Assembly: GCA_041391605.1 (NCBI GenBank)
Contig: JAWKNQ010000003.1
Location: 14,724 to 78,723, forward strand
Source of the DNA: Bacteroidia bacterium
Lineage (GTDB): Bacteria; Bacteroidota; Bacteroidia; NS11-12g; UBA955
Reading direction: 5' to 3'
DNA length: 64,000 bases
This document shows, piece after piece, positions 1 through 64,000 of this stretch. The notes beneath the pieces are model-generated. The model saw only the letters and a list, made by a program, of their open reading frames with translations. It was not told the origin of the DNA and did not search any database. Positions within the stretch are counted from its first letter, which is position 1; each line of letters starts with the position of its first letter. A program made the translations under genes and the position numbers.

Positions 1-1247
1 TCATAATGTTTGCTTCCATCTTCATCTATAAATTTACGTGCCCTAATTCTTTTAGCATTCTCCCAAGCAAACGCAAGTGCTGAAATGATAACTCCTGTTA
101 GCACGGCAACAGCTAAATTATGAAAAATTGCTGTGACGAGTGTTACAAGTAGCATCACGATCACATCTGTTTTGGGCACCTTCCTGAATACCTTTAAACT
201 TGCCCATTCAAATGTCCCAATAGCAACCATAAACATCAAACCAACTAATGCAGCCATAGGAACTCTTTCAATCAATGAAGAGCCATATAAAATAAAAAAC
301 AACAATGCAACAGATGCAACTATCCCTGACAACCTACGTCTACCACCAGAACTCACATTAATTATACTTTGACCTATCATTGCACACCCTCCCATTCCTC
401 CAAAAAAGCCAGTTGTAATGTTTGCCACTCCTTGAGCAACACATTCCTTGTTCCCTCTTCCACGAGTTTCTGTCATCTCATCAACAACTGTTAAAGTTAA
501 TAAACTTTCAATCAAGCCAACCATGGCCATAATAAAAGCATAAGGAAAAATTATCTTCAATGTTTCTAGATTCAATTTAACAAATGGTAGATGAAACTCT
601 GGCAAACCACCCTCAATTGAAGCGATATCGCCAACTGATTTTGTATCTATACCAAAACCAATTATTATTGCGGACACAACCACAATTGCAGCTAGACTAG
701 ACGGAACAGCCTTTGTTAGTTTTGGCAAGAAATGTATAATTGCCATTGTTAAAAGAATAAAACCAAGCATAATCCAAAGTGGATTACCATTCAACCATTT
801 CTCATTGCCTAATGAATCAATTGTTTTAAACTGCGCAAGTTGAGCCATAAAAATCACTATGGCCAAACCATTAACAAATCCAAAAATTACTGGATGTGGA
901 ACCAAACGTATAAATTTACCTAAACGTAAGAACCCAACCACAAGTTGAATTATTCCCATTAGTATAACAGCAGAAAATAAATACTCAACGCCGTGCACTG
1001 AGACCAAACTTACAACAACAACAGCAATTGCTCCTGTCGCACCAGAAATCATGCCTGGGCGCCCTCCTAATACTGAAGTAATCAATCCAATTATGAAAGC
1101 TGTGTAAAGTCCAATGAGCGGACTCACATGAGCAATCAATGAGAAAGCAACTGCTTCAGGCACTAAAGCTAATGCAACTGTTATCCCTGATAATATGTCA
1201 TCCTTGGGATTAAATTTTTTCTTTCTGAATTGATCTATAAATGTCAT
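1..1247 (-). CDS. SulP-family inorganic anion transporter, N-terminal ~415 codons; the 3' end lies beyond the window edge
   Basis: Not in the ORF track because there is no stop in the window. My translation from the ATG at 1247..1245 reads [77 protein letters not shown]. Further on, [14 protein letters not shown] is encoded at about 420..361. The frame was spot-checked open at about 361..420 and at 1..60 (through position 1). Confidence 0.8.
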
Positions 1248-1455
1248 CTATATTTGGTTTTAATAGCTTTCGAATTCTGATTTTAACTGAATTCAGTCAT
1301 TCGAAAGCATTTTTTAAAGAGGCGCGAAAATAAGTAAATACCTTGAGCTTGACAAGGAGGCCATCATATCTATTACTGTGCCTTGTTTTGCTAAAATACT
1401 CCTTCCCATTATTCTTTATGGTTAACTAAATAGAAATGTCTTTCACAAAAATTAA

Positions 1456-1463
1456 TACATTTG
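1456..1463 (+). promoter_or_regulatory. Bacteroidota-type -7 promoter box TACATTTG, 16 nt upstream of the pentapeptide-repeat ATG
   Basis: Exact match to TAnnTTTG read in the sequence. Confidence 0.35.
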
Positions 1464-1479
1464 TAATGCTTTAACACTA

Positions 1480-2040
1480 ATGTTTTATTCACAAACATAT
1501 TCAGGGATAAACTTCACAGAAAACCCATTACCATTTGGTGATTATGAATCATGTGAATTTGAGAATTGTTCATTTGAGAATGCAGACTTAAGTGCGTATA
1601 ATTTCATAGATAGCAAATTTATTAATTGCAATTTCAGTTTATGTAATATTAAGGATACTGGATTTAGAGATGTAGAATTTCAAAAGTGCAAACTTCTGGG
1701 ATTGCACTTTGAGACTTGTAATAAATTGCTTCTGATTGTGAAATTTACATCTTGTCTACTCAATCTCTCTTCGTTCTATCAGCTAAAAATCAAGAAAACA
1801 GAATTTTATGACTGTCAACTACATGATGTTGATTTTGCAGAATCTGATTTAAGTTCATCCAAATTTATTAATTGTGACCTTAAATCCGCTATATTTGAGA
1901 ACACAAATCTCAATGGAGTGGACTTTAGAACTGCAATTAATTACACCATTGATCCCGAACAAAATCGCATCACTAAAGCAAGATTTTCCATTGAGGGTAT
2001 TGCAGGCTTGCTAGGAAAATACAATATTAATATAGAATAA
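1480..2040 (+). CDS. pentapeptide-repeat protein
   Basis: Tandem A(D/N)LxX-like pentads run through the ORF (ENCSFENADLSAYNFIDSKFINCNFSLCNIKDTGFRDVEF...). Confidence 0.75.
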   Translation: MFYSQTYSGINFTENPLPFGDYESCEFENCSFENADLSAYNFIDSKFINCNFSLCNIKDTGFRDVEFQKCKLLGLHFETCNKLLLIVKFTSCLLNLSSFYQLKIKKTEFYDCQLHDVDFAESDLSSSKFINCDLKSAIFENTNLNGVDFRTAINYTIDPEQNRITKARFSIEGIAGLLGKYNINIE

Positions 2041-2041
2041 C

Positions 2042-2395
2042 ATGGCATATAGTTTAACACTTGCAGAAAGTATTCGTCACTACCTCAAACATAAAAATGT
2101 ATCCAACATTGAAGAGAAGCAAATGATGGGTGGATTGTCTTTTATGGTCAATTCAAAAATGTGTGTTGGGGTTATAAAAGATGAATTAATTTGCCGTATT
2201 GATCCTAACGTTTATGAAGAAGCACTTGAAAAAAACGAATGCCGACCTATGGATTTTACAGGACGACCAATGAAAGGTTGGGTATACATTGATGAAATTG
2301 CAAGCAATAATCCACAAAAACTGGCATATTGGATTCAATTGGCCTTGGATTTCAACTCCAACGCTAAAATATCAAAAAAAAGAAAACAAAGTTAG
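2042..2395 (+). CDS. TfoX N-terminal domain protein
   Basis: The 117-aa size and the MMGGLSFMVNSKMCVGVIKDELICRI pattern are typical of TfoX/Sxy N-domain proteins. It starts 1 nt after the preceding stop. Confidence 0.55.
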   Translation: MAYSLTLAESIRHYLKHKNVSNIEEKQMMGGLSFMVNSKMCVGVIKDELICRIDPNVYEEALEKNECRPMDFTGRPMKGWVYIDEIASNNPQKLAYWIQLALDFNSNAKISKKRKQS

Positions 2396-2397
2396 AT

Positions 2398-3246
2398 TTA
2401 TCTTTTTAAATTAAATTGATAACCCAATACCACATTTACTTGAAGAAAGGAGAAATGTTGATCTGCTTTTTCATTTTTATTACTTGAAACCACTATACTT
2501 GGCAAATTAATATACCCTAGCTTCACTGTAGATTGCAGAAAAATTCTCTTGAAAAACATAGTATTCAAACCTAAATTTCCTGTTACTCCAACTCCTGAAA
2601 AATGCCACTCATCATTTAAATTTTTCTGCATTAAAATAGTTCGTGTTCTTGGGAACATGCCACCAATTGAGCCTCCTAAAACAGAATTTAACTGAATATT
2701 CTTATGGAATGACAACAATTTATCTTTTCTTGTTAACTCAAAATTCAAATAGTTTAAACCATCTGTATGTTCGAATTCTAAGAAGTCTTTTTTTAACTCT
2801 AATGGCGTATGCCTATAAACTCCATCGTAGGTTGTTTTGGAGTCTTTTATAAACCCATCAACATTAACAGTTTGATTCTGATTCATCACGTACTTCATAT
2901 GATCGAAACCAAAGGAAATACTATACCTAGAGTTAATGTTATAACCTAAGCGATAATTATATTGAGGAATGGTAATCTGTTCTATGTTTAAATAAGGAGT
3001 AGCTCCAACTTTTGATGGTCTATCCTTAGCTTTTACATGACTTAAAGTAAAATCATATCCCTCTCCTCTAAAGTGAATATTTGAGTAACTGTAATATGCC
3101 CGATTATAGCCCCAATAGAAAAAGAAACTGCCTTTATTAAAGCCAGTCTGTTTAATTTCATTTTTATTTAACGCAATTAATTCAGTGCTTAGCGAAAAGC
3201 AAGACAAAAACGCAACTAAAAGGAATAAGAAAATGTGCTTTGGCAT
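2398..3246 (-). CDS. hypothetical secreted / outer-membrane beta-barrel-like protein, last gene of the dcw transcription unit
   Basis: It has an N-terminal signal peptide (MPKHIFLFLLVAFLSCFSLS) and alternating aromatic/hydrophilic strands. It begins 21 nt downstream of the ftsZ stop on the same strand. Confidence 0.45.
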   Translation of the reverse strand: MPKHIFLFLLVAFLSCFSLSTELIALNKNEIKQTGFNKGSFFFYWGYNRAYYSYSNIHFRGEGYDFTLSHVKAKDRPSKVGATPYLNIEQITIPQYNYRLGYNINSRYSISFGFDHMKYVMNQNQTVNVDGFIKDSKTTYDGVYRHTPLELKKDFLEFEHTDGLNYLNFELTRKDKLLSFHKNIQLNSVLGGSIGGMFPRTRTILMQKNLNDEWHFSGVGVTGNLGLNTMFFKRIFLQSTVKLGYINLPSIVVSSNKNEKADQHFSFLQVNVVLGYQFNLKR

Positions 3247-3267
3247 TCAGAATAAATCGAATCCTAA

Positions 3268-4602
3268 TTAGTCAACGTTATCGTGAAGATATTTATTCCC
3301 ATTGTCTTTGAAACGTATGTTTTTGGTATCTTTATCTTCCTCAAGTGAAATTTTAGATATTTCAACTCCTGGTTGTACTTCTTCTAGAACGACGTGATGG
3401 CGCAAGTATGCAGGTGTTTCAAGATCATTCATATTTCTTGTTTTAACTGGCTCATGATTCGCGTCACGATGATTCTTTTCGAATGTAAACTCTTTAAATG
3501 GAATCTCTTCTGGAGCGGAAAAAATTGGAATTTGTTCAGATTCTGTTTTACTCGAATTTTCATTCTCTAATGCACTAAAATCAATTTCAATCACACCATC
3601 ATCTTCTTGAGATTCTTCATCTATTTTTAGAGGACGATTATTTTCAAAACCAGTTGCAACTACAGTGATTGCAATTTCAGAATCTAAATTTTCATTATAG
3701 GTTAAACCGTGTTTTAGATTTGCATTTAACCCAGCTTGTTGTTGGAAGAATGCACATATTGTATCAATCTCATTTGTGTAAGGTTCTTCTTTACCAAAAC
3801 TTATATTCAATAATATATGTTGAGCACCTTCAATACTATTTTCATCTAACAAAGGTGAGTCCAATGCCATCTGAGAAGCATTTATCGCTCTGTCATCACC
3901 TGTGGACAAACCTGTGCCCATAATTGCTCTACCACTATTTTCTAATGCTGTTTTTACATCTCTAAAATCAACATTTAAATAGCCTTCCACAGTAATTATT
4001 TCAGCAATTCCTTTAGCAGCAGTAAATAAAACATCATCTGCCTTTCCTAGAGCTTCTCTGTATCTTAAATTAGAAAACATTTGAAGAATTCTTTCATTGC
4101 TTATTACAAGTAAAGCATCCACGTGTGGCTTTAAATCTTGTATACCTTTTTCTGCGCGCTCAGCTTTTGAGGGCCCCTCATTTTTGAAAGGTCTTGTAAC
4201 AATTCCTATTGTTAATATACCCATTTGGCGGGCTTTTTCGGCAATAACAGGAGCGGTTCCAGTACCAGTTCCACCGCCCATTCCTGCGGTGATAAACAGC
4301 ATTTTTGTGTTGTGTTTTAATGCTTCTTCAATATGACTAATGCTCTCTTCTGCGCAGCGTTTACCAAACTCAGGATCTCCTCCAGCACCCAAACCTTCTG
4401 TCAAACTGCTTCCAAGTTGTATCTTATTTTGAACTGGGCTTCTTTCCAAGTGTTGAGCATCGGTGTTGCACAGGTAGAAATCTACCCCAACTATGCCCTT
4501 TTGGTACATATAGCTTACTGCGTTACTGCCACCACCTCCCACACCCATTACTTTAATAATGGACGATTGTTCTTTAGGTAATTCTACTTTGAAATAATTC
4601 AT
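3268..4602 (-). CDS. ftsZ: cell division GTPase FtsZ
   Basis: Carries GVGGGGSNAV and the tubulin signature GGGTGTGTAPV. The C-terminal end ...YLHDNVD is typical of Bacteroidota. Confidence 0.97.
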   Translation of the reverse strand: MNYFKVELPKEQSSIIKVMGVGGGGSNAVSYMYQKGIVGVDFYLCNTDAQHLERSPVQNKIQLGSSLTEGLGAGGDPEFGKRCAEESISHIEEALKHNTKMLFITAGMGGGTGTGTAPVIAEKARQMGILTIGIVTRPFKNEGPSKAERAEKGIQDLKPHVDALLVISNERILQMFSNLRYREALGKADDVLFTAAKGIAEIITVEGYLNVDFRDVKTALENSGRAIMGTGLSTGDDRAINASQMALDSPLLDENSIEGAQHILLNISFGKEEPYTNEIDTICAFFQQQAGLNANLKHGLTYNENLDSEIAITVVATGFENNRPLKIDEESQEDDGVIEIDFSALENENSSKTESEQIPIFSAPEEIPFKEFTFEKNHRDANHEPVKTRNMNDLETPAYLRHHVVLEEVQPGVEISKISLEEDKDTKNIRFKDNGNKYLHDNVD

Positions 4603-4656
4603 TTTACTATTTGTGGTCTATTATGTTGTGCGCTTTTCAATTCTAGTTTTATCAGA

Positions 4657-5955
4657 TTATTTAAAGTCGTCCATGGCTTGATCATCATCAATCCATTTCT
4701 TGAAACTTCCAAAAAACCCTTTTATAAATCCATCGCCTTCTGCAACTTTAACTTTTTCTTTGCGTGTTGCAACCTTGTATGAATTGGATATATCGTCGGG
4801 CATTTGGTCTTCAAAGCCTTTTAATACTAGACCAATACAAGTTGCATACATCGGACTTCTGACTTCATCTACCAAACCTTTTCCTAAATGTGGATCTGGC
4901 ATTCCGATTTTAACTTCGCATCCTAATGAATACTCTACTAAGTTTCCTAAATCTTTTAATTGAGCACCTCCACCTGTAAGCACAACCCCTAGACTTAATT
5001 TATCTTTATATCCAGAAATTTTGATTTCATCGTGTACCATTTGTACAATTTCTTTTATTCGAGCATGAATGACATGAGCAAGATTTCTTTCCATGATTTG
5101 CTTTGGCTTTCTCTCGCCAATACCGGGCACAGTGATTATTACATTGCTTCTCGTACCTTCTGCAATCGCATGGCCGTATTTAACTTTAATTAATTCAGCT
5201 TGTTTTGGTAAAATCCCAAATGCATCTACAATATCTGCTGTTATTATTTCACCACCGAAAGGTATTACAGCAGTATGTCTTATTTTCCCATCATGAAAAA
5301 TCGCTAAATCAGTTGTACCACCTCCAATATCAACAATAGCTATTCCAGTTTGTAATTCCTCTTCATTTAAAACAGCATAGGCAGAAGCTATCGGCTCGAC
5401 AATAACATCAGATGCATTTAGACCGGCATTTTCTACACATTTTACAATAGTCTTAGCAGCACTAACTCTTCCTGTTACAACATGATACTTACATTCTAGT
5501 TTTGTTCCTGGCATTCCTTCAGGTTCTTTAGTGGTAAACCTTGAATCTATTGTATATTCTTGAGGTAATGCATGTAAAATTTTAGAACCAGGCTCAACTG
5601 CAATTCGATATTGTTCCTTATTCATTTCCTGCAGTTCGCTAGCACTAATTTCCATTTCAGAATTTTCGCGAATACGCACACCTGTTTGCTGAAAACTTTT
5701 AATATGTTCACCAGCTATCCCAACATGTACCGCATTAATCTCAACGTTTGAAATCTTTTCAGCTTGGGCAATCGCCTGTTTGATTGCATCAACTGTTTTT
5801 GAAATATTTGTTACCTCACCTCGCATGACCCCACCTAAAGAAGGATGAGAACCAATTCCTAAAATATTTATCTTGCCATTTTCATTTCTTTGACCAACTA
5901 TTGCGCAAACCTTAGTTGTTCCAATATCCAATCCTACTATTAATTTATTTGACAT
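4657..5955 (-). CDS. ftsA: cell division protein FtsA
   Basis: Actin-like ATPase motifs VGLDIGTTKVCAIVG and DIGGGTTDLAIF. It sits between ftsQ and ftsZ. Confidence 0.95.
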   Translation of the reverse strand: MSNKLIVGLDIGTTKVCAIVGQRNENGKINILGIGSHPSLGGVMRGEVTNISKTVDAIKQAIAQAEKISNVEINAVHVGIAGEHIKSFQQTGVRIRENSEMEISASELQEMNKEQYRIAVEPGSKILHALPQEYTIDSRFTTKEPEGMPGTKLECKYHVVTGRVSAAKTIVKCVENAGLNASDVIVEPIASAYAVLNEEELQTGIAIVDIGGGTTDLAIFHDGKIRHTAVIPFGGEIITADIVDAFGILPKQAELIKVKYGHAIAEGTRSNVIITVPGIGERKPKQIMERNLAHVIHARIKEIVQMVHDEIKISGYKDKLSLGVVLTGGGAQLKDLGNLVEYSLGCEVKIGMPDPHLGKGLVDEVRSPMYATCIGLVLKGFEDQMPDDISNSYKVATRKEKVKVAEGDGFIKGFFGSFKKWIDDDQAMDDFK

Positions 5956-6008
5956 GGTTGATTTTCTTATTTTTATTTTCGTTTCTTCTTGTTAGTTTTT
6001 CTCGTCTA

Positions 6009-6789
6009 TCATTTTTCTCCGACAATCTGACCTTTGAACTTTAAATTTATGCGCTTGTATTTATCCCAACCAATCGCGTTTAACCCTTTTAAATAGAACG
6101 TTTTTAAGCGTTTAAATTTATCATCTACATCCTCTGCCGAACCAAATACAATACTATGATTTCCTACCTTAGGAATCAATAGAATATCCATATAATTATC
6201 TACATATAGTTGTTCAATTTGTGAATCCCAAAACTTGTTCATACTGCAGTACTCAGCTATAGCTGTTAAATCTGCTAACAATTTAGTGTGCACAAACACA
6301 GAATCATCAAGGCTTTCAGCTATCATTCCGTTTGCGATAATCACACGTGGTGTATAGCCTGAATTCAAGGGCATTTTATATCCATTTTTTTGCTACATAG
6401 TAACTTTGCCCTTTTCGATTAACGACTCGTAGAATAGGCTTTCTTTGTAATACTTTGATTTGAAGCAAGCCAGAAAGATCTAATAAAACGTCAGCCTTTT
6501 CGATAAAAGGGTATTTTTCAAGTCTCATTTCAATCGAGTCGAGATGTATATTTTGATGCAAACTTCCTAGGCTCAATTTGTTTGTTTCTCCTTGAATTAT
6601 TTGAACAACTTTATTGCTATCTAGAAAGGCCAATTCTTCCTTGGGTTCGATTTCAACTTCAATCCCTGTGAGTTTCAAATTATTCTCTTTCTTTTGAATA
6701 GCCACCAAAGTGATTATTAAAAAAAGAGCCATACCCGACCACATCAATACCTGCTTAAACTTTCGTTTTCCCATCCATTCAACTTTCAT
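6009..6789 (-). pseudogene. ftsQ: cell division protein FtsQ, split into two ORFs (6376..6789 and 6009..6374) by one extra base in an A7 run (T7 on the + strand at 6385..6391)
   Basis: The N-terminal ORF has a TM segment and a POTRA-like region and ends ...SYYVAKKWI*. The C-terminal frame reads KNGYKMPLNSGYTPRV. Removing one A restores ...YYVAKNGYKMPLNS.... Position between murC and ftsA. Confidence 0.8.
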
Positions 6790-8159
6790 AAGTATAAATT
6801 TTGTATTGGCTTTAACAATTGATCAATATTACCTGCTCCCATAATTAGTAGCAGCTCAGGTTTTTCGTTTTCCAACTTTTTAAGTATATTTTCCTTGGCA
6901 ATTAGAATGGGATTATTCTTCATTTTCAAGGCTAAAAATTCTGAATTAATACCCTCTATCGGCAATTCTCGAGCTGGATAAATATCCATTAACCAACATT
7001 CATCTAACAAATCTAATGCAAGAGCAAATTCCTTTCCAAAATCTCTAGTCCTAGAGTACAAATGTGGTTGAAACAAACCTGTTAATTTTTTATCGGGATA
7101 CAAAGCTCTAACAGATTCTATACAGGCTATTATTGCAGCAGGATGATGGGCATAATCATCAATTACAATATGTTTATCGGTCTTTACTAAATACTCAAAC
7201 CTGCGTTTAACACCTAAAAAACTAGAGCACGCTCTTGCTAAATTATCTATAGGTAAGTTTAACAATGAACAAGCTGTTAAAGCGGCAGCTGTATTCTCAA
7301 TATTATGAAAACCTGGCAGTGCATTTTTAACATCTGTCTCCACATTGTTAAAGGCATAATGAAATGTAAAATGGCTGTCCTTTATTTCTCGTTTGCTTAT
7401 GATTGCCTGAGAACTAGGATATGTTCCATACTTAATTGTTCTAACCTTAGACTCAATGTCTAAATGGTCGTTTATTATGGCTATTCCTTCAGGTTTTATT
7501 TTCTCAATAAATTCCACGAAGGTTTTTTTAAATTCAAGGTGCTCATTGTAAACATCTAAATGATCTGGATCCGTAGAAGTAACAATTGCAATATCTGGTG
7601 AGAGTTGAAGAAAAGACCTATCGTACTCATCTGCTTCAACTACCATTAAAGGTTTTGAAAACAAATCAACAGCGTCTTTCTGTTGAATATAATTGCTTCC
7701 AAAATTCGAACTTACTCCACCTAAAAAGGCCGAAAAATTAACGCCTGATGTGTGAAGCATATACGCAATCATACTACTAGTAGTGGTTTTTCCATGAGTG
7801 CCTGCAACAGCAATTGTGTAAGCATCTTTCGATATTAACCCCAAGACTTGCGCTCTTTTATAAATTGGAACATTTTGAGACATTAAATGATTTAACTCAA
7901 TGCTATCTCTAGGAACTGCTGGAGTGTATAAAACTATTGAATTTCTTGTGTTGTAAACTTTGGATGGAATTTGATTTATATCCTCAGAATAATGAATTTT
8001 AAAACCTTCCTTTTCCAATGATCTGGTAAAATCATTGCTTGTTTTATCATAACCATGAACTTCTATTCCTAAAGTCTTGAAATATCGGGCAATTGCACTC
8101 ATACCGATACCTCCGATACCTAAAAAATATGCAATTCGTATTTGATCTATGGCTATCAT
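6786..8159 (-). CDS. murC: UDP-N-acetylmuramate--L-alanine ligase
   Basis: Motifs GIGGIGMSAIA and GTHGKTTTSSM, plus dcw position. Confidence 0.95.
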   Translation of the reverse strand: MIAIDQIRIAYFLGIGGIGMSAIARYFKTLGIEVHGYDKTSNDFTRSLEKEGFKIHYSEDINQIPSKVYNTRNSIVLYTPAVPRDSIELNHLMSQNVPIYKRAQVLGLISKDAYTIAVAGTHGKTTTSSMIAYMLHTSGVNFSAFLGGVSSNFGSNYIQQKDAVDLFSKPLMVVEADEYDRSFLQLSPDIAIVTSTDPDHLDVYNEHLEFKKTFVEFIEKIKPEGIAIINDHLDIESKVRTIKYGTYPSSQAIISKREIKDSHFTFHYAFNNVETDVKNALPGFHNIENTAAALTACSLLNLPIDNLARACSSFLGVKRRFEYLVKTDKHIVIDDYAHHPAAIIACIESVRALYPDKKLTGLFQPHLYSRTRDFGKEFALALDLLDECWLMDIYPARELPIEGINSEFLALKMKNNPILIAKENILKKLENEKPELLLIMGAGNIDQLLKPIQNLYL

Positions 8160-9235
8160 TACATGTTATCTAATTCATCCACAATATTTTTTAACGCATC
8201 AGGCTTGGCAAATCTCTTTAAATTTACTTGCATTTTATTTTGCAACTCAGGATTTGAAATCAAGTTAATTATTTCATGTAATATTTGTTCACTTGCATCT
8301 GAATCTTTCACTAAAATTGCTGCGTCATTTTCAGATAATGCAGAAGCATTTTTTTTTTGATGGTCTTCTGCTGCTGTTGGAAAAGGAACTAATATAGAAG
8401 GCTTATTTAAAAGACAGATTTCACTAACTGAAATTGCTCCAGCTCTTGATACGACAATATCTGCACCCGAATACGCAGTAGCCATATCATTGATAAAAGT
8501 ATGTGCTTGAACACCTCTTAACCCATACGTATCAGCATTAAACATTTTTCCTGTTTGCCACAAGACCTGTATACCATTAGCATGCAATACCCGAATGGCA
8601 TGTTGTATACTGGTATTAATACTTCTTGCACCTAAGCTACCGCCTATTACAAGTACTAAGGGCATTGATTCATCAAATCCAAGTTTTACCTTAGACTCTG
8701 TTTTTAAACTGTGAATTGCCTTATGTATACTTTCTCGAACGGGATTACCTGTTATTACTATTTTGTCTTTGGGAAAGAATTTCTCCATACCTTCATATGC
8801 AACGCATATTCGAGACGATTTATTAGCCATCCACTTATTGGTTAATCCGGCATAAGAATTTTGCTCTTGAATAAGGATGGGGATTTTTTGAGTTGAAGCG
8901 GCATAAATTAAAGCCGAACTAGCAAAACCACCAACTCCAACAACTTTATCTGGTTTAAAACTCTTTATTATTCGCTTTGCCTTATAAATACTTTTTAAAA
9001 ACTTAATTGGCACCCATAAATTGCTAATTCTAAGTTTTCTCTGTATCCCTATAATTGGTAAACCTATAATTTCGTAGCCCGCCTCCGGCACTTTTTCCAT
9101 CTCCATTTTATTTTGTGCACCCACAAATAAAATTTGACAGTTTGGGTATCTCCTTTTTATCTCATTTGCAATTGCAATGGCTGGAAAAATATGCCCTCCT
9201 GTACCTCCGCCTGATATAATTACTTTATTCAGCAT
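8159..9235 (-). CDS. murG: undecaprenyl-PP-MurNAc-pentapeptide GlcNAc transferase
   Basis: Motif GGGTGGHIFPAIA, plus dcw position. Confidence 0.95.
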   Translation of the reverse strand: MLNKVIISGGGTGGHIFPAIAIANEIKRRYPNCQILFVGAQNKMEMEKVPEAGYEIIGLPIIGIQRKLRISNLWVPIKFLKSIYKAKRIIKSFKPDKVVGVGGFASSALIYAASTQKIPILIQEQNSYAGLTNKWMANKSSRICVAYEGMEKFFPKDKIVITGNPVRESIHKAIHSLKTESKVKLGFDESMPLVLVIGGSLGARSINTSIQHAIRVLHANGIQVLWQTGKMFNADTYGLRGVQAHTFINDMATAYSGADIVVSRAGAISVSEICLLNKPSILVPFPTAAEDHQKKNASALSENDAAILVKDSDASEQILHEIINLISNPELQNKMQVNLKRFAKPDALKNIVDELDNM

Positions 9236-10393
9236 TTAATTCCGCTCTTTCAAATCATTTTCAGTTTCTTGTTCTTCAACAGAACGACTTACACTTAACA
9301 AAACACCAAATGTGGCACTTGTAAAAATGATGCTAGTCCCACCCATACTTATAAAGGGTAGTGTCAACCCAGTAACAGGAAACAAACTACTTGCTACAGC
9401 CATATGTATAAATGCCTGCAGCACTAAACTAAATGAAAGCCCGACTGCTAACAATGCGCCAAATGCTTTAGGACTTTTTAATACAATTCGAATTGATCGA
9501 TACAAAATCAAAAGATATAATCCTATTACGGATAGACCACCAAAAATCAATCCGTACTCTTCAATTATAACAGCAAAAATAAAATCTGAATACGGATGCG
9601 GTAGATACGCACTTTGTTCGCCTTTACCAGGTCCTTTTCCAGTCAAACCACCACTAACAATTGCTATTTTGGCTTGGATTGTTTGAAAACTTTCAGTTGA
9701 ATCTTTTCCTTTAAAATTTTCAATTCTAGCTTTCCATGTAGCTGCCCTTCCTGGTAAAATATTTTCAGGTGCATTTAATAAGGTTAACACCCCAATTAAA
9801 GCAACAACTCCAAAAGACCCTGCAAGAAGTGCCAAGTGTCGGAGCCTTGCATTACCAATAAACAAGAGTATTGTGCAAGTAAAAAATAAAACTAAGGATG
9901 TGCTTAAATTTTCAGGCATTATCAGTATACAAATCACACATATATAAGCTAAAATAACTGAAAACCCTTTTAATGAGTTCAACTCTTCTTGTTTACGAGA
10001 CAAGTATCTGGCAATAAACATTATTAAAGCAAATCGTGCAAAGTCACTACTTTGGAATGTAATTCCGAAAATCGTAATAGTACGTTTCGCTTCATTAATA
10101 TCGTTTCCAAAAATAAGTGTACCAATTAATAAAGGAATGGCAATTAAAACTGCAAGTTGTGATATTCTTGAAAAGTATTTATAGTCTAATAAATGGAAAA
10201 AATACATTAGAAAAAACCCACCGAATAAAAACAGCATATGCTTGAATAGAAAATATTCGGTGTTTCCATCTTGCTTTTTAAAAGCGAGTGAACCAGTTGC
10301 ACTGTAAACCGCAAGCATTCCCAATAGCGATAAACTTATCACTGCAAACCAAATGTACTGGTCACCTCTAAATTTGAGCTTGCCTATTCTCAT
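9236..10393 (-). CDS. ftsW: SEDS-family peptidoglycan polymerase FtsW
   Basis: Polytopic membrane protein with the conserved C-terminal SMGGTS motif, plus dcw position. Confidence 0.9.
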   Translation of the reverse strand: MRIGKLKFRGDQYIWFAVISLSLLGMLAVYSATGSLAFKKQDGNTEYFLFKHMLFLFGGFFLMYFFHLLDYKYFSRISQLAVLIAIPLLIGTLIFGNDINEAKRTITIFGITFQSSDFARFALIMFIARYLSRKQEELNSLKGFSVILAYICVICILIMPENLSTSLVLFFTCTILLFIGNARLRHLALLAGSFGVVALIGVLTLLNAPENILPGRAATWKARIENFKGKDSTESFQTIQAKIAIVSGGLTGKGPGKGEQSAYLPHPYSDFIFAVIIEEYGLIFGGLSVIGLYLLILYRSIRIVLKSPKAFGALLAVGLSFSLVLQAFIHMAVASSLFPVTGLTLPFISMGGTSIIFTSATFGVLLSVSRSVEEQETENDLKERN

Positions 10394-10458
10394 TAACTGA
10401 TAATAATTGTATTCAATTAAACCTTAATAGCAAAGTTTAATCTCAGTAAACAATACTA

Positions 10459-11817
10459 TTATAAATTTTTTACTGCGGCTTTGTACTGCCAACCTCTGTC
10501 TTCATAATTTGAAAACAAATCAAAACTTGCACATGCCGGAGAAAGTAAAACTACATCTCCTTTATTTGCAAATCTTTTCGCTACAGCAACCGCTTCTTCT
10601 GCACTGCTTGTATTAAGCATCAAATCTACATCCTTGCCAAATGCAGCATGTATTTTATTATTGTCTAGTCCCATACAAACAATAACTTTTACTTTCTCCC
10701 TGATTAATGGAAGTAAAGAAGAATAATCATTGCCTTTATCAACCCCACCGACTATCCATACAACTGGTTTTTCCATACTTTCTAGAGCATACCATGTTGA
10801 ATTGACATTTGTAGCTTTTGAATCGTTGATAAAATCAACGCCCCCAACTGTTGCTACATATTCTAGTCGGTGTTCGACGTTTTGAAAGTCGGTTAAACTT
10901 TCTCTAATGATGTCCTTTCGAATGTTGAGGACATTAGCAGCTATGGCCGCAGCCATACTGTTGTAACTGTTGTGAATGCCTTTTAAGGCGAATTCATTAA
11001 TAAACATAATTGCTTGTTGTTGTTTAGTGAGGTTTGTTTGTTTGTAATCGAGTAAGTATAATTGTTTATCGGCTACATATGCACCGATATTAAGTGTCTT
11101 GTAATACGAAAATGGAAGCTTCTGAGCTTTGGTAGGATGTGTTTCTAAATTTGAAACTATAGTCTCATCATCCGCACAATAAATTAGAAAATCTGTACTT
11201 GTTTGATTGGCTGTAATCTTAAATTTTGAATCAATATAATTCTGAAAATTGTATTCATAACGATCCAAATGATCTGGTGTAATATTGCATAAAATTGCAA
11301 TATCTGCCCTAAAAGTGTAAGTGTCATCAAGTTGAAAACTACTAAGTTCTAAAACATAATACTCATAGGTACCATCTGCAACTTGTCGTGCGTAGCTTCT
11401 TCCTACATTTCCACCCAATCCTACATTAAATCCAGCTTTCTTTAATAGATGATAACACAACATAGTTGTTGTAGTTTTGCCATTTGTTCCCGTTATGGCT
11501 ATATGCTTGGCTTTAGTAAATTGATGTGCAAATTCAATCTCCGAAACAATTGGAATATTCAATGCTTTAATCTTTTGGATTAGATTTGTATTATTTGGAA
11601 TGCCTGGACTTTTAATAATAAGATCTGCATTTAGAATCAAGTCTTCAGAATGCCCTTCTTCCTCGTAAGCAATTTTAGCCACATCGAGTTCAAGTTTGTA
11701 TTTTTCTTGTATTTGTCCAGCATCTGAAACAAAAACTTGAAAGTCGTGTTTTAAACCGAGTATTGCACAACCAGTTCCACTTTCTCCAGCACCTAATATG
11801 ACTAAACGTTTACCCAA
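10459..11817 (-). CDS. murD: UDP-N-acetylmuramoylalanine--D-glutamate ligase
   Basis: Motif GTNGKTTTT, Mur ligase layout and dcw position. Confidence 0.95.
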   Translation of the reverse strand: MGKRLVILGAGESGTGCAILGLKHDFQVFVSDAGQIQEKYKLELDVAKIAYEEEGHSEDLILNADLIIKSPGIPNNTNLIQKIKALNIPIVSEIEFAHQFTKAKHIAITGTNGKTTTTMLCYHLLKKAGFNVGLGGNVGRSYARQVADGTYEYYVLELSSFQLDDTYTFRADIAILCNITPDHLDRYEYNFQNYIDSKFKITANQTSTDFLIYCADDETIVSNLETHPTKAQKLPFSYYKTLNIGAYVADKQLYLLDYKQTNLTKQQQAIMFINEFALKGIHNSYNSMAAAIAANVLNIRKDIIRESLTDFQNVEHRLEYVATVGGVDFINDSKATNVNSTWYALESMEKPVVWIVGGVDKGNDYSSLLPLIREKVKVIVCMGLDNNKIHAAFGKDVDLMLNTSSAEEAVAVAKRFANKGDVVLLSPACASFDLFSNYEDRGWQYKAAVKNL

Positions 11818-11818
11818 A

Positions 11819-13072
11819 TTATCTAAGTTTTAAAGTTATAATGGACAAAACGGCTAAAATGATTCCAATGATCCAAAACCTGGTGACGATTTTTGCTTCA
11901 TGAAAACCTTTCTTTTGAAAGTGATGATGAATTGGTGACATTAAAAATATTCGTCTCCCTTCTCCATATTTTTTTCGAGTGTATTTAAAGTATCCTACTT
12001 GCATCATAACACTCACATTCTCTATTAAGAACACCCCACATAAGATTGGGATTAACAGCTCTTTTCGAATGATAATTGCAAGAGCAGCAATAACAGCTCC
12101 TATCATCAAACTTCCTGTATCTCCCATAAACACCTGAGCTGGATAACTGTTGTACCACAAGAATCCAATGCATGCACCCACAAATGCACCTGCAAATACA
12201 AATAGTTCACCTAGAAATGGGATATACATGATGTTCAAATAATTGGCGAACAAAATATTTCCAGACACAAATGCAAACAGCCCTAAAGTGGTTCCAATAA
12301 TCGCAGAAGACCCTGCAGCCAATCCATCTATACCATCTGTTATGTTTGCTCCATTTGAAACAGCAGTTATGATAAAAATGACAATTAATACATAAAAAAT
12401 CCAAGAGTACTTTGAATTCATTCCAAGTAGTTTTGTGATACTTGAATAATCAAATTCTGAGAATTTAAAAAATGGAATGGTTGTCTTAAGTGTTTTCTCA
12501 TTTTTAGTATAAAATTTAGTACCTTGAATTACGCTTGAATTCATTTGAGTGATATCTAAATTTTGTTCAAGAACTTGCTTTTCAGTGTAGTGATTTGTCA
12601 CAACAACTGCAGGATTAAAATACAAGGTTAAACCAACTAATAAACCCACAATAATTTGTCCCATAACTTTAAACTTGCCTGACAAACCAGCTTTATCCTT
12701 TTTAAAAACTTTTATATAATCATCAACGAAACCAATTAAACCTGAAAGAACAGTTACAGCAATCATCAATAACACATACACATTATTTAGCCTAGCTAAT
12801 AATAATGTGGGAATTAGTATTGCTCCCACCATAATTAAGCCTCCCATTGTTGGAGTTCCTTTTTTGGTTTCTTCGCCTTGTAAACCCAAATTTCGAATAG
12901 TTTCTGACACCTGTAATTTGTGTAGCATATTTATTAGACGTCGTCCGAAAACAGCCGAGATTGTCAAGGATAAAATGGCAGCCAATCCCATCCTAAAAGT
13001 GAGATACTTCCATACACCTAAACCCCAAATGTCATAGTGTTGATCAAGATATGTAAAAAGGTGATATAACAT
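11819..13072 (-). CDS. mraY: phospho-N-acetylmuramoyl-pentapeptide transferase
   Basis: Motifs PTMGG, DGIDGLA and HHHF, in a polytopic protein. Confidence 0.95.
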
Positions 13073-13073
13073 A

Positions 13074-14537
13074 TTATTGCTGTTGTTTAAAAAATTCTGT
13101 TAATATTTCCCTATCATCAAAAGGGTATCTTACGCCTTCAATTTCCTGATAAGTTTCATGTCCTTTTCCAGCTATGAGAATGATGTCTTTTGGTTTACTC
13201 ATCATCACTGCTGTTTTTATGGCTTCTTTTCTATCTGCAATTTTTAGAACCTTTTTGTAGTCGTTTGGTCTCACTCCATTCAGCATTTCTTCAATTATGG
13301 TTTGTGGATTTTCATTTCTTGGATTGTCACTTGTAAAAATCACCTTATCACTTTTCATTGCAGCCACATTTCCCATGAGTGGTCTTTTTTCTTTATCTCT
13401 ATTTCCTCCACATCCAGCAACAGTTATCAATTGTTCATTTCCGCTGCGGATGCTGTGAATTGATCCAAGCACATTTTCCAATGCGTCAGGGGTATGCGCA
13501 TAGTCAATAATCCCTATTCTTCCATCTGCACTTTTATATACTTCAAATCGTCCATTTACACGGCCCTGCTTTGATAAATGCATCAGTATTTCACTGCTTT
13601 CAATTCCCAATAAGAATGCCGTTGAATACGCCGCAAGAATATTGTATGCATTAAATTTTCCAATCAACCCAAACCATGTATCCTGATTGTCTATTTTCAG
13701 TAGTAATCCATCAAAGTCGCTTTCCAATATTCTACACACAAAGTCAGCGGATGATTTTACAGCATACGTGTATTTTGTTGCCTTTGAATTTTGAAGCATC
13801 ACCATACCATTCCTATCATCTTTGTTTGTCAATGCAAATGCATCTCGAGACAAATTGTCAAAGAATTGTTTTTTTGCTTTTAAATAATTGTCGAATGTGT
13901 GATGATAATCGAGATGATCGTGAGTGATATTAGAGAATACCCCACCATCAAAATCTAATGCATTCGTTCTGCCTTGAACAATGGCATGAGAACTCACTTC
14001 CATGAAACAAAACTGACACTCTGATTCTAACATTTCATTTAGTAACGCATTTAATCGTATAGGGTCAGGAGTAGTGTGGGTACTATTAAATACAGTGTCA
14101 TTAACTGTGTACTCAACTGTGCTTATTAATCCGCATTTATAACCCAATGATCTCATTAAATGATGCAACATTGTACAGATGCTAGTTTTCCCGTTGGTAC
14201 CAGTAACCCCTATTAATTTTAATTTCTTAGATGGATGTTTGTAAAAAGCAGAAGCAAAATAAGCAACAGATTGTTGTACATCATCTACTACTACATATGT
14301 AACAGATTCGTACAATTTATTTGGCAATTCACTACATACGACAACAGATGCCCCAGCAGCAATAACTTGTGGAATGAAGATATGAGCATCTGTAGAGCTT
14401 CCTTTAACAGCAAAGAACATCGAATTAGATCCAACTTGCCTAGAATCCAATTCAAGTGAATCAACCCTACTGTTTTCAGAACCCTTAATCTCAAGAATTC
14501 CTTCGTATTGTGCGATATCTTTTAAAAGCATGCTCAT
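13074..14537 (-). CDS. murE: UDP-MurNAc-tripeptide synthetase (meso-DAP/L-Lys adding enzyme)
   Basis: Motifs [10 protein letters not shown] and DNPR, plus dcw position. Confidence 0.93.
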
Positions 14538-16636
14538 GTGGATAATCGCAAAAAAATTATACTCCCTTTTACCAATTGTGTTCCAGGTGAAAGCGATTGA
14601 TAAATTACTCTTCCAAAACCTTCCACAATTACCTTTACTCCTCTATTCTCTAAAATGTAAATTGCATCACGTATACCCATTCCCTTCACATCTGGAATCT
14701 TTGTTAAATCTGATTCGAGTTCTTTTAAGTCAATGGATTGTATATCTGCAGATGATTTAACCCATTCGCTTTCAGCACTACCAAGAACTTGATGACTACT
14801 AATTTCAAGGTGGTTTAAAACATATTTGATATCATCTTTACTTCCATTTTTAACACTCGGCATTTCACTGCGTTCATTTGCTAATAATGGCTTGTGTAAA
14901 GATACATTTGTACTAAACACCTTATCTGCAATTTCCTTAAAAACTGGGCCTGCAATAGCACCTCCATAATACACTCCCTTTGTTGGAGCATTTATTACCA
15001 CTATACAACTGTATCTGGGGTTATCTGCAGGAAAATATCCGACAAAAGAAGCTTTATGAGAACTTTTATCGTACCCTTTGCCTTTCATGGCTATCTGAGC
15101 TGTGCCAGTTTTTCCAGCCACTTTATAATCTAAGCCTTTTAAGTTTTGTGCTGTACCTTTTTCTACAACCCCTTCGAGCAGTTTCTTCAATTTATCCAAT
15201 GTTTCTTTGCTGCAAATTTTCTGGTTCAATACTTCAGGTTTATTGCTTTGAATCGTCTTTCCAAATTCTTTAACACCTGTTACCAAATATGGCTTCATTA
15301 ACACCCCATTGTTTGCAATAGCATTATAAACTGATAAAATTTGCATGGGTGTAATCTCCATTTCATACCCTATACTCATAAATGGAAGGGACACACCACT
15401 CCATGCATTATCTGAGGAGTTCTTTAACAGTGGATCTCGCGTTGATTTAATATCAAATGGAAGCTTTTTATTTAGACCTAAATTGAAGGCATATTTAAGA
15501 AACTTCTCAGGTTGATCTTTGTAATATCTTTCAATAGACTTTGCAATTCCGACATTACTCGAATGCTCAAATATATACTCAAAGGTTACTTTCTTATAAG
15601 GCGAGGCGTGTGCATCAACCATTTTTAATGGGCCAAATTGTGTTTCCCCCCATTCAATGTCAACTGAATCCTCTAACTGAATGTACTTATCTTCTAAAAG
15701 TGCCATTGCACTTATAATTTTAAAGGTGCTTCCAGGATCTGAAAACTCATTAACTGCATAGTTCTCTGCTTCTGAATAGGTGTTGTCTGAATTTCTTTTA
15801 AGATTAGCTATTGCTTTTATAGCTCCTGTTTTTACTTCCATTAATAGCGCACACCCATGGTCTGCATCATTATCTATCAAACATTGCTTCAAGGCATTTT
15901 CCGCAACATCCTGAATATTGATATCTAAAGTTGTATAAACATCAAATCCATTTCTTGGCTCAAGTTCTGCGCTATTGTCAACAGGTTTCCATACCCCTCC
16001 GTAAATTCTTTGTTCAAGTCTTTTTCCAACTGTACCTGACAGAAATGAATCGTATGAGCCTTCAAGTCCTACTCCAGTTCCAGTTTGATTGATATAACCT
16101 ACAGTTCTGAATGCCAATTGGCCGAATGGAATCTCTCTCTTAAACTTTTCAATTTTTATAAAGCCACCCTTGTATTTTCCCAAGTTAAAGATTGGCCATG
16201 TTTCCATTTCTTTTACACTTGTGTAATCAACATCTCTTCTAATCAAAAGGTAGCGCTCTCCTCTTTGTCTTGCAGATGCTAAATAATTCTTCCACTCGTT
16301 AGCGCTTCTATCTTGAAATTTCAAGGCCAATTGAATTGCCAATTGCTCTACATTATTGTTAAAAAAGTCGTTGGTGATGGATTCAACCTTGGTATCCATT
16401 CGAATTTCGTACTTAGGTATACTGGTAGCTAAAAGACTTCCATCCTCGGCATAAATATTACCACGAGATGCTTGAATTTCTCGCCATTTTGTACTTTGTT
16501 TCTTTGCTATACTTAAGTACTTATCTTTTTGTGTGAATTGAAGATCTACAATTTGCCAAATAATTGAAACAGCCAATATCAACACCATGACAAAGGCAAT
16601 CCAAGATCTTAACAATATTGCTTTTTTTAGATTCAC
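14534..16636 (-). CDS. ftsI: class B penicillin-binding protein (FtsI/PBP3-like transpeptidase)
   Basis: SxxK (GSTFKI), SxN (HSSNVG) and KTG (AGKTGTA) motifs, with an N-terminal TM anchor. Confidence 0.93.
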   Translation of the reverse strand: MNLKKAILLRSWIAFVMVLILAVSIIWQIVDLQFTQKDKYLSIAKKQSTKWREIQASRGNIYAEDGSLLATSIPKYEIRMDTKVESITNDFFNNNVEQLAIQLALKFQDRSANEWKNYLASARQRGERYLLIRRDVDYTSVKEMETWPIFNLGKYKGGFIKIEKFKREIPFGQLAFRTVGYINQTGTGVGLEGSYDSFLSGTVGKRLEQRIYGGVWKPVDNSAELEPRNGFDVYTTLDINIQDVAENALKQCLIDNDADHGCALLMEVKTGAIKAIANLKRNSDNTYSEAENYAVNEFSDPGSTFKIISAMALLEDKYIQLEDSVDIEWGETQFGPLKMVDAHASPYKKVTFEYIFEHSSNVGIAKSIERYYKDQPEKFLKYAFNLGLNKKLPFDIKSTRDPLLKNSSDNAWSGVSLPFMSIGYEMEITPMQILSVYNAIANNGVLMKPYLVTGVKEFGKTIQSNKPEVLNQKICSKETLDKLKKLLEGVVEKGTAQNLKGLDYKVAGKTGTAQIAMKGKGYDKSSHKASFVGYFPADNPRYSCIVVINAPTKGVYYGGAIAGPVFKEIADKVFSTNVSLHKPLLANERSEMPSVKNGSKDDIKYVLNHLEISSHQVLGSAESEWVKSSADIQSIDLKELESDLTKIPDVKGMGIRDAIYILENRGVKVIVEGFGRVIYQSLSPGTQLVKGSIIFLRLST

Positions 16637-17013
16637 TTCTTTTCGTTTTCTATAAGTATTGGAGGTGTTCTCAGTTCTTTAATTCCATCTAATTCTAAGC
16701 GTTTCGCAACTTCACTTTGATTACTGCGTTTCATCAACTGACTTTTAACACTTATATATTCACTTCTCAATTCATTTAATTCACTTTTAAGCAATTCTTT
16801 TTCCTTTAAACTTTTTACATGAAAATGAGAAAGAGCTATATAGACAATCGTTAAAAAAACAGTCAAAAAAATTGGAGGTAACAATCTTTCTAAACCTTCT
16901 TTGTTTTTCAAAAATGAACCATCACTAAACTTCTTTAGCATGTCATCAGCATTTGAATTCACAGGAATTTTATTTACTACTTCTTGTTTGGTATTTTCTT
17001 TAAACTGATTCAA
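16633..17013 (-). CDS. ftsL: FtsL-like small bitopic division protein
   Basis: 126 aa with a single TM segment followed by a coiled-coil. It lies between rsmH and ftsI and overlaps both neighbours. Confidence 0.7.
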   Translation of the reverse strand: MNQFKENTKQEVVNKIPVNSNADDMLKKFSDGSFLKNKEGLERLLPPIFLTVFLTIVYIALSHFHVKSLKEKELLKSELNELRSEYISVKSQLMKRSNQSEVAKRLELDGIKELRTPPILIENEKK

Positions 17014-17932
17014 TCTTTTCCGCTATTCTTAATTTTGCACTTCTTGATCTCTTGTTTTGGACAAGCTCTTCTTCACTTGGGGTTATCGGCTTTTTATTAA
17101 TTAATTTATAAAAACTTGTTTTTTTTCCGTAAAAATCTTTCTCCAATTCACCTGAAATATTCCCTGAATTGAAATAATTTTTAACCATTCGATCTTCTAA
17201 AGAATGGTAACTCATCACCACAAATCGCCCACCGTCTTTTAACACCTTGTATGAGTTTTCAAGCAATAATTCTAAAACTTTCATTTCATTATTGACTTCT
17301 ATACGCAGTGCCTGAAATACCTGAGATAAGTACTTACTCTCTTCTTTTTGTGGCGTACAATCCTTTATTGCCTCTTTAAATTCCTCTATGGTTCTGATTG
17401 GTTTTAATTTTCGCTTCTCCTCTAGTATTGTGACTAATTTAAATGCATTCTTAATCTCTCCATAGGTGTTAAAGATTCTCAATAATTCTTTCTGACTGTA
17501 ATGATTAATTATCTCATTTGCCTTAATTGTGGAATCTTTATCCATCCTCATATCCAATTCACCGCTCAATCGATGCGCAAATCCTTTACTACCTTCATTT
17601 ATTTGATAAGAGGATATTCCTAAATCCGCCAATATTCCATCTACTGGAGAAGCTTTGAGGTAATTTAAAAATTGCTTGATGTATTTAAAGTTGTGATTGA
17701 TAAAAACCAAACGCGAATCATCTGGAAGATTTCCTATGGCATCCGCATCTTGGTCAAAGGCATACAAACGGCCTTCTTCTCCCAAATGTTTTAAGATTTC
17801 TTTAGAATGTCCACCACCTCCAAATGTGACATCCACATAAGTTCCATCTTTCTTAATATTGAGCCCTTCGATGCACTCTTTAAGCATTACTGGAAGATGG
17901 TATGCCTCAGTCGTTTTTACCATTTGTATCAA
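17000..17932 (-). CDS. rsmH: 16S rRNA (cytosine1402-N4)-methyltransferase
   Basis: Motifs HLPVML and DVTFGGGGHS. The real start may be the Met at 17923, because the track ORF overlaps mraZ by 26 nt. Confidence 0.93.
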   Translation of the reverse strand: MIQMVKTTEAYHLPVMLKECIEGLNIKKDGTYVDVTFGGGGHSKEILKHLGEEGRLYAFDQDADAIGNLPDDSRLVFINHNFKYIKQFLNYLKASPVDGILADLGISSYQINEGSKGFAHRLSGELDMRMDKDSTIKANEIINHYSQKELLRIFNTYGEIKNAFKLVTILEEKRKLKPIRTIEEFKEAIKDCTPQKEESKYLSQVFQALRIEVNNEMKVLELLLENSYKVLKDGGRFVVMSYHSLEDRMVKNYFNSGNISGELEKDFYGKKTSFYKLINKKPITPSEEELVQNKRSRSAKLRIAEKIESV

Positions 17933-18398
17933 AATTTGTTTCGTTGCCTGAATTTGGTTTTCCCATCAATTCTTCCGCCATCTTAGAAAACTCCTTATCA
18001 TCAAATTTCAACTCTTCTTCATAATGTGATTTATCCCAAATTTCAATTTTATGGTTGTAACAAGAAATTACAATCTCTCCAGAAAGTGAAGCATAATCAA
18101 TTAAGTTGTTTGGGATATTTATACGACTATTAGAATCTATTGGAACAATGTTGGCTCCATTGTTAAATTGTCGAATAAATTTTCTAGCCATTCGATTAAA
18201 ATCGTTCAAGACTTCTAACTTCTTAGTTTCCATCGTCCAGTCAGCAGAAGTGTAAAGCACTAAACATTTTTCAAAGCCACGATTTATCACCATTGCTTTG
18301 GCATCCTTATCTGGAATTTGAGCGCGCAACTTCGAAGGGAGAATAATCCTCCCTTTGTTGTCAATTTTACATTCAAATTCTCCGATAAACCTAGCCAT
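17907..18398 (-). CDS. mraZ: transcriptional regulator MraZ
   Basis: Two DxxxR motifs (DNKGRIILP and DSNSRINIP). It is the first gene of the dcw cluster. Confidence 0.93.
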   Translation of the reverse strand: MARFIGEFECKIDNKGRIILPSKLRAQIPDKDAKAMVINRGFEKCLVLYTSADWTMETKKLEVLNDFNRMARKFIRQFNNGANIVPIDSNSRINIPNNLIDYASLSGEIVISCYNHKIEIWDKSHYEEELKFDDKEFSKMAEELMGKPNSGNETNFDTNGKND

Positions 18399-18439
18399 TC
18401 AGTACTTGCAAATAATTTTGTAAAATAAATTCAAAAAAT

Positions 18440-18470
18440 CCACTTTTCTCCACTTTTCTCCACTTTGTGG
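18440..18470 (-). promoter_or_regulatory. putative MraZ operator: three direct AAAGTGG boxes with 3-nt spacers (10-bp phasing), plus an inverted CCAC half-site
   Basis: The minus-sense sequence is CCACAAAGTGGAGAAAAGTGGAGAAAAGTGGATTTTTT, ending 41 nt upstream of the mraZ ATG. Confidence 0.65.
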
Positions 18471-18589
18471 AAAAATAATTTTCAACATACATATATGTAT
18501 TTGTTTTTGTGATAGTTATGTTGAGTAATTCAATTACATGATTTTTTAATTATGTCCGATACATGACATTTAATTAAGTTTTCGAGTCT

Positions 18590-18597
18590 TACATTTG
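18590..18597 (+). promoter_or_regulatory. -7 box TACATTTG, 4 nt upstream of the ATG of the decayed OMP gene
   Basis: Exact TAnnTTTG match. Confidence 0.35.
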
Positions 18598-18601
18598 TAA
18601 A

Positions 18602-19507
18602 ATGAAAGATTTTTGTTCGTACTATTAAGTCAATTTGCTTTTAATCAATTGTTTTCAGGGTTGCAGCGACGCAGGTGTTTGTTCAATAGGAGGAATGCAA
18701 AGCCATGGTGAAAATGATAAAAATATAGCCTTGCTCTCACATGAGTTTTGCCACTGGCGAACAAAAGGTTCAAATCGTGATTCCACAACTTGAATTTAAT
18801 GCTAAATTGAATGATAAAAACGCTTTACAGTTAAAATTACCCTATAGTTTTATTTCTGGAAATCTTGGGTCGAATAATGGATTGGGAGATATCACTTTGA
18901 GCTTTTCAAAAAAATCTTTTTGAATCTGATAAGGAATTAAAAATTGGATTGAATTTTAGTATTAAATATGGTGTCAATAAATCGGATGCAAAAATTAACT
19001 CATTAAATTTGCCAATGCCTTATCAAACCAGCTTAGAACACATGATTTATTAATTGGATTTGATGCAAAACTATCGAATAAATGGTTGTATGCAATTGGA
19101 TTTCAAATGCCAATTTATCAATTTAATGAAAATGGATATGATACTGCAAAATTCACAAGTAATTTGCCTGAGCAAAAGCAGTATTTCACATCCAATTTAC
19201 TATTCAGAAGACCTGATTTAGTTATTCGATTGATCGTCAATTCAAACTTGGAACTAAATCATTTCTCAGTGCAGGTGTTATTACCGATATATCATTTGGG
19301 TCATGACCGATACACTGGATACAAGTGACAAGATTATGTAATGTATGAAGTAAAGGGCTTACTTTTAATGTAAATTTAGGATAATATGATCCTGAATCAT
19401 TTTCTGCTAGTCTTCGCTATGCTAGTCCCTTGTTAGTGCGAAAAGTAAGACCAGACGGTTTAACTAGATCTTATGTTGCAGGTATAGAATTGAAATACGC
19501 TTTCTAG
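18602..19507 (+). pseudogene. decayed outer-membrane beta-barrel protein gene (about 300 codons, at least 6 frameshifts and 2 in-frame stops)
   Basis: Hand stitching across the three frames gives MK.FLFVLLSQFAFNQLFSGCSDAGVCSIGGMQSHGENDKNIALLSHEFATGEQKVQIVIPQLEFNAKLNDKNALQLKLPYSFISGNLGSNNGLGDITLSFSKK.LFESDKELKIGLNFSIKYGV...PMPYQTSLGTHDLLIGFDAKLSNKWLYAIGFQMPIY...RPDGLTRSYVAGIELKYAF*. The product has a signal peptide and a C-terminal aromatic residue. Confidence 0.7.
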
Positions 19508-19965
19508 AGTATTTCTTTTCTGTTGTATGCGATGTAATCCGTTACCATTGCAGTTTTACCTTCTTGAACTAATAATTGATTAATCTGCCCTCTGTGATAG
19601 GTAGCGTGATTGAATAAATGTAAAAACATTTCCGAAATAGTATTCTCAAATCGTTGCCTTTTTGTATTAACATATTGAATTACTTGGTTTAAGTCTTTTG
19701 TTTCAATATATAACTTTGTTTGCTCGAAATTGATTGAATTTTGTTCTAAGAGTTCATTATATGGTCTAATTTCAAATACTTTAACGCCCGATCTTTTTCC
19801 TTCAATTCTCTCTAACCAAATTTGATGCGCAGTTACAGTGTGAGAGATTAAAACATGTATTCGTTCGTTCTCTGGTTGATGCTGCATTAAATGTCGAATC
19901 ATGTCAGAATTCACGGTATATGTATAAGTGTTAAGGTCTGTTAGAAAATTATTACTACTCTCCAT
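19504..19965 (-). CDS. DinB-family (four-helix bundle, metal-binding) protein
   Basis: The pattern HLFNHATYHRGQINQLL is typical of DinB/YfiT-like proteins. I place the start at MESSNN (19965), not at the track start (19986), because a TATCTTTG -7 box sits at 19970..19977. Confidence 0.6.
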   Translation of the reverse strand: MESSNNFLTDLNTYTYTVNSDMIRHLMQHQPENERIHVLISHTVTAHQIWLERIEGKRSGVKVFEIRPYNELLEQNSINFEQTKLYIETKDLNQVIQYVNTKRQRFENTISEMFLHLFNHATYHRGQINQLLVQEGKTAMVTDYIAYNRKEIL

Positions 19966-19969
19966 AATG

Positions 19970-19977
19970 CAAAGATA
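19970..19977 (-). promoter_or_regulatory. -7 box TATCTTTG, 4 nt upstream of the MESSNN start of the DinB-family gene
   Basis: Exact TAnnTTTG match on the minus strand. Confidence 0.4.
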
Positions 19978-20017
19978 AAAGAACATCTTATAAATTGCCT
20001 TAAATGAATTAATTCAT

Positions 20018-20025
20018 TAGCTTTG
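20018..20025 (+). promoter_or_regulatory. -7 box TAGCTTTG, 17 nt upstream of the ORF at 20043
   Basis: Exact TAnnTTTG match. Confidence 0.3.
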
Positions 20026-20042
20026 TAAGACTTGTATAACTT

Positions 20043-20345
20043 ATGGTTCCTATTATCGATTATTATGGATTAATAATATATTTCAAAAACGAAGCTGTTC
20101 TGCCAATTCAGGTTTTCGGCAAGAGAAATGAATTATTAAGTAAAGCAACAATAAACTTTGAAAATGGCCTTCTAATGCCTATTCAAATTGACACATCACA
20201 TTCAACCTTAGATGAAGTCGATATGAAGAATTTCAAATTGCTTGTAGAGAAAAACAGCAGTGAAATTATTAAATTATGGTTGGATAATTTTCTTTACAAA
20301 AATCCCATCGAAGTAGACATTATAAAACAAAAACTTGTTGAATAA
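20043..20345 (+). CDS. hypothetical 100-aa protein
   Basis: Single clean ORF with its own -7 box. I cannot make a confident family assignment. Confidence 0.4.
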   Translation: MVPIIDYYGLIIYFKNEAVLPIQVFGKRNELLSKATINFENGLLMPIQIDTSHSTLDEVDMKNFKLLVEKNSSEIIKLWLDNFLYKNPIEVDIIKQKLVE

Positions 20346-20383
20346 TCTACTTCTAATAAACAATGAAAAGCTTTATTTCTTAA

Positions 20384-21523
20384 TTACTTCAGAATATCTC
20401 TTGAAATTACAATGCGTTGAATTTCGCTTGTACCTTCATAAATTTGAGTGATTTTTGCATCTCTCATCAAACGTTCAACGTGATATTCTTTAACAAAACC
20501 ATATCCTCCATGCACTTGAACAGCCTCGACCGTGGTTTTCATTGCAACCTCACTAGCAAATAATTTTGCCATACTTCCAGCGCGGTTGTAATCCATTTTA
20601 TTGTCTTTCAACCAAGCTGCTTTCAAGCATAACATTCTAGCTGCTTCAATTTCTGTAGCCATGTCTGCTAACTTAAATTGTATCGCTTGGTGATGCATAA
20701 TTTCTTTACCAAACGCTTTGCGTTCTTTTGAGTATTTAACAGCTAATTCGTATGCTCCACTAGCAATTCCAAGAGCTTGAGATGCTATACCAATTCTTCC
20801 ACCAGTTAGAGTTTTCATTGCAAACTTGAATCCAAACCCGTCTTCGCCAATTCTATTTTCTTTAGGAACTTTCACATCTGTAAACATTAATGAATGTGTA
20901 TCACTTCCTCTAATTCCAAGTTTGTCTTCTTTCTTACCTACAACAAACCCCTCCCAGCCTTTTTCAACTATAAATGCATTAATACCTTTATGCCCTGCTT
21001 CAACATTAGTTTGAGCAATTACTAAATAATAAGTGGCAGTGTTACCATTTGTTATCCAATTTTTAGTTCCATTTAACAAATAATAATCGCCCATATCCAC
21101 AGCTGTAGTCTGTTGTGATGTTGCATCACTTCCAGCTTCAGGTTCACTTAAACAAAAAGCTCCGTGCACTTCACCCTTAGCCATAGGAACCAAATACTTT
21201 TGCTTTTGCTCTTCAGTTCCATAAGTTTCCAAGCCCCAGCAAACCAATGAATTGTTTACCGAAACAACCACAGAAACAGAAGCATCCACTTTACTTAATT
21301 CTTCCATAGCCAGAACATAGCTCACTGTGTCCATACCTGATCCGCCATATTTTGGATCCACCATCATACCCAAGAAACCAAGTTCTCCTAGCTTCTTAAT
21401 CTGATCGGCTGGGAATTCTTGTTTATTATCTCTTTCTATAACACCAGGTAGCAATTCCGTTTGTGCAAAATCCCTTGCAGCTTGTTGGACGCTTAATTGT
21501 TCTTCCGTTAATTCAAAATTCAT
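20384..21523 (-). CDS. acyl-CoA dehydrogenase (short/butyryl-chain type)
   Basis: 379 aa, with CLSEPEAGSD and a C-terminal QIYEGTSEIQRIVISRDIL. Confidence 0.9.
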   Translation of the reverse strand: MNFELTEEQLSVQQAARDFAQTELLPGVIERDNKQEFPADQIKKLGELGFLGMMVDPKYGGSGMDTVSYVLAMEELSKVDASVSVVVSVNNSLVCWGLETYGTEEQKQKYLVPMAKGEVHGAFCLSEPEAGSDATSQQTTAVDMGDYYLLNGTKNWITNGNTATYYLVIAQTNVEAGHKGINAFIVEKGWEGFVVGKKEDKLGIRGSDTHSLMFTDVKVPKENRIGEDGFGFKFAMKTLTGGRIGIASQALGIASGAYELAVKYSKERKAFGKEIMHHQAIQFKLADMATEIEAARMLCLKAAWLKDNKMDYNRAGSMAKLFASEVAMKTTVEAVQVHGGYGFVKEYHVERLMRDAKITQIYEGTSEIQRIVISRDILK

Positions 21524-21531
21524 TGCGGGTG

Positions 21532-21539
21532 CAAAAATA
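21532..21539 (-). promoter_or_regulatory. -7 box TATTTTTG, 8 nt upstream of the acyl-CoA dehydrogenase ATG
   Basis: The minus-sense sequence is TATTTTTGCACCCGCAATG. Confidence 0.4.
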
Positions 21540-21651
21540 AGGTGTTATTTGATTTAACCCAAATAAAGCATATTTAAAATTTTACAAAGTTGAATTTAAT
21601 TCATAGGATCAAGAATCTCAATTTATTGCTTAAGCATAACTTTTAAAAAAC

Positions 21652-21659
21652 TATTTTTG
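21652..21659 (+). promoter_or_regulatory. -7 box TATTTTTG, 5 nt upstream of the lplA ATG
   Basis: TATTTTTGCGGCGATG. It mirrors the divergent box at 21532..21539. Confidence 0.4.
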
Positions 21660-21664
21660 CGGCG

Positions 21665-22657
21665 ATGTTAATCATTAAAAATAACAGAACTGATCCCTAT
21701 TTTAACCTAGCAGCTGAAGAGTATTTAGTAAAAGAATTTGATGATGATATCTTCACTCTTTGGAGAAATGAGAATGCAATTATAGTTGGGAAGCATCAAA
21801 ACACACTTGCTGAAATCAATTTAGATTACGTTCAAGACAATGATGTCAAAGTGGTGCGTAGACTCTCAGGTGGTGGCGCTGTTTTTCATGATTTAGGGAA
21901 TTTAAACTTTACATTTATCAGTAATTCACAGAACAAGGATGAAATCAAAATTGATTTCAAACACTATACAATGCCAATTATTGAAGTATTAAAGACTTTA
22001 GATGTGAATGCTGAGTTTAGTGGTAGAAACGACCTTTTAATTGACGGAATGAAGTTTAGTGGAAACGCGGAACATATTTATCACAAGAAAAAACGCACTC
22101 TTCATCATGGAACTCTTTTGTTTACAAGTGCTATTGCTGATTTGTCTGCTGCCTTGAAAGTTAATCCTCTTAAATTTCAGGACAAAGCCGTTAAATCAGT
22201 TAGAAGTAGGGTCACTAATATTAGCAGTCATTTAAAAACACCTTTAACTGTTACTGAGTTTTACGACCGAATAATTGAATACATTTCTAGTAAAAATGCA
22301 AACTTCAAATTCTATGAATACAGTGATAAAGATATACAAGCAATCGAAAAAATAGCGAATGAGAAGTATCGAACGTGGGACTGGAACTTTGGGTATTCAC
22401 CTAAATATACGTATCAAAAATTAATTAAAACAAACGGTGGAAATATTGAAATATATTTATACGTTGAAAAAGGTGTGATTGAGGAAGCAAAATTTCATGG
22501 AGATTTTTTCAATATAGAAGATAAACTAGAAATTGAAACAGCATTAAAAGGGTGTAAACATCATTTAGAATCTATTAATCATGTATTAGGTCAATTTGAC
22601 ATCCCGAAGTATTTCAACAACACGACTCAAGTCGAATTAATTTCTGGGATGTTTTAA
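21665..22657 (+). CDS. lplA: lipoate--protein ligase
   Basis: RRLSGGGAVFHDLGNLNF, and the KFSGNA lysine motif. Confidence 0.88.
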   Translation: MLIIKNNRTDPYFNLAAEEYLVKEFDDDIFTLWRNENAIIVGKHQNTLAEINLDYVQDNDVKVVRRLSGGGAVFHDLGNLNFTFISNSQNKDEIKIDFKHYTMPIIEVLKTLDVNAEFSGRNDLLIDGMKFSGNAEHIYHKKKRTLHHGTLLFTSAIADLSAALKVNPLKFQDKAVKSVRSRVTNISSHLKTPLTVTEFYDRIIEYISSKNANFKFYEYSDKDIQAIEKIANEKYRTWDWNFGYSPKYTYQKLIKTNGGNIEIYLYVEKGVIEEAKFHGDFFNIEDKLEIETALKGCKHHLESINHVLGQFDIPKYFNNTTQVELISGMF

Positions 22658-22662
22658 CGCCA

Positions 22663-23568
22663 TTATTTTTTTGCTCTCGGGTGATACAGAGCTATAGTCT
22701 CTTTCAGATAACTCTTGTCTAAATGGGTATAAATTTCAGTAGTTGTTATACTCTCATGCCCCAACATTTGCTGAACAGCACGTAGGTCAGCTCCTCCTTC
22801 CACTAGACAAGTTGCAAATGAGTGTCTAAATGTGTGTGGGCTTATATTTTTTTTAATTCCAGCTTTTAAGGCCAAGGTTTTAATCAGTTTAAAAACAGAT
22901 ACCCGACTTAACTTTCCACCCAAATGATTTAAAAACAAAGTGTCACTTTCTTCTTTTTTCATTTTTAAATGCACTCGAACTTCATTTACGTAAATTTTAA
23001 TTGCTTTTAATGCTAATGTTCCTATTGGCACCAATCTTTCTTTATTACCCTTTCCACTCACCTTTAGAAATTCATCTTTGAAATGAATTTCAGAAATATT
23101 TAAGCCAGTAAGCTCAGACACCCTTAAACCGCAACTAAACAAGGTTTCTAAAATTGCCTTATCTCGATGTCCAAGTGGCTTACTCATGTCAATGTTCGAA
23201 ATCATTTGATTGATTTCATCAACACTTAAAACTTCAGGTAGTTTTCTTGCCATTCGAGGCATTTCTAAAAACTGAGTTGGATCAATTTCAATGACGTCTT
23301 CTAACAAAAGATAGCGATAAAACGCTCTTAAACCACTTACCATCCTAGCCTGACTAACAGCTGCAACACCAGCTGAATTTAACTCAGAAACAAATTCTAA
23401 TAAATGTTCATAATGCACCTGTAGAGGTCCAATTCCATTCAACGAATTGTTTGAGAAAGTTTCAAAATATTTTACATCGTGTAAATACGCCGATATGCTG
23501 TTTTTCGAGAGTGATTTTTCTAATAAAAGATATTGCTTAAATCCCTTGGTAGCACTATGCCAATCCAT
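22663..23568 (-). CDS. xerD: tyrosine recombinase XerD/XerC-type
   Basis: 301 aa with an N-terminal SAM-like domain and the catalytic box HTFRHSFATCLVEGGADLRAVQQMLGHESITTTEIYTHL. Confidence 0.85.
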   Translation of the reverse strand: MDWHSATKGFKQYLLLEKSLSKNSISAYLHDVKYFETFSNNSLNGIGPLQVHYEHLLEFVSELNSAGVAAVSQARMVSGLRAFYRYLLLEDVIEIDPTQFLEMPRMARKLPEVLSVDEINQMISNIDMSKPLGHRDKAILETLFSCGLRVSELTGLNISEIHFKDEFLKVSGKGNKERLVPIGTLALKAIKIYVNEVRVHLKMKKEESDTLFLNHLGGKLSRVSVFKLIKTLALKAGIKKNISPHTFRHSFATCLVEGGADLRAVQQMLGHESITTTEIYTHLDKSYLKETIALYHPRAKK

Positions 23569-23570
23569 GA

Positions 23571-24428
23571 TTATTTTAAATCAATCTGCCTCACATTAAT
23601 AACTTCTTCAGTTACTGAATCTGTTATAACACATACAATGTGGCAATGTTGAATATCGTAGTCAGCAGGAATTTCAAAATCTACTTCCTTTTCAAAAACT
23701 CTTCCCGGAACTAAAGTTTCTGTTAAAGCAGTTCCAACAGCGTTTCCAATTGATTCACGCAATACATGGTTATGTACATAGTTTTCATCGTAGGATGTTA
23801 AAGTGGTTTGCTTGCTGACGATTTCAGATTCTGTCAGATATAAGGCGTATTTATGAGAACCACTCACTGAACTTGTATATTCAAGTTTCATTTTTAATGT
23901 CAAGATTCTGCCATTAATAGATTTCTCTAGACCAATATTAACAGGTGTAGACAATCGCAAACGTTCATCTACCAAATTTCCCCATACCTTGTATGCGTTA
24001 ACTCTTGATGTTTGAGCACCAAAAATCGCCCTATCTACATACCCGTTTGGTAAACCTGTTGGGACACCTAATTGACTTAAGATTTGATTACTTGCATTAC
24101 TGTTTAAAACTGGAAAACCTTTCCAAGGAGTTGTAAAATTTGTCAAATAATCACCTGCATATAAAGCCATTACAACAACACTATCATGTGTTTTCTTATT
24201 GAGGATAGAAACTGCTTCGGCAGCTGCTTGTGGGCAATTATTGCACCTAACACCTGTAATATCTTCAATTAAAACTGCTTTATGTTGAGGCACAGCAACA
24301 GTTCCATCGATATATGTCGTATCTTTAGTTTGAACAGGCTCTGAAAAATCAATAAAAGGAGGCGTTTCTTCGCAAGAAATCAAAACAAAGACAAGGCTTA
24401 AGATTGGCAGTACAAGGCGTTTCATCAT
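23571..24428 (-). CDS. Omp28-related lipoprotein (thioredoxin-like fold)
   Basis: Lipoprotein signal ...FVLISC and the EDITGVRCNNCP motif characteristic of Omp28-related proteins. Confidence 0.55.
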   Translation of the reverse strand: MMKRLVLPILSLVFVLISCEETPPFIDFSEPVQTKDTTYIDGTVAVPQHKAVLIEDITGVRCNNCPQAAAEAVSILNKKTHDSVVVMALYAGDYLTNFTTPWKGFPVLNSNASNQILSQLGVPTGLPNGYVDRAIFGAQTSRVNAYKVWGNLVDERLRLSTPVNIGLEKSINGRILTLKMKLEYTSSVSGSHKYALYLTESEIVSKQTTLTSYDENYVHNHVLRESIGNAVGTALTETLVPGRVFEKEVDFEIPADYDIQHCHIVCVITDSVTEEVINVRQIDLK

Positions 24429-24466
24429 ACAAAAATAATAAAAACAAAAGAATTATCTAAATATAT

Positions 24467-24474
24467 TAAATTTG
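24467..24474 (+). promoter_or_regulatory. -7 box TAAATTTG for dgkA. It abuts the track ATG at 24476, which favours the ATG at 24485 as the true start.
   Basis: Exact TAnnTTTG match. The divergent Omp28 gene has TATTTTTG at 24430..24437 on the minus strand. Confidence 0.35.
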
Positions 24475-24475
24475 A

Positions 24476-24838
24476 ATGCAGAATATGGCAAAAAACCCTC
24501 TAAAATCCTCCTTTAAATATGCTTTTCACGGTATTCGTTTGGCGCTTAAAGAACGCAATTTCAAAATTCACGTTATTTGCTCTATTTTAGTGGTAAGTTT
24601 AGGCTTCTATTTCCAAGTAAGCAAAAATGAATGGCTAATTCTGATTTTTTGTATTTCAATGGTATTTAGTTTAGAAATTGTAAATACATCCATAGAAAAA
24701 TTAACGGATTTGGTTTCTCCAGAAACAAACACTCTCGCTGGCTATGCAAAAGACCTAGCTGCTGCAGCTGTTTTGATAGCATCGATTGCCGCTTTAATTA
24801 TTGGTTCAATGATTTTTTGGCCTTATTTTTTTAATTAA
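24476..24838 (+). CDS. dgkA: diacylglycerol/undecaprenol kinase family protein
   Basis: About 120 aa with three TM segments and the NTSIEKLTD-type motif (EIVNTSIEKLTDLVSPE). Confidence 0.8.
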   Translation: MQNMAKNPLKSSFKYAFHGIRLALKERNFKIHVICSILVVSLGFYFQVSKNEWLILIFCISMVFSLEIVNTSIEKLTDLVSPETNTLAGYAKDLAAAAVLIASIAALIIGSMIFWPYFFN

Positions 24839-24870
24839 GCCGAACACTCTATTTTTGCTGCCCATTACAT

Positions 24871-24954
24871 GCCCATGTGGTGAAATTGGTAGACATGCCA
24901 TCTTGAGGGGGTGGTGACCTTACGGTCGTGCAAGTTCGAATCTTGTCGTGGGCA
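24871..24954 (+). tRNA. tRNA-Leu (anticodon GAG)
   Basis: Hand-folded. Acceptor GCCCATG/CGTGGGC, anticodon stem CCATC/GGTGG, loop TTGAGGG, long variable arm GACC-TTAC-GGTC, T-loop TTCGAAT. Confidence 0.9.
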
Positions 24955-24967
24955 CTTTTGTTCGCAG

Positions 24968-26488
24968 TTACGCATTCACAGAAATGGACTGCAGAATTTC
25001 TTCGATAAACTTTCTGTCATTATTGAGTCTAGGCACCTTATTTTGCCCTCCCAATTTGCCTCTTGTTTTCATCCAATTATAGAAAGTTTGATTTGGCATA
25101 GATTTGACAATTGGCATTTTTAAGGCTATGTCGCTAAAACGTTTTGCCTCATAATCGCTGTTTACTTCTTTCAACTTTTTATCCAGGGCCGTTTGAAAAC
25201 TTTCGATTGAATCAGGTTGACATTCAAACTCTACTAACCATTCGTGTCCGGCATGATCATTTCTATCCATAAAAATTGGAGCGGCGGTATACTCTCTAAC
25301 CTTTCCACCCGTTACTTGGCAAGCATACTCAATCGCTTGCTCCGCATTGTCAATAACCAACTCTTCTCCAAAAGCATTGATGAATAATTTGGTTCTGCCA
25401 GAAATGTGAAATTTATATGGGTTAACAGATTGAAATACAATTGTATCTCCAATTTGATACCTCCACAAACCACTTGTCGTGCTAATGATAACTGAGTAAT
25501 CAACCCCTGGTTCAACATCTCCCAAAACATATGTTTTTGGATTTTCTAAACCTAAATCACTCACTTTTATAAACTCATAGAAAATACCATAATCGGGCAT
25601 AATTTGCATGGATGAATCCAATAAATCTGTCTGCATGCCAAAAAACCCTTCACTTGCGTTATAAGTTTCAAAATAACGCATATCTGGGTTCCGGATTAAA
25701 TCTTTAAAAAGTGATTTATAGGGCTTGAAACTGACTCCACCGTGAATATAAAGCTTTAGATTAGGCCAAATCTCACTAATATCATCTGCTCCTTTCATGA
25801 CTAGTAATTTTTCAAGAAGTACTATCGTCCAAGTTGGAACTCCTGAAATATTTGTAACATTGTCATGAAACACCTTTTCAGCCATTTTTTCCAACTTCAA
25901 CTCCCAATCGTCCATCAGTGCAATTGACTTATCTGGAGTCTTGAGTAAATTTGCCCAAGTTGGCATATTGTTCATCAATACAGCGCTTAAATCACCATAA
26001 TAAGAATTTTGATTAAATGCATTAATTTTATGACTACCGCCTATCAATAGACTTTTACCATCAAATATTTCTGATTCAGGGACATTGAGACAATAATAAC
26101 TCAATATATCCTTTCCTCCTCTAAAATGGCATTCTTCAAGTGTTTCATAACTAACTGGAATGAATTTGCTTTTGTCTTGAGTGGTTCCACTGCTTTTGGC
26201 AAACCAAATAATTTCTCCCGGCCAAAGAACATCTGGAATGCCTTTCATTATTCGTTCGATATAAGGTTTTAAAGATTCGTAGTCTTGTATGGGAAACCGA
26301 TTTCTAAAAACTTCATAAGAAGTTATTGACTTGAAATCATAAAGCTTGCCCCACTCAGTATCTTTTGCGTCTGAAATCAGGCGTTTCAACACATCTTCTT
26401 GCACTTCTGCTGAATTATTGATAGCATTTTCAATAGAGGCTAATCGCTTCCTGAAATACCAACTCATCATTGTGTTAAAAACAGCCAT
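24968..26488 (-). CDS. GH3 (auxin-responsive promoter) family acyl-adenylate-forming protein
   Basis: 506 aa. The N-terminal MSWYFRKRLASIE... and the overall pattern are typical of Bacteroidota GH3-family proteins. Confidence 0.7.
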   Translation of the reverse strand: MAVFNTMMSWYFRKRLASIENAINNSAEVQEDVLKRLISDAKDTEWGKLYDFKSITSYEVFRNRFPIQDYESLKPYIERIMKGIPDVLWPGEIIWFAKSSGTTQDKSKFIPVSYETLEECHFRGGKDILSYYCLNVPESEIFDGKSLLIGGSHKINAFNQNSYYGDLSAVLMNNMPTWANLLKTPDKSIALMDDWELKLEKMAEKVFHDNVTNISGVPTWTIVLLEKLLVMKGADDISEIWPNLKLYIHGGVSFKPYKSLFKDLIRNPDMRYFETYNASEGFFGMQTDLLDSSMQIMPDYGIFYEFIKVSDLGLENPKTYVLGDVEPGVDYSVIISTTSGLWRYQIGDTIVFQSVNPYKFHISGRTKLFINAFGEELVIDNAEQAIEYACQVTGGKVREYTAAPIFMDRNDHAGHEWLVEFECQPDSIESFQTALDKKLKEVNSDYEAKRFSDIALKMPIVKSMPNQTFYNWMKTRGKLGGQNKVPRLNNDRKFIEEILQSISVNA

Positions 26489-26518
26489 AAATATAGTCTA
26501 GCTAAAAACCTAGTTCTG

Positions 26519-26526
26519 CAAATATA
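26519..26526 (-). promoter_or_regulatory. -7 box TATATTTG, 30 nt upstream of the GH3-family ATG
   Basis: Exact TAnnTTTG match on the minus strand. Confidence 0.35.
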
Positions 26527-26597
26527 GGGTTAAAAATAAAACAATTTTAGATAATTCTGACCCAAGTATTTGATTTTTTAGCTCTAATATTGTAGCA

Positions 26598-27614
26598 GTG
26601 TCAATCATTCAATATAAATATTCAACCATAAGGATTAATTTTGTTTTAATAGTCATATTAGTCGTTTTGGGGTGTTGTAATGAATCAACAAATTCGGATT
26701 CAGATGAATATTCTATTTCCAATAAAACAGATTCAATTCAAGGATTAATGTCGGAGACTAATGCTTATTACTTGGGAATAATACTGGCAAATGGTCGAAT
26801 ATTGGAATATACCAAAGGTCTGAATTCGAATAAGGAATCACTAAATTCGAATACAATTTTTGAGGCTGCATCTTTAAGTAAAACTATAACAGCTTATGTC
26901 TATTGGAAAATGTTATTAAATGGTCAAAAAATTCAAAAACTTCAAGGACTTGAGTGCGAGACTCAAGATACCTTGGCAATAAATTGCCATCATTTGTTAT
27001 CGCACAGTTTAATGAGTACCGATTCATGCATTCATTTACCAGATTCAATAAAATTTAAATACTCTGAAAACAATTACTTGCTTTTGCAAAGATTGATAGA
27101 AAGTTATTCAAGTAAAAACCTTGAAAGTTTAGCTTCAGAACATGTCTTTAAACCACTCAATATGACAAAATCAAGTTTTATTTGGAGAGATTATAATAAC
27201 TATGTTAATGGATATTATCAAAATTTCAAGAAGCATAGAGAAATAAGACATTATTCAACGCCTAAATCAAATGGAACTCTTTACACTTCTGGAAGAGATA
27301 TGCTTAAATTTACTCAAGAACTACTCAAAAGCAACTGCCTAGATTCCATGGCTGTTGAACAAGTTAAAATACCTGGATTCACCCAGCTTGCTTGGGGCAG
27401 AGGAATAGGAATTGAATACCAAGGTGATAAGAAATTTCTATGGCAATGGGGCAATAACTGGTCATATAACCATATTCTTTTAATTGACAAGACTTCTGGC
27501 TTCACAATTGTATGTTTAAGCAATAGTATAATTGGAGCAAGTAAAATACGTACACTTTGTAATTTCTTGATGGATAGACAGTTTCAACTCTTTGATTACA
27601 TCGATTGGTATTAA
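26598..27614 (+). CDS. serine hydrolase (beta-lactamase/transpeptidase-like fold)
   Basis: SxxK motif in FEAASLSKTITAY, preceded by a signal/lipoprotein-like N-terminus. The track start is GTG. Confidence 0.65.
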   Translation: MSIIQYKYSTIRINFVLIVILVVLGCCNESTNSDSDEYSISNKTDSIQGLMSETNAYYLGIILANGRILEYTKGLNSNKESLNSNTIFEAASLSKTITAYVYWKMLLNGQKIQKLQGLECETQDTLAINCHHLLSHSLMSTDSCIHLPDSIKFKYSENNYLLLQRLIESYSSKNLESLASEHVFKPLNMTKSSFIWRDYNNYVNGYYQNFKKHREIRHYSTPKSNGTLYTSGRDMLKFTQELLKSNCLDSMAVEQVKIPGFTQLAWGRGIGIEYQGDKKFLWQWGNNWSYNHILLIDKTSGFTIVCLSNSIIGASKIRTLCNFLMDRQFQLFDYIDWY

Positions 27615-27689
27615 GAACATTTGTCTTTTTTATTTCAATTGAATCTTTTACCTTTGCAGCCCTGATTTTTATCAGGAGCTTAATAGCTC

Positions 27690-27771
27690 GCGGATGTGGC
27701 GTAATTGGTAGCCGTGCCAGACTTAGGATCTGGTGCCGAAAGGCGTGGGGGTTCGAGTCCCTTCATCCGCA
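27690..27771 (+). tRNA. tRNA-Leu (anticodon TAG)
   Basis: Acceptor GCGGATG/CATCCGC, anticodon stem CCAGA/TCTGG, loop CTTAGGA, long variable arm, T-loop TTCGAGT. Confidence 0.9.
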
Positions 27772-27783
27772 CTAAATTTAAAG

Positions 27784-27819
27784 TATGCTTGAGAATATTT
27801 CTAAAGCATATTTTTTTTT
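27784..27819 (+). terminator. rho-independent terminator after tRNA-Leu(TAG)
   Basis: Stem TATGCTT...AAGCATA followed by a T9 run. Confidence 0.7.
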
Positions 27820-27872
27820 AACAAAACACAGCAAAATACTGCTTAGAAAAAAAATAAACCTTTAAAAAACAG

Positions 27873-29257
27873 ATGGAATTAAAATTCAATAAAATTGACG
27901 ACCTAAACGCAACTTTAGTTGTTGAACTTGCAAAAGAAGATTACAGCGAAGCGGTTGAAAAAGAACTAAAAAAGCATCAAAAACAAGCTGTCATTAAAGG
28001 TTTCCGTCCAGGAAGTGCTCCTTTGTCCATGATAAAAAACATGTATGGCAAAAGCGTTTTAGCTGAAGAAATTAATCGTTTGGCTAGCAAAGGTTTATAC
28101 GATTACCTAAAGGAGCAAAACATTGACATCATCGCTCAGCCTTTGCCGAGTGAAACTGTAAAATCAGATATTGATTTAGACAAAGGTGAGAACTATACTT
28201 TTGCTTTTGATTTAGGATTGTCTCCAGAATTTGATTTTAACATTAGCGACAAAGATAAACTTGATAAATACATCATTTCAGTAGACGACTCTGAAGTTGA
28301 TAAAAGAAATTGAAACTTTGCGCAATAGAAATGGCAAAATAGAAGATGCTGACTCAGCTGAAGAAAGATATTATATATGCTGTATTAAGTGAACTTGATG
28401 ATAATTCAGAATTGTTTGAAGGTGGTGTTCAAAACAAAGAAACCTCTTTAACGCCTGAACTTGTTAAGAACGAAGAATTGAAAAAGAACTTAATCGGTAT
28501 TAAAAAAGGTGCTGAATTGAATGTAAATATTTACGATTTATTCAATGAAAATCACAGCATCATTAGCAGTTCTTTAGGAATAAGCAAAGAGGCTGTTTCC
28601 GATTTAAATCCAATATTCAATTTAAAAGTAACAGAAATCAAAAAACGTATTCCTGCAGAATTAAATCAAGAATTTTTTGACAGCGTTCTAGGTAAAGATG
28701 TGGCAACTGATTTAGATGGACTTAAAGCTAAAGTTAAAGAAAACCTCGAAGCATATTACGCAAGCGAAAGTGACCACCAAGTTGAACATATGATCACTCA
28801 TTTACTTGAAGAAAAACACAATGTTCCACTTCCAAATGAATTTCTTAAACGCTGGTTAATAAACACAAAGGAAGAAGAATATAACGAAGGAAATATCGAT
28901 GAAAGATATGAGAATGAATCTAGAGTATTAAAAGAAGTTTTAATACGCGAAAAGGCTGCAGCTCAATACGATATTAAAGTTGAAAAGCAAGATATTGAAG
29001 ATGCCTCAATGGGATATACTTTATCGATGTTCAGAAATTACGGACTTCAAAATCCAGAATTTGAATTTGTTAAGAAATTTAGTGATGACAGTCTTAAAAA
29101 GAGAGATTACATCGAACAAATGAATGACATAGCAGTTCGAAGAAAAGTCTATAACAAGGTAAAAGAACTTGTTACATTTAATGAGATAAAAGTATCTATT
29201 GAGGAGTTTTACAAGTTAATTGAAGAACATAATCAAACTCACAACGCTGAGCATTAA
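27873..29257 (+). pseudogene. tig: trigger factor, interrupted by two +1 insertions about 60 nt apart
   Basis: ORF 27873..28313 ends ...DDSEVDKRN*. Frame 1 at 28306..28365 reads EIETLRNRNGKIEDADSAEE. Frame 2 then continues DIIYAVLSELDD... to 29257. The extra bases are most simply in the A runs at 28302..28305 and 28364..28366. Confidence 0.8.
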
Positions 29258-29346
29258 ATTATTTGCTTCTGTAACAAACAATTAACATATTCCGTTTGTT
29301 GCTAATTAAGCAAACGAACAAATTTATCGAAAAGGTTCAAATTAAT

Positions 29347-29378
29347 TTTGCGCCTTTTTGTCATTAAAGGTAAATTTG
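29347..29378 (+). promoter_or_regulatory. Bacteroidota-type promoter for clpP: TTTG-N20-TAAATTTG
   Basis: -33 TTTG at 29347..29350 and -7 TAAATTTG at 29371..29378, 26 nt upstream of the clpP ATG. Confidence 0.5.
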
Positions 29379-29404
29379 TATTATTATTGTTATAAAATAC
29401 CATT

Positions 29405-30100
29405 ATGGATCAAGGAAAAGAATTTAAAAAATATGCAACTAAGCATTTAGGTTTAAACAGTTTAACTGTAGACCGCTACATCAACAACGCAAGCCCTAAG
29501 GTTATTACAAACCTTACTCCAAATATTATTGAAGAACGTCCACTTAACATTGCTGCTATGGATATTTTCTCAAGATTAATGATGGATAGAATCATTTTCC
29601 TTGGTGTTCCAATAAATGACGAAGTCGCAAATATCGTAATGGGGCAATTGTTATTCTTAGAAAGTTCAAACCCAAACCGAGATATTCAAATATACATAAA
29701 TAGCCCAGGAGGTAGTGTTTACGCTGGATTAGGCATTTATGATACTATGCATTTCATACCAAGTGATGTGAGTACAATCTGTACTGGAATTGCTGCTAGT
29801 ATGGCTGCGGTATTAATGTGTGCCGGAGAAAAAGGCAAAAGAACTGCATTGAAACACAGTCGCATAATGATTCATCAACCTCTAGGAGGAGTTCAAGGTC
29901 AAGCAACTGAAATCGAAATCACTTATAGAGAGATATCAAAATTGAAAAAGGAATTATACGATATTATAGCACTTCATAGTGGTCAAACATTTGAAAAAGT
30001 TGAAAAGGATAGTGACAGAGATTATTAGATGACAGCAGAAGAAGCTGTTGCTTATGGTATGGTGGATGATATCCTAACTAAGGCAAAAGGTAAAAAATAA
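29405..30100 (+). pseudogene. clpP: ATP-dependent Clp protease proteolytic subunit with an in-frame TAG at 30026..30028. The ancestral frame continues to a TAA at 30098..30100.
   Basis: Catalytic Ser (AASMAA), His (MIHQPLGG) and the Asp region (DSDRD) all lie upstream of the stop. After the TAG the same frame reads MTAEEAVAYGMVDDILTKAKGKK* and ends in a TAATG overlap with clpX. Confidence 0.8.
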
Positions 30101-31332
30101 TGGCAAGTAAAAAATCGAGTTCGTTTTGTTCCTTCTGCGGTAAACCCAAAGAAGAATCTACTATGCTTATTTCTGGCATAGAAGCTAATATTTGTGATGC
30201 GTGTGTAGAACAAGCTTCAAAAATTGTTGATGTTGAGCTCGGTAACACTGTCAAAACCAAAAAAGAAGACAGCAAATTTAATATCAGTCTTCTAAAGCCA
30301 CATGAAATAAAAAAACATTTAGATGAGTTTGTAATTGGTCAAGATCAAGCAAAAAAAGTATTATCGGTATCTATATACAACCATTACAAAAGAGTCTTAA
30401 ATGAAACAGAAGGGGACATTGATATTGAGAAATCAAACGTCTTACTTGTTGGTGAAACTGGCACAGGAAAAACACTATTAGTTCGAACATTAGCCAAAAT
30501 CCTAAAGGTGCCATTTTGTATCGCAGATGCTACTGTATTAACAGAAGCAGGATATGTAGGCGAAGATGTAGAAAGTGTAATTTCAAGATTGTATCAAGCG
30601 AGTGATTACGATGCCGCTGCAACTCAAAAAGGCATTGTTTATATTGATGAGATTGATAAAATCGCCAGAAAAGGTGATAATCCATCTATCAGTAGAGATG
30701 TCAGTGGCGAAGGTGTACAACAAGGATTACTCAAATTACTTGAAGGTACGGTTGCAAATATTGCTCCAGAGGGTGGTCGTAAACACCCAGACCAGAAGTT
30801 CGTCAAAATTGACACTCGTAATATTTTATTTATTTGTGGTGGGGCCTTTAACGGCATTGAAAAATTAATTGCTAAACGACTCAATAATTCTTCAATTGGT
30901 TTTCACACAAGAAACAAAGACAGATTAAAGGATAGTGATTTAATTGAACAAATTGCACCTTCCGATTTGAAATCTTTTGGATTAATCCCAGAAATCATTG
31001 GTCGAATGCCAATGATTACCTACTTACAGCCATTAGATAGAGAAGCATTGAAAAACATTCTACTAAAACCTAAAAATGCTCTAATTAAACAATATATCAA
31101 GTTGATGGAACTTGAAGGTATCAAACTTGTTTTCGACAAGAAAGCTATAGAGTTAATCGTAAGCAAGGCTGTTGAGTTTAAACTGGGAGCAAGAGGTCTT
31201 AGAACCATTTGTGAAAAATTGATGCTAGATGTTATGTTTGATGCACCATCTAATAACGAGAAAGAGATAACAATAACTTCAGATATGGTTGTCAGTAAAC
31301 TTGCTGATTTCGATAGCATTCGTGCGGCATAA
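30100..31332 (+). CDS. clpX: ATP-dependent Clp protease ATP-binding subunit ClpX
   Basis: Zinc ribbon CSFCGK...CDAC, Walker A GETGTGKTLL, and IYIDEIDKI. Confidence 0.96.
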   Translation: MASKKSSSFCSFCGKPKEESTMLISGIEANICDACVEQASKIVDVELGNTVKTKKEDSKFNISLLKPHEIKKHLDEFVIGQDQAKKVLSVSIYNHYKRVLNETEGDIDIEKSNVLLVGETGTGKTLLVRTLAKILKVPFCIADATVLTEAGYVGEDVESVISRLYQASDYDAAATQKGIVYIDEIDKIARKGDNPSISRDVSGEGVQQGLLKLLEGTVANIAPEGGRKHPDQKFVKIDTRNILFICGGAFNGIEKLIAKRLNNSSIGFHTRNKDRLKDSDLIEQIAPSDLKSFGLIPEIIGRMPMITYLQPLDREALKNILLKPKNALIKQYIKLMELEGIKLVFDKKAIELIVSKAVEFKLGARGLRTICEKLMLDVMFDAPSNNEKEITITSDMVVSKLADFDSIRAA

Positions 31333-31965
31333 GTGGTTATGGATTCCATTCGAAATGCTTACCCCAACTTTGAATCAGAACTGATTACAGAAATCGATTC
31401 AACTGCTATTACTAGGGAAGTGAAGGCCGGTGAGATTTTACTTAAAACTGGCCAATATATTCAAGATACTATCCTTGTTTTGCAAGGTAAAATTAAGATT
31501 TTTCGAGAAGATCAAGATGGTAATGAGTTTTTTATGTACTATTTGACTCCTGGTCAAGCATGTGCCTTATCAATGATTTGTGCAGCAAAAATGGAAACCA
31601 GTAAAATTATGGCTATTGCAACTGAAGATTCTAAATTATTAATGTTACCCCTTAATAAAATGGAGAATTGGATGTCCAATTATAAATCCTGGTATTCGTT
31701 TGTTGTAAATACTTATAGAGATCGATTTGAGGAGATGCTATTGGTACTTGATCAAGTTGCTTTTAGAAGCATGGACGAAAGATTAGAATTTTATTTAAAA
31801 CGACAAGCAGAAATACTAAATAAGAAACACATTCATCTTACCCATCAGGAAATCGCCAATGATTTAAATTCTAGCCGAGAAGTTATATCTCGCTTATTGA
31901 AAAAGATGGAACAAAGAGGCTTATTGACACTTCATAGGAATGATATTGAATTGCATATTTTATAG
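31333..31965 (+). CDS. Crp/Fnr-family transcriptional regulator
   Basis: cNMP-binding-like N-domain and a C-terminal HTH (THQEIANDLNSSREVISRLLKKME). The real start is probably the ATG at 31339. Confidence 0.8.
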   Translation: MVMDSIRNAYPNFESELITEIDSTAITREVKAGEILLKTGQYIQDTILVLQGKIKIFREDQDGNEFFMYYLTPGQACALSMICAAKMETSKIMAIATEDSKLLMLPLNKMENWMSNYKSWYSFVVNTYRDRFEEMLLVLDQVAFRSMDERLEFYLKRQAEILNKKHIHLTHQEIANDLNSSREVISRLLKKMEQRGLLTLHRNDIELHIL

Positions 31966-32072
31966 CACAATATAAATTTGTAATTCTTTAAGAATCTTTA
32001 CTTAATCAAACTTTAAAAAGTGCAGAAATTGCCTTCCCATTTATTATTTTTCATTAATTTAGCCTCCCCTAT

Positions 32073-33983
32073 TTGAATACACCTAATGACATATTAAAAC
32101 AGTACTTTGGATACGACGAATTCAGACCACTTCAAAAAGATATTGTTGAAAGTGTATTAGCTGGAAATGACACTATTGCTTTGCTCCCAACTGGTGGTGG
32201 AAAGTCAGTTTGTTTTCAAGTTCCTGCATTAATGAAGCCAGGAATGTGCATTGTGGTTACACCATTAATTGCACTTATGAAAGACCAAGTTGAAAATTTA
32301 CTTAGTCGCGATATTCCAGCTTTAGCATTGTTTAGCGGAATGAGTAGAAAGGAGCTTGAGTTTGAGTTAGAAAATTGCGTGAATGGAAAATACAAGTTTC
32401 TATATGTTTCACCAGAACGATTATTAAGTCAGCATTTTCTGGATTTTGCGATTCATATGAATCTGAATTTTCTAGCAATAGATGAAGCTCACTGTGTTTC
32501 TCAATGGGGATATGATTTTAGACCACCTTATTTAAAAATACCAGAATTCAAATACAAATTCCATGGAATCAATTGCATTGCATTAACTGCTTCAGCCACA
32601 CCGTCAGTAGTTTTAGATCTAGAAGATAAATTGGAGTTGAAAAAACCCAAATTATTTCAAGCTAGTTTCGCGCGATCTAATCTATCCTATGTTGTGCAAA
32701 ATGAAGAAAACAAAATTGAAAAGGTAAAAGTTATTTGTGAAAAAATTAAAGGAAGTGGGCTAATTTATGTAAAAAGCAGAAAAAAAACACTCGAAATTTC
32801 GAAATATCTTCAAAGTAATGGCATTTCATCAGATTATTATCACGCAGGTCTGGAATCTAAATTAAGAACTCAAAAACAAAACCGCTGGAAACAAGGTGAG
32901 ATAAGAGTGATGGTATGCACAAATGCCTTTGGAATGGGAATTGATAAGCCGGATGTTCGATTTGTTATTCACGAACAGAAGCCAGATTCATTAGAAGCCT
33001 ATTACCAGGAAGCAGGAAGAGCTGGAAGGGACGGTAAAAAATCTTACTGCATTTTATTAAATCACAAGTCTGATTTCAATGATGATATTAAACGAATTGA
33101 ACTTAAATATCCTTCAAGTAAAGATATCTATAGAATATATGAGTTGATATACAATTATTTGAAAATTGCAGTAGGTTCAGGAAAAGGAATTAGTTACAAT
33201 TTTGATATTCAGGAGATGAGTTCTTATTTTAATGTAAACCCCAATCTTGTTCTTAATGCATTAAAAATACTTGAATTGGATGGATATTTTCAGACAACTG
33301 ATTCTGTTTATCTTCCATCCCGATTAAAAATTTTATGCACCTATCAGGAATTATATGAATGGCAATTGAATAACGAAAGTGTTGATGCATTATTTAAAAC
33401 ATTGCTTCGATCTTATGGAGGTTTATTCGATTTTTACACTTCTATTTTTGAATTTGAAATAGCTAAAAGAATTAATAAATCTGAGCGTTGGGTTCGTGAG
33501 CATTTGGAAAAATTAAAACAAGTTGAAATAGTAGATTATATTCCCCAATCTGGTGCACCGCAAATTCATTGTTTAGAACACAGAATGTCATCTATTCACA
33601 TCTCTGACAATCGGATTTCTTATTTAAGAAATCTTTACAAAGAGAAAATTGATGCAGTCAATGCTTATGTTTTAAATACTAAAGAATGTAGATCAATGAA
33701 TTTAGTGAAGTATTTTGGTGAAAACAATTCACTTGAATGCGGAATTTGTGATATATGTTTACAGAAAAATAAATCCACTTTAACATTTGAAAAAAACAAC
33801 GAACGGATTCAGTCTTTGAAGGCTATTATAAATAAAGGCACATTCAAACTCATTGATATTAAGCAACATGTCAGTGATGAAGAAACAAAAGACTATTTGG
33901 CTATATTGCGATGGTTTATTGATAATGAATACTTAGAAGAAACTGAGGACGGGTTTTTAAAATGGACAAAAAAAAGACATTGA
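32073..33983 (+). CDS. recQ: RecQ-family ATP-dependent DNA helicase
   Basis: LPTGGGKS, DEAHCVSQWGYDFRP, and a zinc-binding Cys cluster (CGICDIC). TTG start. Confidence 0.9.
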   Translation: MNTPNDILKQYFGYDEFRPLQKDIVESVLAGNDTIALLPTGGGKSVCFQVPALMKPGMCIVVTPLIALMKDQVENLLSRDIPALALFSGMSRKELEFELENCVNGKYKFLYVSPERLLSQHFLDFAIHMNLNFLAIDEAHCVSQWGYDFRPPYLKIPEFKYKFHGINCIALTASATPSVVLDLEDKLELKKPKLFQASFARSNLSYVVQNEENKIEKVKVICEKIKGSGLIYVKSRKKTLEISKYLQSNGISSDYYHAGLESKLRTQKQNRWKQGEIRVMVCTNAFGMGIDKPDVRFVIHEQKPDSLEAYYQEAGRAGRDGKKSYCILLNHKSDFNDDIKRIELKYPSSKDIYRIYELIYNYLKIAVGSGKGISYNFDIQEMSSYFNVNPNLVLNALKILELDGYFQTTDSVYLPSRLKILCTYQELYEWQLNNESVDALFKTLLRSYGGLFDFYTSIFEFEIAKRINKSERWVREHLEKLKQVEIVDYIPQSGAPQIHCLEHRMSSIHISDNRISYLRNLYKEKIDAVNAYVLNTKECRSMNLVKYFGENNSLECGICDICLQKNKSTLTFEKNNERIQSLKAIINKGTFKLIDIKQHVSDEETKDYLAILRWFIDNEYLEETEDGFLKWTKKRH

Positions 33984-35062
33984 TAATCGCAATTACTGGA
34001 AATATTTTCAGTGATCAACGTATGCAGAGAATTGCAGGAGCACTGTCTGAATCTGAATGGAATGTTGATCTTTATTATCGCAACTATTTTAAAAATAAAA
34101 TTCTCAAACCCGTTTCGGAACCTTCATACACATTCAATGTATTTGGCATTAAGTCCAAATTTAAATCAGGCATCTTATTTTATTTAGCATATAATGTTCA
34201 ACTTTTTATTAAGTTAGTGTTTAAAAAAACAGATATGTTTTACGCAGTAGATAGCGATACTTTGCCTGCATTTATTCTACTAAAAACCATCAGAAGAAAA
34301 CCACTAATTTACGACGCTCATGAATACTTCTCTGAAGTGCCTGAATTAAGTAATTCACCTTTCAAGAAGTGGGTTTGGCATACGATTACAAAAATCGGTG
34401 TGAGACTTTCAAAAACTTGTATTACTGTTGGGCCTGCAATATCAAATGAACTTAAAAGAAGATATGGTAAAACGTTTGTAAGTATACGAAATGTTCCTTT
34501 ACAAAGGAAAATAGAATTTCCTCCAACAGATTCACTTCGAGCCATATTATATCAGGGTGCTTTGAATAAAGACAGAGAAATTGAACTTCTCATTCGCGCT
34601 ATGGACAAACTGCCAAACTTTAAATGTTTAATTGCTGGAGAAGGAGATTTAAGTCAATCATTGCGCGAATTGGCTAAAAATTCATCTAACGTTGAATTTT
34701 TAGGTTTACTATCTCCAAATGCATTAGCCGAACTGACGCCCAAATGTTATGCGGGATATAATTTATTAAATGCAGAAGAAAGTCTCAGTTATTATTATTC
34801 ATTGAGCAATAAATACTTTGATTATATGCAGGCAGAAATTCCCTCAATATCATCTAAACTGCCAGAATATTTGAGATTAAATGAAGCCTTTAATTGTGGT
34901 GTCTGTATTGAAAACAATGAAGCTGAATTAATTAAAATTATTAAAAATTGGGATAGCAATCCTGCAGAATATCAGAAATTAAAAGAAAATGCTAAGTTTG
35001 CTGCAGAAAAGAATCATTGGGAATTGGAAAAACAAAAATTAATTGAATTGATAGATCTTTGA
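33962..35062 (+). CDS. glycosyltransferase (GT-B, family 1/4-like)
   Basis: 366 aa with a typical GT1-like C-terminal half (AGEGDL...). It overlaps recQ by 22 nt and the next GT by 4 nt. Confidence 0.6.
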   Translation: MDKKKTLIIAITGNIFSDQRMQRIAGALSESEWNVDLYYRNYFKNKILKPVSEPSYTFNVFGIKSKFKSGILFYLAYNVQLFIKLVFKKTDMFYAVDSDTLPAFILLKTIRRKPLIYDAHEYFSEVPELSNSPFKKWVWHTITKIGVRLSKTCITVGPAISNELKRRYGKTFVSIRNVPLQRKIEFPPTDSLRAILYQGALNKDREIELLIRAMDKLPNFKCLIAGEGDLSQSLRELAKNSSNVEFLGLLSPNALAELTPKCYAGYNLLNAEESLSYYYSLSNKYFDYMQAEIPSISSKLPEYLRLNEAFNCGVCIENNEAELIKIIKNWDSNPAEYQKLKENAKFAAEKNHWELEKQKLIELIDL

Positions 35063-36186
35063 AAAATCACCTCCATATCGTATCCTTTGATGTACCTTAC
35101 CCTTGTGATTATGGAGGGGTAATTGATATTTATCACAAAATTAGATGCTTAAACAATATTGGAGTTTCTATCACTCTGCATTGCTTTCAATATGGAAGAG
35201 ATGAAGCAAAACAATTGAATAAAATATGCAAGAAAGTTATTTATTACAAACGCAGTAAATATAGAAATCCCTTTATTGGTGAAATTCCATATATTGTTCT
35301 CACTCGAAGTAATGATGAGCTTCTCACGAATTTGTGCAAGGATCAATCCCCTATTCTTTTCGAAGGTATTCATACAACTTTTTTTCTTAATCATTCTAAA
35401 TTGAAAAATCGCTTTAAAATGGTAAGAAATCATAATATTGAGCACGATTATTATAAAAGTTTAGAACAAGTAGAATCTAATTATTTCAAAAAGTATTTTT
35501 TCAGGAATGAATCTGATAAACTTAAGACTTATGAAAAAAGATTGAAATTAGCGAGCAAGGTATTGGCTATTTCACCATCAGATCACAATTACTTGAATAA
35601 GAAATATCATAATTCTATATTGATACCTGCTTTTCATTCAAATGATTCGGTTCATATTTCCGAAGGTACAGGGAAATTTGTTTTGTATCATGGTAACCTA
35701 TCGGTAGGCGAAAACAATTTTGCGGCACTTTACTTGGTAAATAAAGTTTTTTCAAAAATCAGGATTCCTTGTGTAATTGCAGGTAATAATCCAAGTAAGG
35801 AACTTATTAAAGCTTGTCTTAAACACTCGCATATTAATCTTATTGACAACTGGAATAATGAACAAATTATGGATGCTGTTGCAAATGCCCATATAAATGT
35901 TCTGCCAACATTTCAAGCAACAGGGATTAAACTAAAACTCCTAAATGCTTTATATTCAGGACGTTTCTGTTTGGTTAACCCGACTATGGTTGACCAAACG
36001 ACTTTAGAAAAAGCTTGTATCATCGCTAAAAACTCTAAGTCATTTATAGCTGAAATAGAAAATGTTTGGAAATTGCCGTTCACTGAGAAACTAATTCAAG
36101 AAAGAAGAACCCATCTAGAAAATAGTATTTTCGAAAATACTGTGAATGCCAATAAAATAGCAGAGCTAGTGGGTCTTAAAACTTAA
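35059..36186 (+). CDS. glycosyltransferase-like protein (GT-B fold)
   Basis: 375 aa, translationally coupled to the preceding GT. The family call is weak. Confidence 0.45.
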   Translation: MKNHLHIVSFDVPYPCDYGGVIDIYHKIRCLNNIGVSITLHCFQYGRDEAKQLNKICKKVIYYKRSKYRNPFIGEIPYIVLTRSNDELLTNLCKDQSPILFEGIHTTFFLNHSKLKNRFKMVRNHNIEHDYYKSLEQVESNYFKKYFFRNESDKLKTYEKRLKLASKVLAISPSDHNYLNKKYHNSILIPAFHSNDSVHISEGTGKFVLYHGNLSVGENNFAALYLVNKVFSKIRIPCVIAGNNPSKELIKACLKHSHINLIDNWNNEQIMDAVANAHINVLPTFQATGIKLKLLNALYSGRFCLVNPTMVDQTTLEKACIIAKNSKSFIAEIENVWKLPFTEKLIQERRTHLENSIFENTVNANKIAELVGLKT

Positions 36187-36240
36187 GCGTTTTAATTGGA
36201 TAATTCGTCTTAGAATGCTTGAAAACTGTACAAAAAGAAG

Positions 36241-36248
36241 TAATTTTG
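36241..36248 (+). promoter_or_regulatory. -7 box TAATTTTG, 4 nt upstream of the GTG start at 36253
   Basis: Exact TAnnTTTG match. Confidence 0.3.
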
Positions 36249-36252
36249 TGCT

Positions 36253-36609
36253 GTGGGTGGAATATTAAGTGCATTAACAAGGAAACAACCAAAACCAAGA
36301 GGTTTTAGATATAAACCTCGTTACTACAATGCTGATAAAGCAGAGTTTCAAGCCTATGTAGAAAAACTTAGAGCAGAAAGAGATGCTAGAGACAGAGGTG
36401 AATATAGACCTGATTTCAAAGGAAAATTCACTTCTAAAACGAAAAGAGGCTCAGCATATCAAAGACAAATAGCCCTTTATAATTTAAAATTAATTGTTGT
36501 ACTTATCGTAGTTTGCATTGCAGCCTATTATTTGAGTGAATCAGGACACATATCTAAAGGTATAAATTCCTTTCTAGAGGTTTTTAGCAAGAAAAATGGA
36601 TTGTATTAA
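36253..36609 (+). CDS. hypothetical small membrane-anchored basic protein
   Basis: 118 aa with an Arg/Lys-rich N-half and one TM segment ([15 protein letters not shown]). It overlaps the mutL start by 14 nt. Confidence 0.45.
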
Positions 36610-38393
36610 ACTTCTACCTGACAACATTGCAAATCAAATTGCAGCTGGTGAAGTTGTCCAAAGACCTGCTTCAGTTGTCAAAGAGTTGCTTGAAAACTCT
36701 TTAGATGCTGGAGCTACAGATATCAAACTGAATATAAAAGAAGGTGGCACTTTACTTATTCAAATTATTGACAATGGTGACGGTATGGGTGTTACCGATG
36801 CTCGAATGTGTTGGGAAAGACATGCTACATCTAAAATAAAAAGTGCAGATGATTTGTTTAAATTGAGAAGCTTTGGATTTAGAGGTGAGGCTTTGGCTTC
36901 CATTGCAGCAATTGCACATGTGGAAATGAAAACTAAGCGTAAAGAAGATGAACTTGGCACCACGATTCAAATTGAAGGAGGAAAAGTAATTAGCAAAGCC
37001 CTGTTGCTTGTCTAAATGGAACCCAGTTTTCAATTAAAAACTTGTTTTTCAATGTTCCTGCAAGACGAAATTTCCTCAAAAGTATACCTGTTGAATTAAG
37101 ACATATCATTGATGAATTTACACGAGTTGCACTTCCACAACCAAATATAGCTTTTAGTTTAACACAACAACAAAGAAGTATTCGATTTGAGACCTAGTTC
37201 GTCTGCACAAAGAATCACAGTACTATTGGGTAAAAAAAACGATAAAGATTTTTTAACAGTTAACGAAACACACGATTTATTAAAAGTTTCAGGGTTTGTA
37301 GGTAAACCAGAGATAGCGAAGCGCACAAAAGTGAGCAGTATCTTTTTGTGAATAATCGATTTATAAAGATCCATATTTGAATCATGCAGTTGTTAATGCA
37401 TTTGATCAAATGATAGCAAAAACAGTTTCCTATATGTTTTATTCCTAGAAATAGACCCCAAGCGAATTGATGTAAATATTCACCCAACAAAGACTGAAAT
37501 AAAATTTGATGACGACCGTGCAATCTACATACTAGTTAAATCTGCTATTAAAAAGGCACTTGGTCAATATATGTCAATACCAGACATCGATTTTGCCGAC
37601 CCTAAAGTATTTAATCCTGTCGGATTCGAAAAATACAACAATGAGAACATGGCAGTTGCACCTCAAATTAAAGTTAACAAATCTTATAATCCGTTTGGTG
37701 ATGCACCATTCAAATCTGTCCAGAATAAACAATGGCAGCAATTATTTGGCAATTCGTATCTTGATGAAGATAGTTCAATTTCTAATTTAAATCTACAACA
37801 AGAAATCGAAATAGAAAAAACTAATTTTAAAATTGAACATGCTTTTCAACTACCAAATGGATTTATTGTAACAGAATACAAAAACCATTTATTGATAGTG
37901 GATCAGAGAGCAGCTCATGAACGAATTTTATATGAAAAATATTTAAATAACATAAAAAAACGTGCAGCTCCAATTCAACAATTACTATTTCCTAGGACCA
38001 TAGAATTATCAAAACAAGATTATGCTCTTGCTCATGAAATCATGAATGAACTTAAAGATATTGGTTTTGATGTAGCAGATTTTGGAAAAGAATGCTTAAT
38101 CATTAATGGAGTACCTGCAGAAACTGCTAAAGGCAGTGAGAAAGACTTACTAGAAGGAATAATTGAATACTTCAAGCACAACGCCGACCAGTTTGCAGGA
38201 GATAAAAGAAAGACCTTAGCTGTCGCGCTTGCACAAAATGAAGCAATATTTCGAACTAAAACCATGGAACAAGAAGAACTTATTTCACTACTCAATCAAT
38301 TGTGTTTGTGTGCGATAATTTCAATTCAGACCAAATGGAAAACACATTTATATTGAATTTAGCTCTGATAAAATTAACGACCTTTTTAAATAA
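36596..38393 (+). pseudogene. mutL: DNA mismatch repair protein MutL, full length but broken by at least 7 single-nucleotide frameshifts
   Basis: The N-terminus is intact ([39 protein letters not shown]). My stitching continues ...[22 protein letters not shown]...[24 protein letters not shown]...[60 protein letters not shown]...PNGKHIYIEFSSDKINDLFK*. Frame switches are at about 36998, 37161, 37331, 37366, 37420, 38302 and 38331. Confidence 0.85.
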
Positions 38394-38398
38394 CAAAA

Positions 38399-39138
38399 AT
38401 GGGAAGATTTGAACTTACTCCAGTCATACAACAAATCCTGATAGGATGCGTAGTATTATTTATTGGAACATACTTATTAGAAGGAAGAGAATACTTTGAT
38501 TTGAATAATATTTTGGCTTTTCATTACCCTAAAAATGAACTTTTTAAACCATGGCAGATTATTACTCATATGTTTATGCATGGTGGAATTGCTCATTTGG
38601 CTTTCAATATGTTTGCTTTGGTATCCTTGAGGGTAACAATTGAAAAAATCGTGGGTAGTAAAAGTTCTTTATTCTATTTTTTGTTTCAGGCTTAGGCTCA
38701 ATTGTTCTACACGTAGCTATCCAAATATGGCAAGTTTATCAAATTTCTGGATTAATTCTGCCTTCACTTTCAGAATTAGGTGTGGAAGTTCAAGGAGATA
38801 AAATATTTCCAAATGGCACCAGCGCAGTACAAACTCAAGAAAACTTAAATACTGTTGGTAGAATATATTTCGGTGCTGTTGTTGGGGCGAGTGGAGCCAT
38901 TTATGGAATTGCAGTAGCTTTCGCATTTTATTTCCTAACACAGGATTGGTTTTTATTTTATTCCTTATCCTATCAAGGCTAAATACATGATTCCAGCTCT
39001 AATTGGTTTAGATTTATTTTTGGATTTAGCAATTTCAAATGGGACCCAATAGCGCACTTTGCTCATATAGGTGGTGCTTTATCAGGGTTTCTTTTGGTTT
39101 ATTATTGGCGTAAATTCGATAAAACCAATTTCTGGTAA
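38399..39138 (+). pseudogene. rhomboid-family intramembrane serine protease, broken by 3 single-nucleotide frameshifts
   Basis: HMFMHGGIAHLAFNMFAL (H..H...N motif) and GASGAIYG (catalytic GxSG) lie in different frames. The stitched C-terminus is ...IGFYFIPYPIKAKYMIPALIGLDLF.GFSNFKWDPIAHFAHIGGALSGFLLVYYWRKFDKTNFW*. Switches are at about 38664, 38944 and 39020. Confidence 0.8.
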
Positions 39139-39579
39139 TTAACAATCTACTTTACTAACTCTATTCTGGTGTCTTCCACCTTCAAAAGAAGCATTTAAAT
39201 AGGATGTTACTATCTCCTTTCCAGTTTCAATATCTATAAACCTTGCAGGCAAGCATAAAATATTCGCGTTGTTGTGTTGTCTTGCTAACGAACCTAATTC
39301 TGGGAGCCAGCATAATGCAGCTCTAATTCCTTTGTGTTTATTGGCAGTTAAGCACACACCATTTCCACTTCCACATATCAAAATACCCAATGAATTCGCA
39401 TCTTCCAAAACAGCATTCGAAACAGGATGGGCGATGTCTGGATAGTCCATAGAATCTTTCGTATAAGTACCAAAATCCTTAACAGTGAATCCATGTTCTT
39501 CTAAAAACTTAATTACTTCCATTTTTAATTCTATCCCTGCGTGATCGCAACCTATCTGAATTTTTATTGAATTATCCAT
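39139..39579 (-). CDS. rpiB: ribose-5-phosphate isomerase B
   Basis: Motifs GCDHAG and CGSGNG, 146 aa. Confidence 0.92.
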   Translation of the reverse strand: MDNSIKIQIGCDHAGIELKMEVIKFLEEHGFTVKDFGTYTKDSMDYPDIAHPVSNAVLEDANSLGILICGSGNGVCLTANKHKGIRAALCWLPELGSLARQHNNANILCLPARFIDIETGKEIVTSYLNASFEGGRHQNRVSKVDC

Positions 39580-40399
39580 CTAATTTTGCTTTATTTTTTT
39601 CTACTCTTTTAACTATAGTAATACCTAATTCGAACAACGAATATAATGGAATTGTAAGAACTATTTGACTCACTACATCTGGAGGTGTCAATAAAGCCGA
39701 CAACAGCAAGATTACAACAAATGCGTGCTTTCTATATTTTTTAAGAAAATCTGCTGATATAATTCCAATTCGAGCTAAAAAATACATAATTATTGGAAGC
39801 TCGAAAATCAAACCACTACCCAAAACCAATAAAGTTAAAAATGAAACAACGCTTGTTATCACAATTTTATTTTCAACTATAGGACTTAGTGAATAGGATG
39901 AAAGAAAATTTACAGATATTGGGCATAACACCAAGTATCCAAATGATATACCACAGAAAAATAAAAATGTTGTGTAAAATACAAAGCCCTTTGTTCTTGA
40001 TTTTTCTTTTCTTGATAAGGCAGGTTTTATAAACAACCACAATTGCCATAGTAGGAATGGCATTGATAAAATTATCCCAGTTAAGAATGCTAATTTGAAT
40101 GACATCATGAATTGACCTGTCATTTCTGTATTGATCAATTCATAATTTAAATGCTTGATACAAAATTGATCACTTTTGTATGCAAAATGAGAGAATGCAC
40201 ATACAATCTTATAACTAATGAAATTATTCCTCAAAGGTCCTAAAATGACCTGATGAAAAATAAAATCCATAAACACAAAACCTAAAACAGAGAAAATAAC
40301 TATTGCGTATGCGCTTCGAATAACGTGCTTACGCAAGGTGTCCAAATGGTCAAAAAAGGACATTTCCTTATCATCTATTTCATCCTGGTCTAATGCCAT
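39572..40399 (-). CDS. tatC: twin-arginine translocase subunit TatC
   Basis: 275 aa, six-TM layout, N-terminal MSFFDHLDTLRKHVIRS pattern. Confidence 0.88.
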   Translation of the reverse strand: MALDQDEIDDKEMSFFDHLDTLRKHVIRSAYAIVIFSVLGFVFMDFIFHQVILGPLRNNFISYKIVCAFSHFAYKSDQFCIKHLNYELINTEMTGQFMMSFKLAFLTGIILSMPFLLWQLWLFIKPALSRKEKSRTKGFVFYTTFLFFCGISFGYLVLCPISVNFLSSYSLSPIVENKIVITSVVSFLTLLVLGSGLIFELPIIMYFLARIGIISADFLKKYRKHAFVVILLLSALLTPPDVVSQIVLTIPLYSLFELGITIVKRVEKNKAKLDG

Positions 40400-40466
40400 T
40401 TTACAGAATGTCTAAGGGTAGCATTTTGATGTTATAATGTGTATATATTAAAAATAGTATTCAATA

Positions 40467-41216
40467 TTAAATCACCATTCCTCCACATATGTTTATGGTC
40501 TGACCCGTAATGTATGAACTCATGTCACTTGCTAAAAACAAACAGCAATTAGCTACATCTTCAGTTGTTCCTCCTCTTTTTAAAGGAATAGTATCCACCC
40601 ATTGCTTTTTCACTTCAGCATCTAAACCGTCTGTCATCTCAGTTTCAATAAATCCAGGTGCAATGGCATTACATCTCACATTCCTACTTCCTAATTCCTT
40701 GGCAATTGATTTTGTAAATCCAATCATTCCTGCTTTGCTTGCAGCATAGTTTGCTTGACCTGCATTACCAGTCACTCCTATAACAGATGACATGTTGATT
40801 ATGCTTCCAGATTTATTCTTTAAGAAATTTTTCAGAAATGCTTTAGTAATATTAAAGGTAGATTTCAAATTAGTACTAATCACTTCATCCCATTGTTCTT
40901 CACTCATTCTCATCAACAAGGTATCCCTTGTAATTCCAGCATTGTTGATTAAAATATCTATTGTTTCAAAATCAGCAAGAACTTGATCTGCCAAACTCAT
41001 TGCCGCTTCATAATTCGAAGCATCGCTTTGGTAACCTTTGGCTTTAACTCCGTATTTGCTTTGCAATTCAGATTCAAATGCTTTTGCCTTTTCAACAGAA
41101 CTAGCAAATGTAAACGCAATATTTGCCCCATTTCTTGCAAACACTTCAGCTATTCCTTTACCGATTCCTCTGCTTGCACCTGTTATTAACGCCGTTTTTC
41201 CTTTTAACATAAACAA
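40467..41216 (-). CDS. fabG: 3-oxoacyl-[ACP] reductase
   Basis: SDR motifs TGASRGIGKGIA, NNAG and YAASKAG. Confidence 0.9.
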   Translation of the reverse strand: MFMLKGKTALITGASRGIGKGIAEVFARNGANIAFTFASSVEKAKAFESELQSKYGVKAKGYQSDASNYEAAMSLADQVLADFETIDILINNAGITRDTLLMRMSEEQWDEVISTNLKSTFNITKAFLKNFLKNKSGSIINMSSVIGVTGNAGQANYAASKAGMIGFTKSIAKELGSRNVRCNAIAPGFIETEMTDGLDAEVKKQWVDTIPLKRGGTTEDVANCCLFLASDMSSYITGQTINICGGMVI

Positions 41217-41293
41217 TAAATTATGTGGCGAAATTAAATAAAATAATGGAGAATTAATGTAGACATATAGAATTACATCTCAAGTTCTCAATC

Positions 41294-41713
41294 CTATTTC
41301 ATTTCCATCGCAAAATGTTGAATTCCTGCTTCCTCAAATTGAGGCCCAAAACACTTAAATCCTAATTGTTCATAAAAAGGTATGGCGTGTAATTGAGCAT
41401 GCATGATTACCTGTTTATTATAGGGAAGATCCTTTACTATAGCTCTTACTAATGCTGCTCCAATACCCAAACTCCTATATTCTTTATCTACAGCAAATCG
41501 CTCAAGTTTGATAACCCCTTTGCTTTTAAACCTCCATCTTGCAGTTCCACAAACTATTCCATTAGCAGTTGCAAGAAAATGAGTGCATTTTTCATCATCC
41601 TCATCATACTCTTCTGCTGGGTCTACTTCTTGTTCCACAACAAAAACGCGATGACGGACAGCAAAAGCTGCTTCTAAATCTTCTTTTAATTTGATTTTTC
41701 TTACTTCAATCAT
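41294..41713 (-). CDS. GNAT-family N-acetyltransferase
   Basis: 139 aa, with the RSLGIGAALV acetyl-CoA loop. Confidence 0.8.
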   Translation of the reverse strand: MIEVRKIKLKEDLEAAFAVRHRVFVVEQEVDPAEEYDEDDEKCTHFLATANGIVCGTARWRFKSKGVIKLERFAVDKEYRSLGIGAALVRAIVKDLPYNKQVIMHAQLHAIPFYEQLGFKCFGPQFEEAGIQHFAMEMK

Positions 41714-42075
41714 ACTTTTTCAAGGTTAAATAAAAATTTATAACTCGCCAAAAAACGTCTGGATTTTAAATAATTAAAGTCCCTTTCAAACTTGAATGCT
41801 TCCCTTTCAAAACTCACATTTGAATATGCTTGTTGATGTCTAAATTTGTAGCGAAACATTCCAATCCAGTACTCTAAAAAATACCATATATAATAAGGAA
41901 TAAGTAAAAGTTCTAACTGTTGTCTATGATGAATCTTTTCGTGATTATTCACCACTGGATCATTTTGAACTTTAGTGTTTTTAAAAATGATAATTGGCCA
42001 CAAGGCTACCGCTAAAGCCTTTTTGTTTCCAAAACTAAGAACATTTAATAATTTTTCACTAACAATTTCCATCAA
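41710..42075 (-). CDS. small hydrophobic protein with an HExxH motif (HEKIHHRQQ)
   Basis: 121 aa. It has ATGA overlaps with both neighbours. Family not identifiable by eye. Confidence 0.45.
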   Translation of the reverse strand: MMEIVSEKLLNVLSFGNKKALAVALWPIIIFKNTKVQNDPVVNNHEKIHHRQQLELLLIPYYIWYFLEYWIGMFRYKFRHQQAYSNVSFEREAFKFERDFNYLKSRRFLASYKFLFNLEKV

Positions 42076-43457
42076 TTTGAACCATCGTTAGAATCTTCTT
42101 CATTTTTTATCCTATCCTTCTCTTCCTGTTCTTTTCTTCTTCGACGTTCCTCTCTCTCCTTTTCAATCATTTTCTGCAACTTTTGTTCTTCCGTTAGTTC
42201 TTTTTCTGGCAATATGGAATTAGGGTCTGTAGCACTTGATTTTACTCCACCGTTTTGCAAGGAATCGAGTAAGAATTTGTACTTTAAACTTATACTATCG
42301 AGGGCATAGGATAATTGTGCATTTTTTTCTTGAGCATCGGTTAACAAATTTGTACTTCGATCTAATTGCTTTGTTAATTCCTTTGTTTCAAGAAACAGGC
42401 TATTATTTTCAGAATTTAAAGATTTGTTGTCTTTTTCAAGCTTTTCAATATTCGTTTTTTGGTTGCTAACCATATTGGTTAAATTAATAATTATATCACC
42501 GTCGACTCCGCTTTCAACACCGCTTTTAAACTTTTTAAGCTCTTTAATTTGCTCTTCTCGATTTATCAAACGCATTTGAAGATCGTCGTATTCATCCTCT
42601 AAAACCGCTAGCCTTGCATTACATCTTAGCTTTTCATTTATCAAACCTGTGTCATTACTATTACCTGAACTTGAGTTATTACTTTTCGATTCGCATAATT
42701 TTAGCTTTGTTTTATAGGCATCTATTTCAACATCTTTCTTATTAATTTGGTCTTTTAGTTTCAGAATTATCTGAGTAAATGCCTGTTCCTCCCCTTTTGA
42801 ATTGTTTACATCCAAATTAATTAACTCTGTTTTATCTTCTCCGTGAATCTTTAAATAATCAAACTTTACTTTGCTATCTGGTCCTACATAAATCCCAATT
42901 TTCCCTCTGTTCAATTCAATATCTGTAAACGACTGAATGAATGATCCATTTATATACAAATCATAAACTTTATCGTATGTTTTTATTGCAATTACATTTT
43001 CGCCTTTTGTAATTGCAAAGGAAGCTTTTGTCCAAGAATTACCATTTAAAGGAATCTGCTTATCTTTATATACCCTAACAATTCTGTATTCTCTTTTTTG
43101 ATTAATTTCAACAGATATTCCTCCACCTGTTTCCGAATTTGCCATCATTAACAAACCAGCACTTTGTCTTTTATTGTTGTAATCTGCAAAAATTATTGAT
43201 GCTTCTAATTTAAAGGCTGAATACTCTTTTGATTCATTTGGAAAAAGATAATAGCCTGATTTTTTTGATTTTCTAAATAATTCGAAGTATCCATTTTGAG
43301 CAATAAATAAATTATCTGCATTGAATGTACTACTCCAATTTCGATCAGCTAAATCAAATTGTTCGTTAAGTAATAATTTGGTAAAATCTTTGTTGACTTC
43401 TTGTCCAAATGCAAAAAATCCGTTGCTGAGCACCAATAATACAATTAATTTCTTCAT
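42072..43457 (-). CDS. secreted protein: N-terminal jelly-roll/LamG-like (DUF1080-like) domain, a ~230-aa coiled coil, and an Arg/Glu/Lys-rich tail
   Basis: Signal peptide MKKLIVLLVLSNGFFAFG. GKIGIYVGPDSKVKFDYLKIHG at the domain end, then heptad-rich sequence ending EKEREERRRRKEQEEKDRIKNEE. Confidence 0.45.
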   Translation of the reverse strand: MKKLIVLLVLSNGFFAFGQEVNKDFTKLLLNEQFDLADRNWSSTFNADNLFIAQNGYFELFRKSKKSGYYLFPNESKEYSAFKLEASIIFADYNNKRQSAGLLMMANSETGGGISVEINQKREYRIVRVYKDKQIPLNGNSWTKASFAITKGENVIAIKTYDKVYDLYINGSFIQSFTDIELNRGKIGIYVGPDSKVKFDYLKIHGEDKTELINLDVNNSKGEEQAFTQIILKLKDQINKKDVEIDAYKTKLKLCESKSNNSSSGNSNDTGLINEKLRCNARLAVLEDEYDDLQMRLINREEQIKELKKFKSGVESGVDGDIIINLTNMVSNQKTNIEKLEKDNKSLNSENNSLFLETKELTKQLDRSTNLLTDAQEKNAQLSYALDSISLKYKFLLDSLQNGGVKSSATDPNSILPEKELTEEQKLQKMIEKEREERRRRKEQEEKDRIKNEEDSNDGSN

Positions 43458-43482
43458 CTTTGCAATGGTTTTGTTTAAAAGG

Positions 43483-43490
43483 CAAAATTA
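43483..43490 (-). promoter_or_regulatory. -7 box TAATTTTG, 25 nt upstream of the ATG at 43457
   Basis: Exact TAnnTTTG match on the minus strand. Confidence 0.35.
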
Positions 43491-43506
43491 ATATAATTTT
43501 AAGTAA

Positions 43507-44499
43507 ATGAACTTGTGTTTTCGATTTTTATTCCTACTACTAACTGTTTTAACAATAAACTCCTGCTCAAATGAAATTGATGTTCTAGCTGATTATGAAG
43601 AAAATGCTTCTGTTTATGCACTTCTCGACCCAAATCAAACTTGGCAGTTTATCAAGATTAATAAGGTTTTTGTAAACCCAAATTCCAAAGCTAAAGACGT
43701 AGCAAAGCTTGCAGATTCATTGTATTTTGATACAATAAGCCCTTTTCTAATTGAAAATGAAAGCGGACGAAGAATCCCTTTATTCAAGGCAAATATTGCT
43801 CTAAAAGATAGCGGCATTTTTGCAAACTCTCCTAATTACCTTTATGTAACAAATGAACGGATTTTTGAAGACAACTCCTATCGATTAGAATTCAATCTTC
43901 CTCAAACAGGTAAATTAGTAAGTGCTTCCACTAATGTAGTTAATACGCCATTTGTTGTATATCCAGTATCCTTTTCTCAGAGAGCTCTTACAGTGCCACA
44001 AAATGCATCTATACTGTTGCAATTTGCTGCTCCTAAGAAAGGAAAAATTTACGATGCATATTTGTATTTCAATTATACTGAAATTAATAAGTTTGATACT
44101 AGCCAAAAAACAGACTATACAATCAAATGGAAAATATTGAGAAGTTACCGCTCTTTGAGTGATAAAGGCAACGAATTTGTTTCACAGCGCATTTCAAGTA
44201 GTCTGTTTTACGATTTACTTTTAAGTAATATCAAACCAAATGTCAATGTAATACGAAAATTTAGAACGAACGAATTTGAACTTGTTAGCGGAAACCTAGA
44301 ACTCGACAATTACATTCAGGCATCCACTCCTTCAATAGGCATTGTTCAAAAGCAAAGTGAATATACGAACATATTAAATGGAGTAGGTATTTTTGCCTCA
44401 AGAAACACTTTTTATTTAGATAACATTGTTCTAAGTGAATTAACAAAAAATGTAATTGTTTCTAGCCCAGATTACAAACCACTCGGATTTGTAAAATAA
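43507..44499 (+). CDS. hypothetical lipoprotein
   Basis: Lipobox LTINSC, 330 aa, no recognisable catalytic motif. Confidence 0.45.
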   Translation: MNLCFRFLFLLLTVLTINSCSNEIDVLADYEENASVYALLDPNQTWQFIKINKVFVNPNSKAKDVAKLADSLYFDTISPFLIENESGRRIPLFKANIALKDSGIFANSPNYLYVTNERIFEDNSYRLEFNLPQTGKLVSASTNVVNTPFVVYPVSFSQRALTVPQNASILLQFAAPKKGKIYDAYLYFNYTEINKFDTSQKTDYTIKWKILRSYRSLSDKGNEFVSQRISSSLFYDLLLSNIKPNVNVIRKFRTNEFELVSGNLELDNYIQASTPSIGIVQKQSEYTNILNGVGIFASRNTFYLDNIVLSELTKNVIVSSPDYKPLGFVK

Positions 44500-44581
44500 G
44501 ACTTTTTGACATATTCTGTGTCAGATTTTTCCCAATTGTATTCCAAATAGCTCAAGAATGGCATAAAACACCTTATGGCAT

Positions 44582-44589
44582 TAGGTTTG
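44582..44589 (+). promoter_or_regulatory. -7 box TAGGTTTG, 39 nt upstream of the dnaK ATG
   Basis: Exact TAnnTTTG match. An AGGAG sits 13 nt before the ATG. Confidence 0.35.
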
Positions 44590-44628
44590 AAAACACTATT
44601 TCTGTAATAAAGGAGAAATAAAATAATT

Positions 44629-46545
44629 ATGAGTAAAATAATAGGAATTGACTTAGGAACGACAAACAGTTGCGTTTCGGTTATGGAAGGTAATGAACCG
44701 GTTGTGATAGCCAATAGTGAGGGCAAACGCACAACGCCTTCAGTAGTAGGTTTTATGAAAGATGGTGAAAGAAAAATTGGAGATCCGGCCAAGCGTCAAG
44801 CGATTACCAATCCAAAAAATACCATTTTCTCAATTAAAAGATTTATGGGTAACTCATTTGATCAGGTTACAGTAGAAACTGGAAGAGTACCATATGAAGT
44901 AGTTAAAGGTGATAACAATACCCCTAGAGTAAAAATTGACGATAGATTATATACCCCGCAAGAAATCAGCGCGATGATTCTTCAAAAGATGAAGAAAACA
45001 GCTGAAGACTACTTGGGAACTGAAGTTAAAGATGCGGTTATTACAGTTCCTGCATATTTTAATGATGCTCAAAGACAAGCAACAAAAGAAGCTGGCGAAA
45101 TAGCCGGGCTAAATGTTAAAAGGATAATTAATGAGCCAACTGCTGCTGCTTTAGCTTATGGTTTAGATAAAAAGAATGCAGACATGAAAATTGTTGTATT
45201 TGATTGTGGTGGTGGAACTCATGATGTATCTGTATTAGAGTTAGGAGATGGTGTTTTTGAAGTTAAATCTACTGATGGTGACACCCATTTAGGAGGAGAT
45301 GACTTCGACCAAAAAATTATTGATTGGTTGGTTCAGGAATTCAAAGATGAAAATGGTGGCTTAGATTTAAGTAAAGATCCAATGGCATTACAACGATTAA
45401 AGGAAGCAGCCGAAAAAGCAAAAATTGAATTATCTAGTACAAGTAATACAGAAATCAATTTACCTTATATCATGCCAGTTGATGGAATTCCTAAGCACTT
45501 GGTTAGATCATTAAGCAAATCAAAATTTGAGCAGTTGGTTGATGATTTAGTTCAAAGAACGATTGAACCATGTAAATCTGCGCTTAAAAATGCTGGATTA
45601 AGCACAAGTGATATAGATGAAGTTATTTTAGTTGGTGGTAGTACTCGTATTCCTGCTGTTCAGGAAGCAGTAGAGAAATTCTTTGGAAAAGCTCCATCGA
45701 AAGGGGTTAACCCAGATGAAGTGGTTGCTGTTGGAGCTGCTATTCAAGGTGGAGTTTTAACTGGAGAAGTAAAAGATGTGTTGTTGTTAGATGTAACACC
45801 TTTGAGTTTAGGAATTGAAACATATGGTGGAGTTATGACAAAATTAATCGAGGCAAATACAACAATCCCGACCAAGAAAAGTGAAGTATTTAGTACTGCA
45901 GCAGATAACCAGCCTAGTGTTCAATTGCATGTTCTCCAAGGAGAACGTCCAATGGCAAAAGATAACAGAACAATTGGAATGTTCAATTTAGATGGTATTC
46001 CACCAGCACAAAGAGGTGTTCCTCAAATTGATGTGACTTTTGATATTGATGCAAACGGAATATTAAACGTGAGTGCCAAAGATAAAGGAACTGGTAAAGA
46101 GCAAAAAATACGAATTGAAAGTTCAAGCGGCTTAAGCAAAGAAGAAATTGAAAAAATGAAACGAGAAGCTGAAGCTAATGCTGAAACAGATAAGAAAGCG
46201 AAAGAAGATATCGATAAGCTAAATGCAGCTGACACTTTAATCTTCACGTCAGAGAAGAATATCAAAGAATATGGCGATAAACTTCCAGAAGATAAAAAGA
46301 AAACCATCGAAGAAGCATTGGCTAGCTTAAAAACTGCACATGAAAGTAAAGACATTGCTGCTTGTGATGCCGCTTCTGAAGCTTTAAACAAAGCATGGGA
46401 GGCTGCAAGCCAAGATATATACCAGGCTCAAGAACAAGCTAAATCTGAAGATGCAGGAGCGAACCAAAGCAACCCTAATTCAGAAGGTGGAGATGCTAAT
46501 TCTGGAGAAGACGTGGAAGACGTTTCTTTTGAAGAAGTAAAATAA
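44629..46545 (+). CDS. dnaK: molecular chaperone DnaK (Hsp70)
   Basis: [36 protein letters not shown]. Confidence 0.98.
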
Positions 46546-46562
46546 TAACTAAAATACTATTT

Positions 46563-46593
46563 AAAAGCCTTTCAGATTTGAAAGGCTTTTTTT
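46563..46593. terminator. bidirectional rho-independent terminator between dnaK and the convergent phosphatase gene
   Basis: Perfect 12-bp stem AAAAGCCTTTCA / TGAAAGGCTTTT with a 4-nt loop, flanked by A and T runs. Confidence 0.85.
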
Positions 46594-46595
46594 AT

Positions 46596-47699
46596 TTAAT
46601 CAAGTTTCAATAAAGCTTTCATTTTGTAATAAACATCTGTATTTTCCATAACTCCTTTGAAATTTTCTGACCCAGGTCCATAAGAAAATATAGGTACCAT
46701 AACACCTGTGTGGTGTTGGCTGGAAAAACTTGATACAATTTCTTTGTTTTTCAAATTTCCTCCATCAAGGGCAAGTCCCCCTGTCTCATGGTCTGCAGTT
46801 ATTATCAGTAACGTATTGCCATCCTTAATGGCGAAGTCTAGTGCAGTCTTAACTGCCTTATCAAAATCTATAAGTTCTTTAACCGTGTAATTTATATTAT
46901 TATCATGTCCTCCCCAATCAATTTGACTACCTTCCACCATCAAAAAGAAACCATTTTCTTTCTCAGAAAGGTATTGTAAACTTTTTGAGGTTGAATAATT
47001 CAACCAATCTCCTCTTAAATCATATTTTGGAGGATGTATACTATCATTATAAAACCAAAAATGCTTTTTATTTAAATCAAATACTGAATCGTTTGAATTT
47101 GAATGTATTTTATAATTATCAAGTTGTAATTTCTCCATATCAAAGTAGGGCTTACCCGTTCCTGCAATGAAATCAATACCTTTACCATAAATATCATTTG
47201 CAATTTCTTGATGCATTTCACGGTTCTTTTGATGTGCGTAAAAGGAGGCTGGAGTTGCATGCGTAATGCTACAAGTAGAAATCAATCCTGTTGCTAACTT
47301 ATTTGCTTCTGCTAATTCGATAATGGTTTGCAAAGACATAGTATCAGGACCAACACCTATAGCTCCATTGTATGTTTTCACACCTGTACTGTAGGCAGTT
47401 GCTCCAGCTGCTGAATCGGTGATATAATCATCAGAAGAAGAGGTTTTAACAAAGCCAATATCTTTAAAGAATTCAATATTTAACCCACCATTCACTACAA
47501 TTGCAGCTGATATTTGAGCCAATCCCATGCCATCGCCAATCATAAGAATAATATTTAACGGTTTTTTAACTTTTTCAACAACAACTTTTGTCCCAGAATT
47601 ACAATTAGAGAATACTATTGATGCGGCAATAAAATAAACTATTATTTTTTTACGTTTAAGCATATTGCAAATTTGAATGAAATATATGGCAATTCTCAT
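46596..47699 (-). CDS. alkaline phosphatase (PhoA family)
   Basis: DGMG metal site and the active-site TDSAAGATAYSTG. The likely true start is MLKRKK at 47663 (signal peptide). Confidence 0.85.
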   Translation of the reverse strand: MRIAIYFIQICNMLKRKKIIVYFIAASIVFSNCNSGTKVVVEKVKKPLNIILMIGDGMGLAQISAAIVVNGGLNIEFFKDIGFVKTSSSDDYITDSAAGATAYSTGVKTYNGAIGVGPDTMSLQTIIELAEANKLATGLISTCSITHATPASFYAHQKNREMHQEIANDIYGKGIDFIAGTGKPYFDMEKLQLDNYKIHSNSNDSVFDLNKKHFWFYNDSIHPPKYDLRGDWLNYSTSKSLQYLSEKENGFFLMVEGSQIDWGGHDNNINYTVKELIDFDKAVKTALDFAIKDGNTLLIITADHETGGLALDGGNLKNKEIVSSFSSQHHTGVMVPIFSYGPGSENFKGVMENTDVYYKMKALLKLD

Positions 47700-47779
47700 A
47701 TTCTAGATAAAAATTGATTGAAATTTAAAATTTAGTTAATTAAACTATTTTTCAACTTGTTTTTTAGTGCTCTATTTTA

Positions 47780-47787
47780 TAACTTTG
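47780..47787 (+). promoter_or_regulatory. -7 box TAACTTTG, 8 nt upstream of the ATG at 47796
   Basis: Exact TAnnTTTG match. Confidence 0.35.
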
Positions 47788-47795
47788 GTTAAACT

Positions 47796-48152
47796 ATGAA
47801 AACATGTAAAGAGTGCTCTAAGCCTTTAATTGGAAGAAGTGATAAAAAGTTTTGTGATGATGGCTGTCGAAATTCGTTTAACAACCGTCATAATAGCGAA
47901 ACAAATAAGGTAGTAAATTTGGTGAATTCTATTTTGAAAAAAAATAGAACCATTCTTCAAAATTTAATCCCTGAAGAAGGTAAAGTTAGTATTTCGGAAA
48001 AGACCTTAATGATACTCGGTTTTAATTTTGATTACTACACCAATATCTATAGAACAAAAAAAGGAGGAATTTATAAGTTTTGTTATGAGTATGGTTATTT
48101 ACAAATTGATGAAGGTGTTTTGATGCTAGTTAAGAAACAAGCAAAGCATTAA
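47796..48152 (+). CDS. hypothetical zinc-ribbon protein
   Basis: CKEC...CDDGC four-Cys N-terminus, 118 aa. Confidence 0.45.
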   Translation: MKTCKECSKPLIGRSDKKFCDDGCRNSFNNRHNSETNKVVNLVNSILKKNRTILQNLIPEEGKVSISEKTLMILGFNFDYYTNIYRTKKGGIYKFCYEYGYLQIDEGVLMLVKKQAKH

Positions 48153-48708
48153 TCTCCAACCAATTCTTCAGGAGTTCCAAGCCATATTGTGTCAATATCG
48201 CCTCAGGGTGATATTGTATCCCAGTTATTGGCCATTTTTTATGCTGAAAACTCATGCATTCTTTTTCAATTGTATATGCAGTAAGTTCTAATTCTGTTTT
48301 ATTCAATTCTTCCAAAATTAGACTGTGGTATCTACATACAGTAAATTTTTCAGGTAGATTTTCATAAATTCCAGTTTTCACAGTTGAAATTTCAGAAACT
48401 TTTCCATGCATAGGTTTTAAGGCGTGTCTTAATTGCGCTCCAAAAAATTGCCCTAAGGCTTGATGTCCTAAACAGATTCCTAAAATTGGATATCGACTGT
48501 GATACTTTTCAATAAATGCAATTAAATCTCCTGATTCAGATGGCGTATTAGGACCTGGAGAAATTACAATACCATTAAAATTAATATCAGAAATGGATTT
48601 TTCGTTTAATTCATCATTCTTAAGAATTGCGGTTGATTGTCCAAGCTGATGGAAATAATCCACTAAATTATAAGTAAAAGAATCATAATTATCAACGATT
48701 AGTATCAT
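48130..48708 (-). CDS. glutamine amidotransferase component II of anthranilate/aminodeoxychorismate synthase
   Basis: Class I GATase triad: GICLGHQ, and HPE in IQYHPEAI. 192 aa. Confidence 0.88.
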   Translation of the reverse strand: MILIVDNYDSFTYNLVDYFHQLGQSTAILKNDELNEKSISDINFNGIVISPGPNTPSESGDLIAFIEKYHSRYPILGICLGHQALGQFFGAQLRHALKPMHGKVSEISTVKTGIYENLPEKFTVCRYHSLILEELNKTELELTAYTIEKECMSFQHKKWPITGIQYHPEAILTQYGLELLKNWLEINALLVS

Positions 48709-48741
48709 TATGCTCTATATCAAATCAGTATGAGTAAACTT

Positions 48742-50634
48742 CTAATATGCTCTTGCTGAATTATTTTCCATAAAATAGACAAATGATCTATTTGTTATCC
48801 GATTTCCACCTGGTGTTGGAAAGTCACCGGTAAAGTACCAATCACCTTTGTGATCAGGACAAGCCTTATGCAAATCATCTACAGTTTGGAATATAATCTC
48901 AACTTCAGATTCAAAATCATCCGGAGTAACTATCTCTGCAATTTTATCTGACACTTGTTTTTGAGTAAACAGTTTGTACAAATCGACAACTTTATTCTCA
49001 ACCTTTTCTGTTGGTTTTTGCATTTCTATTTTGCACAATTTGTATGTTTCGTCTAATTTGTGTTCGAGATTATTCTCTTTTAGCAATTCTAAAACAGCTC
49101 TAAAAGCAACAAAATCTTTTAGTCTGCTCATATCTATACCGTAACAATCGGGAAATAATATTTGAGGAGCGCTCGAAACCACTAAAATCTTCTTAGGTTT
49201 CAATCGCCCCAAAATTTTCAAAATGCTAGTTTTGAGAGTTGTTCCCCTGACAATTGAATCATCAATTATTACTAATGTGTCTTTTTTAGGCTCTATTATG
49301 CCATAAGTCACATCGTATGCATGCCCAACAATATCTTCTCTATCTGTATCATTTGTGATAAACGTGCGCATTTTTGCATCTTTAACCAATATCTTTTCTC
49401 TTCTAATACGATAAGTTAAAATTTCTTGAATTCGCTCTTCTGTAAGATTGTCTTTTTCAGCCATTAAAACTTCAGAACGATGTACTTTTAACCAATCGTT
49501 AATTCCATCTATCATACCATAAAAAGCAGTTGCAGCAGTGTTTGGTATATAAGCGAAAACCGTATTTTCAATGTTGTAGTTTAGAGTCTCGAGAACTTTG
49601 GGAGCTAATAATTTGCCGAGTGTTTTGCGTTCACTATAAATGTCGGCATCATTACCTCTCGAAAAATAAATTCGTTCGAAAGAACAAGACTTTTTCTCAC
49701 CTTGATCTAAAATTCTTGATTCGCGATAAGAGCCATCCTTATTTATTATAAGGGCACAGCCAGGAGTTATTTCTTTAATCTCTTGGTAAGGCACGTTAAA
49801 AGTGGTTGTGATTGCAGGTCTTTCGCTAGCCACCACCAACATCTCATCATCAGCATACCAGAACGAAGGACGAATACCATTTGGGTCTCTAATCACAAAT
49901 GAATCACCATGACCAATCATACCAACCATATTGTAACCACCATCAGTTCTTTTGAAGGCATTTTTTAAGATACTTTCAATGGATAAGCTCTCTTTAATTT
50001 TTTCTGTGATTTCAAAATTTGAAAATCCCTCACTTTTATACAATTTGAAGAGTCTTTCATTTTCTTCGTCCAAAAAATGACCAATTTTTTCCAACATGGT
50101 CACATTATCACTAATCTCTTTAGGTTGTTGTCCTAATTCAATTAATTGCGTAAATAATTCATCAACATTTGTTAAATTGTAATTACCTGCAAGGACCAAA
50201 TTTCTACACATCCAATTATTTTGACGTAAAAATGGATGTAAATTTTCTAAATTATTTCCACCATGTGTACCATAACGCAAATGACCCAACAATAACTCTC
50301 CAGCATACGGGCAATGCTCTTTTAAATATAAAGCATTGTTAATTTTGTTTTGATCAAGTCCACTTAAGGATTGATTTACTGCATCAAAAATGTCTGCAAC
50401 TGGATTTCTTGAATTAGAACGCTTTCTTGCTAAATACCTTTGACCGAATTGTGGATCTAACTTAATTACACCTATTCCAGCACCATCCTGACCGCGATTA
50501 ATCTGCTTGGCCATCAACAACTGAAGCTTCTTCAGTCCATAAAAAGGTGTTCCATATTTTTCGGTAAAATACTCGAGGGGTTTAAGAAGCCGAATGAACG
50601 CAACTCCGCATTCGTGCTTTATGTCATCACTCAT
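48742..50634 (-). CDS. purF: amidophosphoribosyltransferase (long, class II Ntn type)
   Basis: N-terminal ...HECGVAFI nucleophile Cys and a PRPP loop (VIIDDSIVRGTT). Confidence 0.88.
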   Translation of the reverse strand: MSDDIKHECGVAFIRLLKPLEYFTEKYGTPFYGLKKLQLLMAKQINRGQDGAGIGVIKLDPQFGQRYLARKRSNSRNPVADIFDAVNQSLSGLDQNKINNALYLKEHCPYAGELLLGHLRYGTHGGNNLENLHPFLRQNNWMCRNLVLAGNYNLTNVDELFTQLIELGQQPKEISDNVTMLEKIGHFLDEENERLFKLYKSEGFSNFEITEKIKESLSIESILKNAFKRTDGGYNMVGMIGHGDSFVIRDPNGIRPSFWYADDEMLVVASERPAITTTFNVPYQEIKEITPGCALIINKDGSYRESRILDQGEKKSCSFERIYFSRGNDADIYSERKTLGKLLAPKVLETLNYNIENTVFAYIPNTAATAFYGMIDGINDWLKVHRSEVLMAEKDNLTEERIQEILTYRIRREKILVKDAKMRTFITNDTDREDIVGHAYDVTYGIIEPKKDTLVIIDDSIVRGTTLKTSILKILGRLKPKKILVVSSAPQILFPDCYGIDMSRLKDFVAFRAVLELLKENNLEHKLDETYKLCKIEMQKPTEKVENKVVDLYKLFTQKQVSDKIAEIVTPDDFESEVEIIFQTVDDLHKACPDHKGDWYFTGDFPTPGGNRITNRSFVYFMENNSARAY

Positions 50635-50650
50635 GGTTTTTAATTGAGCG

Positions 50651-50658
50651 CAAAGTTA
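50651..50658 (-). promoter_or_regulatory. -7 box TAACTTTG, 16 nt upstream of the purF ATG
   Basis: Exact TAnnTTTG match on the minus strand. Confidence 0.4.
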
Positions 50659-50792
50659 ACAAAATATCTCTGGAATGTGTCACTTTAACATATAAGAATT
50701 GAACATAAGTCTATAATTACTTCAAATAAAACCTCAATCATCAAACTTGAATTCAGTAATTACCTGAATATCATGATTAAATCTGAGCTTTA

Positions 50793-51302
50793 TTATTTTA
50801 CTTCAACCGTAATTTGAGTACTCATGGCCGGGCCATAAGACATGTGCAAGCCATTTGCAAATTGTAACCTCAAGGTATGTTTACCAGGAGTTAACATGGG
50901 ATATTTGTCTAAGCTCAATGTATCCGACAATTGGCCTTTTCCAAAATGGTAATAACCCTCTGATTCTTTACCCATTGGTACCATTGTAGATGCAGGTGTA
51001 TAACTTTGATCAATAAATAAATGATGATGCCCTTTGTTCTCATTTACACCTTGAGCGGGCTCCACTTCCATACCTTTAACTCCAAATTCAACAACAAAAG
51101 GTAAAGTAATAGTTTGACCATCTTTTAAATTGGGAAAATAAACAGATTGATCGGACGAAATTGCAGTTGTATCCACAACATCTTGTGTCTGTGTATTTGC
51201 AGTGTGATCATGTCCATGTTCAACTGTATCTGCAGTGGTATTGGAACTATTGTTGCAAGCAGCCAAAATTAATAAAGCTGGTAAAATATTAAATACTTTC
51301 AT
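50793..51302 (-). CDS. DUF4399-like lipoprotein
   Basis: Lipobox LILAAC, a His-rich linker and the GHHHLFID motif. Confidence 0.55.
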   Translation of the reverse strand: MKVFNILPALLILAACNNSSNTTADTVEHGHDHTANTQTQDVVDTTAISSDQSVYFPNLKDGQTITLPFVVEFGVKGMEVEPAQGVNENKGHHHLFIDQSYTPASTMVPMGKESEGYYHFGKGQLSDTLSLDKYPMLTPGKHTLRLQFANGLHMSYGPAMSTQITVEVK

Positions 51303-51321
51303 AAGATTGATAATTAGTTCG

Positions 51322-51329
51322 CAAAGATA
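51322..51329 (-). promoter_or_regulatory. -7 box TATCTTTG, 19 nt upstream of the ATG at 51302
   Basis: Exact TAnnTTTG match on the minus strand. Confidence 0.35.
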
Positions 51330-51337
51330 AGAAAATC

Positions 51338-52030
51338 TTAATGATTACACAGATTAATAAGTCGATTAACTAATTGCGGAAGCGCTTTAGCTGCAGTGTT
51401 TTTTATAACAGTTAGCTTATTACTTTCCATATCCTGATGTCGGTTTGGGTCAATTAGATATATTTCTGTATTGGTTTGAACAAAATCAATTAAACTGGCA
51501 GCTGGATACACCTCCAAGGATGTTCCAACAACGATTAGAATATGAGCACTTTTAACCATTTCAACTGCTCGTTCCATCATTGGAACTAATTCGCCAAACC
51601 ATACAATATGAGGTCTTAATAATCCACCTTTAGGGCACAAACTTCCATACTTTAATTTCTGATACCCAATTTCGTATAAATCATTATTTTTACTACTCCT
51701 TAATTTGGTGAGTTCACCATGCAAATGTATTATATTTTTAGAACCTGCTCTTTCGTGTAAATCATCCACATTTTGAGTAATTACTGTGGTATTGTAAGCC
51801 TCTTCTAAATCTTTAATCGCGAAGTGTCCTGCATTGGGTTCTACTATTGATAATTGCGAACGTCTATCGTTATAAAATGAATTTACAAGCTCAGGATTTT
51901 TCATCCATCCATCATAGCTTGCCACTTCCATAACATCATAACCTTCCCACAAACCATCAGAATCGCGAAATGTTTTCAAACCACTTTCAGCGCTCATCCC
52001 AGCACCACTTAATACAACAACATTTTTCAA
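51338..52030 (-). CDS. cobB: NAD-dependent protein deacylase (Sir2 family)
   Basis: GAGMSAESG, TQNVDDLHERAG and HLHG. Confidence 0.9.
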   Translation of the reverse strand: MKNVVVLSGAGMSAESGLKTFRDSDGLWEGYDVMEVASYDGWMKNPELVNSFYNDRRSQLSIVEPNAGHFAIKDLEEAYNTTVITQNVDDLHERAGSKNIIHLHGELTKLRSSKNNDLYEIGYQKLKYGSLCPKGGLLRPHIVWFGELVPMMERAVEMVKSAHILIVVGTSLEVYPAASLIDFVQTNTEIYLIDPNRHQDMESNKLTVIKNTAAKALPQLVNRLINLCNH

Positions 52031-52040
52031 ATTAATGTAT

Positions 52041-53069
52041 CTATAAATTAAATTTTAACTCTTTAAATGTTTTAATTTTTTTAATAAAATGCGACCAAAC
52101 AATACTCTTTCGGTACACTTGACGTTCGAAATACGCCTTGTTTCCATCTCTTATTACTCGTTTCTTTCTCCATTTACTTAACTTTAATATAAAATGCCTA
52201 TGAGCAGCAGCGATAGCTTTAAAATCACCAAATTTACCTTGAAATAAAAATCTATATGCTGCAATATGGTCTATTAATAATCGCATAAATATAATCTGAA
52301 ACAACTTTCCTTTTGGTAAGTTTTTAAGGAGAAGAATTAAGCCATTTCTAAAATTGTAATATGTTTTTTTAGGATTAGTTTTTTGAAGTGTTCCACCACC
52401 AACATGATAAACAACACTTTCAGGGCATACCCACACTTGATGCCCAGCATTTTGCAATCTCCAACACAAATCAATTTCTTCCATGTGAGCGAAAAAATCT
52501 TCATCAAGACCTCCAATTGAATGATAAAGATCAGCACGAATAAATAAGGCCGCACCTGTGGCCCAAAACACTTGTTTCATCTCATCGTATTGGCCTCTAT
52601 CAAATTCAATGCTTTCAAAAATTCGGCCTCTGCAAAAAGGAAAACCATATTTATCAATATACCCTCCTCCTGCACCAGCATATTCGAAACTTTTTTTATC
52701 GTGCCATGAAATTATTTTAGGTTGAATTGCTGCAATTTCTTCTTTACTCTCAAATAATTTTACAATCGATTCAATCCAATTGCTTTCAACTTCAACATCG
52801 CTATTTAACAAAACATAGTAGTCTGTGTGAACTTCTTTTAAAGCTCTATTGTAGCCACCTGTAAATCCATGATTCTCTTGAAATTCAATGCATCGTATTT
52901 CAGGAAATTTTTCTTTAACAAAATTTACGGAACCATCTGTAGATGCATTATCGGCAACGACAATTTCTAGATTCTTATAAGTTGAATTACAAACTGAAGG
53001 CAGAAATTTTTCGAGAAATTCCTTTGTGTTATAATTTAAAATGACAACCCCTACCGTTCCACTCATCAT
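52041..53069 (-). CDS. glycosyltransferase family 2
   Basis: VVILNYN...DNASTDGS, and DxD in LDEDFF. Confidence 0.8.
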   Translation of the reverse strand: MMSGTVGVVILNYNTKEFLEKFLPSVCNSTYKNLEIVVADNASTDGSVNFVKEKFPEIRCIEFQENHGFTGGYNRALKEVHTDYYVLLNSDVEVESNWIESIVKLFESKEEIAAIQPKIISWHDKKSFEYAGAGGGYIDKYGFPFCRGRIFESIEFDRGQYDEMKQVFWATGAALFIRADLYHSIGGLDEDFFAHMEEIDLCWRLQNAGHQVWVCPESVVYHVGGGTLQKTNPKKTYYNFRNGLILLLKNLPKGKLFQIIFMRLLIDHIAAYRFLFQGKFGDFKAIAAAHRHFILKLSKWRKKRVIRDGNKAYFERQVYRKSIVWSHFIKKIKTFKELKFNL

Positions 53070-53455
53070 GCTTCTTCTTTATTTTCAGCAGATTTGCTTT
53101 GGTAAGGCACAAAAACAAATTGTGCGCCCTGCCCTGTAATTAAGAAAATACAACACTGAATCTTTGGGTCCTTATAGGCTTTTTTGAACAACTGCACATT
53201 ATTCTTCGAAATAATTTTACGCTCTACAAATTCTTCTAAAGTTGAGGCTTGTATAGTAAAATTTGTACCTAACTCTTCCTTATCGAGAATCAATTCACCT
53301 AATTTAACTTCTTCTTGATGAGCAATAAACAGTGGATACTGACTAAATCCTTCTTTAATTATTTCATCACTAACTTCTTTGATAGAATCCTTGTAAAATT
53401 CCATGTCTGCCTGCAATAATTTAAGGTACCCTTTAAGAACTTCTTCTGTCATCAT
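53066..53455 (-). CDS. hypothetical 129-aa protein
   Basis: Clean ORF with a 4-nt overlap with the downstream GT2. It begins 15 nt after the helicase stop. Confidence 0.4.
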   Translation of the reverse strand: MMTEEVLKGYLKLLQADMEFYKDSIKEVSDEIIKEGFSQYPLFIAHQEEVKLGELILDKEELGTNFTIQASTLEEFVERKIISKNNVQLFKKAYKDPKIQCCIFLITGQGAQFVFVPYQSKSAENKEEA

Positions 53456-53470
53456 ATAATTACTGCAAAT

Positions 53471-56400
53471 TTATGACATTCCTTCATCTTCATCAACACT
53501 ACTTCCTGGCAAAGAATTACTCACATATTTTTCCTTTTTTAAGTAATATTTTACAAAGTTGCACCAATGACAGAAGTCATCTCCGCACCCCTTTTCAAAC
53601 TGATGAGACTTAATGTTTTTATAAACATCAACAATTTGCAATTTAACCATATCTGCTTGCTCATTGTCAATACTAAACAATTCTCGATGATAGTCGCCGT
53701 GCTTATTTGGCTCAACAAAATTCATCTCTCCTCTCTTCATATGCCAAGCATTACTTCGATCATTTTCAATTAGCAAATGATAAAACACCATTTGTCTCCA
53801 ATAATCTCCGCCATATTGTTCTTCGTAATTATCTTCTTTTGGTACTGGTTTGGGAGGTTTGCATTTTTTAATTGCTCTTTCAAAATTTCCTGTTTTGAAA
53901 TCAATAACATACGCATCGTGCCCTTCGAAAACAATTCTATCTAATTTTCCTTTAATTGGTACACCAGCTAATTCAACATGTGTTATATTCTTTTCGATTG
54001 TGTATACAGTCTCTTTCTCCCATTCTTCCTTATTATTCTCGTAATAAGGTGGTAAAATTATCTTACCATTTGCTAAGTGTCTTTTGAATCCATCTTCTGT
54101 AAAACTATCTCGATTCCTTCTCATTGATTTTTCAAAAAAAGCAATGAATATTTCTACAGATGGCAACTGGTTATTATCATCATTTTGCATTGTTTTAAAA
54201 AGCTCTTCTAATGCATCGTGGATGGCGGTTCCAAATGAAGCGCTTTCACTTTTAGCACTTGGCACTTTTAATACATGATTAAAATAAAAAGATATGGGGC
54301 ATTTCAAATACGAATTCAGATGAGTGGCCGACAAGGTATAATTTTCAAGAATCGTGTCTAAATAATCGTGATCTAATAGTTCAAAATCTGGTGTTACATC
54401 AAATTGATAATAAAGTGTTTCAAATTCTAAAATCGACTCATTTTCTATTTCAACTCGCTTTTCAATGAGTTTTGCTTCTGATTCTAATTCTGCAATAAAC
54501 TGCAACTTATTGAGCTTCTTTTCGTTTAAATCTTTTTCATAAAATGAAATATTTAAACTTCGCTTTGCACGTGTCATTCCAACGTAAAACAAGCGTCTTA
54601 TTTCTTCAATTTCCGATTCATCGCCACTGGTATCCGCCATTATTTTGGCTAAGCCAAAATCTCTTGAATTTCCTCTTTTTTTTATCCAATCCGAATCGAT
54701 TCCACGAATGATAAATACATGGTCAAACTCTAAACCTTTACTTCCGTGTAAAGTCATTAAGTTAACACTGTCTGGCATATGTAAAATTTGCTGAGCTTCA
54801 ATTGGAATATTGAAGTTCTTATACGTTTGTATGGTATCCAATAAATTACCTAAACTCATATTTGGAGTTTTTGATGCCTCTTCTTTTACAAAATCAAAGA
54901 AGGTTCTTAAAATCTGCATTTGCCAGCGTTTAGAATCAGCTTGCATGACATAACTTAATATGCCTCCTTTTGCAATTAATTTCTCAACCAATTGAGGAAC
55001 AGTTAAATTGTTTGACTCTGTAATCCAAAACTCTAAATCACTGCCTAAGCGTTTCAATTCAGAAATTGAATCCATGCTTGGCATCTCCGAAAATAGGTCT
55101 CGTTTACCATTAGACAAATCGTCCAGATAGTCTCTCCATCTCATCCTTTTTCTCCTGATTTCAGGACTAATACGAGCCAAGTCAATAGCTTTGATTTTAT
55201 AAAAATCGTAATTTAATATTTCAAAAATTATCTCCTCTCCAGAATAAGGTCTTGTAATCTCAGCATTCAAATACGTCAAAATGGTGAGTAGTTTATTCAC
55301 TAACAACTCTTCAAGAATATTAACTTTTCTTTTCGAGTTATAGGGAATTTGATGCGCGTTAAAGTACTTTAATAGGTCTTCAGCATGTTTATGATTTCTG
55401 TATAACACTGCAATGTTTTGATATGGAGTTCCGTTCTTGTGTAATTTTAATATTGAACTCCCAACTCCTACAGTTTCATGAATTGGATTTAAATATTTAT
55501 TTATTTCAGGGTGATAATTCTGTGATTGAAATTCAGGGTTTTTTGAAAGTAAATGTTTGTCAATTGCTGTTAATCGCTCTGTGTTGGCATTAATCAAAGC
55601 CCTAGAAGCATCAAGTATTCCTTGATTAGACCTGTAATTATCGCTTAAAACAATTGTCTTTAAATGGTCCTTATAACTGTTTGCAAAATTTAAAATATTT
55701 CCAACATTAGCCCCTTGAAATCTATAAATGGATTGATCATCATCACCAACTACAAATAAGTTTGGTATTTCCCAATACTCAGTCAAATACGTGATGAGTT
55801 CCAATTGTGAACCATTTGTGTCTTGAAATTCATCAACTAAAAAATATAAGTACCTTTCTTGATAGTTAAGTAAAAAATCTTTATCATCCTTGAATGCATT
55901 TAAGACCCATAAAATCATATCTGAAAAATCATATAGATTTCTTTCCTTCATTTTAAGATTGAATACATCAAACAATTCTACTGCAGCCCTTAGTCTTTCA
56001 ATCTTTAACTTTTCATCTCTAAAATCCTTTTCTTTTAAATCACCTTTTTTAAAGTTCTTTCCATTTACTTTGTAAATAAAGTCGCCGTTATCTTCTTTCT
56101 CCTTAAAATAACGATCTGCATTTTGGAGAATTTGTTCTTTGCTAAAATGCTCTTTCTTTATAACATCAAATAATCGAATTAAATCGTTCGCCTCAAAATA
56201 CACATCACCTTTCAAACGTTTTAGAATATGATCATTGGGGAGCTCATCAATTATTTCCTTCATAATCTCATATACCTCAAGTTCACCTGCAGCCTTTAAA
56301 TTTTTATAGCCAAAATAACTACCGTTAAATTGAATTATTTCATTACACAATGAGTGAAATGTATGAATATGTACACGATAAGCAATTGGACCTACAAAAG

Positions 56401-56635
56401 ACAACAATCTTTCTCTCATGGCAACTACACCTGCATCGGTGTATGTTAAACACAATATCTGATAAGGATTTGTATCTGTTTTTTCTAAAATATTAGCAAT
56501 TCTAGCTGCCAAAATTTGAGTCTTGCCTGTACCTGGCCCTGCCACAACCATAACCGGACCATCAATTTGATCAACTGCTTGTTTTTGAAGGGAATTAAGA
56601 GAATTGTATAGGTCTTCAAATCCGGTATTAGTCAT
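53471..56635 (-). CDS. UvrD/PcrA-type SF1 helicase fused to a C-terminal PD-(D/E)XK, Cas4/AddB-like Cys-cluster nuclease
   Basis: Walker A VVAGPGTGKTQIL, LVDEFQDTN, VGMTRAK. The C-terminal nuclease-like region has ...CPISFYF... and a terminal GCGDDFCHWCNF. Confidence 0.8.
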   Translation of the reverse strand: MTNTGFEDLYNSLNSLQKQAVDQIDGPVMVVAGPGTGKTQILAARIANILEKTDTNPYQILCLTYTDAGVVAMRERLLSFVGPIAYRVHIHTFHSLCNEIIQFNGSYFGYKNLKAAGELEVYEIMKEIIDELPNDHILKRLKGDVYFEANDLIRLFDVIKKEHFSKEQILQNADRYFKEKEDNGDFIYKVNGKNFKKGDLKEKDFRDEKLKIERLRAAVELFDVFNLKMKERNLYDFSDMILWVLNAFKDDKDFLLNYQERYLYFLVDEFQDTNGSQLELITYLTEYWEIPNLFVVGDDDQSIYRFQGANVGNILNFANSYKDHLKTIVLSDNYRSNQGILDASRALINANTERLTAIDKHLLSKNPEFQSQNYHPEINKYLNPIHETVGVGSSILKLHKNGTPYQNIAVLYRNHKHAEDLLKYFNAHQIPYNSKRKVNILEELLVNKLLTILTYLNAEITRPYSGEEIIFEILNYDFYKIKAIDLARISPEIRRKRMRWRDYLDDLSNGKRDLFSEMPSMDSISELKRLGSDLEFWITESNNLTVPQLVEKLIAKGGILSYVMQADSKRWQMQILRTFFDFVKEEASKTPNMSLGNLLDTIQTYKNFNIPIEAQQILHMPDSVNLMTLHGSKGLEFDHVFIIRGIDSDWIKKRGNSRDFGLAKIMADTSGDESEIEEIRRLFYVGMTRAKRSLNISFYEKDLNEKKLNKLQFIAELESEAKLIEKRVEIENESILEFETLYYQFDVTPDFELLDHDYLDTILENYTLSATHLNSYLKCPISFYFNHVLKVPSAKSESASFGTAIHDALEELFKTMQNDDNNQLPSVEIFIAFFEKSMRRNRDSFTEDGFKRHLANGKIILPPYYENNKEEWEKETVYTIEKNITHVELAGVPIKGKLDRIVFEGHDAYVIDFKTGNFERAIKKCKPPKPVPKEDNYEEQYGGDYWRQMVFYHLLIENDRSNAWHMKRGEMNFVEPNKHGDYHRELFSIDNEQADMVKLQIVDVYKNIKSHQFEKGCGDDFCHWCNFVKYYLKKEKYVSNSLPGSSVDEDEGMS

Positions 56636-56690
56636 AGTACAATAATAGAAAAAAATACCGATAAATTTAAAAAATGCTTATCATTGAAAC

Positions 56691-57986
56691 ATGGATAAAA
56701 ACCGATTTTGGATTATTCTTATTGTGGTGCATTTGCTGTTTTTTAGCAAGCAAATGTTTATTGGCAATTCTCTAATTCAAGATAGTAAAGAATATTTGTT
56801 TGCAGCAAATAATATAATTGAACATCAAACACTTTATGCTTGGAATCTAAATCATGCTTTTAATGCCGATTGGTTAACAAAAAGACCAATTTTGTATCCA
56901 TTGATATTAGCCATTTTGAAAATTTTAAGTTTTGGGTCATCCTATATTTTTTATTTCTTGATTTACGCACTTCAAAACATCATTAGTTTAGCATCAATTT
57001 ATCTATGCCTTAAAATAACTGAACATTTCAAAATAAAAGTCAATTGGTGGAAAGCTACATTATTTATGGTTTTATGCGTGTCTCAATTTATTTATGCCAA
57101 TATGATTATGAGCGAAATTTGGCTTCAATTTACTTTAATTTCCATATTATATTTTTCATTAACACGCTCATTAAATACAAAAACTACAGGTATACTCGTA
57201 TTTTTAATCATAGCGGCAATGTCGTTAAAACCAGTCATGATTTTCGCAACATTGGCAATGCCTTTTGTTTTTATTTTTATTTGTATGAAATCGGGTAATT
57301 GGGTAAGGCTTTTTATTGTATTTATTCCATTATTATTTTTCTTATCAGTCTCCGCAATAAACAAAGAAAGAACAGGCTATTTTCACTACTCATCAATTAG
57401 CACCATTAACCTTTTACACTACAATACCTATAGTGTATTAATGCATGAATATGGGCAAAAAACAGCCGATTCCATTATTGATAATATCCATACTAGAGCT
57501 CAAATTATGAGCAGCTACTCTGAAGAACAAATGGAAATTCAAAAATCTTGCAAAACGCAATTATTTGAGCATATAGGCACTTATACTTTTCTACATTTCA
57601 GAGGAATACTATTTTGCTTAATGGACCCTGGAAGATTTGACTTCACTCAATTTTTCAATTTAACTCATAAACAGAATTTACTATATGAATCGAATAAAGA
57701 AGGTGGAATTTTTAGGATTTTGAAATCCTTTCAAAATCCTTTAGGAATTCTATTAATGGGATTATTGTTGTTTAATCTTTATAAAATTTTTCTATGGATA
57801 AAGTTTATTACCTCTAAACACTTTAAATGGGGCACTAAATTACTATTATTGGCAATTCCAATATATATCCTAGGGTTGACAGGACCTATTGGTACTAGTC
57901 GATTTTTTATGCCATTAATTCCGTTTATCTTTTTAATTTTTTTGTTAGTTTCAAAACAAACGGAAATTGCCGGTAAATCAAATTGA
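56691..57986 (+). CDS. polytopic membrane protein, possibly a GT-C (ArnT/PMT-like) glycosyltransferase
   Basis: 431 aa with at least 10 predicted TM segments, next to the polysaccharide export genes. The family call is tentative. Confidence 0.35.
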   Translation: MDKNRFWIILIVVHLLFFSKQMFIGNSLIQDSKEYLFAANNIIEHQTLYAWNLNHAFNADWLTKRPILYPLILAILKILSFGSSYIFYFLIYALQNIISLASIYLCLKITEHFKIKVNWWKATLFMVLCVSQFIYANMIMSEIWLQFTLISILYFSLTRSLNTKTTGILVFLIIAAMSLKPVMIFATLAMPFVFIFICMKSGNWVRLFIVFIPLLFFLSVSAINKERTGYFHYSSISTINLLHYNTYSVLMHEYGQKTADSIIDNIHTRAQIMSSYSEEQMEIQKSCKTQLFEHIGTYTFLHFRGILFCLMDPGRFDFTQFFNLTHKQNLLYESNKEGGIFRILKSFQNPLGILLMGLLLFNLYKIFLWIKFITSKHFKWGTKLLLLAIPIYILGLTGPIGTSRFFMPLIPFIFLIFLLVSKQTEIAGKSN

Positions 57987-58709
57987 GTTTTCTACTTTTG
58001 AGAAATCTATTGATGAAAACAACTTGGTTCTAATCACTTCGTTCATTAAATTTAAATGATCAACTGTATGTGCGTCAGTACCAAGAAAGTGATAATGTCC
58101 ATTGTTAATAATCCATTGTGCTAATTTTTTAGCAGGTGGCGAATAATGAGAAACTAGAGAAAGCAAATTAATCTGGAATTTTACTCCTGATTCGATAATT
58201 TGTTCTGCAACTTCATAATTATCTTGAAGGTAAATATATCGTTCGGGATGAGCTAATACTGGTTTATATCCAGCTGTTTTCAAATCAAACATCAATTGAC
58301 TAAAAAAAACTGGCTTATTCATAAAAGAAGTTTCAACCAATACATGTGAATTGTGAAAAGTTAAAATATCTGCTTTGTTTTTTATCTGATCGTAGAAAAA
58401 TTCATCCATGTAATACTCTGCCGCATAATCAATCTCTAATGGTAAATGATTGTCTTTCAATGCAAGCTCGAGTTGATTCTTAACAACCTCAATATTCTCT
58501 CTTTTATTAGGATAGTAATCGCTCATTATATGTGGTGTTGCGATTACTTTACTATATCCAAGATCGATAAATTGACGAGCCATCTCAAGCGAGTTATCAA
58601 GCGTTTTTGAACCATCATCAATGCCAAACAAAATATGATTATGCATATCCCATTTTAAAGGCATCTCAACAGGTTTTTTTGATTGAAACAATCGACTTAA
58701 AATACCCAT
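57978..58709 (-). CDS. PHP-family protein-tyrosine phosphatase (CpsB/Wzh type)
   Basis: N-terminal DMHNHILFGIDDG and downstream TPH, GTDAH metal ligands. It follows the BY-kinase gene. Confidence 0.8.
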   Translation of the reverse strand: MGILSRLFQSKKPVEMPLKWDMHNHILFGIDDGSKTLDNSLEMARQFIDLGYSKVIATPHIMSDYYPNKRENIEVVKNQLELALKDNHLPLEIDYAAEYYMDEFFYDQIKNKADILTFHNSHVLVETSFMNKPVFFSQLMFDLKTAGYKPVLAHPERYIYLQDNYEVAEQIIESGVKFQINLLSLVSHYSPPAKKLAQWIINNGHYHFLGTDAHTVDHLNLMNEVIRTKLFSSIDFSKVENSI

Positions 58710-58718
58710 CTTTTATTT

Positions 58719-61112
58719 TTAAGTTCTTTTAAAGATTTTTTGATACCATTTCTTACCCTCACGCTCGTCATCGTAGTATCCGTAACCATAGCCATATCCA
58801 TAACCATAACCATATTTGTTACCATATGTATTACGTTTATTCACATCGTTTATCACAACTGACAAATTATTGTAGTTTTTACTTTTGTATAAACTATTGA
58901 TATTGCTAATTACCATTTCTTTAGAATATCCAGAACGAACCACATAAATTGACAAATCACATCGCTTAAACACATTACTTGCATCTGTTACCAATCCAAT
59001 TGGGGGATTGTCAGCCATTATAATGTCGTATTCTAAAAACAATTGATCTATTAAATCATCGAATTCTTTTTTCAATAATAGTTCGTTTGGATTTGGAGGA
59101 ATTGGTCCTGCAGGGATTAAATCCAAATTGGCTAAAGTTGAATGTTTTATAGCATCTTTCCAATTTGTCATACCTGACAAAATGGAACTCATTCCACGAC
59201 TGTTGTCTACGTTAAACCCAACGTGAATTTTAGGCTTTCTCATATCAAGGTCAAGTATAACTACCTTCTTACCTGTTAGAGCCAATATACCTGCATAATT
59301 AATTGCAAAGAATGTTTTTCCTTCTCCACTAATTGTGGAAGTAACACCAATGATTTGTTTGTTCTTCTTAGGAAGCATAAAATCTGAATTAGTTCTAATC
59401 GATCTCAATGATTCACTAATTGAAGATTTAGGGTTTTTGTCAACTACAAGAATTGATGCGCTAAGCTTCTTTCTATAGGAAGGAATTGAACCTAAAATTG
59501 GAGCCATTAATTTATTTTCAATTTGCTGTTGACTGTAAATTACATTCATCAACAAATATTTAATCATAATAAATAAGGATATTGGTACCACACCAACTAG
59601 AAGAAATATTAACCAGACTTTTTTCTTGTTGGGCGAAATTGGAATATCAGAAACATAGGCATCAGATAAAATAGTAAACTCAGGAACTGTCCCCGCTTTT
59701 GATATTTGGTATTCTATCTGTTTCTCAATTAAATTCAAGTAATACTTCTCATAGAGTGAATTAAACCTTTGTATACGATTTAACTCTGTTTCTTTGGTTG
59801 GTAAACTTGAAAAATGAGCACTTAATTTACTTATTTTTGCATTTATCGAAGCAGCTTGCTCAGTTAAATACTTCTTTGATTCATTGATGTAATTTAAAAG
59901 TTGCGACTTAACAATTGAAATTTCAAGTTCGATTTTTTGTACGGGAATTGTGATTGATTTGTTTGATATTTTTAAAACTTCTCTCTGTTTATACAACGAA
60001 TTCAATTTATCAATTCCATTTGCAATTTGAATATCATCAATTCCAAACATCAGAGGAACTATGCTTTCTTTACTAGCATCTTCTTGCACAAAGTTTAAAA
60101 TTTCCGAATATTTTTCTCCTGCTTTTTTTAATTCATTGCGAGTTTTTTCGAGTTCTTCAAGCTTATTTACAATATCATTAAACTCTGAATTGGGTGAAAT
60201 TGAACCAGTTTGTGTGACAAAGGATTCTAAATCATTCTCATACTCTTCTAATTTTCTCGCAGTTTCCTCAATTTGAGTTTTGATAAACTGTAGAGTTTGC
60301 TCATGCGACTTTTGTTTTTTCTCAATGGACTGTTTAAGGTAAATGGTGTCGTAAGCGTTTACAATATCTCTTGCTTTTACTCTATTGTTATCAGAAAATG
60401 AAATAGATAATGTTCTCGCCTCGGTACTGGTGGCTTCAACAACAAGTTGATTCAACAAATAAGAAATTAACGCTCCTCGACTATTAATTCGAAACACATA
60501 TTCTTTTTTGTCAATTTCGAGCTCTTTGATATTTGTCCACTTCAGTGAAAATTTAAAATTCCCCAAAGAGATAACATCTCCAACTTTGTATAACTTCTCC
60601 TCCTTTTCTCCAGATTCAGTTTCAAAAAGTTTGAATTGATACTTATTAACAAATATGACAGAAAAATCTTTGTCGTACTCAGTAAACTCAGGTTCTGAAA
60701 GAATAATAACTTTAAAAGGACTGCTGTTGTATATCTCGGTGGTTAATATGTTTCCAATTGCGTAGTAGGATATATTTAAATCAATAAAATCAATTAACTC
60801 TTGAGCCACTCTTTGAGATTTAATTAATTCTATCTCTCCCTCTAAATTATCAGCTTGCACATTTTGAACGCTCGCAAATCCAACTTTTGAAGCTTCTTTT
60901 TGAATTTCCAATTTAATCAAAGAGCTGGCTGTGTATATGGGTTGGCTATATTTTAAATAATAATGCGCTCCAATTGCTGAGGCGATTATTGAAATAGGTA
61001 TCCAAAACCAATACTTTTTGAGAATTAGAATTAATTTTTCAATAGCAAATCCATCCGAATCATTAGGAATTCTATTGTCTATGTTGGCATTTTCTGATTC
61101 AAAATCTATCAT
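58719..61112 (-). CDS. polysaccharide co-polymerase / BY-tyrosine kinase fusion (Wzc-like)
   Basis: Wzz-like N-terminus with two TM segments and a long coiled periplasmic region. Walker A SGEGKTF, Walker A' ILDLDMRKP, and a C-terminal Tyr cluster. Confidence 0.88.
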   Translation of the reverse strand: MIDFESENANIDNRIPNDSDGFAIEKLILILKKYWFWIPISIIASAIGAHYYLKYSQPIYTASSLIKLEIQKEASKVGFASVQNVQADNLEGEIELIKSQRVAQELIDFIDLNISYYAIGNILTTEIYNSSPFKVIILSEPEFTEYDKDFSVIFVNKYQFKLFETESGEKEEKLYKVGDVISLGNFKFSLKWTNIKELEIDKKEYVFRINSRGALISYLLNQLVVEATSTEARTLSISFSDNNRVKARDIVNAYDTIYLKQSIEKKQKSHEQTLQFIKTQIEETARKLEEYENDLESFVTQTGSISPNSEFNDIVNKLEELEKTRNELKKAGEKYSEILNFVQEDASKESIVPLMFGIDDIQIANGIDKLNSLYKQREVLKISNKSITIPVQKIELEISIVKSQLLNYINESKKYLTEQAASINAKISKLSAHFSSLPTKETELNRIQRFNSLYEKYYLNLIEKQIEYQISKAGTVPEFTILSDAYVSDIPISPNKKKVWLIFLLVGVVPISLFIMIKYLLMNVIYSQQQIENKLMAPILGSIPSYRKKLSASILVVDKNPKSSISESLRSIRTNSDFMLPKKNKQIIGVTSTISGEGKTFFAINYAGILALTGKKVVILDLDMRKPKIHVGFNVDNSRGMSSILSGMTNWKDAIKHSTLANLDLIPAGPIPPNPNELLLKKEFDDLIDQLFLEYDIIMADNPPIGLVTDASNVFKRCDLSIYVVRSGYSKEMVISNINSLYKSKNYNNLSVVINDVNKRNTYGNKYGYGYGYGYGYGYYDDEREGKKWYQKIFKRT
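58773..58826 (-). repeat. coding Tyr-Gly repeat, YGNK(YG)6YY: the tyrosine cluster of the BY-kinase tail
   Basis: The + strand reads gtagtatccgtaaccatagccatatccataaccataaccata... An imperfect hexanucleotide periodicity with mixed Gly/Tyr codons. Confidence 0.85.
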
Positions 61113-61114
61113 AT

Positions 61115-61891
61115 CTAATTTGTTAAAGTATTTAACAGAACTGCCATGGTTAAGAGAACTTGAATAACATTAAAAACAAATACATTATCTCTTACACTCT
61201 CTGAACCAGGTCTTCTTACTGGTTCGATATATACAATATCATCGGGCTTTAAACTGACAATAGATTTTCTCATATCCTTGATAGTGCTTAAATTAACTAC
61301 CTTCACTTCTGGATTTTTCAAATCACCCCGAATTACTCGAATGTTGTACCCTTTAGATTTATCGTCCAACCCTCCATAAATTGCAATTGCCTCCAGTAAG
61401 GACATATTAGTTGTATATGGTAAAACAGTTCCTCCTTTGTTCCCAATAATTATTATTTTCTTATTGATAACTTTTGAAATAATATATACTCCATTGTAGT
61501 ACTTTTCATACTTTGAAGAGAGCAAACTATCTAATTGAGAGGTTTTTAAACCTACAACATTTAATTTGCCAATTAATGGAAAATGTGCCTCTCCAGTTTC
61601 AATCACTTCATATGTTGGTTTCTCAACAACTGTTTTATTGTCCTCACCATATATTTTTTGCGCAACTAAATTTCCTGAAGGATCTATAATTGCTTCACCT
61701 TCATTGGTAAAAACTGAAAATTGAATCTTATCTCCTATTTTTACTGGGTTTTGAACCACAACTTTTTCGTATGCTGAAGACCAATTAATATCATCTTCTT
61801 CTGTTTCTAAAATGATGTTTGATGTATAAGATTTACATCCTGAAAGAATCAAAAAAACTGAACTAGCAATCAAATAATAGTATTTTCTCAT
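61115..61891 (-). CDS. polysaccharide export outer-membrane lipoprotein (Wza-like)
   Basis: Lipobox ILSGC and a Poly_export/SLBB-like sequence. It lies directly upstream of the Wzc-like gene. Confidence 0.8.
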
Positions 61892-62751
61892 TTTTTTATT
61901 AATCCTAATAAGTAAGTTCCATATCCACTTTTAACTAAAGGTAGAGCTAACTCTTCCAATTGCTGATCCGAAATGTACTTCATTCGCCAAGCCACCTCTT
62001 CAATACTTCCAATTTTAAGCGCTTGCCGTTCTTCAATTACTTGTACAAATTGTCCTGCTTGCATTAAACTACTAAATGTACCTGTATCTAACCATGCAGT
62101 ACCTCTTTCTAATATACCTACACGCAATTTTCCGCGATTCAGATACACCTTATTGACATCTGTTATTTCATATTCACCACGAGCCGATGGCTTCAAATTC
62201 GCAGCAATATCAACAACTTCATTGTCGTAAAAATACAAACCAGGAACAGCAAAGTTTGATTTTGGGTGATTTGGTTTTTCCTCAATACTTATCGCAGTGT
62301 TTTCTTCATCAAACTCAACCACTCCATAACGTTCTGGGTCACTCACATGATAGGCATAAATCACACCTCCATCAGGATCATTGTTACTTTGCAAGAGTTT
62401 TTGTAAGGATGCACCGAAAAAGATATTATCTCCTAAAATTAAAGCAACTTTATCCTTCCCAATAAAATCTTTCCCTATAACGAAGGCTTGCGCTAAACCA
62501 TTCGGTTCATTTTGAACTGCGTATTCGAATCTACACCCCAATTGACTACCATCTCCAAGCAATTTCTTGAAATTCGGCAAATCATGTGGCGTTGAAATTA
62601 TTAAAATCTCTTTAATTCCTGCCATCATTAATATACTTAGCGGATAGTATATCATTGGCTTATCATACACGGGCATCAATTGTTTACTTACCGCCAACGT
62701 TAATGGATGTAATCGTGTTCCGCTCCCCCCTGCTAAAATAATTCCTTTCAT
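61888..62751 (-). CDS. rmlA: glucose-1-phosphate thymidylyltransferase
   Basis: [18 protein letters not shown], 287 aa. Confidence 0.95.
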
Positions 62752-63806
62752 TATCGATTTGAATACATGGTTTGATAGTATGTTTTATATGCACCAGTTG
62801 TTACATGTTCTAGCCATTCCTTATTTGCTAAATACCAGTCTACAGTTTTTTCCAAACCTTGTTCAAATGTAACAGATGGTTTCCAATTTAACTCATTCAT
62901 TAGTTTTGAAGAGTCTATGGCATACCTAAAATCGTGACCAGCTCTGTCTTTCACATATTCTATAAGTTGTTCAGATTCACCTAGATCTCTTTCTAATTTT
63001 TTATCCATTAATAGACAAAGGTGTTTAACTAAGTCGATGTTTTTCCACTCATTATTACCTCCAATATTATAAGTTTCTCCGTTTTTACCAGTGTGAAATA
63101 TAACATCAATCGCAGCAGCATGATCTTCAACAAATAACCAATCTCTTATATTTTCACCTTTGCCATATACTGGAAGTTTATTTTTATGGATGATATTGTT
63201 TATCATCAATGGAATTAATTTCTCTGGGAAATGATGTGACCCATAATTATTACTACAGTTGGATATTTTTACTGGAATCCCATACGTATGATGGTAAGCT
63301 CTTACAAAATGATCGCTGCTTGCTTTAGAAGCAGAATAAGGTGAATTCGGGTCATATGATGTTGTTTCAGTAAACTTGCCTTCATCCCCTAGTTGCCCAT
63401 AAACCTCATCTGTGCTTACGTGATAAAATAATTTATTTTCAAAATCACCATTCCAATATAGTTTGGCGGCGTTGAGTAGGTTTACAGTTCCAATTACATT
63501 TGTCATTACGAATTCCATTGGATTTTCTATAGAACGATCCACATGTGATTCAGCCGCTAAATGAATAATTGCATCAAATTTATGCTCATGAAACAATTCA
63601 TTCATCAATTTTGAATCCGTGATATCTGCCTTTATAAATGTGTAATTTGGCTTTCCTTCTATGTCCTTTAAATTTTCCAAATTACCGGCATATGTCAAAT
63701 TGTCGATATTGAAAATCTGATAATTTGGGTATTTATTTATAAAATGTCTCACTACATGAGAACCTATAAAACCAGCCCCTCCAGTAATTGCTATTCGTCT
63801 ACTCAT
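62751..63806 (-). CDS. rmlB: dTDP-glucose 4,6-dehydratase
   Basis: [23 protein letters not shown]. Confidence 0.95.
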
Positions 63807-64000
63807 TATTGTAAATTCTCTAAAAACATGTCAAAAATCAATGTTGAATTTGGAGGAATCACATTTGGATAACCATTTGCGCCGTATGCTAAATGTGGCG
63901 GAATAATTGCTTTTACTTTCATCCCCTTATTCATCAATAAGATCATTTCCTTCCATCCTTCAATTACTGGTGGATTATCAACTTGAACTGAAAAGGGTTG
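63806..64000 (-). CDS. FKBP-type peptidyl-prolyl isomerase, C-terminal ~64 codons; the 5' end lies beyond the window edge
   Basis: My translation reads ...PFSVQVDNPPVIEGWKEMILLMNKGMKVKAIIPPHLAYGANGYPNVIPPNSTLIFDMFLENLQ*. The stop TAA overlaps the rmlB ATG (TAATG). Confidence 0.75.
   Translation of the reverse strand, partial: QPFSVQVDNPPVIEGWKEMILLMNKGMKVKAIIPPHLAYGANGYPNVIPPNSTLIFDMFLENLQ

Follow-up and report, generated by a model that had tools for sequence, protein, structure and literature searches.

In bacterial pseudogenes, deletions outnumber insertions, and genes for outer-membrane proteins are common among the real pseudogenes. In endosymbionts, frameshifted genes can be rescued when the polymerase slips at poly(A) tracts. 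The mutation rate of mismatch-repair-deficient Pseudomonas was 2.34e-8, as compared with 1.65e-9, per site per generation, and indels made up 6.8% of the mutations; in mismatch-repair-deficient lines, substitutions and indels occurred at a ratio of about 14:1, the indels being generally located in homopolymer runs (PMC4316635). Broken reading frames are also known as products of sequencing: PMC9262707 links the truncating indel errors of older nanopore chemistry to homopolymers, and authors of long-read metagenome assemblers regarded frameshift-truncated proteins as being, in general, errors (PMC13087279).

The locus compared here with these systems is a window of 64,000 nucleotides (the whole stretch of DNA that was analyzed), which belongs to a public NCBI contig of 156,827 bp. 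Its genes were compared with intact orthologs using our own protein-to-DNA aligner, in which frameshifts are allowed, and by DNA alignment to a congener. The frameshift-aware alignment revealed a total of 26 lesions, comprising 22 indels of 1–2 nt (eleven of −1, four of −2, and seven of +1, i.e. 15 deletions vs seven insertions) and four in-frame stops, that were grouped in four patches and borne by six genes: ftsQ, an outer-membrane-type gene (OMP), tig, clpP, mutL, and a rhomboid-family gene. The initial annotation had counted about 19 indels and three stops; these lesions do exist in the sequence, but it had overlooked a small number of indels as well as the TAA stop at 18626, and its per-gene counts are kept for ftsQ (one), tig (two), and clpP (one) and raised for OMP (nine, not eight), mutL (nine, not seven), and the rhomboid gene (four, not three). 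Its statement that the lesions are confined to these six genes, about 6.3 kb, was borne out, since alignment to relatives detected no internal lesion in the 31 other genes covered in the 3–46 kb region; at 46–64 kb, each gene is one continuous ORF encoding the expected domains. The sole exception is a 1-nt deletion at about 9247 in the 3′ tail of ftsW (9236..9260, minus strand), seven codons before the stop; it alters the last ~7 codons (385 aa vs 389–392 aa in relatives) and is probably harmless. No other indel was found beyond the four patches, and the rest of the window holds this one benign indel in ~57 kb. The six genes amount to 6,290 bp, or 9.8% of the window, and the probability that all 25 uniformly placed lesions would fall there is P ~1e-25, in agreement with the earlier assertion that a uniform error process cannot give the pattern. 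A later origin of the lesions, after deposition, was ruled out: among the gene calls of the NCBI record are precisely these broken fragments (ClpP of 207 aa, Tig of 146 + 303 aa, MutL of 139 + 261 aa, a C-terminal FtsQ of 121 aa, a rhomboid piece of 98 aa, and an OMP piece of 60 aa), and the lesions therefore belong to the deposited sequence. Inspection by eye showed no sequence motif common to the surroundings of the four stops or to those of the indels. By eye, several deletions take out a G beside A-rich sequence.

The collections searched contained no further assembly of this species, and the nearest DNA, ~84% identical, came from the congener, which is represented by JGI metagenome contigs (L088–L094) that are colinear with the window at a DNA identity of 84–85%. 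The comparison with a sister species, already proposed in the initial annotation, showed that the congener carries tig, clpP, mutL, the rhomboid gene, and ftsQ unbroken, and the orthologs are likewise unbroken in every relative in which they could be checked (L081–L085, L088–L092), OMP being checkable in distant relatives only. The ftsQ gene (6009..6789, minus strand) is split into ORFs at 6376–6789 and 6009–6374 by a single +1 lesion that turns T6 into T7 at 6385–6391 of the plus strand (A7 when read on the coding strand), where the congener has T6; FtsQ of the relatives is unbroken at 259, 274, and 277 aa. The tig gene for trigger factor (27873..29250, plus strand) is split by a +1 at 28302 (A3 to A4) and by a 2-nt deletion at 28362, where AG is missing from GAAGAGAAAG, and is whole in L081 (459 aa), L089, and L090. 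In clpP (29405..30097, plus strand), an in-frame TAG stands at 30026–30028, a G to A difference from the TGG (Trp) of the congener; past this TAG, 22 codons remain conserved, and ClpP has 231 aa in relatives. The mutL gene (36596..38390, plus strand) contains nine indels (−1 at 36992, −2 at 37166, −1 at 37329, −1 at 37364, −2 at 37421, −2 at 37431, +1 at 38304, +1 at 38310, and −1 at 38328) and no in-frame stop in its repaired frame, and it is whole in L081, L083, and L088 (601 aa) and in L082 (603 aa). The rhomboid-family gene (38399..39135, plus strand) has four 1-nt deletions (38662, 38926, 38957, and 39017), keeps the GASGA serine and the histidine motif, and is whole at 246–247 aa in L081, L082, L083, and L088. 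Programmed recoding, i.e. frameshifting, read-through, or transcriptional slippage that would keep the genes functional, could be invoked for the A7 run of ftsQ, but the 22 frameshifts differ in sign, have no common motif, and lie mostly outside slippery runs, the stop codons are of three kinds, and not one lesion is shared by a relative, which leaves this explanation with a practically negligible probability. Codon reassignment was rejected along with it, on the grounds of three stop types, both frameshift signs, and no sharing by relatives.

Amino acid differences were then assigned to the window branch or to the congener branch with the use of outgroups. In the intact genes, 104 changes fell on the window branch vs 127 on the congener branch, and in the broken genes 31 vs 27 (MutL 10:9, rhomboid 3:4, Tig 7:8, ClpP 2:2, and FtsQ 9:4, window:congener). 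This congener-polarized test thus revealed neither a window-branch excess of amino acid change in the five broken genes nor a lineage-wide acceleration of substitution, the window branch having the fewer changes in the intact genes. The mutator background suggested by the initial annotation is at odds with this result and with the absence of any concentration of lesions in the longest homopolymer runs. Together, mutL and the rhomboid gene bear 13 indels without extra substitutions, and window-branch changes as few as theirs would be expected with P = 0.0012 at three substitutions per indel and with P = 7e-7 at five. Values of dN/dS against the congener were 0.012–0.049 for the broken genes and 0.005–0.11 for the intact ones, with dS ~1. 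Among the 121 columns with conservation of at least 97% across 117 homologs, repaired MutL had one mismatch, as compared with three among 168 for intact MurE; no excess of mismatches was observed at the conserved columns of Tig and ClpP, and one of 42 was mismatched in OMP. The density of substitutions was not raised near the lesions, although this test is weak against a background divergence of 16%, and the patches are therefore not generally noisy. A three-taxon relative-rate test with distant relatives (~70% identity), in which the broken genes were no outliers, had low power and was replaced by the congener-polarized test. According to these tests, all made on sequence, the broken genes have remained subject to ordinary purifying selection until now.

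They bear directly on the reading that all six genes are genuine and very recent pseudogenes, for which selection was relaxed gene by gene or operon by operon, perhaps after the loss of mutL. Gene-specific decay of this kind, preferred in the initial annotation, would agree with lesions limited to six genes with clean neighbors, with the broken genes being adjacent operon partners, with four nonsense codons (that of clpP derived from TGG by a G to A change), with the preponderance of deletions, and with the uniform spread of lesions across OMP; bacteria in which indels predominate have also been reported (PMC8717266). However, 5–10 lesions per kb imply a long neutral period, yet the window branch has no excess of substitutions and dN/dS is unchanged. 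The reading needs at most 1–2 substitutions per indel, whereas the lineage's own intergenic spacers show ~6 mismatches per gap event and mutation-accumulation data 10–14 even without mismatch repair. Moreover, no lesion indel reaches 3 nt, the longest homopolymers are unaffected, and the lineage shows no genome-wide acceleration. A joint loss of ftsQ, tig, clpP, and mutL would also be unusual for a clade of environmental metagenomes, in which all examined relatives keep whichever of the five genes could be checked. The preference for decay is thus poorly supported, and we consider it unlikely that all six genes are real pseudogenes.

The size and the context of the indels were compared with the lineage's non-coding DNA. 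All of the 22 lesion indels are 1–2 nt long, and the repaired proteins align to those of the congener free of gaps, whereas seven of the 16 non-coding gaps counted between the window and the congener measure 4–18 nt (P ~0.001 to 0.04 in a hypergeometric test, depending on the counting of one divergent spacer). The association with homopolymers, which the initial annotation had proposed to check, was present and modest (mean longest run within 3 nt of 3.7 vs 2.9, P = 0.0025), with runs of at least 6 touched by only two of the 21 scored sites, among which the +1 lesions at 38304 and 38310 were taken as one +2. The longest runs of mutL (A8 at 37232, A7 at 37954, and several 6-mers) carry no lesion, which is the opposite of what replication slippage in the cell would give. 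Within mutL, five pairs of lesions are spaced by no more than 40 bp, and one gap of 873 bp is lesion-free (each P ~0.025), and the cluster at 38304–39017 crosses the mutL/rhomboid boundary; for OMP, the rhomboid gene, and tig, lesions placed uniformly along the gene would fit the data, and the OMP patch does not extend beyond its gene. Real, localized bursts of mutation in kb-scale tracts, such as error-prone repair synthesis at DNA breaks or the like, would explain both the sub-gene clustering in mutL, including the cluster that runs into the rhomboid gene, and a large number of indels without a substitution clock. Nonetheless, there is no direct evidence of such bursts, four independent tracts per 64 kb are implausibly many, known error-prone polymerases also give substitutions, of which no excess is seen here, and clones losing ftsQ, tig, clpP, and mutL should be counterselected, yet an assembly represents the dominant genotype; we find this explanation scarcely credible. 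A slim chance is left to the lesions being real in the sense that a free-living, freshwater-type Bacteroidota population has very recently lost mutL, ftsQ, tig, clpP, the rhomboid protease, and OMP via clustered frameshift mutagenesis. The process would have to consist almost purely of small indels and act in kb-scale tracts, and the cells would have to survive without an intact ftsQ, or slippage at the A7 run would have to rescue it. If true, the case would be moderately interesting, both for an indel-only and spatially clustered mutational process and for a free-living bacterium having lost genes of division and proteostasis.

Since the substitutions that accompany real gene decay are missing, most of the lesions are probably, though by no means certainly, base-level consensus errors in short low-quality stretches of the deposited assembly, and we infer a technical cause. 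The error stretches would be from tens to several hundred bases long, in a contig that is otherwise accurate and probably belongs to a draft genome or a metagenome-assembled genome; sparse or noisy long-read support, gap filling, or incomplete polishing would be candidate sources. The organism itself would then most likely have intact and functional copies of ftsQ, tig, mutL, and the rhomboid gene, as judged from the sequence comparisons. The initial annotation had named locally poor consensus as an alternative; it is now favored at least for these four genes, whereas the four nonsense codons do not fit it. With ~57 kb essentially error-free, the error model therefore needs a several-hundred-fold local contrast in error rate. 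The affected genes are core housekeeping genes, a point counted in favor of consensus errors. The clade occurs in metagenomes whose sample identifiers look environmental or freshwater, which is likewise counted in favor. Four of the broken genes form adjacent, probably co-transcribed pairs (tig-clpP and mutL-rhomboid), an arrangement that polar inactivation could also give and that is counted against consensus errors.

The OMP gene (18602..19507, plus strand; ~300 aa) belongs to an uncharacterized Bacteroidota family, lies divergent from mraZ, and carries nine lesions, namely the stops TAA 18626, TGA 19326, and TAA 19382 and frameshifts at approximately 18735 (+1), 18915 (+1, at an A7 run), 19036 (−1), 19230 (−1), 19278 (+1), and 19347 (−1). 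Its intact homologs have 310–349 aa; one of them passes the Pfam PF13557 cut-off, and matches to porin and OMP beta-barrel families are subthreshold. The lesions are evenly spread and end within ~100 bp of both gene ends, while the neighboring mraZ and DinB-family genes are lesion-free; even, gene-confined lesions between clean flanks are the pattern of a gene-specific process and count against consensus errors. The repaired protein matches 41 of the 42 strongly conserved columns, as intact homologs do. The best homolog among those retrieved is at most 54% identical, whereas the congener's other genes are 88–99% identical, and therefore OMP may be dispensable in the genus, or may merely be unassembled there. 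A congener contig covering the locus was not found by cluster look-ups and two metagenome scans, of which the first gave zero matches and the second only MraZ relatives (81–88% identity, and three more of ~42%) plus a 1.3-kb contig (L112) in which the genes are ordered differently and OMP is absent. In consequence, the changes in OMP could not be polarized.

Because three of the four nonsense codons, which do not fit indel-type errors, lie in OMP, this gene may be a genuine pseudogene. A mixed origin, with OMP as a real pseudogene, perhaps the clpP TAG as a real variant, and the indels of mutL, the rhomboid gene, tig, and ftsQ as assembly errors, would also agree with the even and gene-restricted lesions of OMP, with the frequency of outer-membrane genes among real pseudogenes, with the lack of a retrieved homolog above 54% identity, and with the fact that the case against decay is strongest for mutL and the rhomboid gene. 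On the other hand, three stops normally bring many missense changes, and the repaired protein has kept nearly all its conserved columns; the best joint probability for OMP under real decay is ~0.02–0.03 by a rough calculation, and two causes for similar-looking lesions are less parsimonious. We regard a mixed origin as quite unlikely. Under the consensus-error explanation, the four nonsense codons (18626, 19326, 19382, and 30026) are unexplained by an indel-type model, three stops in 0.9 kb from a few substitution errors per patch having P of roughly 1e-3 (a rough estimate), and either a real variant or an erroneous substitution may underlie the clpP TAG. The initial annotation had seen the nonsense codons as favoring decay; they stand as an unexplained residue, while most of the lesions are probably errors.

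Taken at face value, the contig would describe a natural mutL-null lineage that also lacks ftsQ, tig, and clpP, which is a striking claim, and the case is mainly a cautionary one: with the broken genes apparently under normal purifying selection, pseudogene counts and metabolic inferences drawn from the assembly would be inflated. It also illustrates a read-free route for testing such lesions, in which a congener is found, substitutions are polarized with outgroups, and the size and context of indels are compared with those in the lineage's non-coding DNA.

Among known systems, host-restricted or bottlenecked bacteria such as Mycobacterium leprae and Sodalis resemble the window in that genes unbroken in relatives have been hit by several frameshifts and stops, in the involvement of DNA-repair and envelope genes, and in the excess of deletions over insertions. 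Unlike them, the window has no raised dN/dS, no branch acceleration, and no deletions longer than 2 nt, its coding density is otherwise high with no evident insertion sequences, and its relatives come from environmental metagenomes. With mutL- or mutS-null mutators it shares a disrupted mutL, in the deposited sequence, and the small indels that are a hallmark of mismatch-repair loss, but it differs from them in the absence of a substitution excess, in the untouched longest runs, and in mutL itself being hit nine times. Compared with the indel errors of long-read or hybrid assemblies, as detected by IDEEL-type checks, the window differs in the restriction of lesions to four patches with ~57 kb clean, in the four nonsense substitutions, and in an only modest association with homopolymers; it resembles them in that 1–2 nt indels split well-conserved housekeeping genes without accompanying substitutions.

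The lesions were catalogued with a protein-to-DNA aligner tolerating frameshifts and in-frame stops, which was written for this analysis and queried with orthologues from syntenic contigs of more distant relatives (L081-L083, spanning tig to dnaK, and L084-L085, spanning an uncharacterised outer-membrane-type gene, here OMP, to ftsZ), while base-level placement was taken from DNA alignment to a congener. All six genes named in the initial annotation were broken in the window and intact in L081-L085. The ftsQ gene carries a +1 insertion turning a T6 run into T7 (6385-6391), tig a +1 at 28302 and a -2 at 28362, clpP a TGG to TAG change at 30026 with 22 codons downstream still conserved, mutL nine indels from 36992 to 38328, the rhomboid gene four 1-nt deletions from 38662 to 39017, and OMP (18602-19507, plus strand) stops at 18626, 19326 and 19382 together with six frameshifts. 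The total of 22 indels and 4 stops exceeds the 19 and 3 counted initially, although the pattern described then, a confinement to six genes, was borne out, as no internal lesion was found in the 31 other window genes aligned to relatives. Were 25 lesions placed uniformly, the chance of all of them landing within the 6.3 kb of these six genes would be about 1e-25. The sole frameshifting indel detected outside the four lesion-bearing patches is a 1-nt deletion at the 3' end of ftsW (9236-9260, minus strand), which, compared with the congener and the distant relatives, lies seven codons ahead of the stop and alters the last ~7 codons (385 aa versus 389-392 aa in relatives).

The window is coding-dense, with a G+C content of about 33%, and its genes follow an order typical of Bacteroidota: cell-division and cell-wall genes clustered from mraZ to ftsZ (3-18 kb), tig-clpP-clpX (28-31 kb), recQ, two glycosyltransferase genes, mutL, the rhomboid gene, rpiB, tatC and dnaK (32-46 kb), and a purF-like gene, a helicase gene and capsule genes (47-64 kb). 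Two tRNA-Leu genes (anticodon GAG, 24871-24955; anticodon TAG, 27690-27772) enclose a GH3-family gene (24968-26488) and a beta-lactamase-fold gene (26598-27614). The purF-like 630-aa ORF (48742-50634, minus strand) gave a weak, partial match to the purF equivalog (118 bits versus a cut-off of 350, best over residues 111-347) and may encode a divergent glutamine amidotransferase, not canonical PurF.

An NCBI contig of 156,827 bp is the recorded source of the window's MurE product, and the protein collection holds the broken fragments as entries from that same contig (ClpP, 207 aa; Tig, 146 and 303 aa; MutL, 139 and 261 aa; a C-terminal FtsQ piece of 121 aa; rhomboid, 98 aa; and an OMP piece of 60 aa). 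Since these fragments are gene calls of the NCBI contig, the lesions are present in the public record; a ClpP in which Trp takes the place of the stop was absent from the protein collection. The 90%-identity clusters of the fragments contain full-length JGI metagenome proteins (MutL, 601 aa; Tig, 489 aa; MurE, 487 aa), and that of the FtsQ fragment includes a full-length 259-aa FtsQ from a Logan assembly. The contigs that carry these proteins (L088-L094) share the window's gene order at 84-85% DNA identity and were therefore assigned to a congener, in which tig, clpP (231 aa), mutL, the rhomboid gene (247 aa) and ftsQ (259 aa) are intact. The collections yielded no contig from the window's own species. 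Some gene calls in relatives begin too far upstream, namely clpP in L081 (1639-2364, an N-terminus about 10 residues too long) and tig in L089 (3101-4570, called as 489 versus 459 aa), and aligning them to the window consequently yields false "events" ahead of the real start codons.

The best explanation for the bulk of the lesions, and in our judgment a probable one, is a locally poor consensus, which the initial annotation had offered as an alternative to decay. All 22 lesion indels measure 1-2 nt, and once repaired, the proteins show no gaps in alignment with those of the congener, whereas 7 of the 16 non-coding gaps counted between window and congener measure 4-18 nt (hypergeometric P ~0.001 to 0.04, depending on the treatment of one divergent spacer). 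Slippage inside the cell, with or without mismatch repair, is expected to hit long runs first, in line with PMC4316635; enrichment of the lesions near homopolymers was mild (P = 0.0025), nearby runs were all of 3 nt or fewer at 11 of 21 scored sites, runs of 6 or more were touched by only two, and the A8, A7 and several 6-mers of mutL were untouched. Many 1-nt deletions seem to drop a G beside A-rich sequence (AGA to AA, GGA to GA; 36992, 37329, 38662, 39017, 19036, 19347 and 9247) and not to shorten A/T runs, which could be a platform-specific error signature. Upstream of tig (27833-27865), three A-run length differences from the congener (+1, +1, +2) within 40 bp may be natural spacer variation or part of the tig low-quality stretch.

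The spatial evidence on artefact versus a gene-specific process is mixed: (i) the mutL lesions are clumped, with five pairs within 40 bp and a lesion-free gap of 873 bp (P ~0.025 each), and the clump at 38304-39017 crosses the mutL/rhomboid junction; (ii) placement within OMP, the rhomboid gene and tig is compatible with uniformity, and the OMP patch (18626-19382) stays within the gene, its neighbours being clean.

OMP belongs to a family that occurs widely in Bacteroidota, where most annotations call it hypothetical, and whose intact members (310-349 aa) have a signal peptide, then a conserved QGCSDAG-x-CS motif, and an aromatic C-terminal residue. Pfam links it to outer-membrane families weakly or sporadically: one homologue scores above the Phenol_MetA_deg cut-off, and porin and OMP beta-barrel families match another below threshold. 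In the window, L084 (341-1288) and L085 (4998-6047), the gene is located upstream of mraZ in divergent orientation, and it is missing from that position in the 1.3-kb contig L112. To yield three stops in 0.9 kb, substitution errors would have to number in the dozens, and none are seen in the mutL patch; roughly estimated, real decay is likelier for OMP than errors of the indel type, and we therefore retain a mixed scenario, with OMP genuinely dead, albeit as an improbable one. Such decay is awkward, because three stops normally bring many missense changes, but only 1 of 42 conserved columns is mismatched, the same as in intact homologues. The initial point that the nonsense codons are not homopolymer-type errors stands, as indel-type error does not account for four stops.

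That every lesion is real and the inactivation very recent is somewhat less improbable, though still unlikely. The artefact explanation fits poorly with the four nonsense codons, of which the one in clpP is a clean change in a well-conserved stretch, and it requires short stretches of much lower quality alongside the other, near-perfect ~57 kb; few supporting long reads, hybrid-assembly gap fills or unpolished segments are suggested causes. Measured by the substitution clock, the lesions of mutL, rhomboid, tig and ftsQ are instantaneous, and their size spectrum is error-like. If 9 (mutL) or 13 (mutL plus rhomboid) independent indels had arisen by neutral decay, substitutions must have accumulated too. 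Each window-congener amino-acid difference was assigned to one branch using the distant relatives as outgroups, which gave 31 window versus 27 congener changes for five broken genes (MutL 10:9, rhomboid 3:4, Tig 7:8, ClpP 2:2, FtsQ 9:4). The intact genes gave 104 versus 127, that is, no window-branch acceleration, a result that speaks against either a long-standing mutator or a relaxed-selection lifestyle. Window-congener dN/dS was 0.012-0.049 in broken versus 0.005-0.11 in intact genes (dS ~1). Among 121 MutL columns conserved in at least 97% of 117 homologues, the repaired protein departs from 1; intact MurE is mismatched at 3 of 168 strongly conserved columns, and the same test on Tig and ClpP revealed nothing out of the ordinary. 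With this lack of substitution excess, the low dN/dS and the 1-2-nt indels, the decay with a mutator background proposed initially is unsupported for the bulk of the lesions.

For MutL and rhomboid together, the probability of so few window-branch changes is 0.0012 at 3 substitutions per indel and 7e-7 at 5. Between window and congener, non-coding DNA has about 6 mismatches for each gap event, and a naturally mismatch-repair-deficient Pseudomonas accumulates 2.34e-8 substitutions and 1.65e-9 small indels per site per generation, an indel share of 6.8%, near the ~10% of E. coli (PMC4316635). Authors of long-read metagenome assemblers regard frameshift-truncated proteins as generally errors, some being genuine pseudogenes (PMC13087279).
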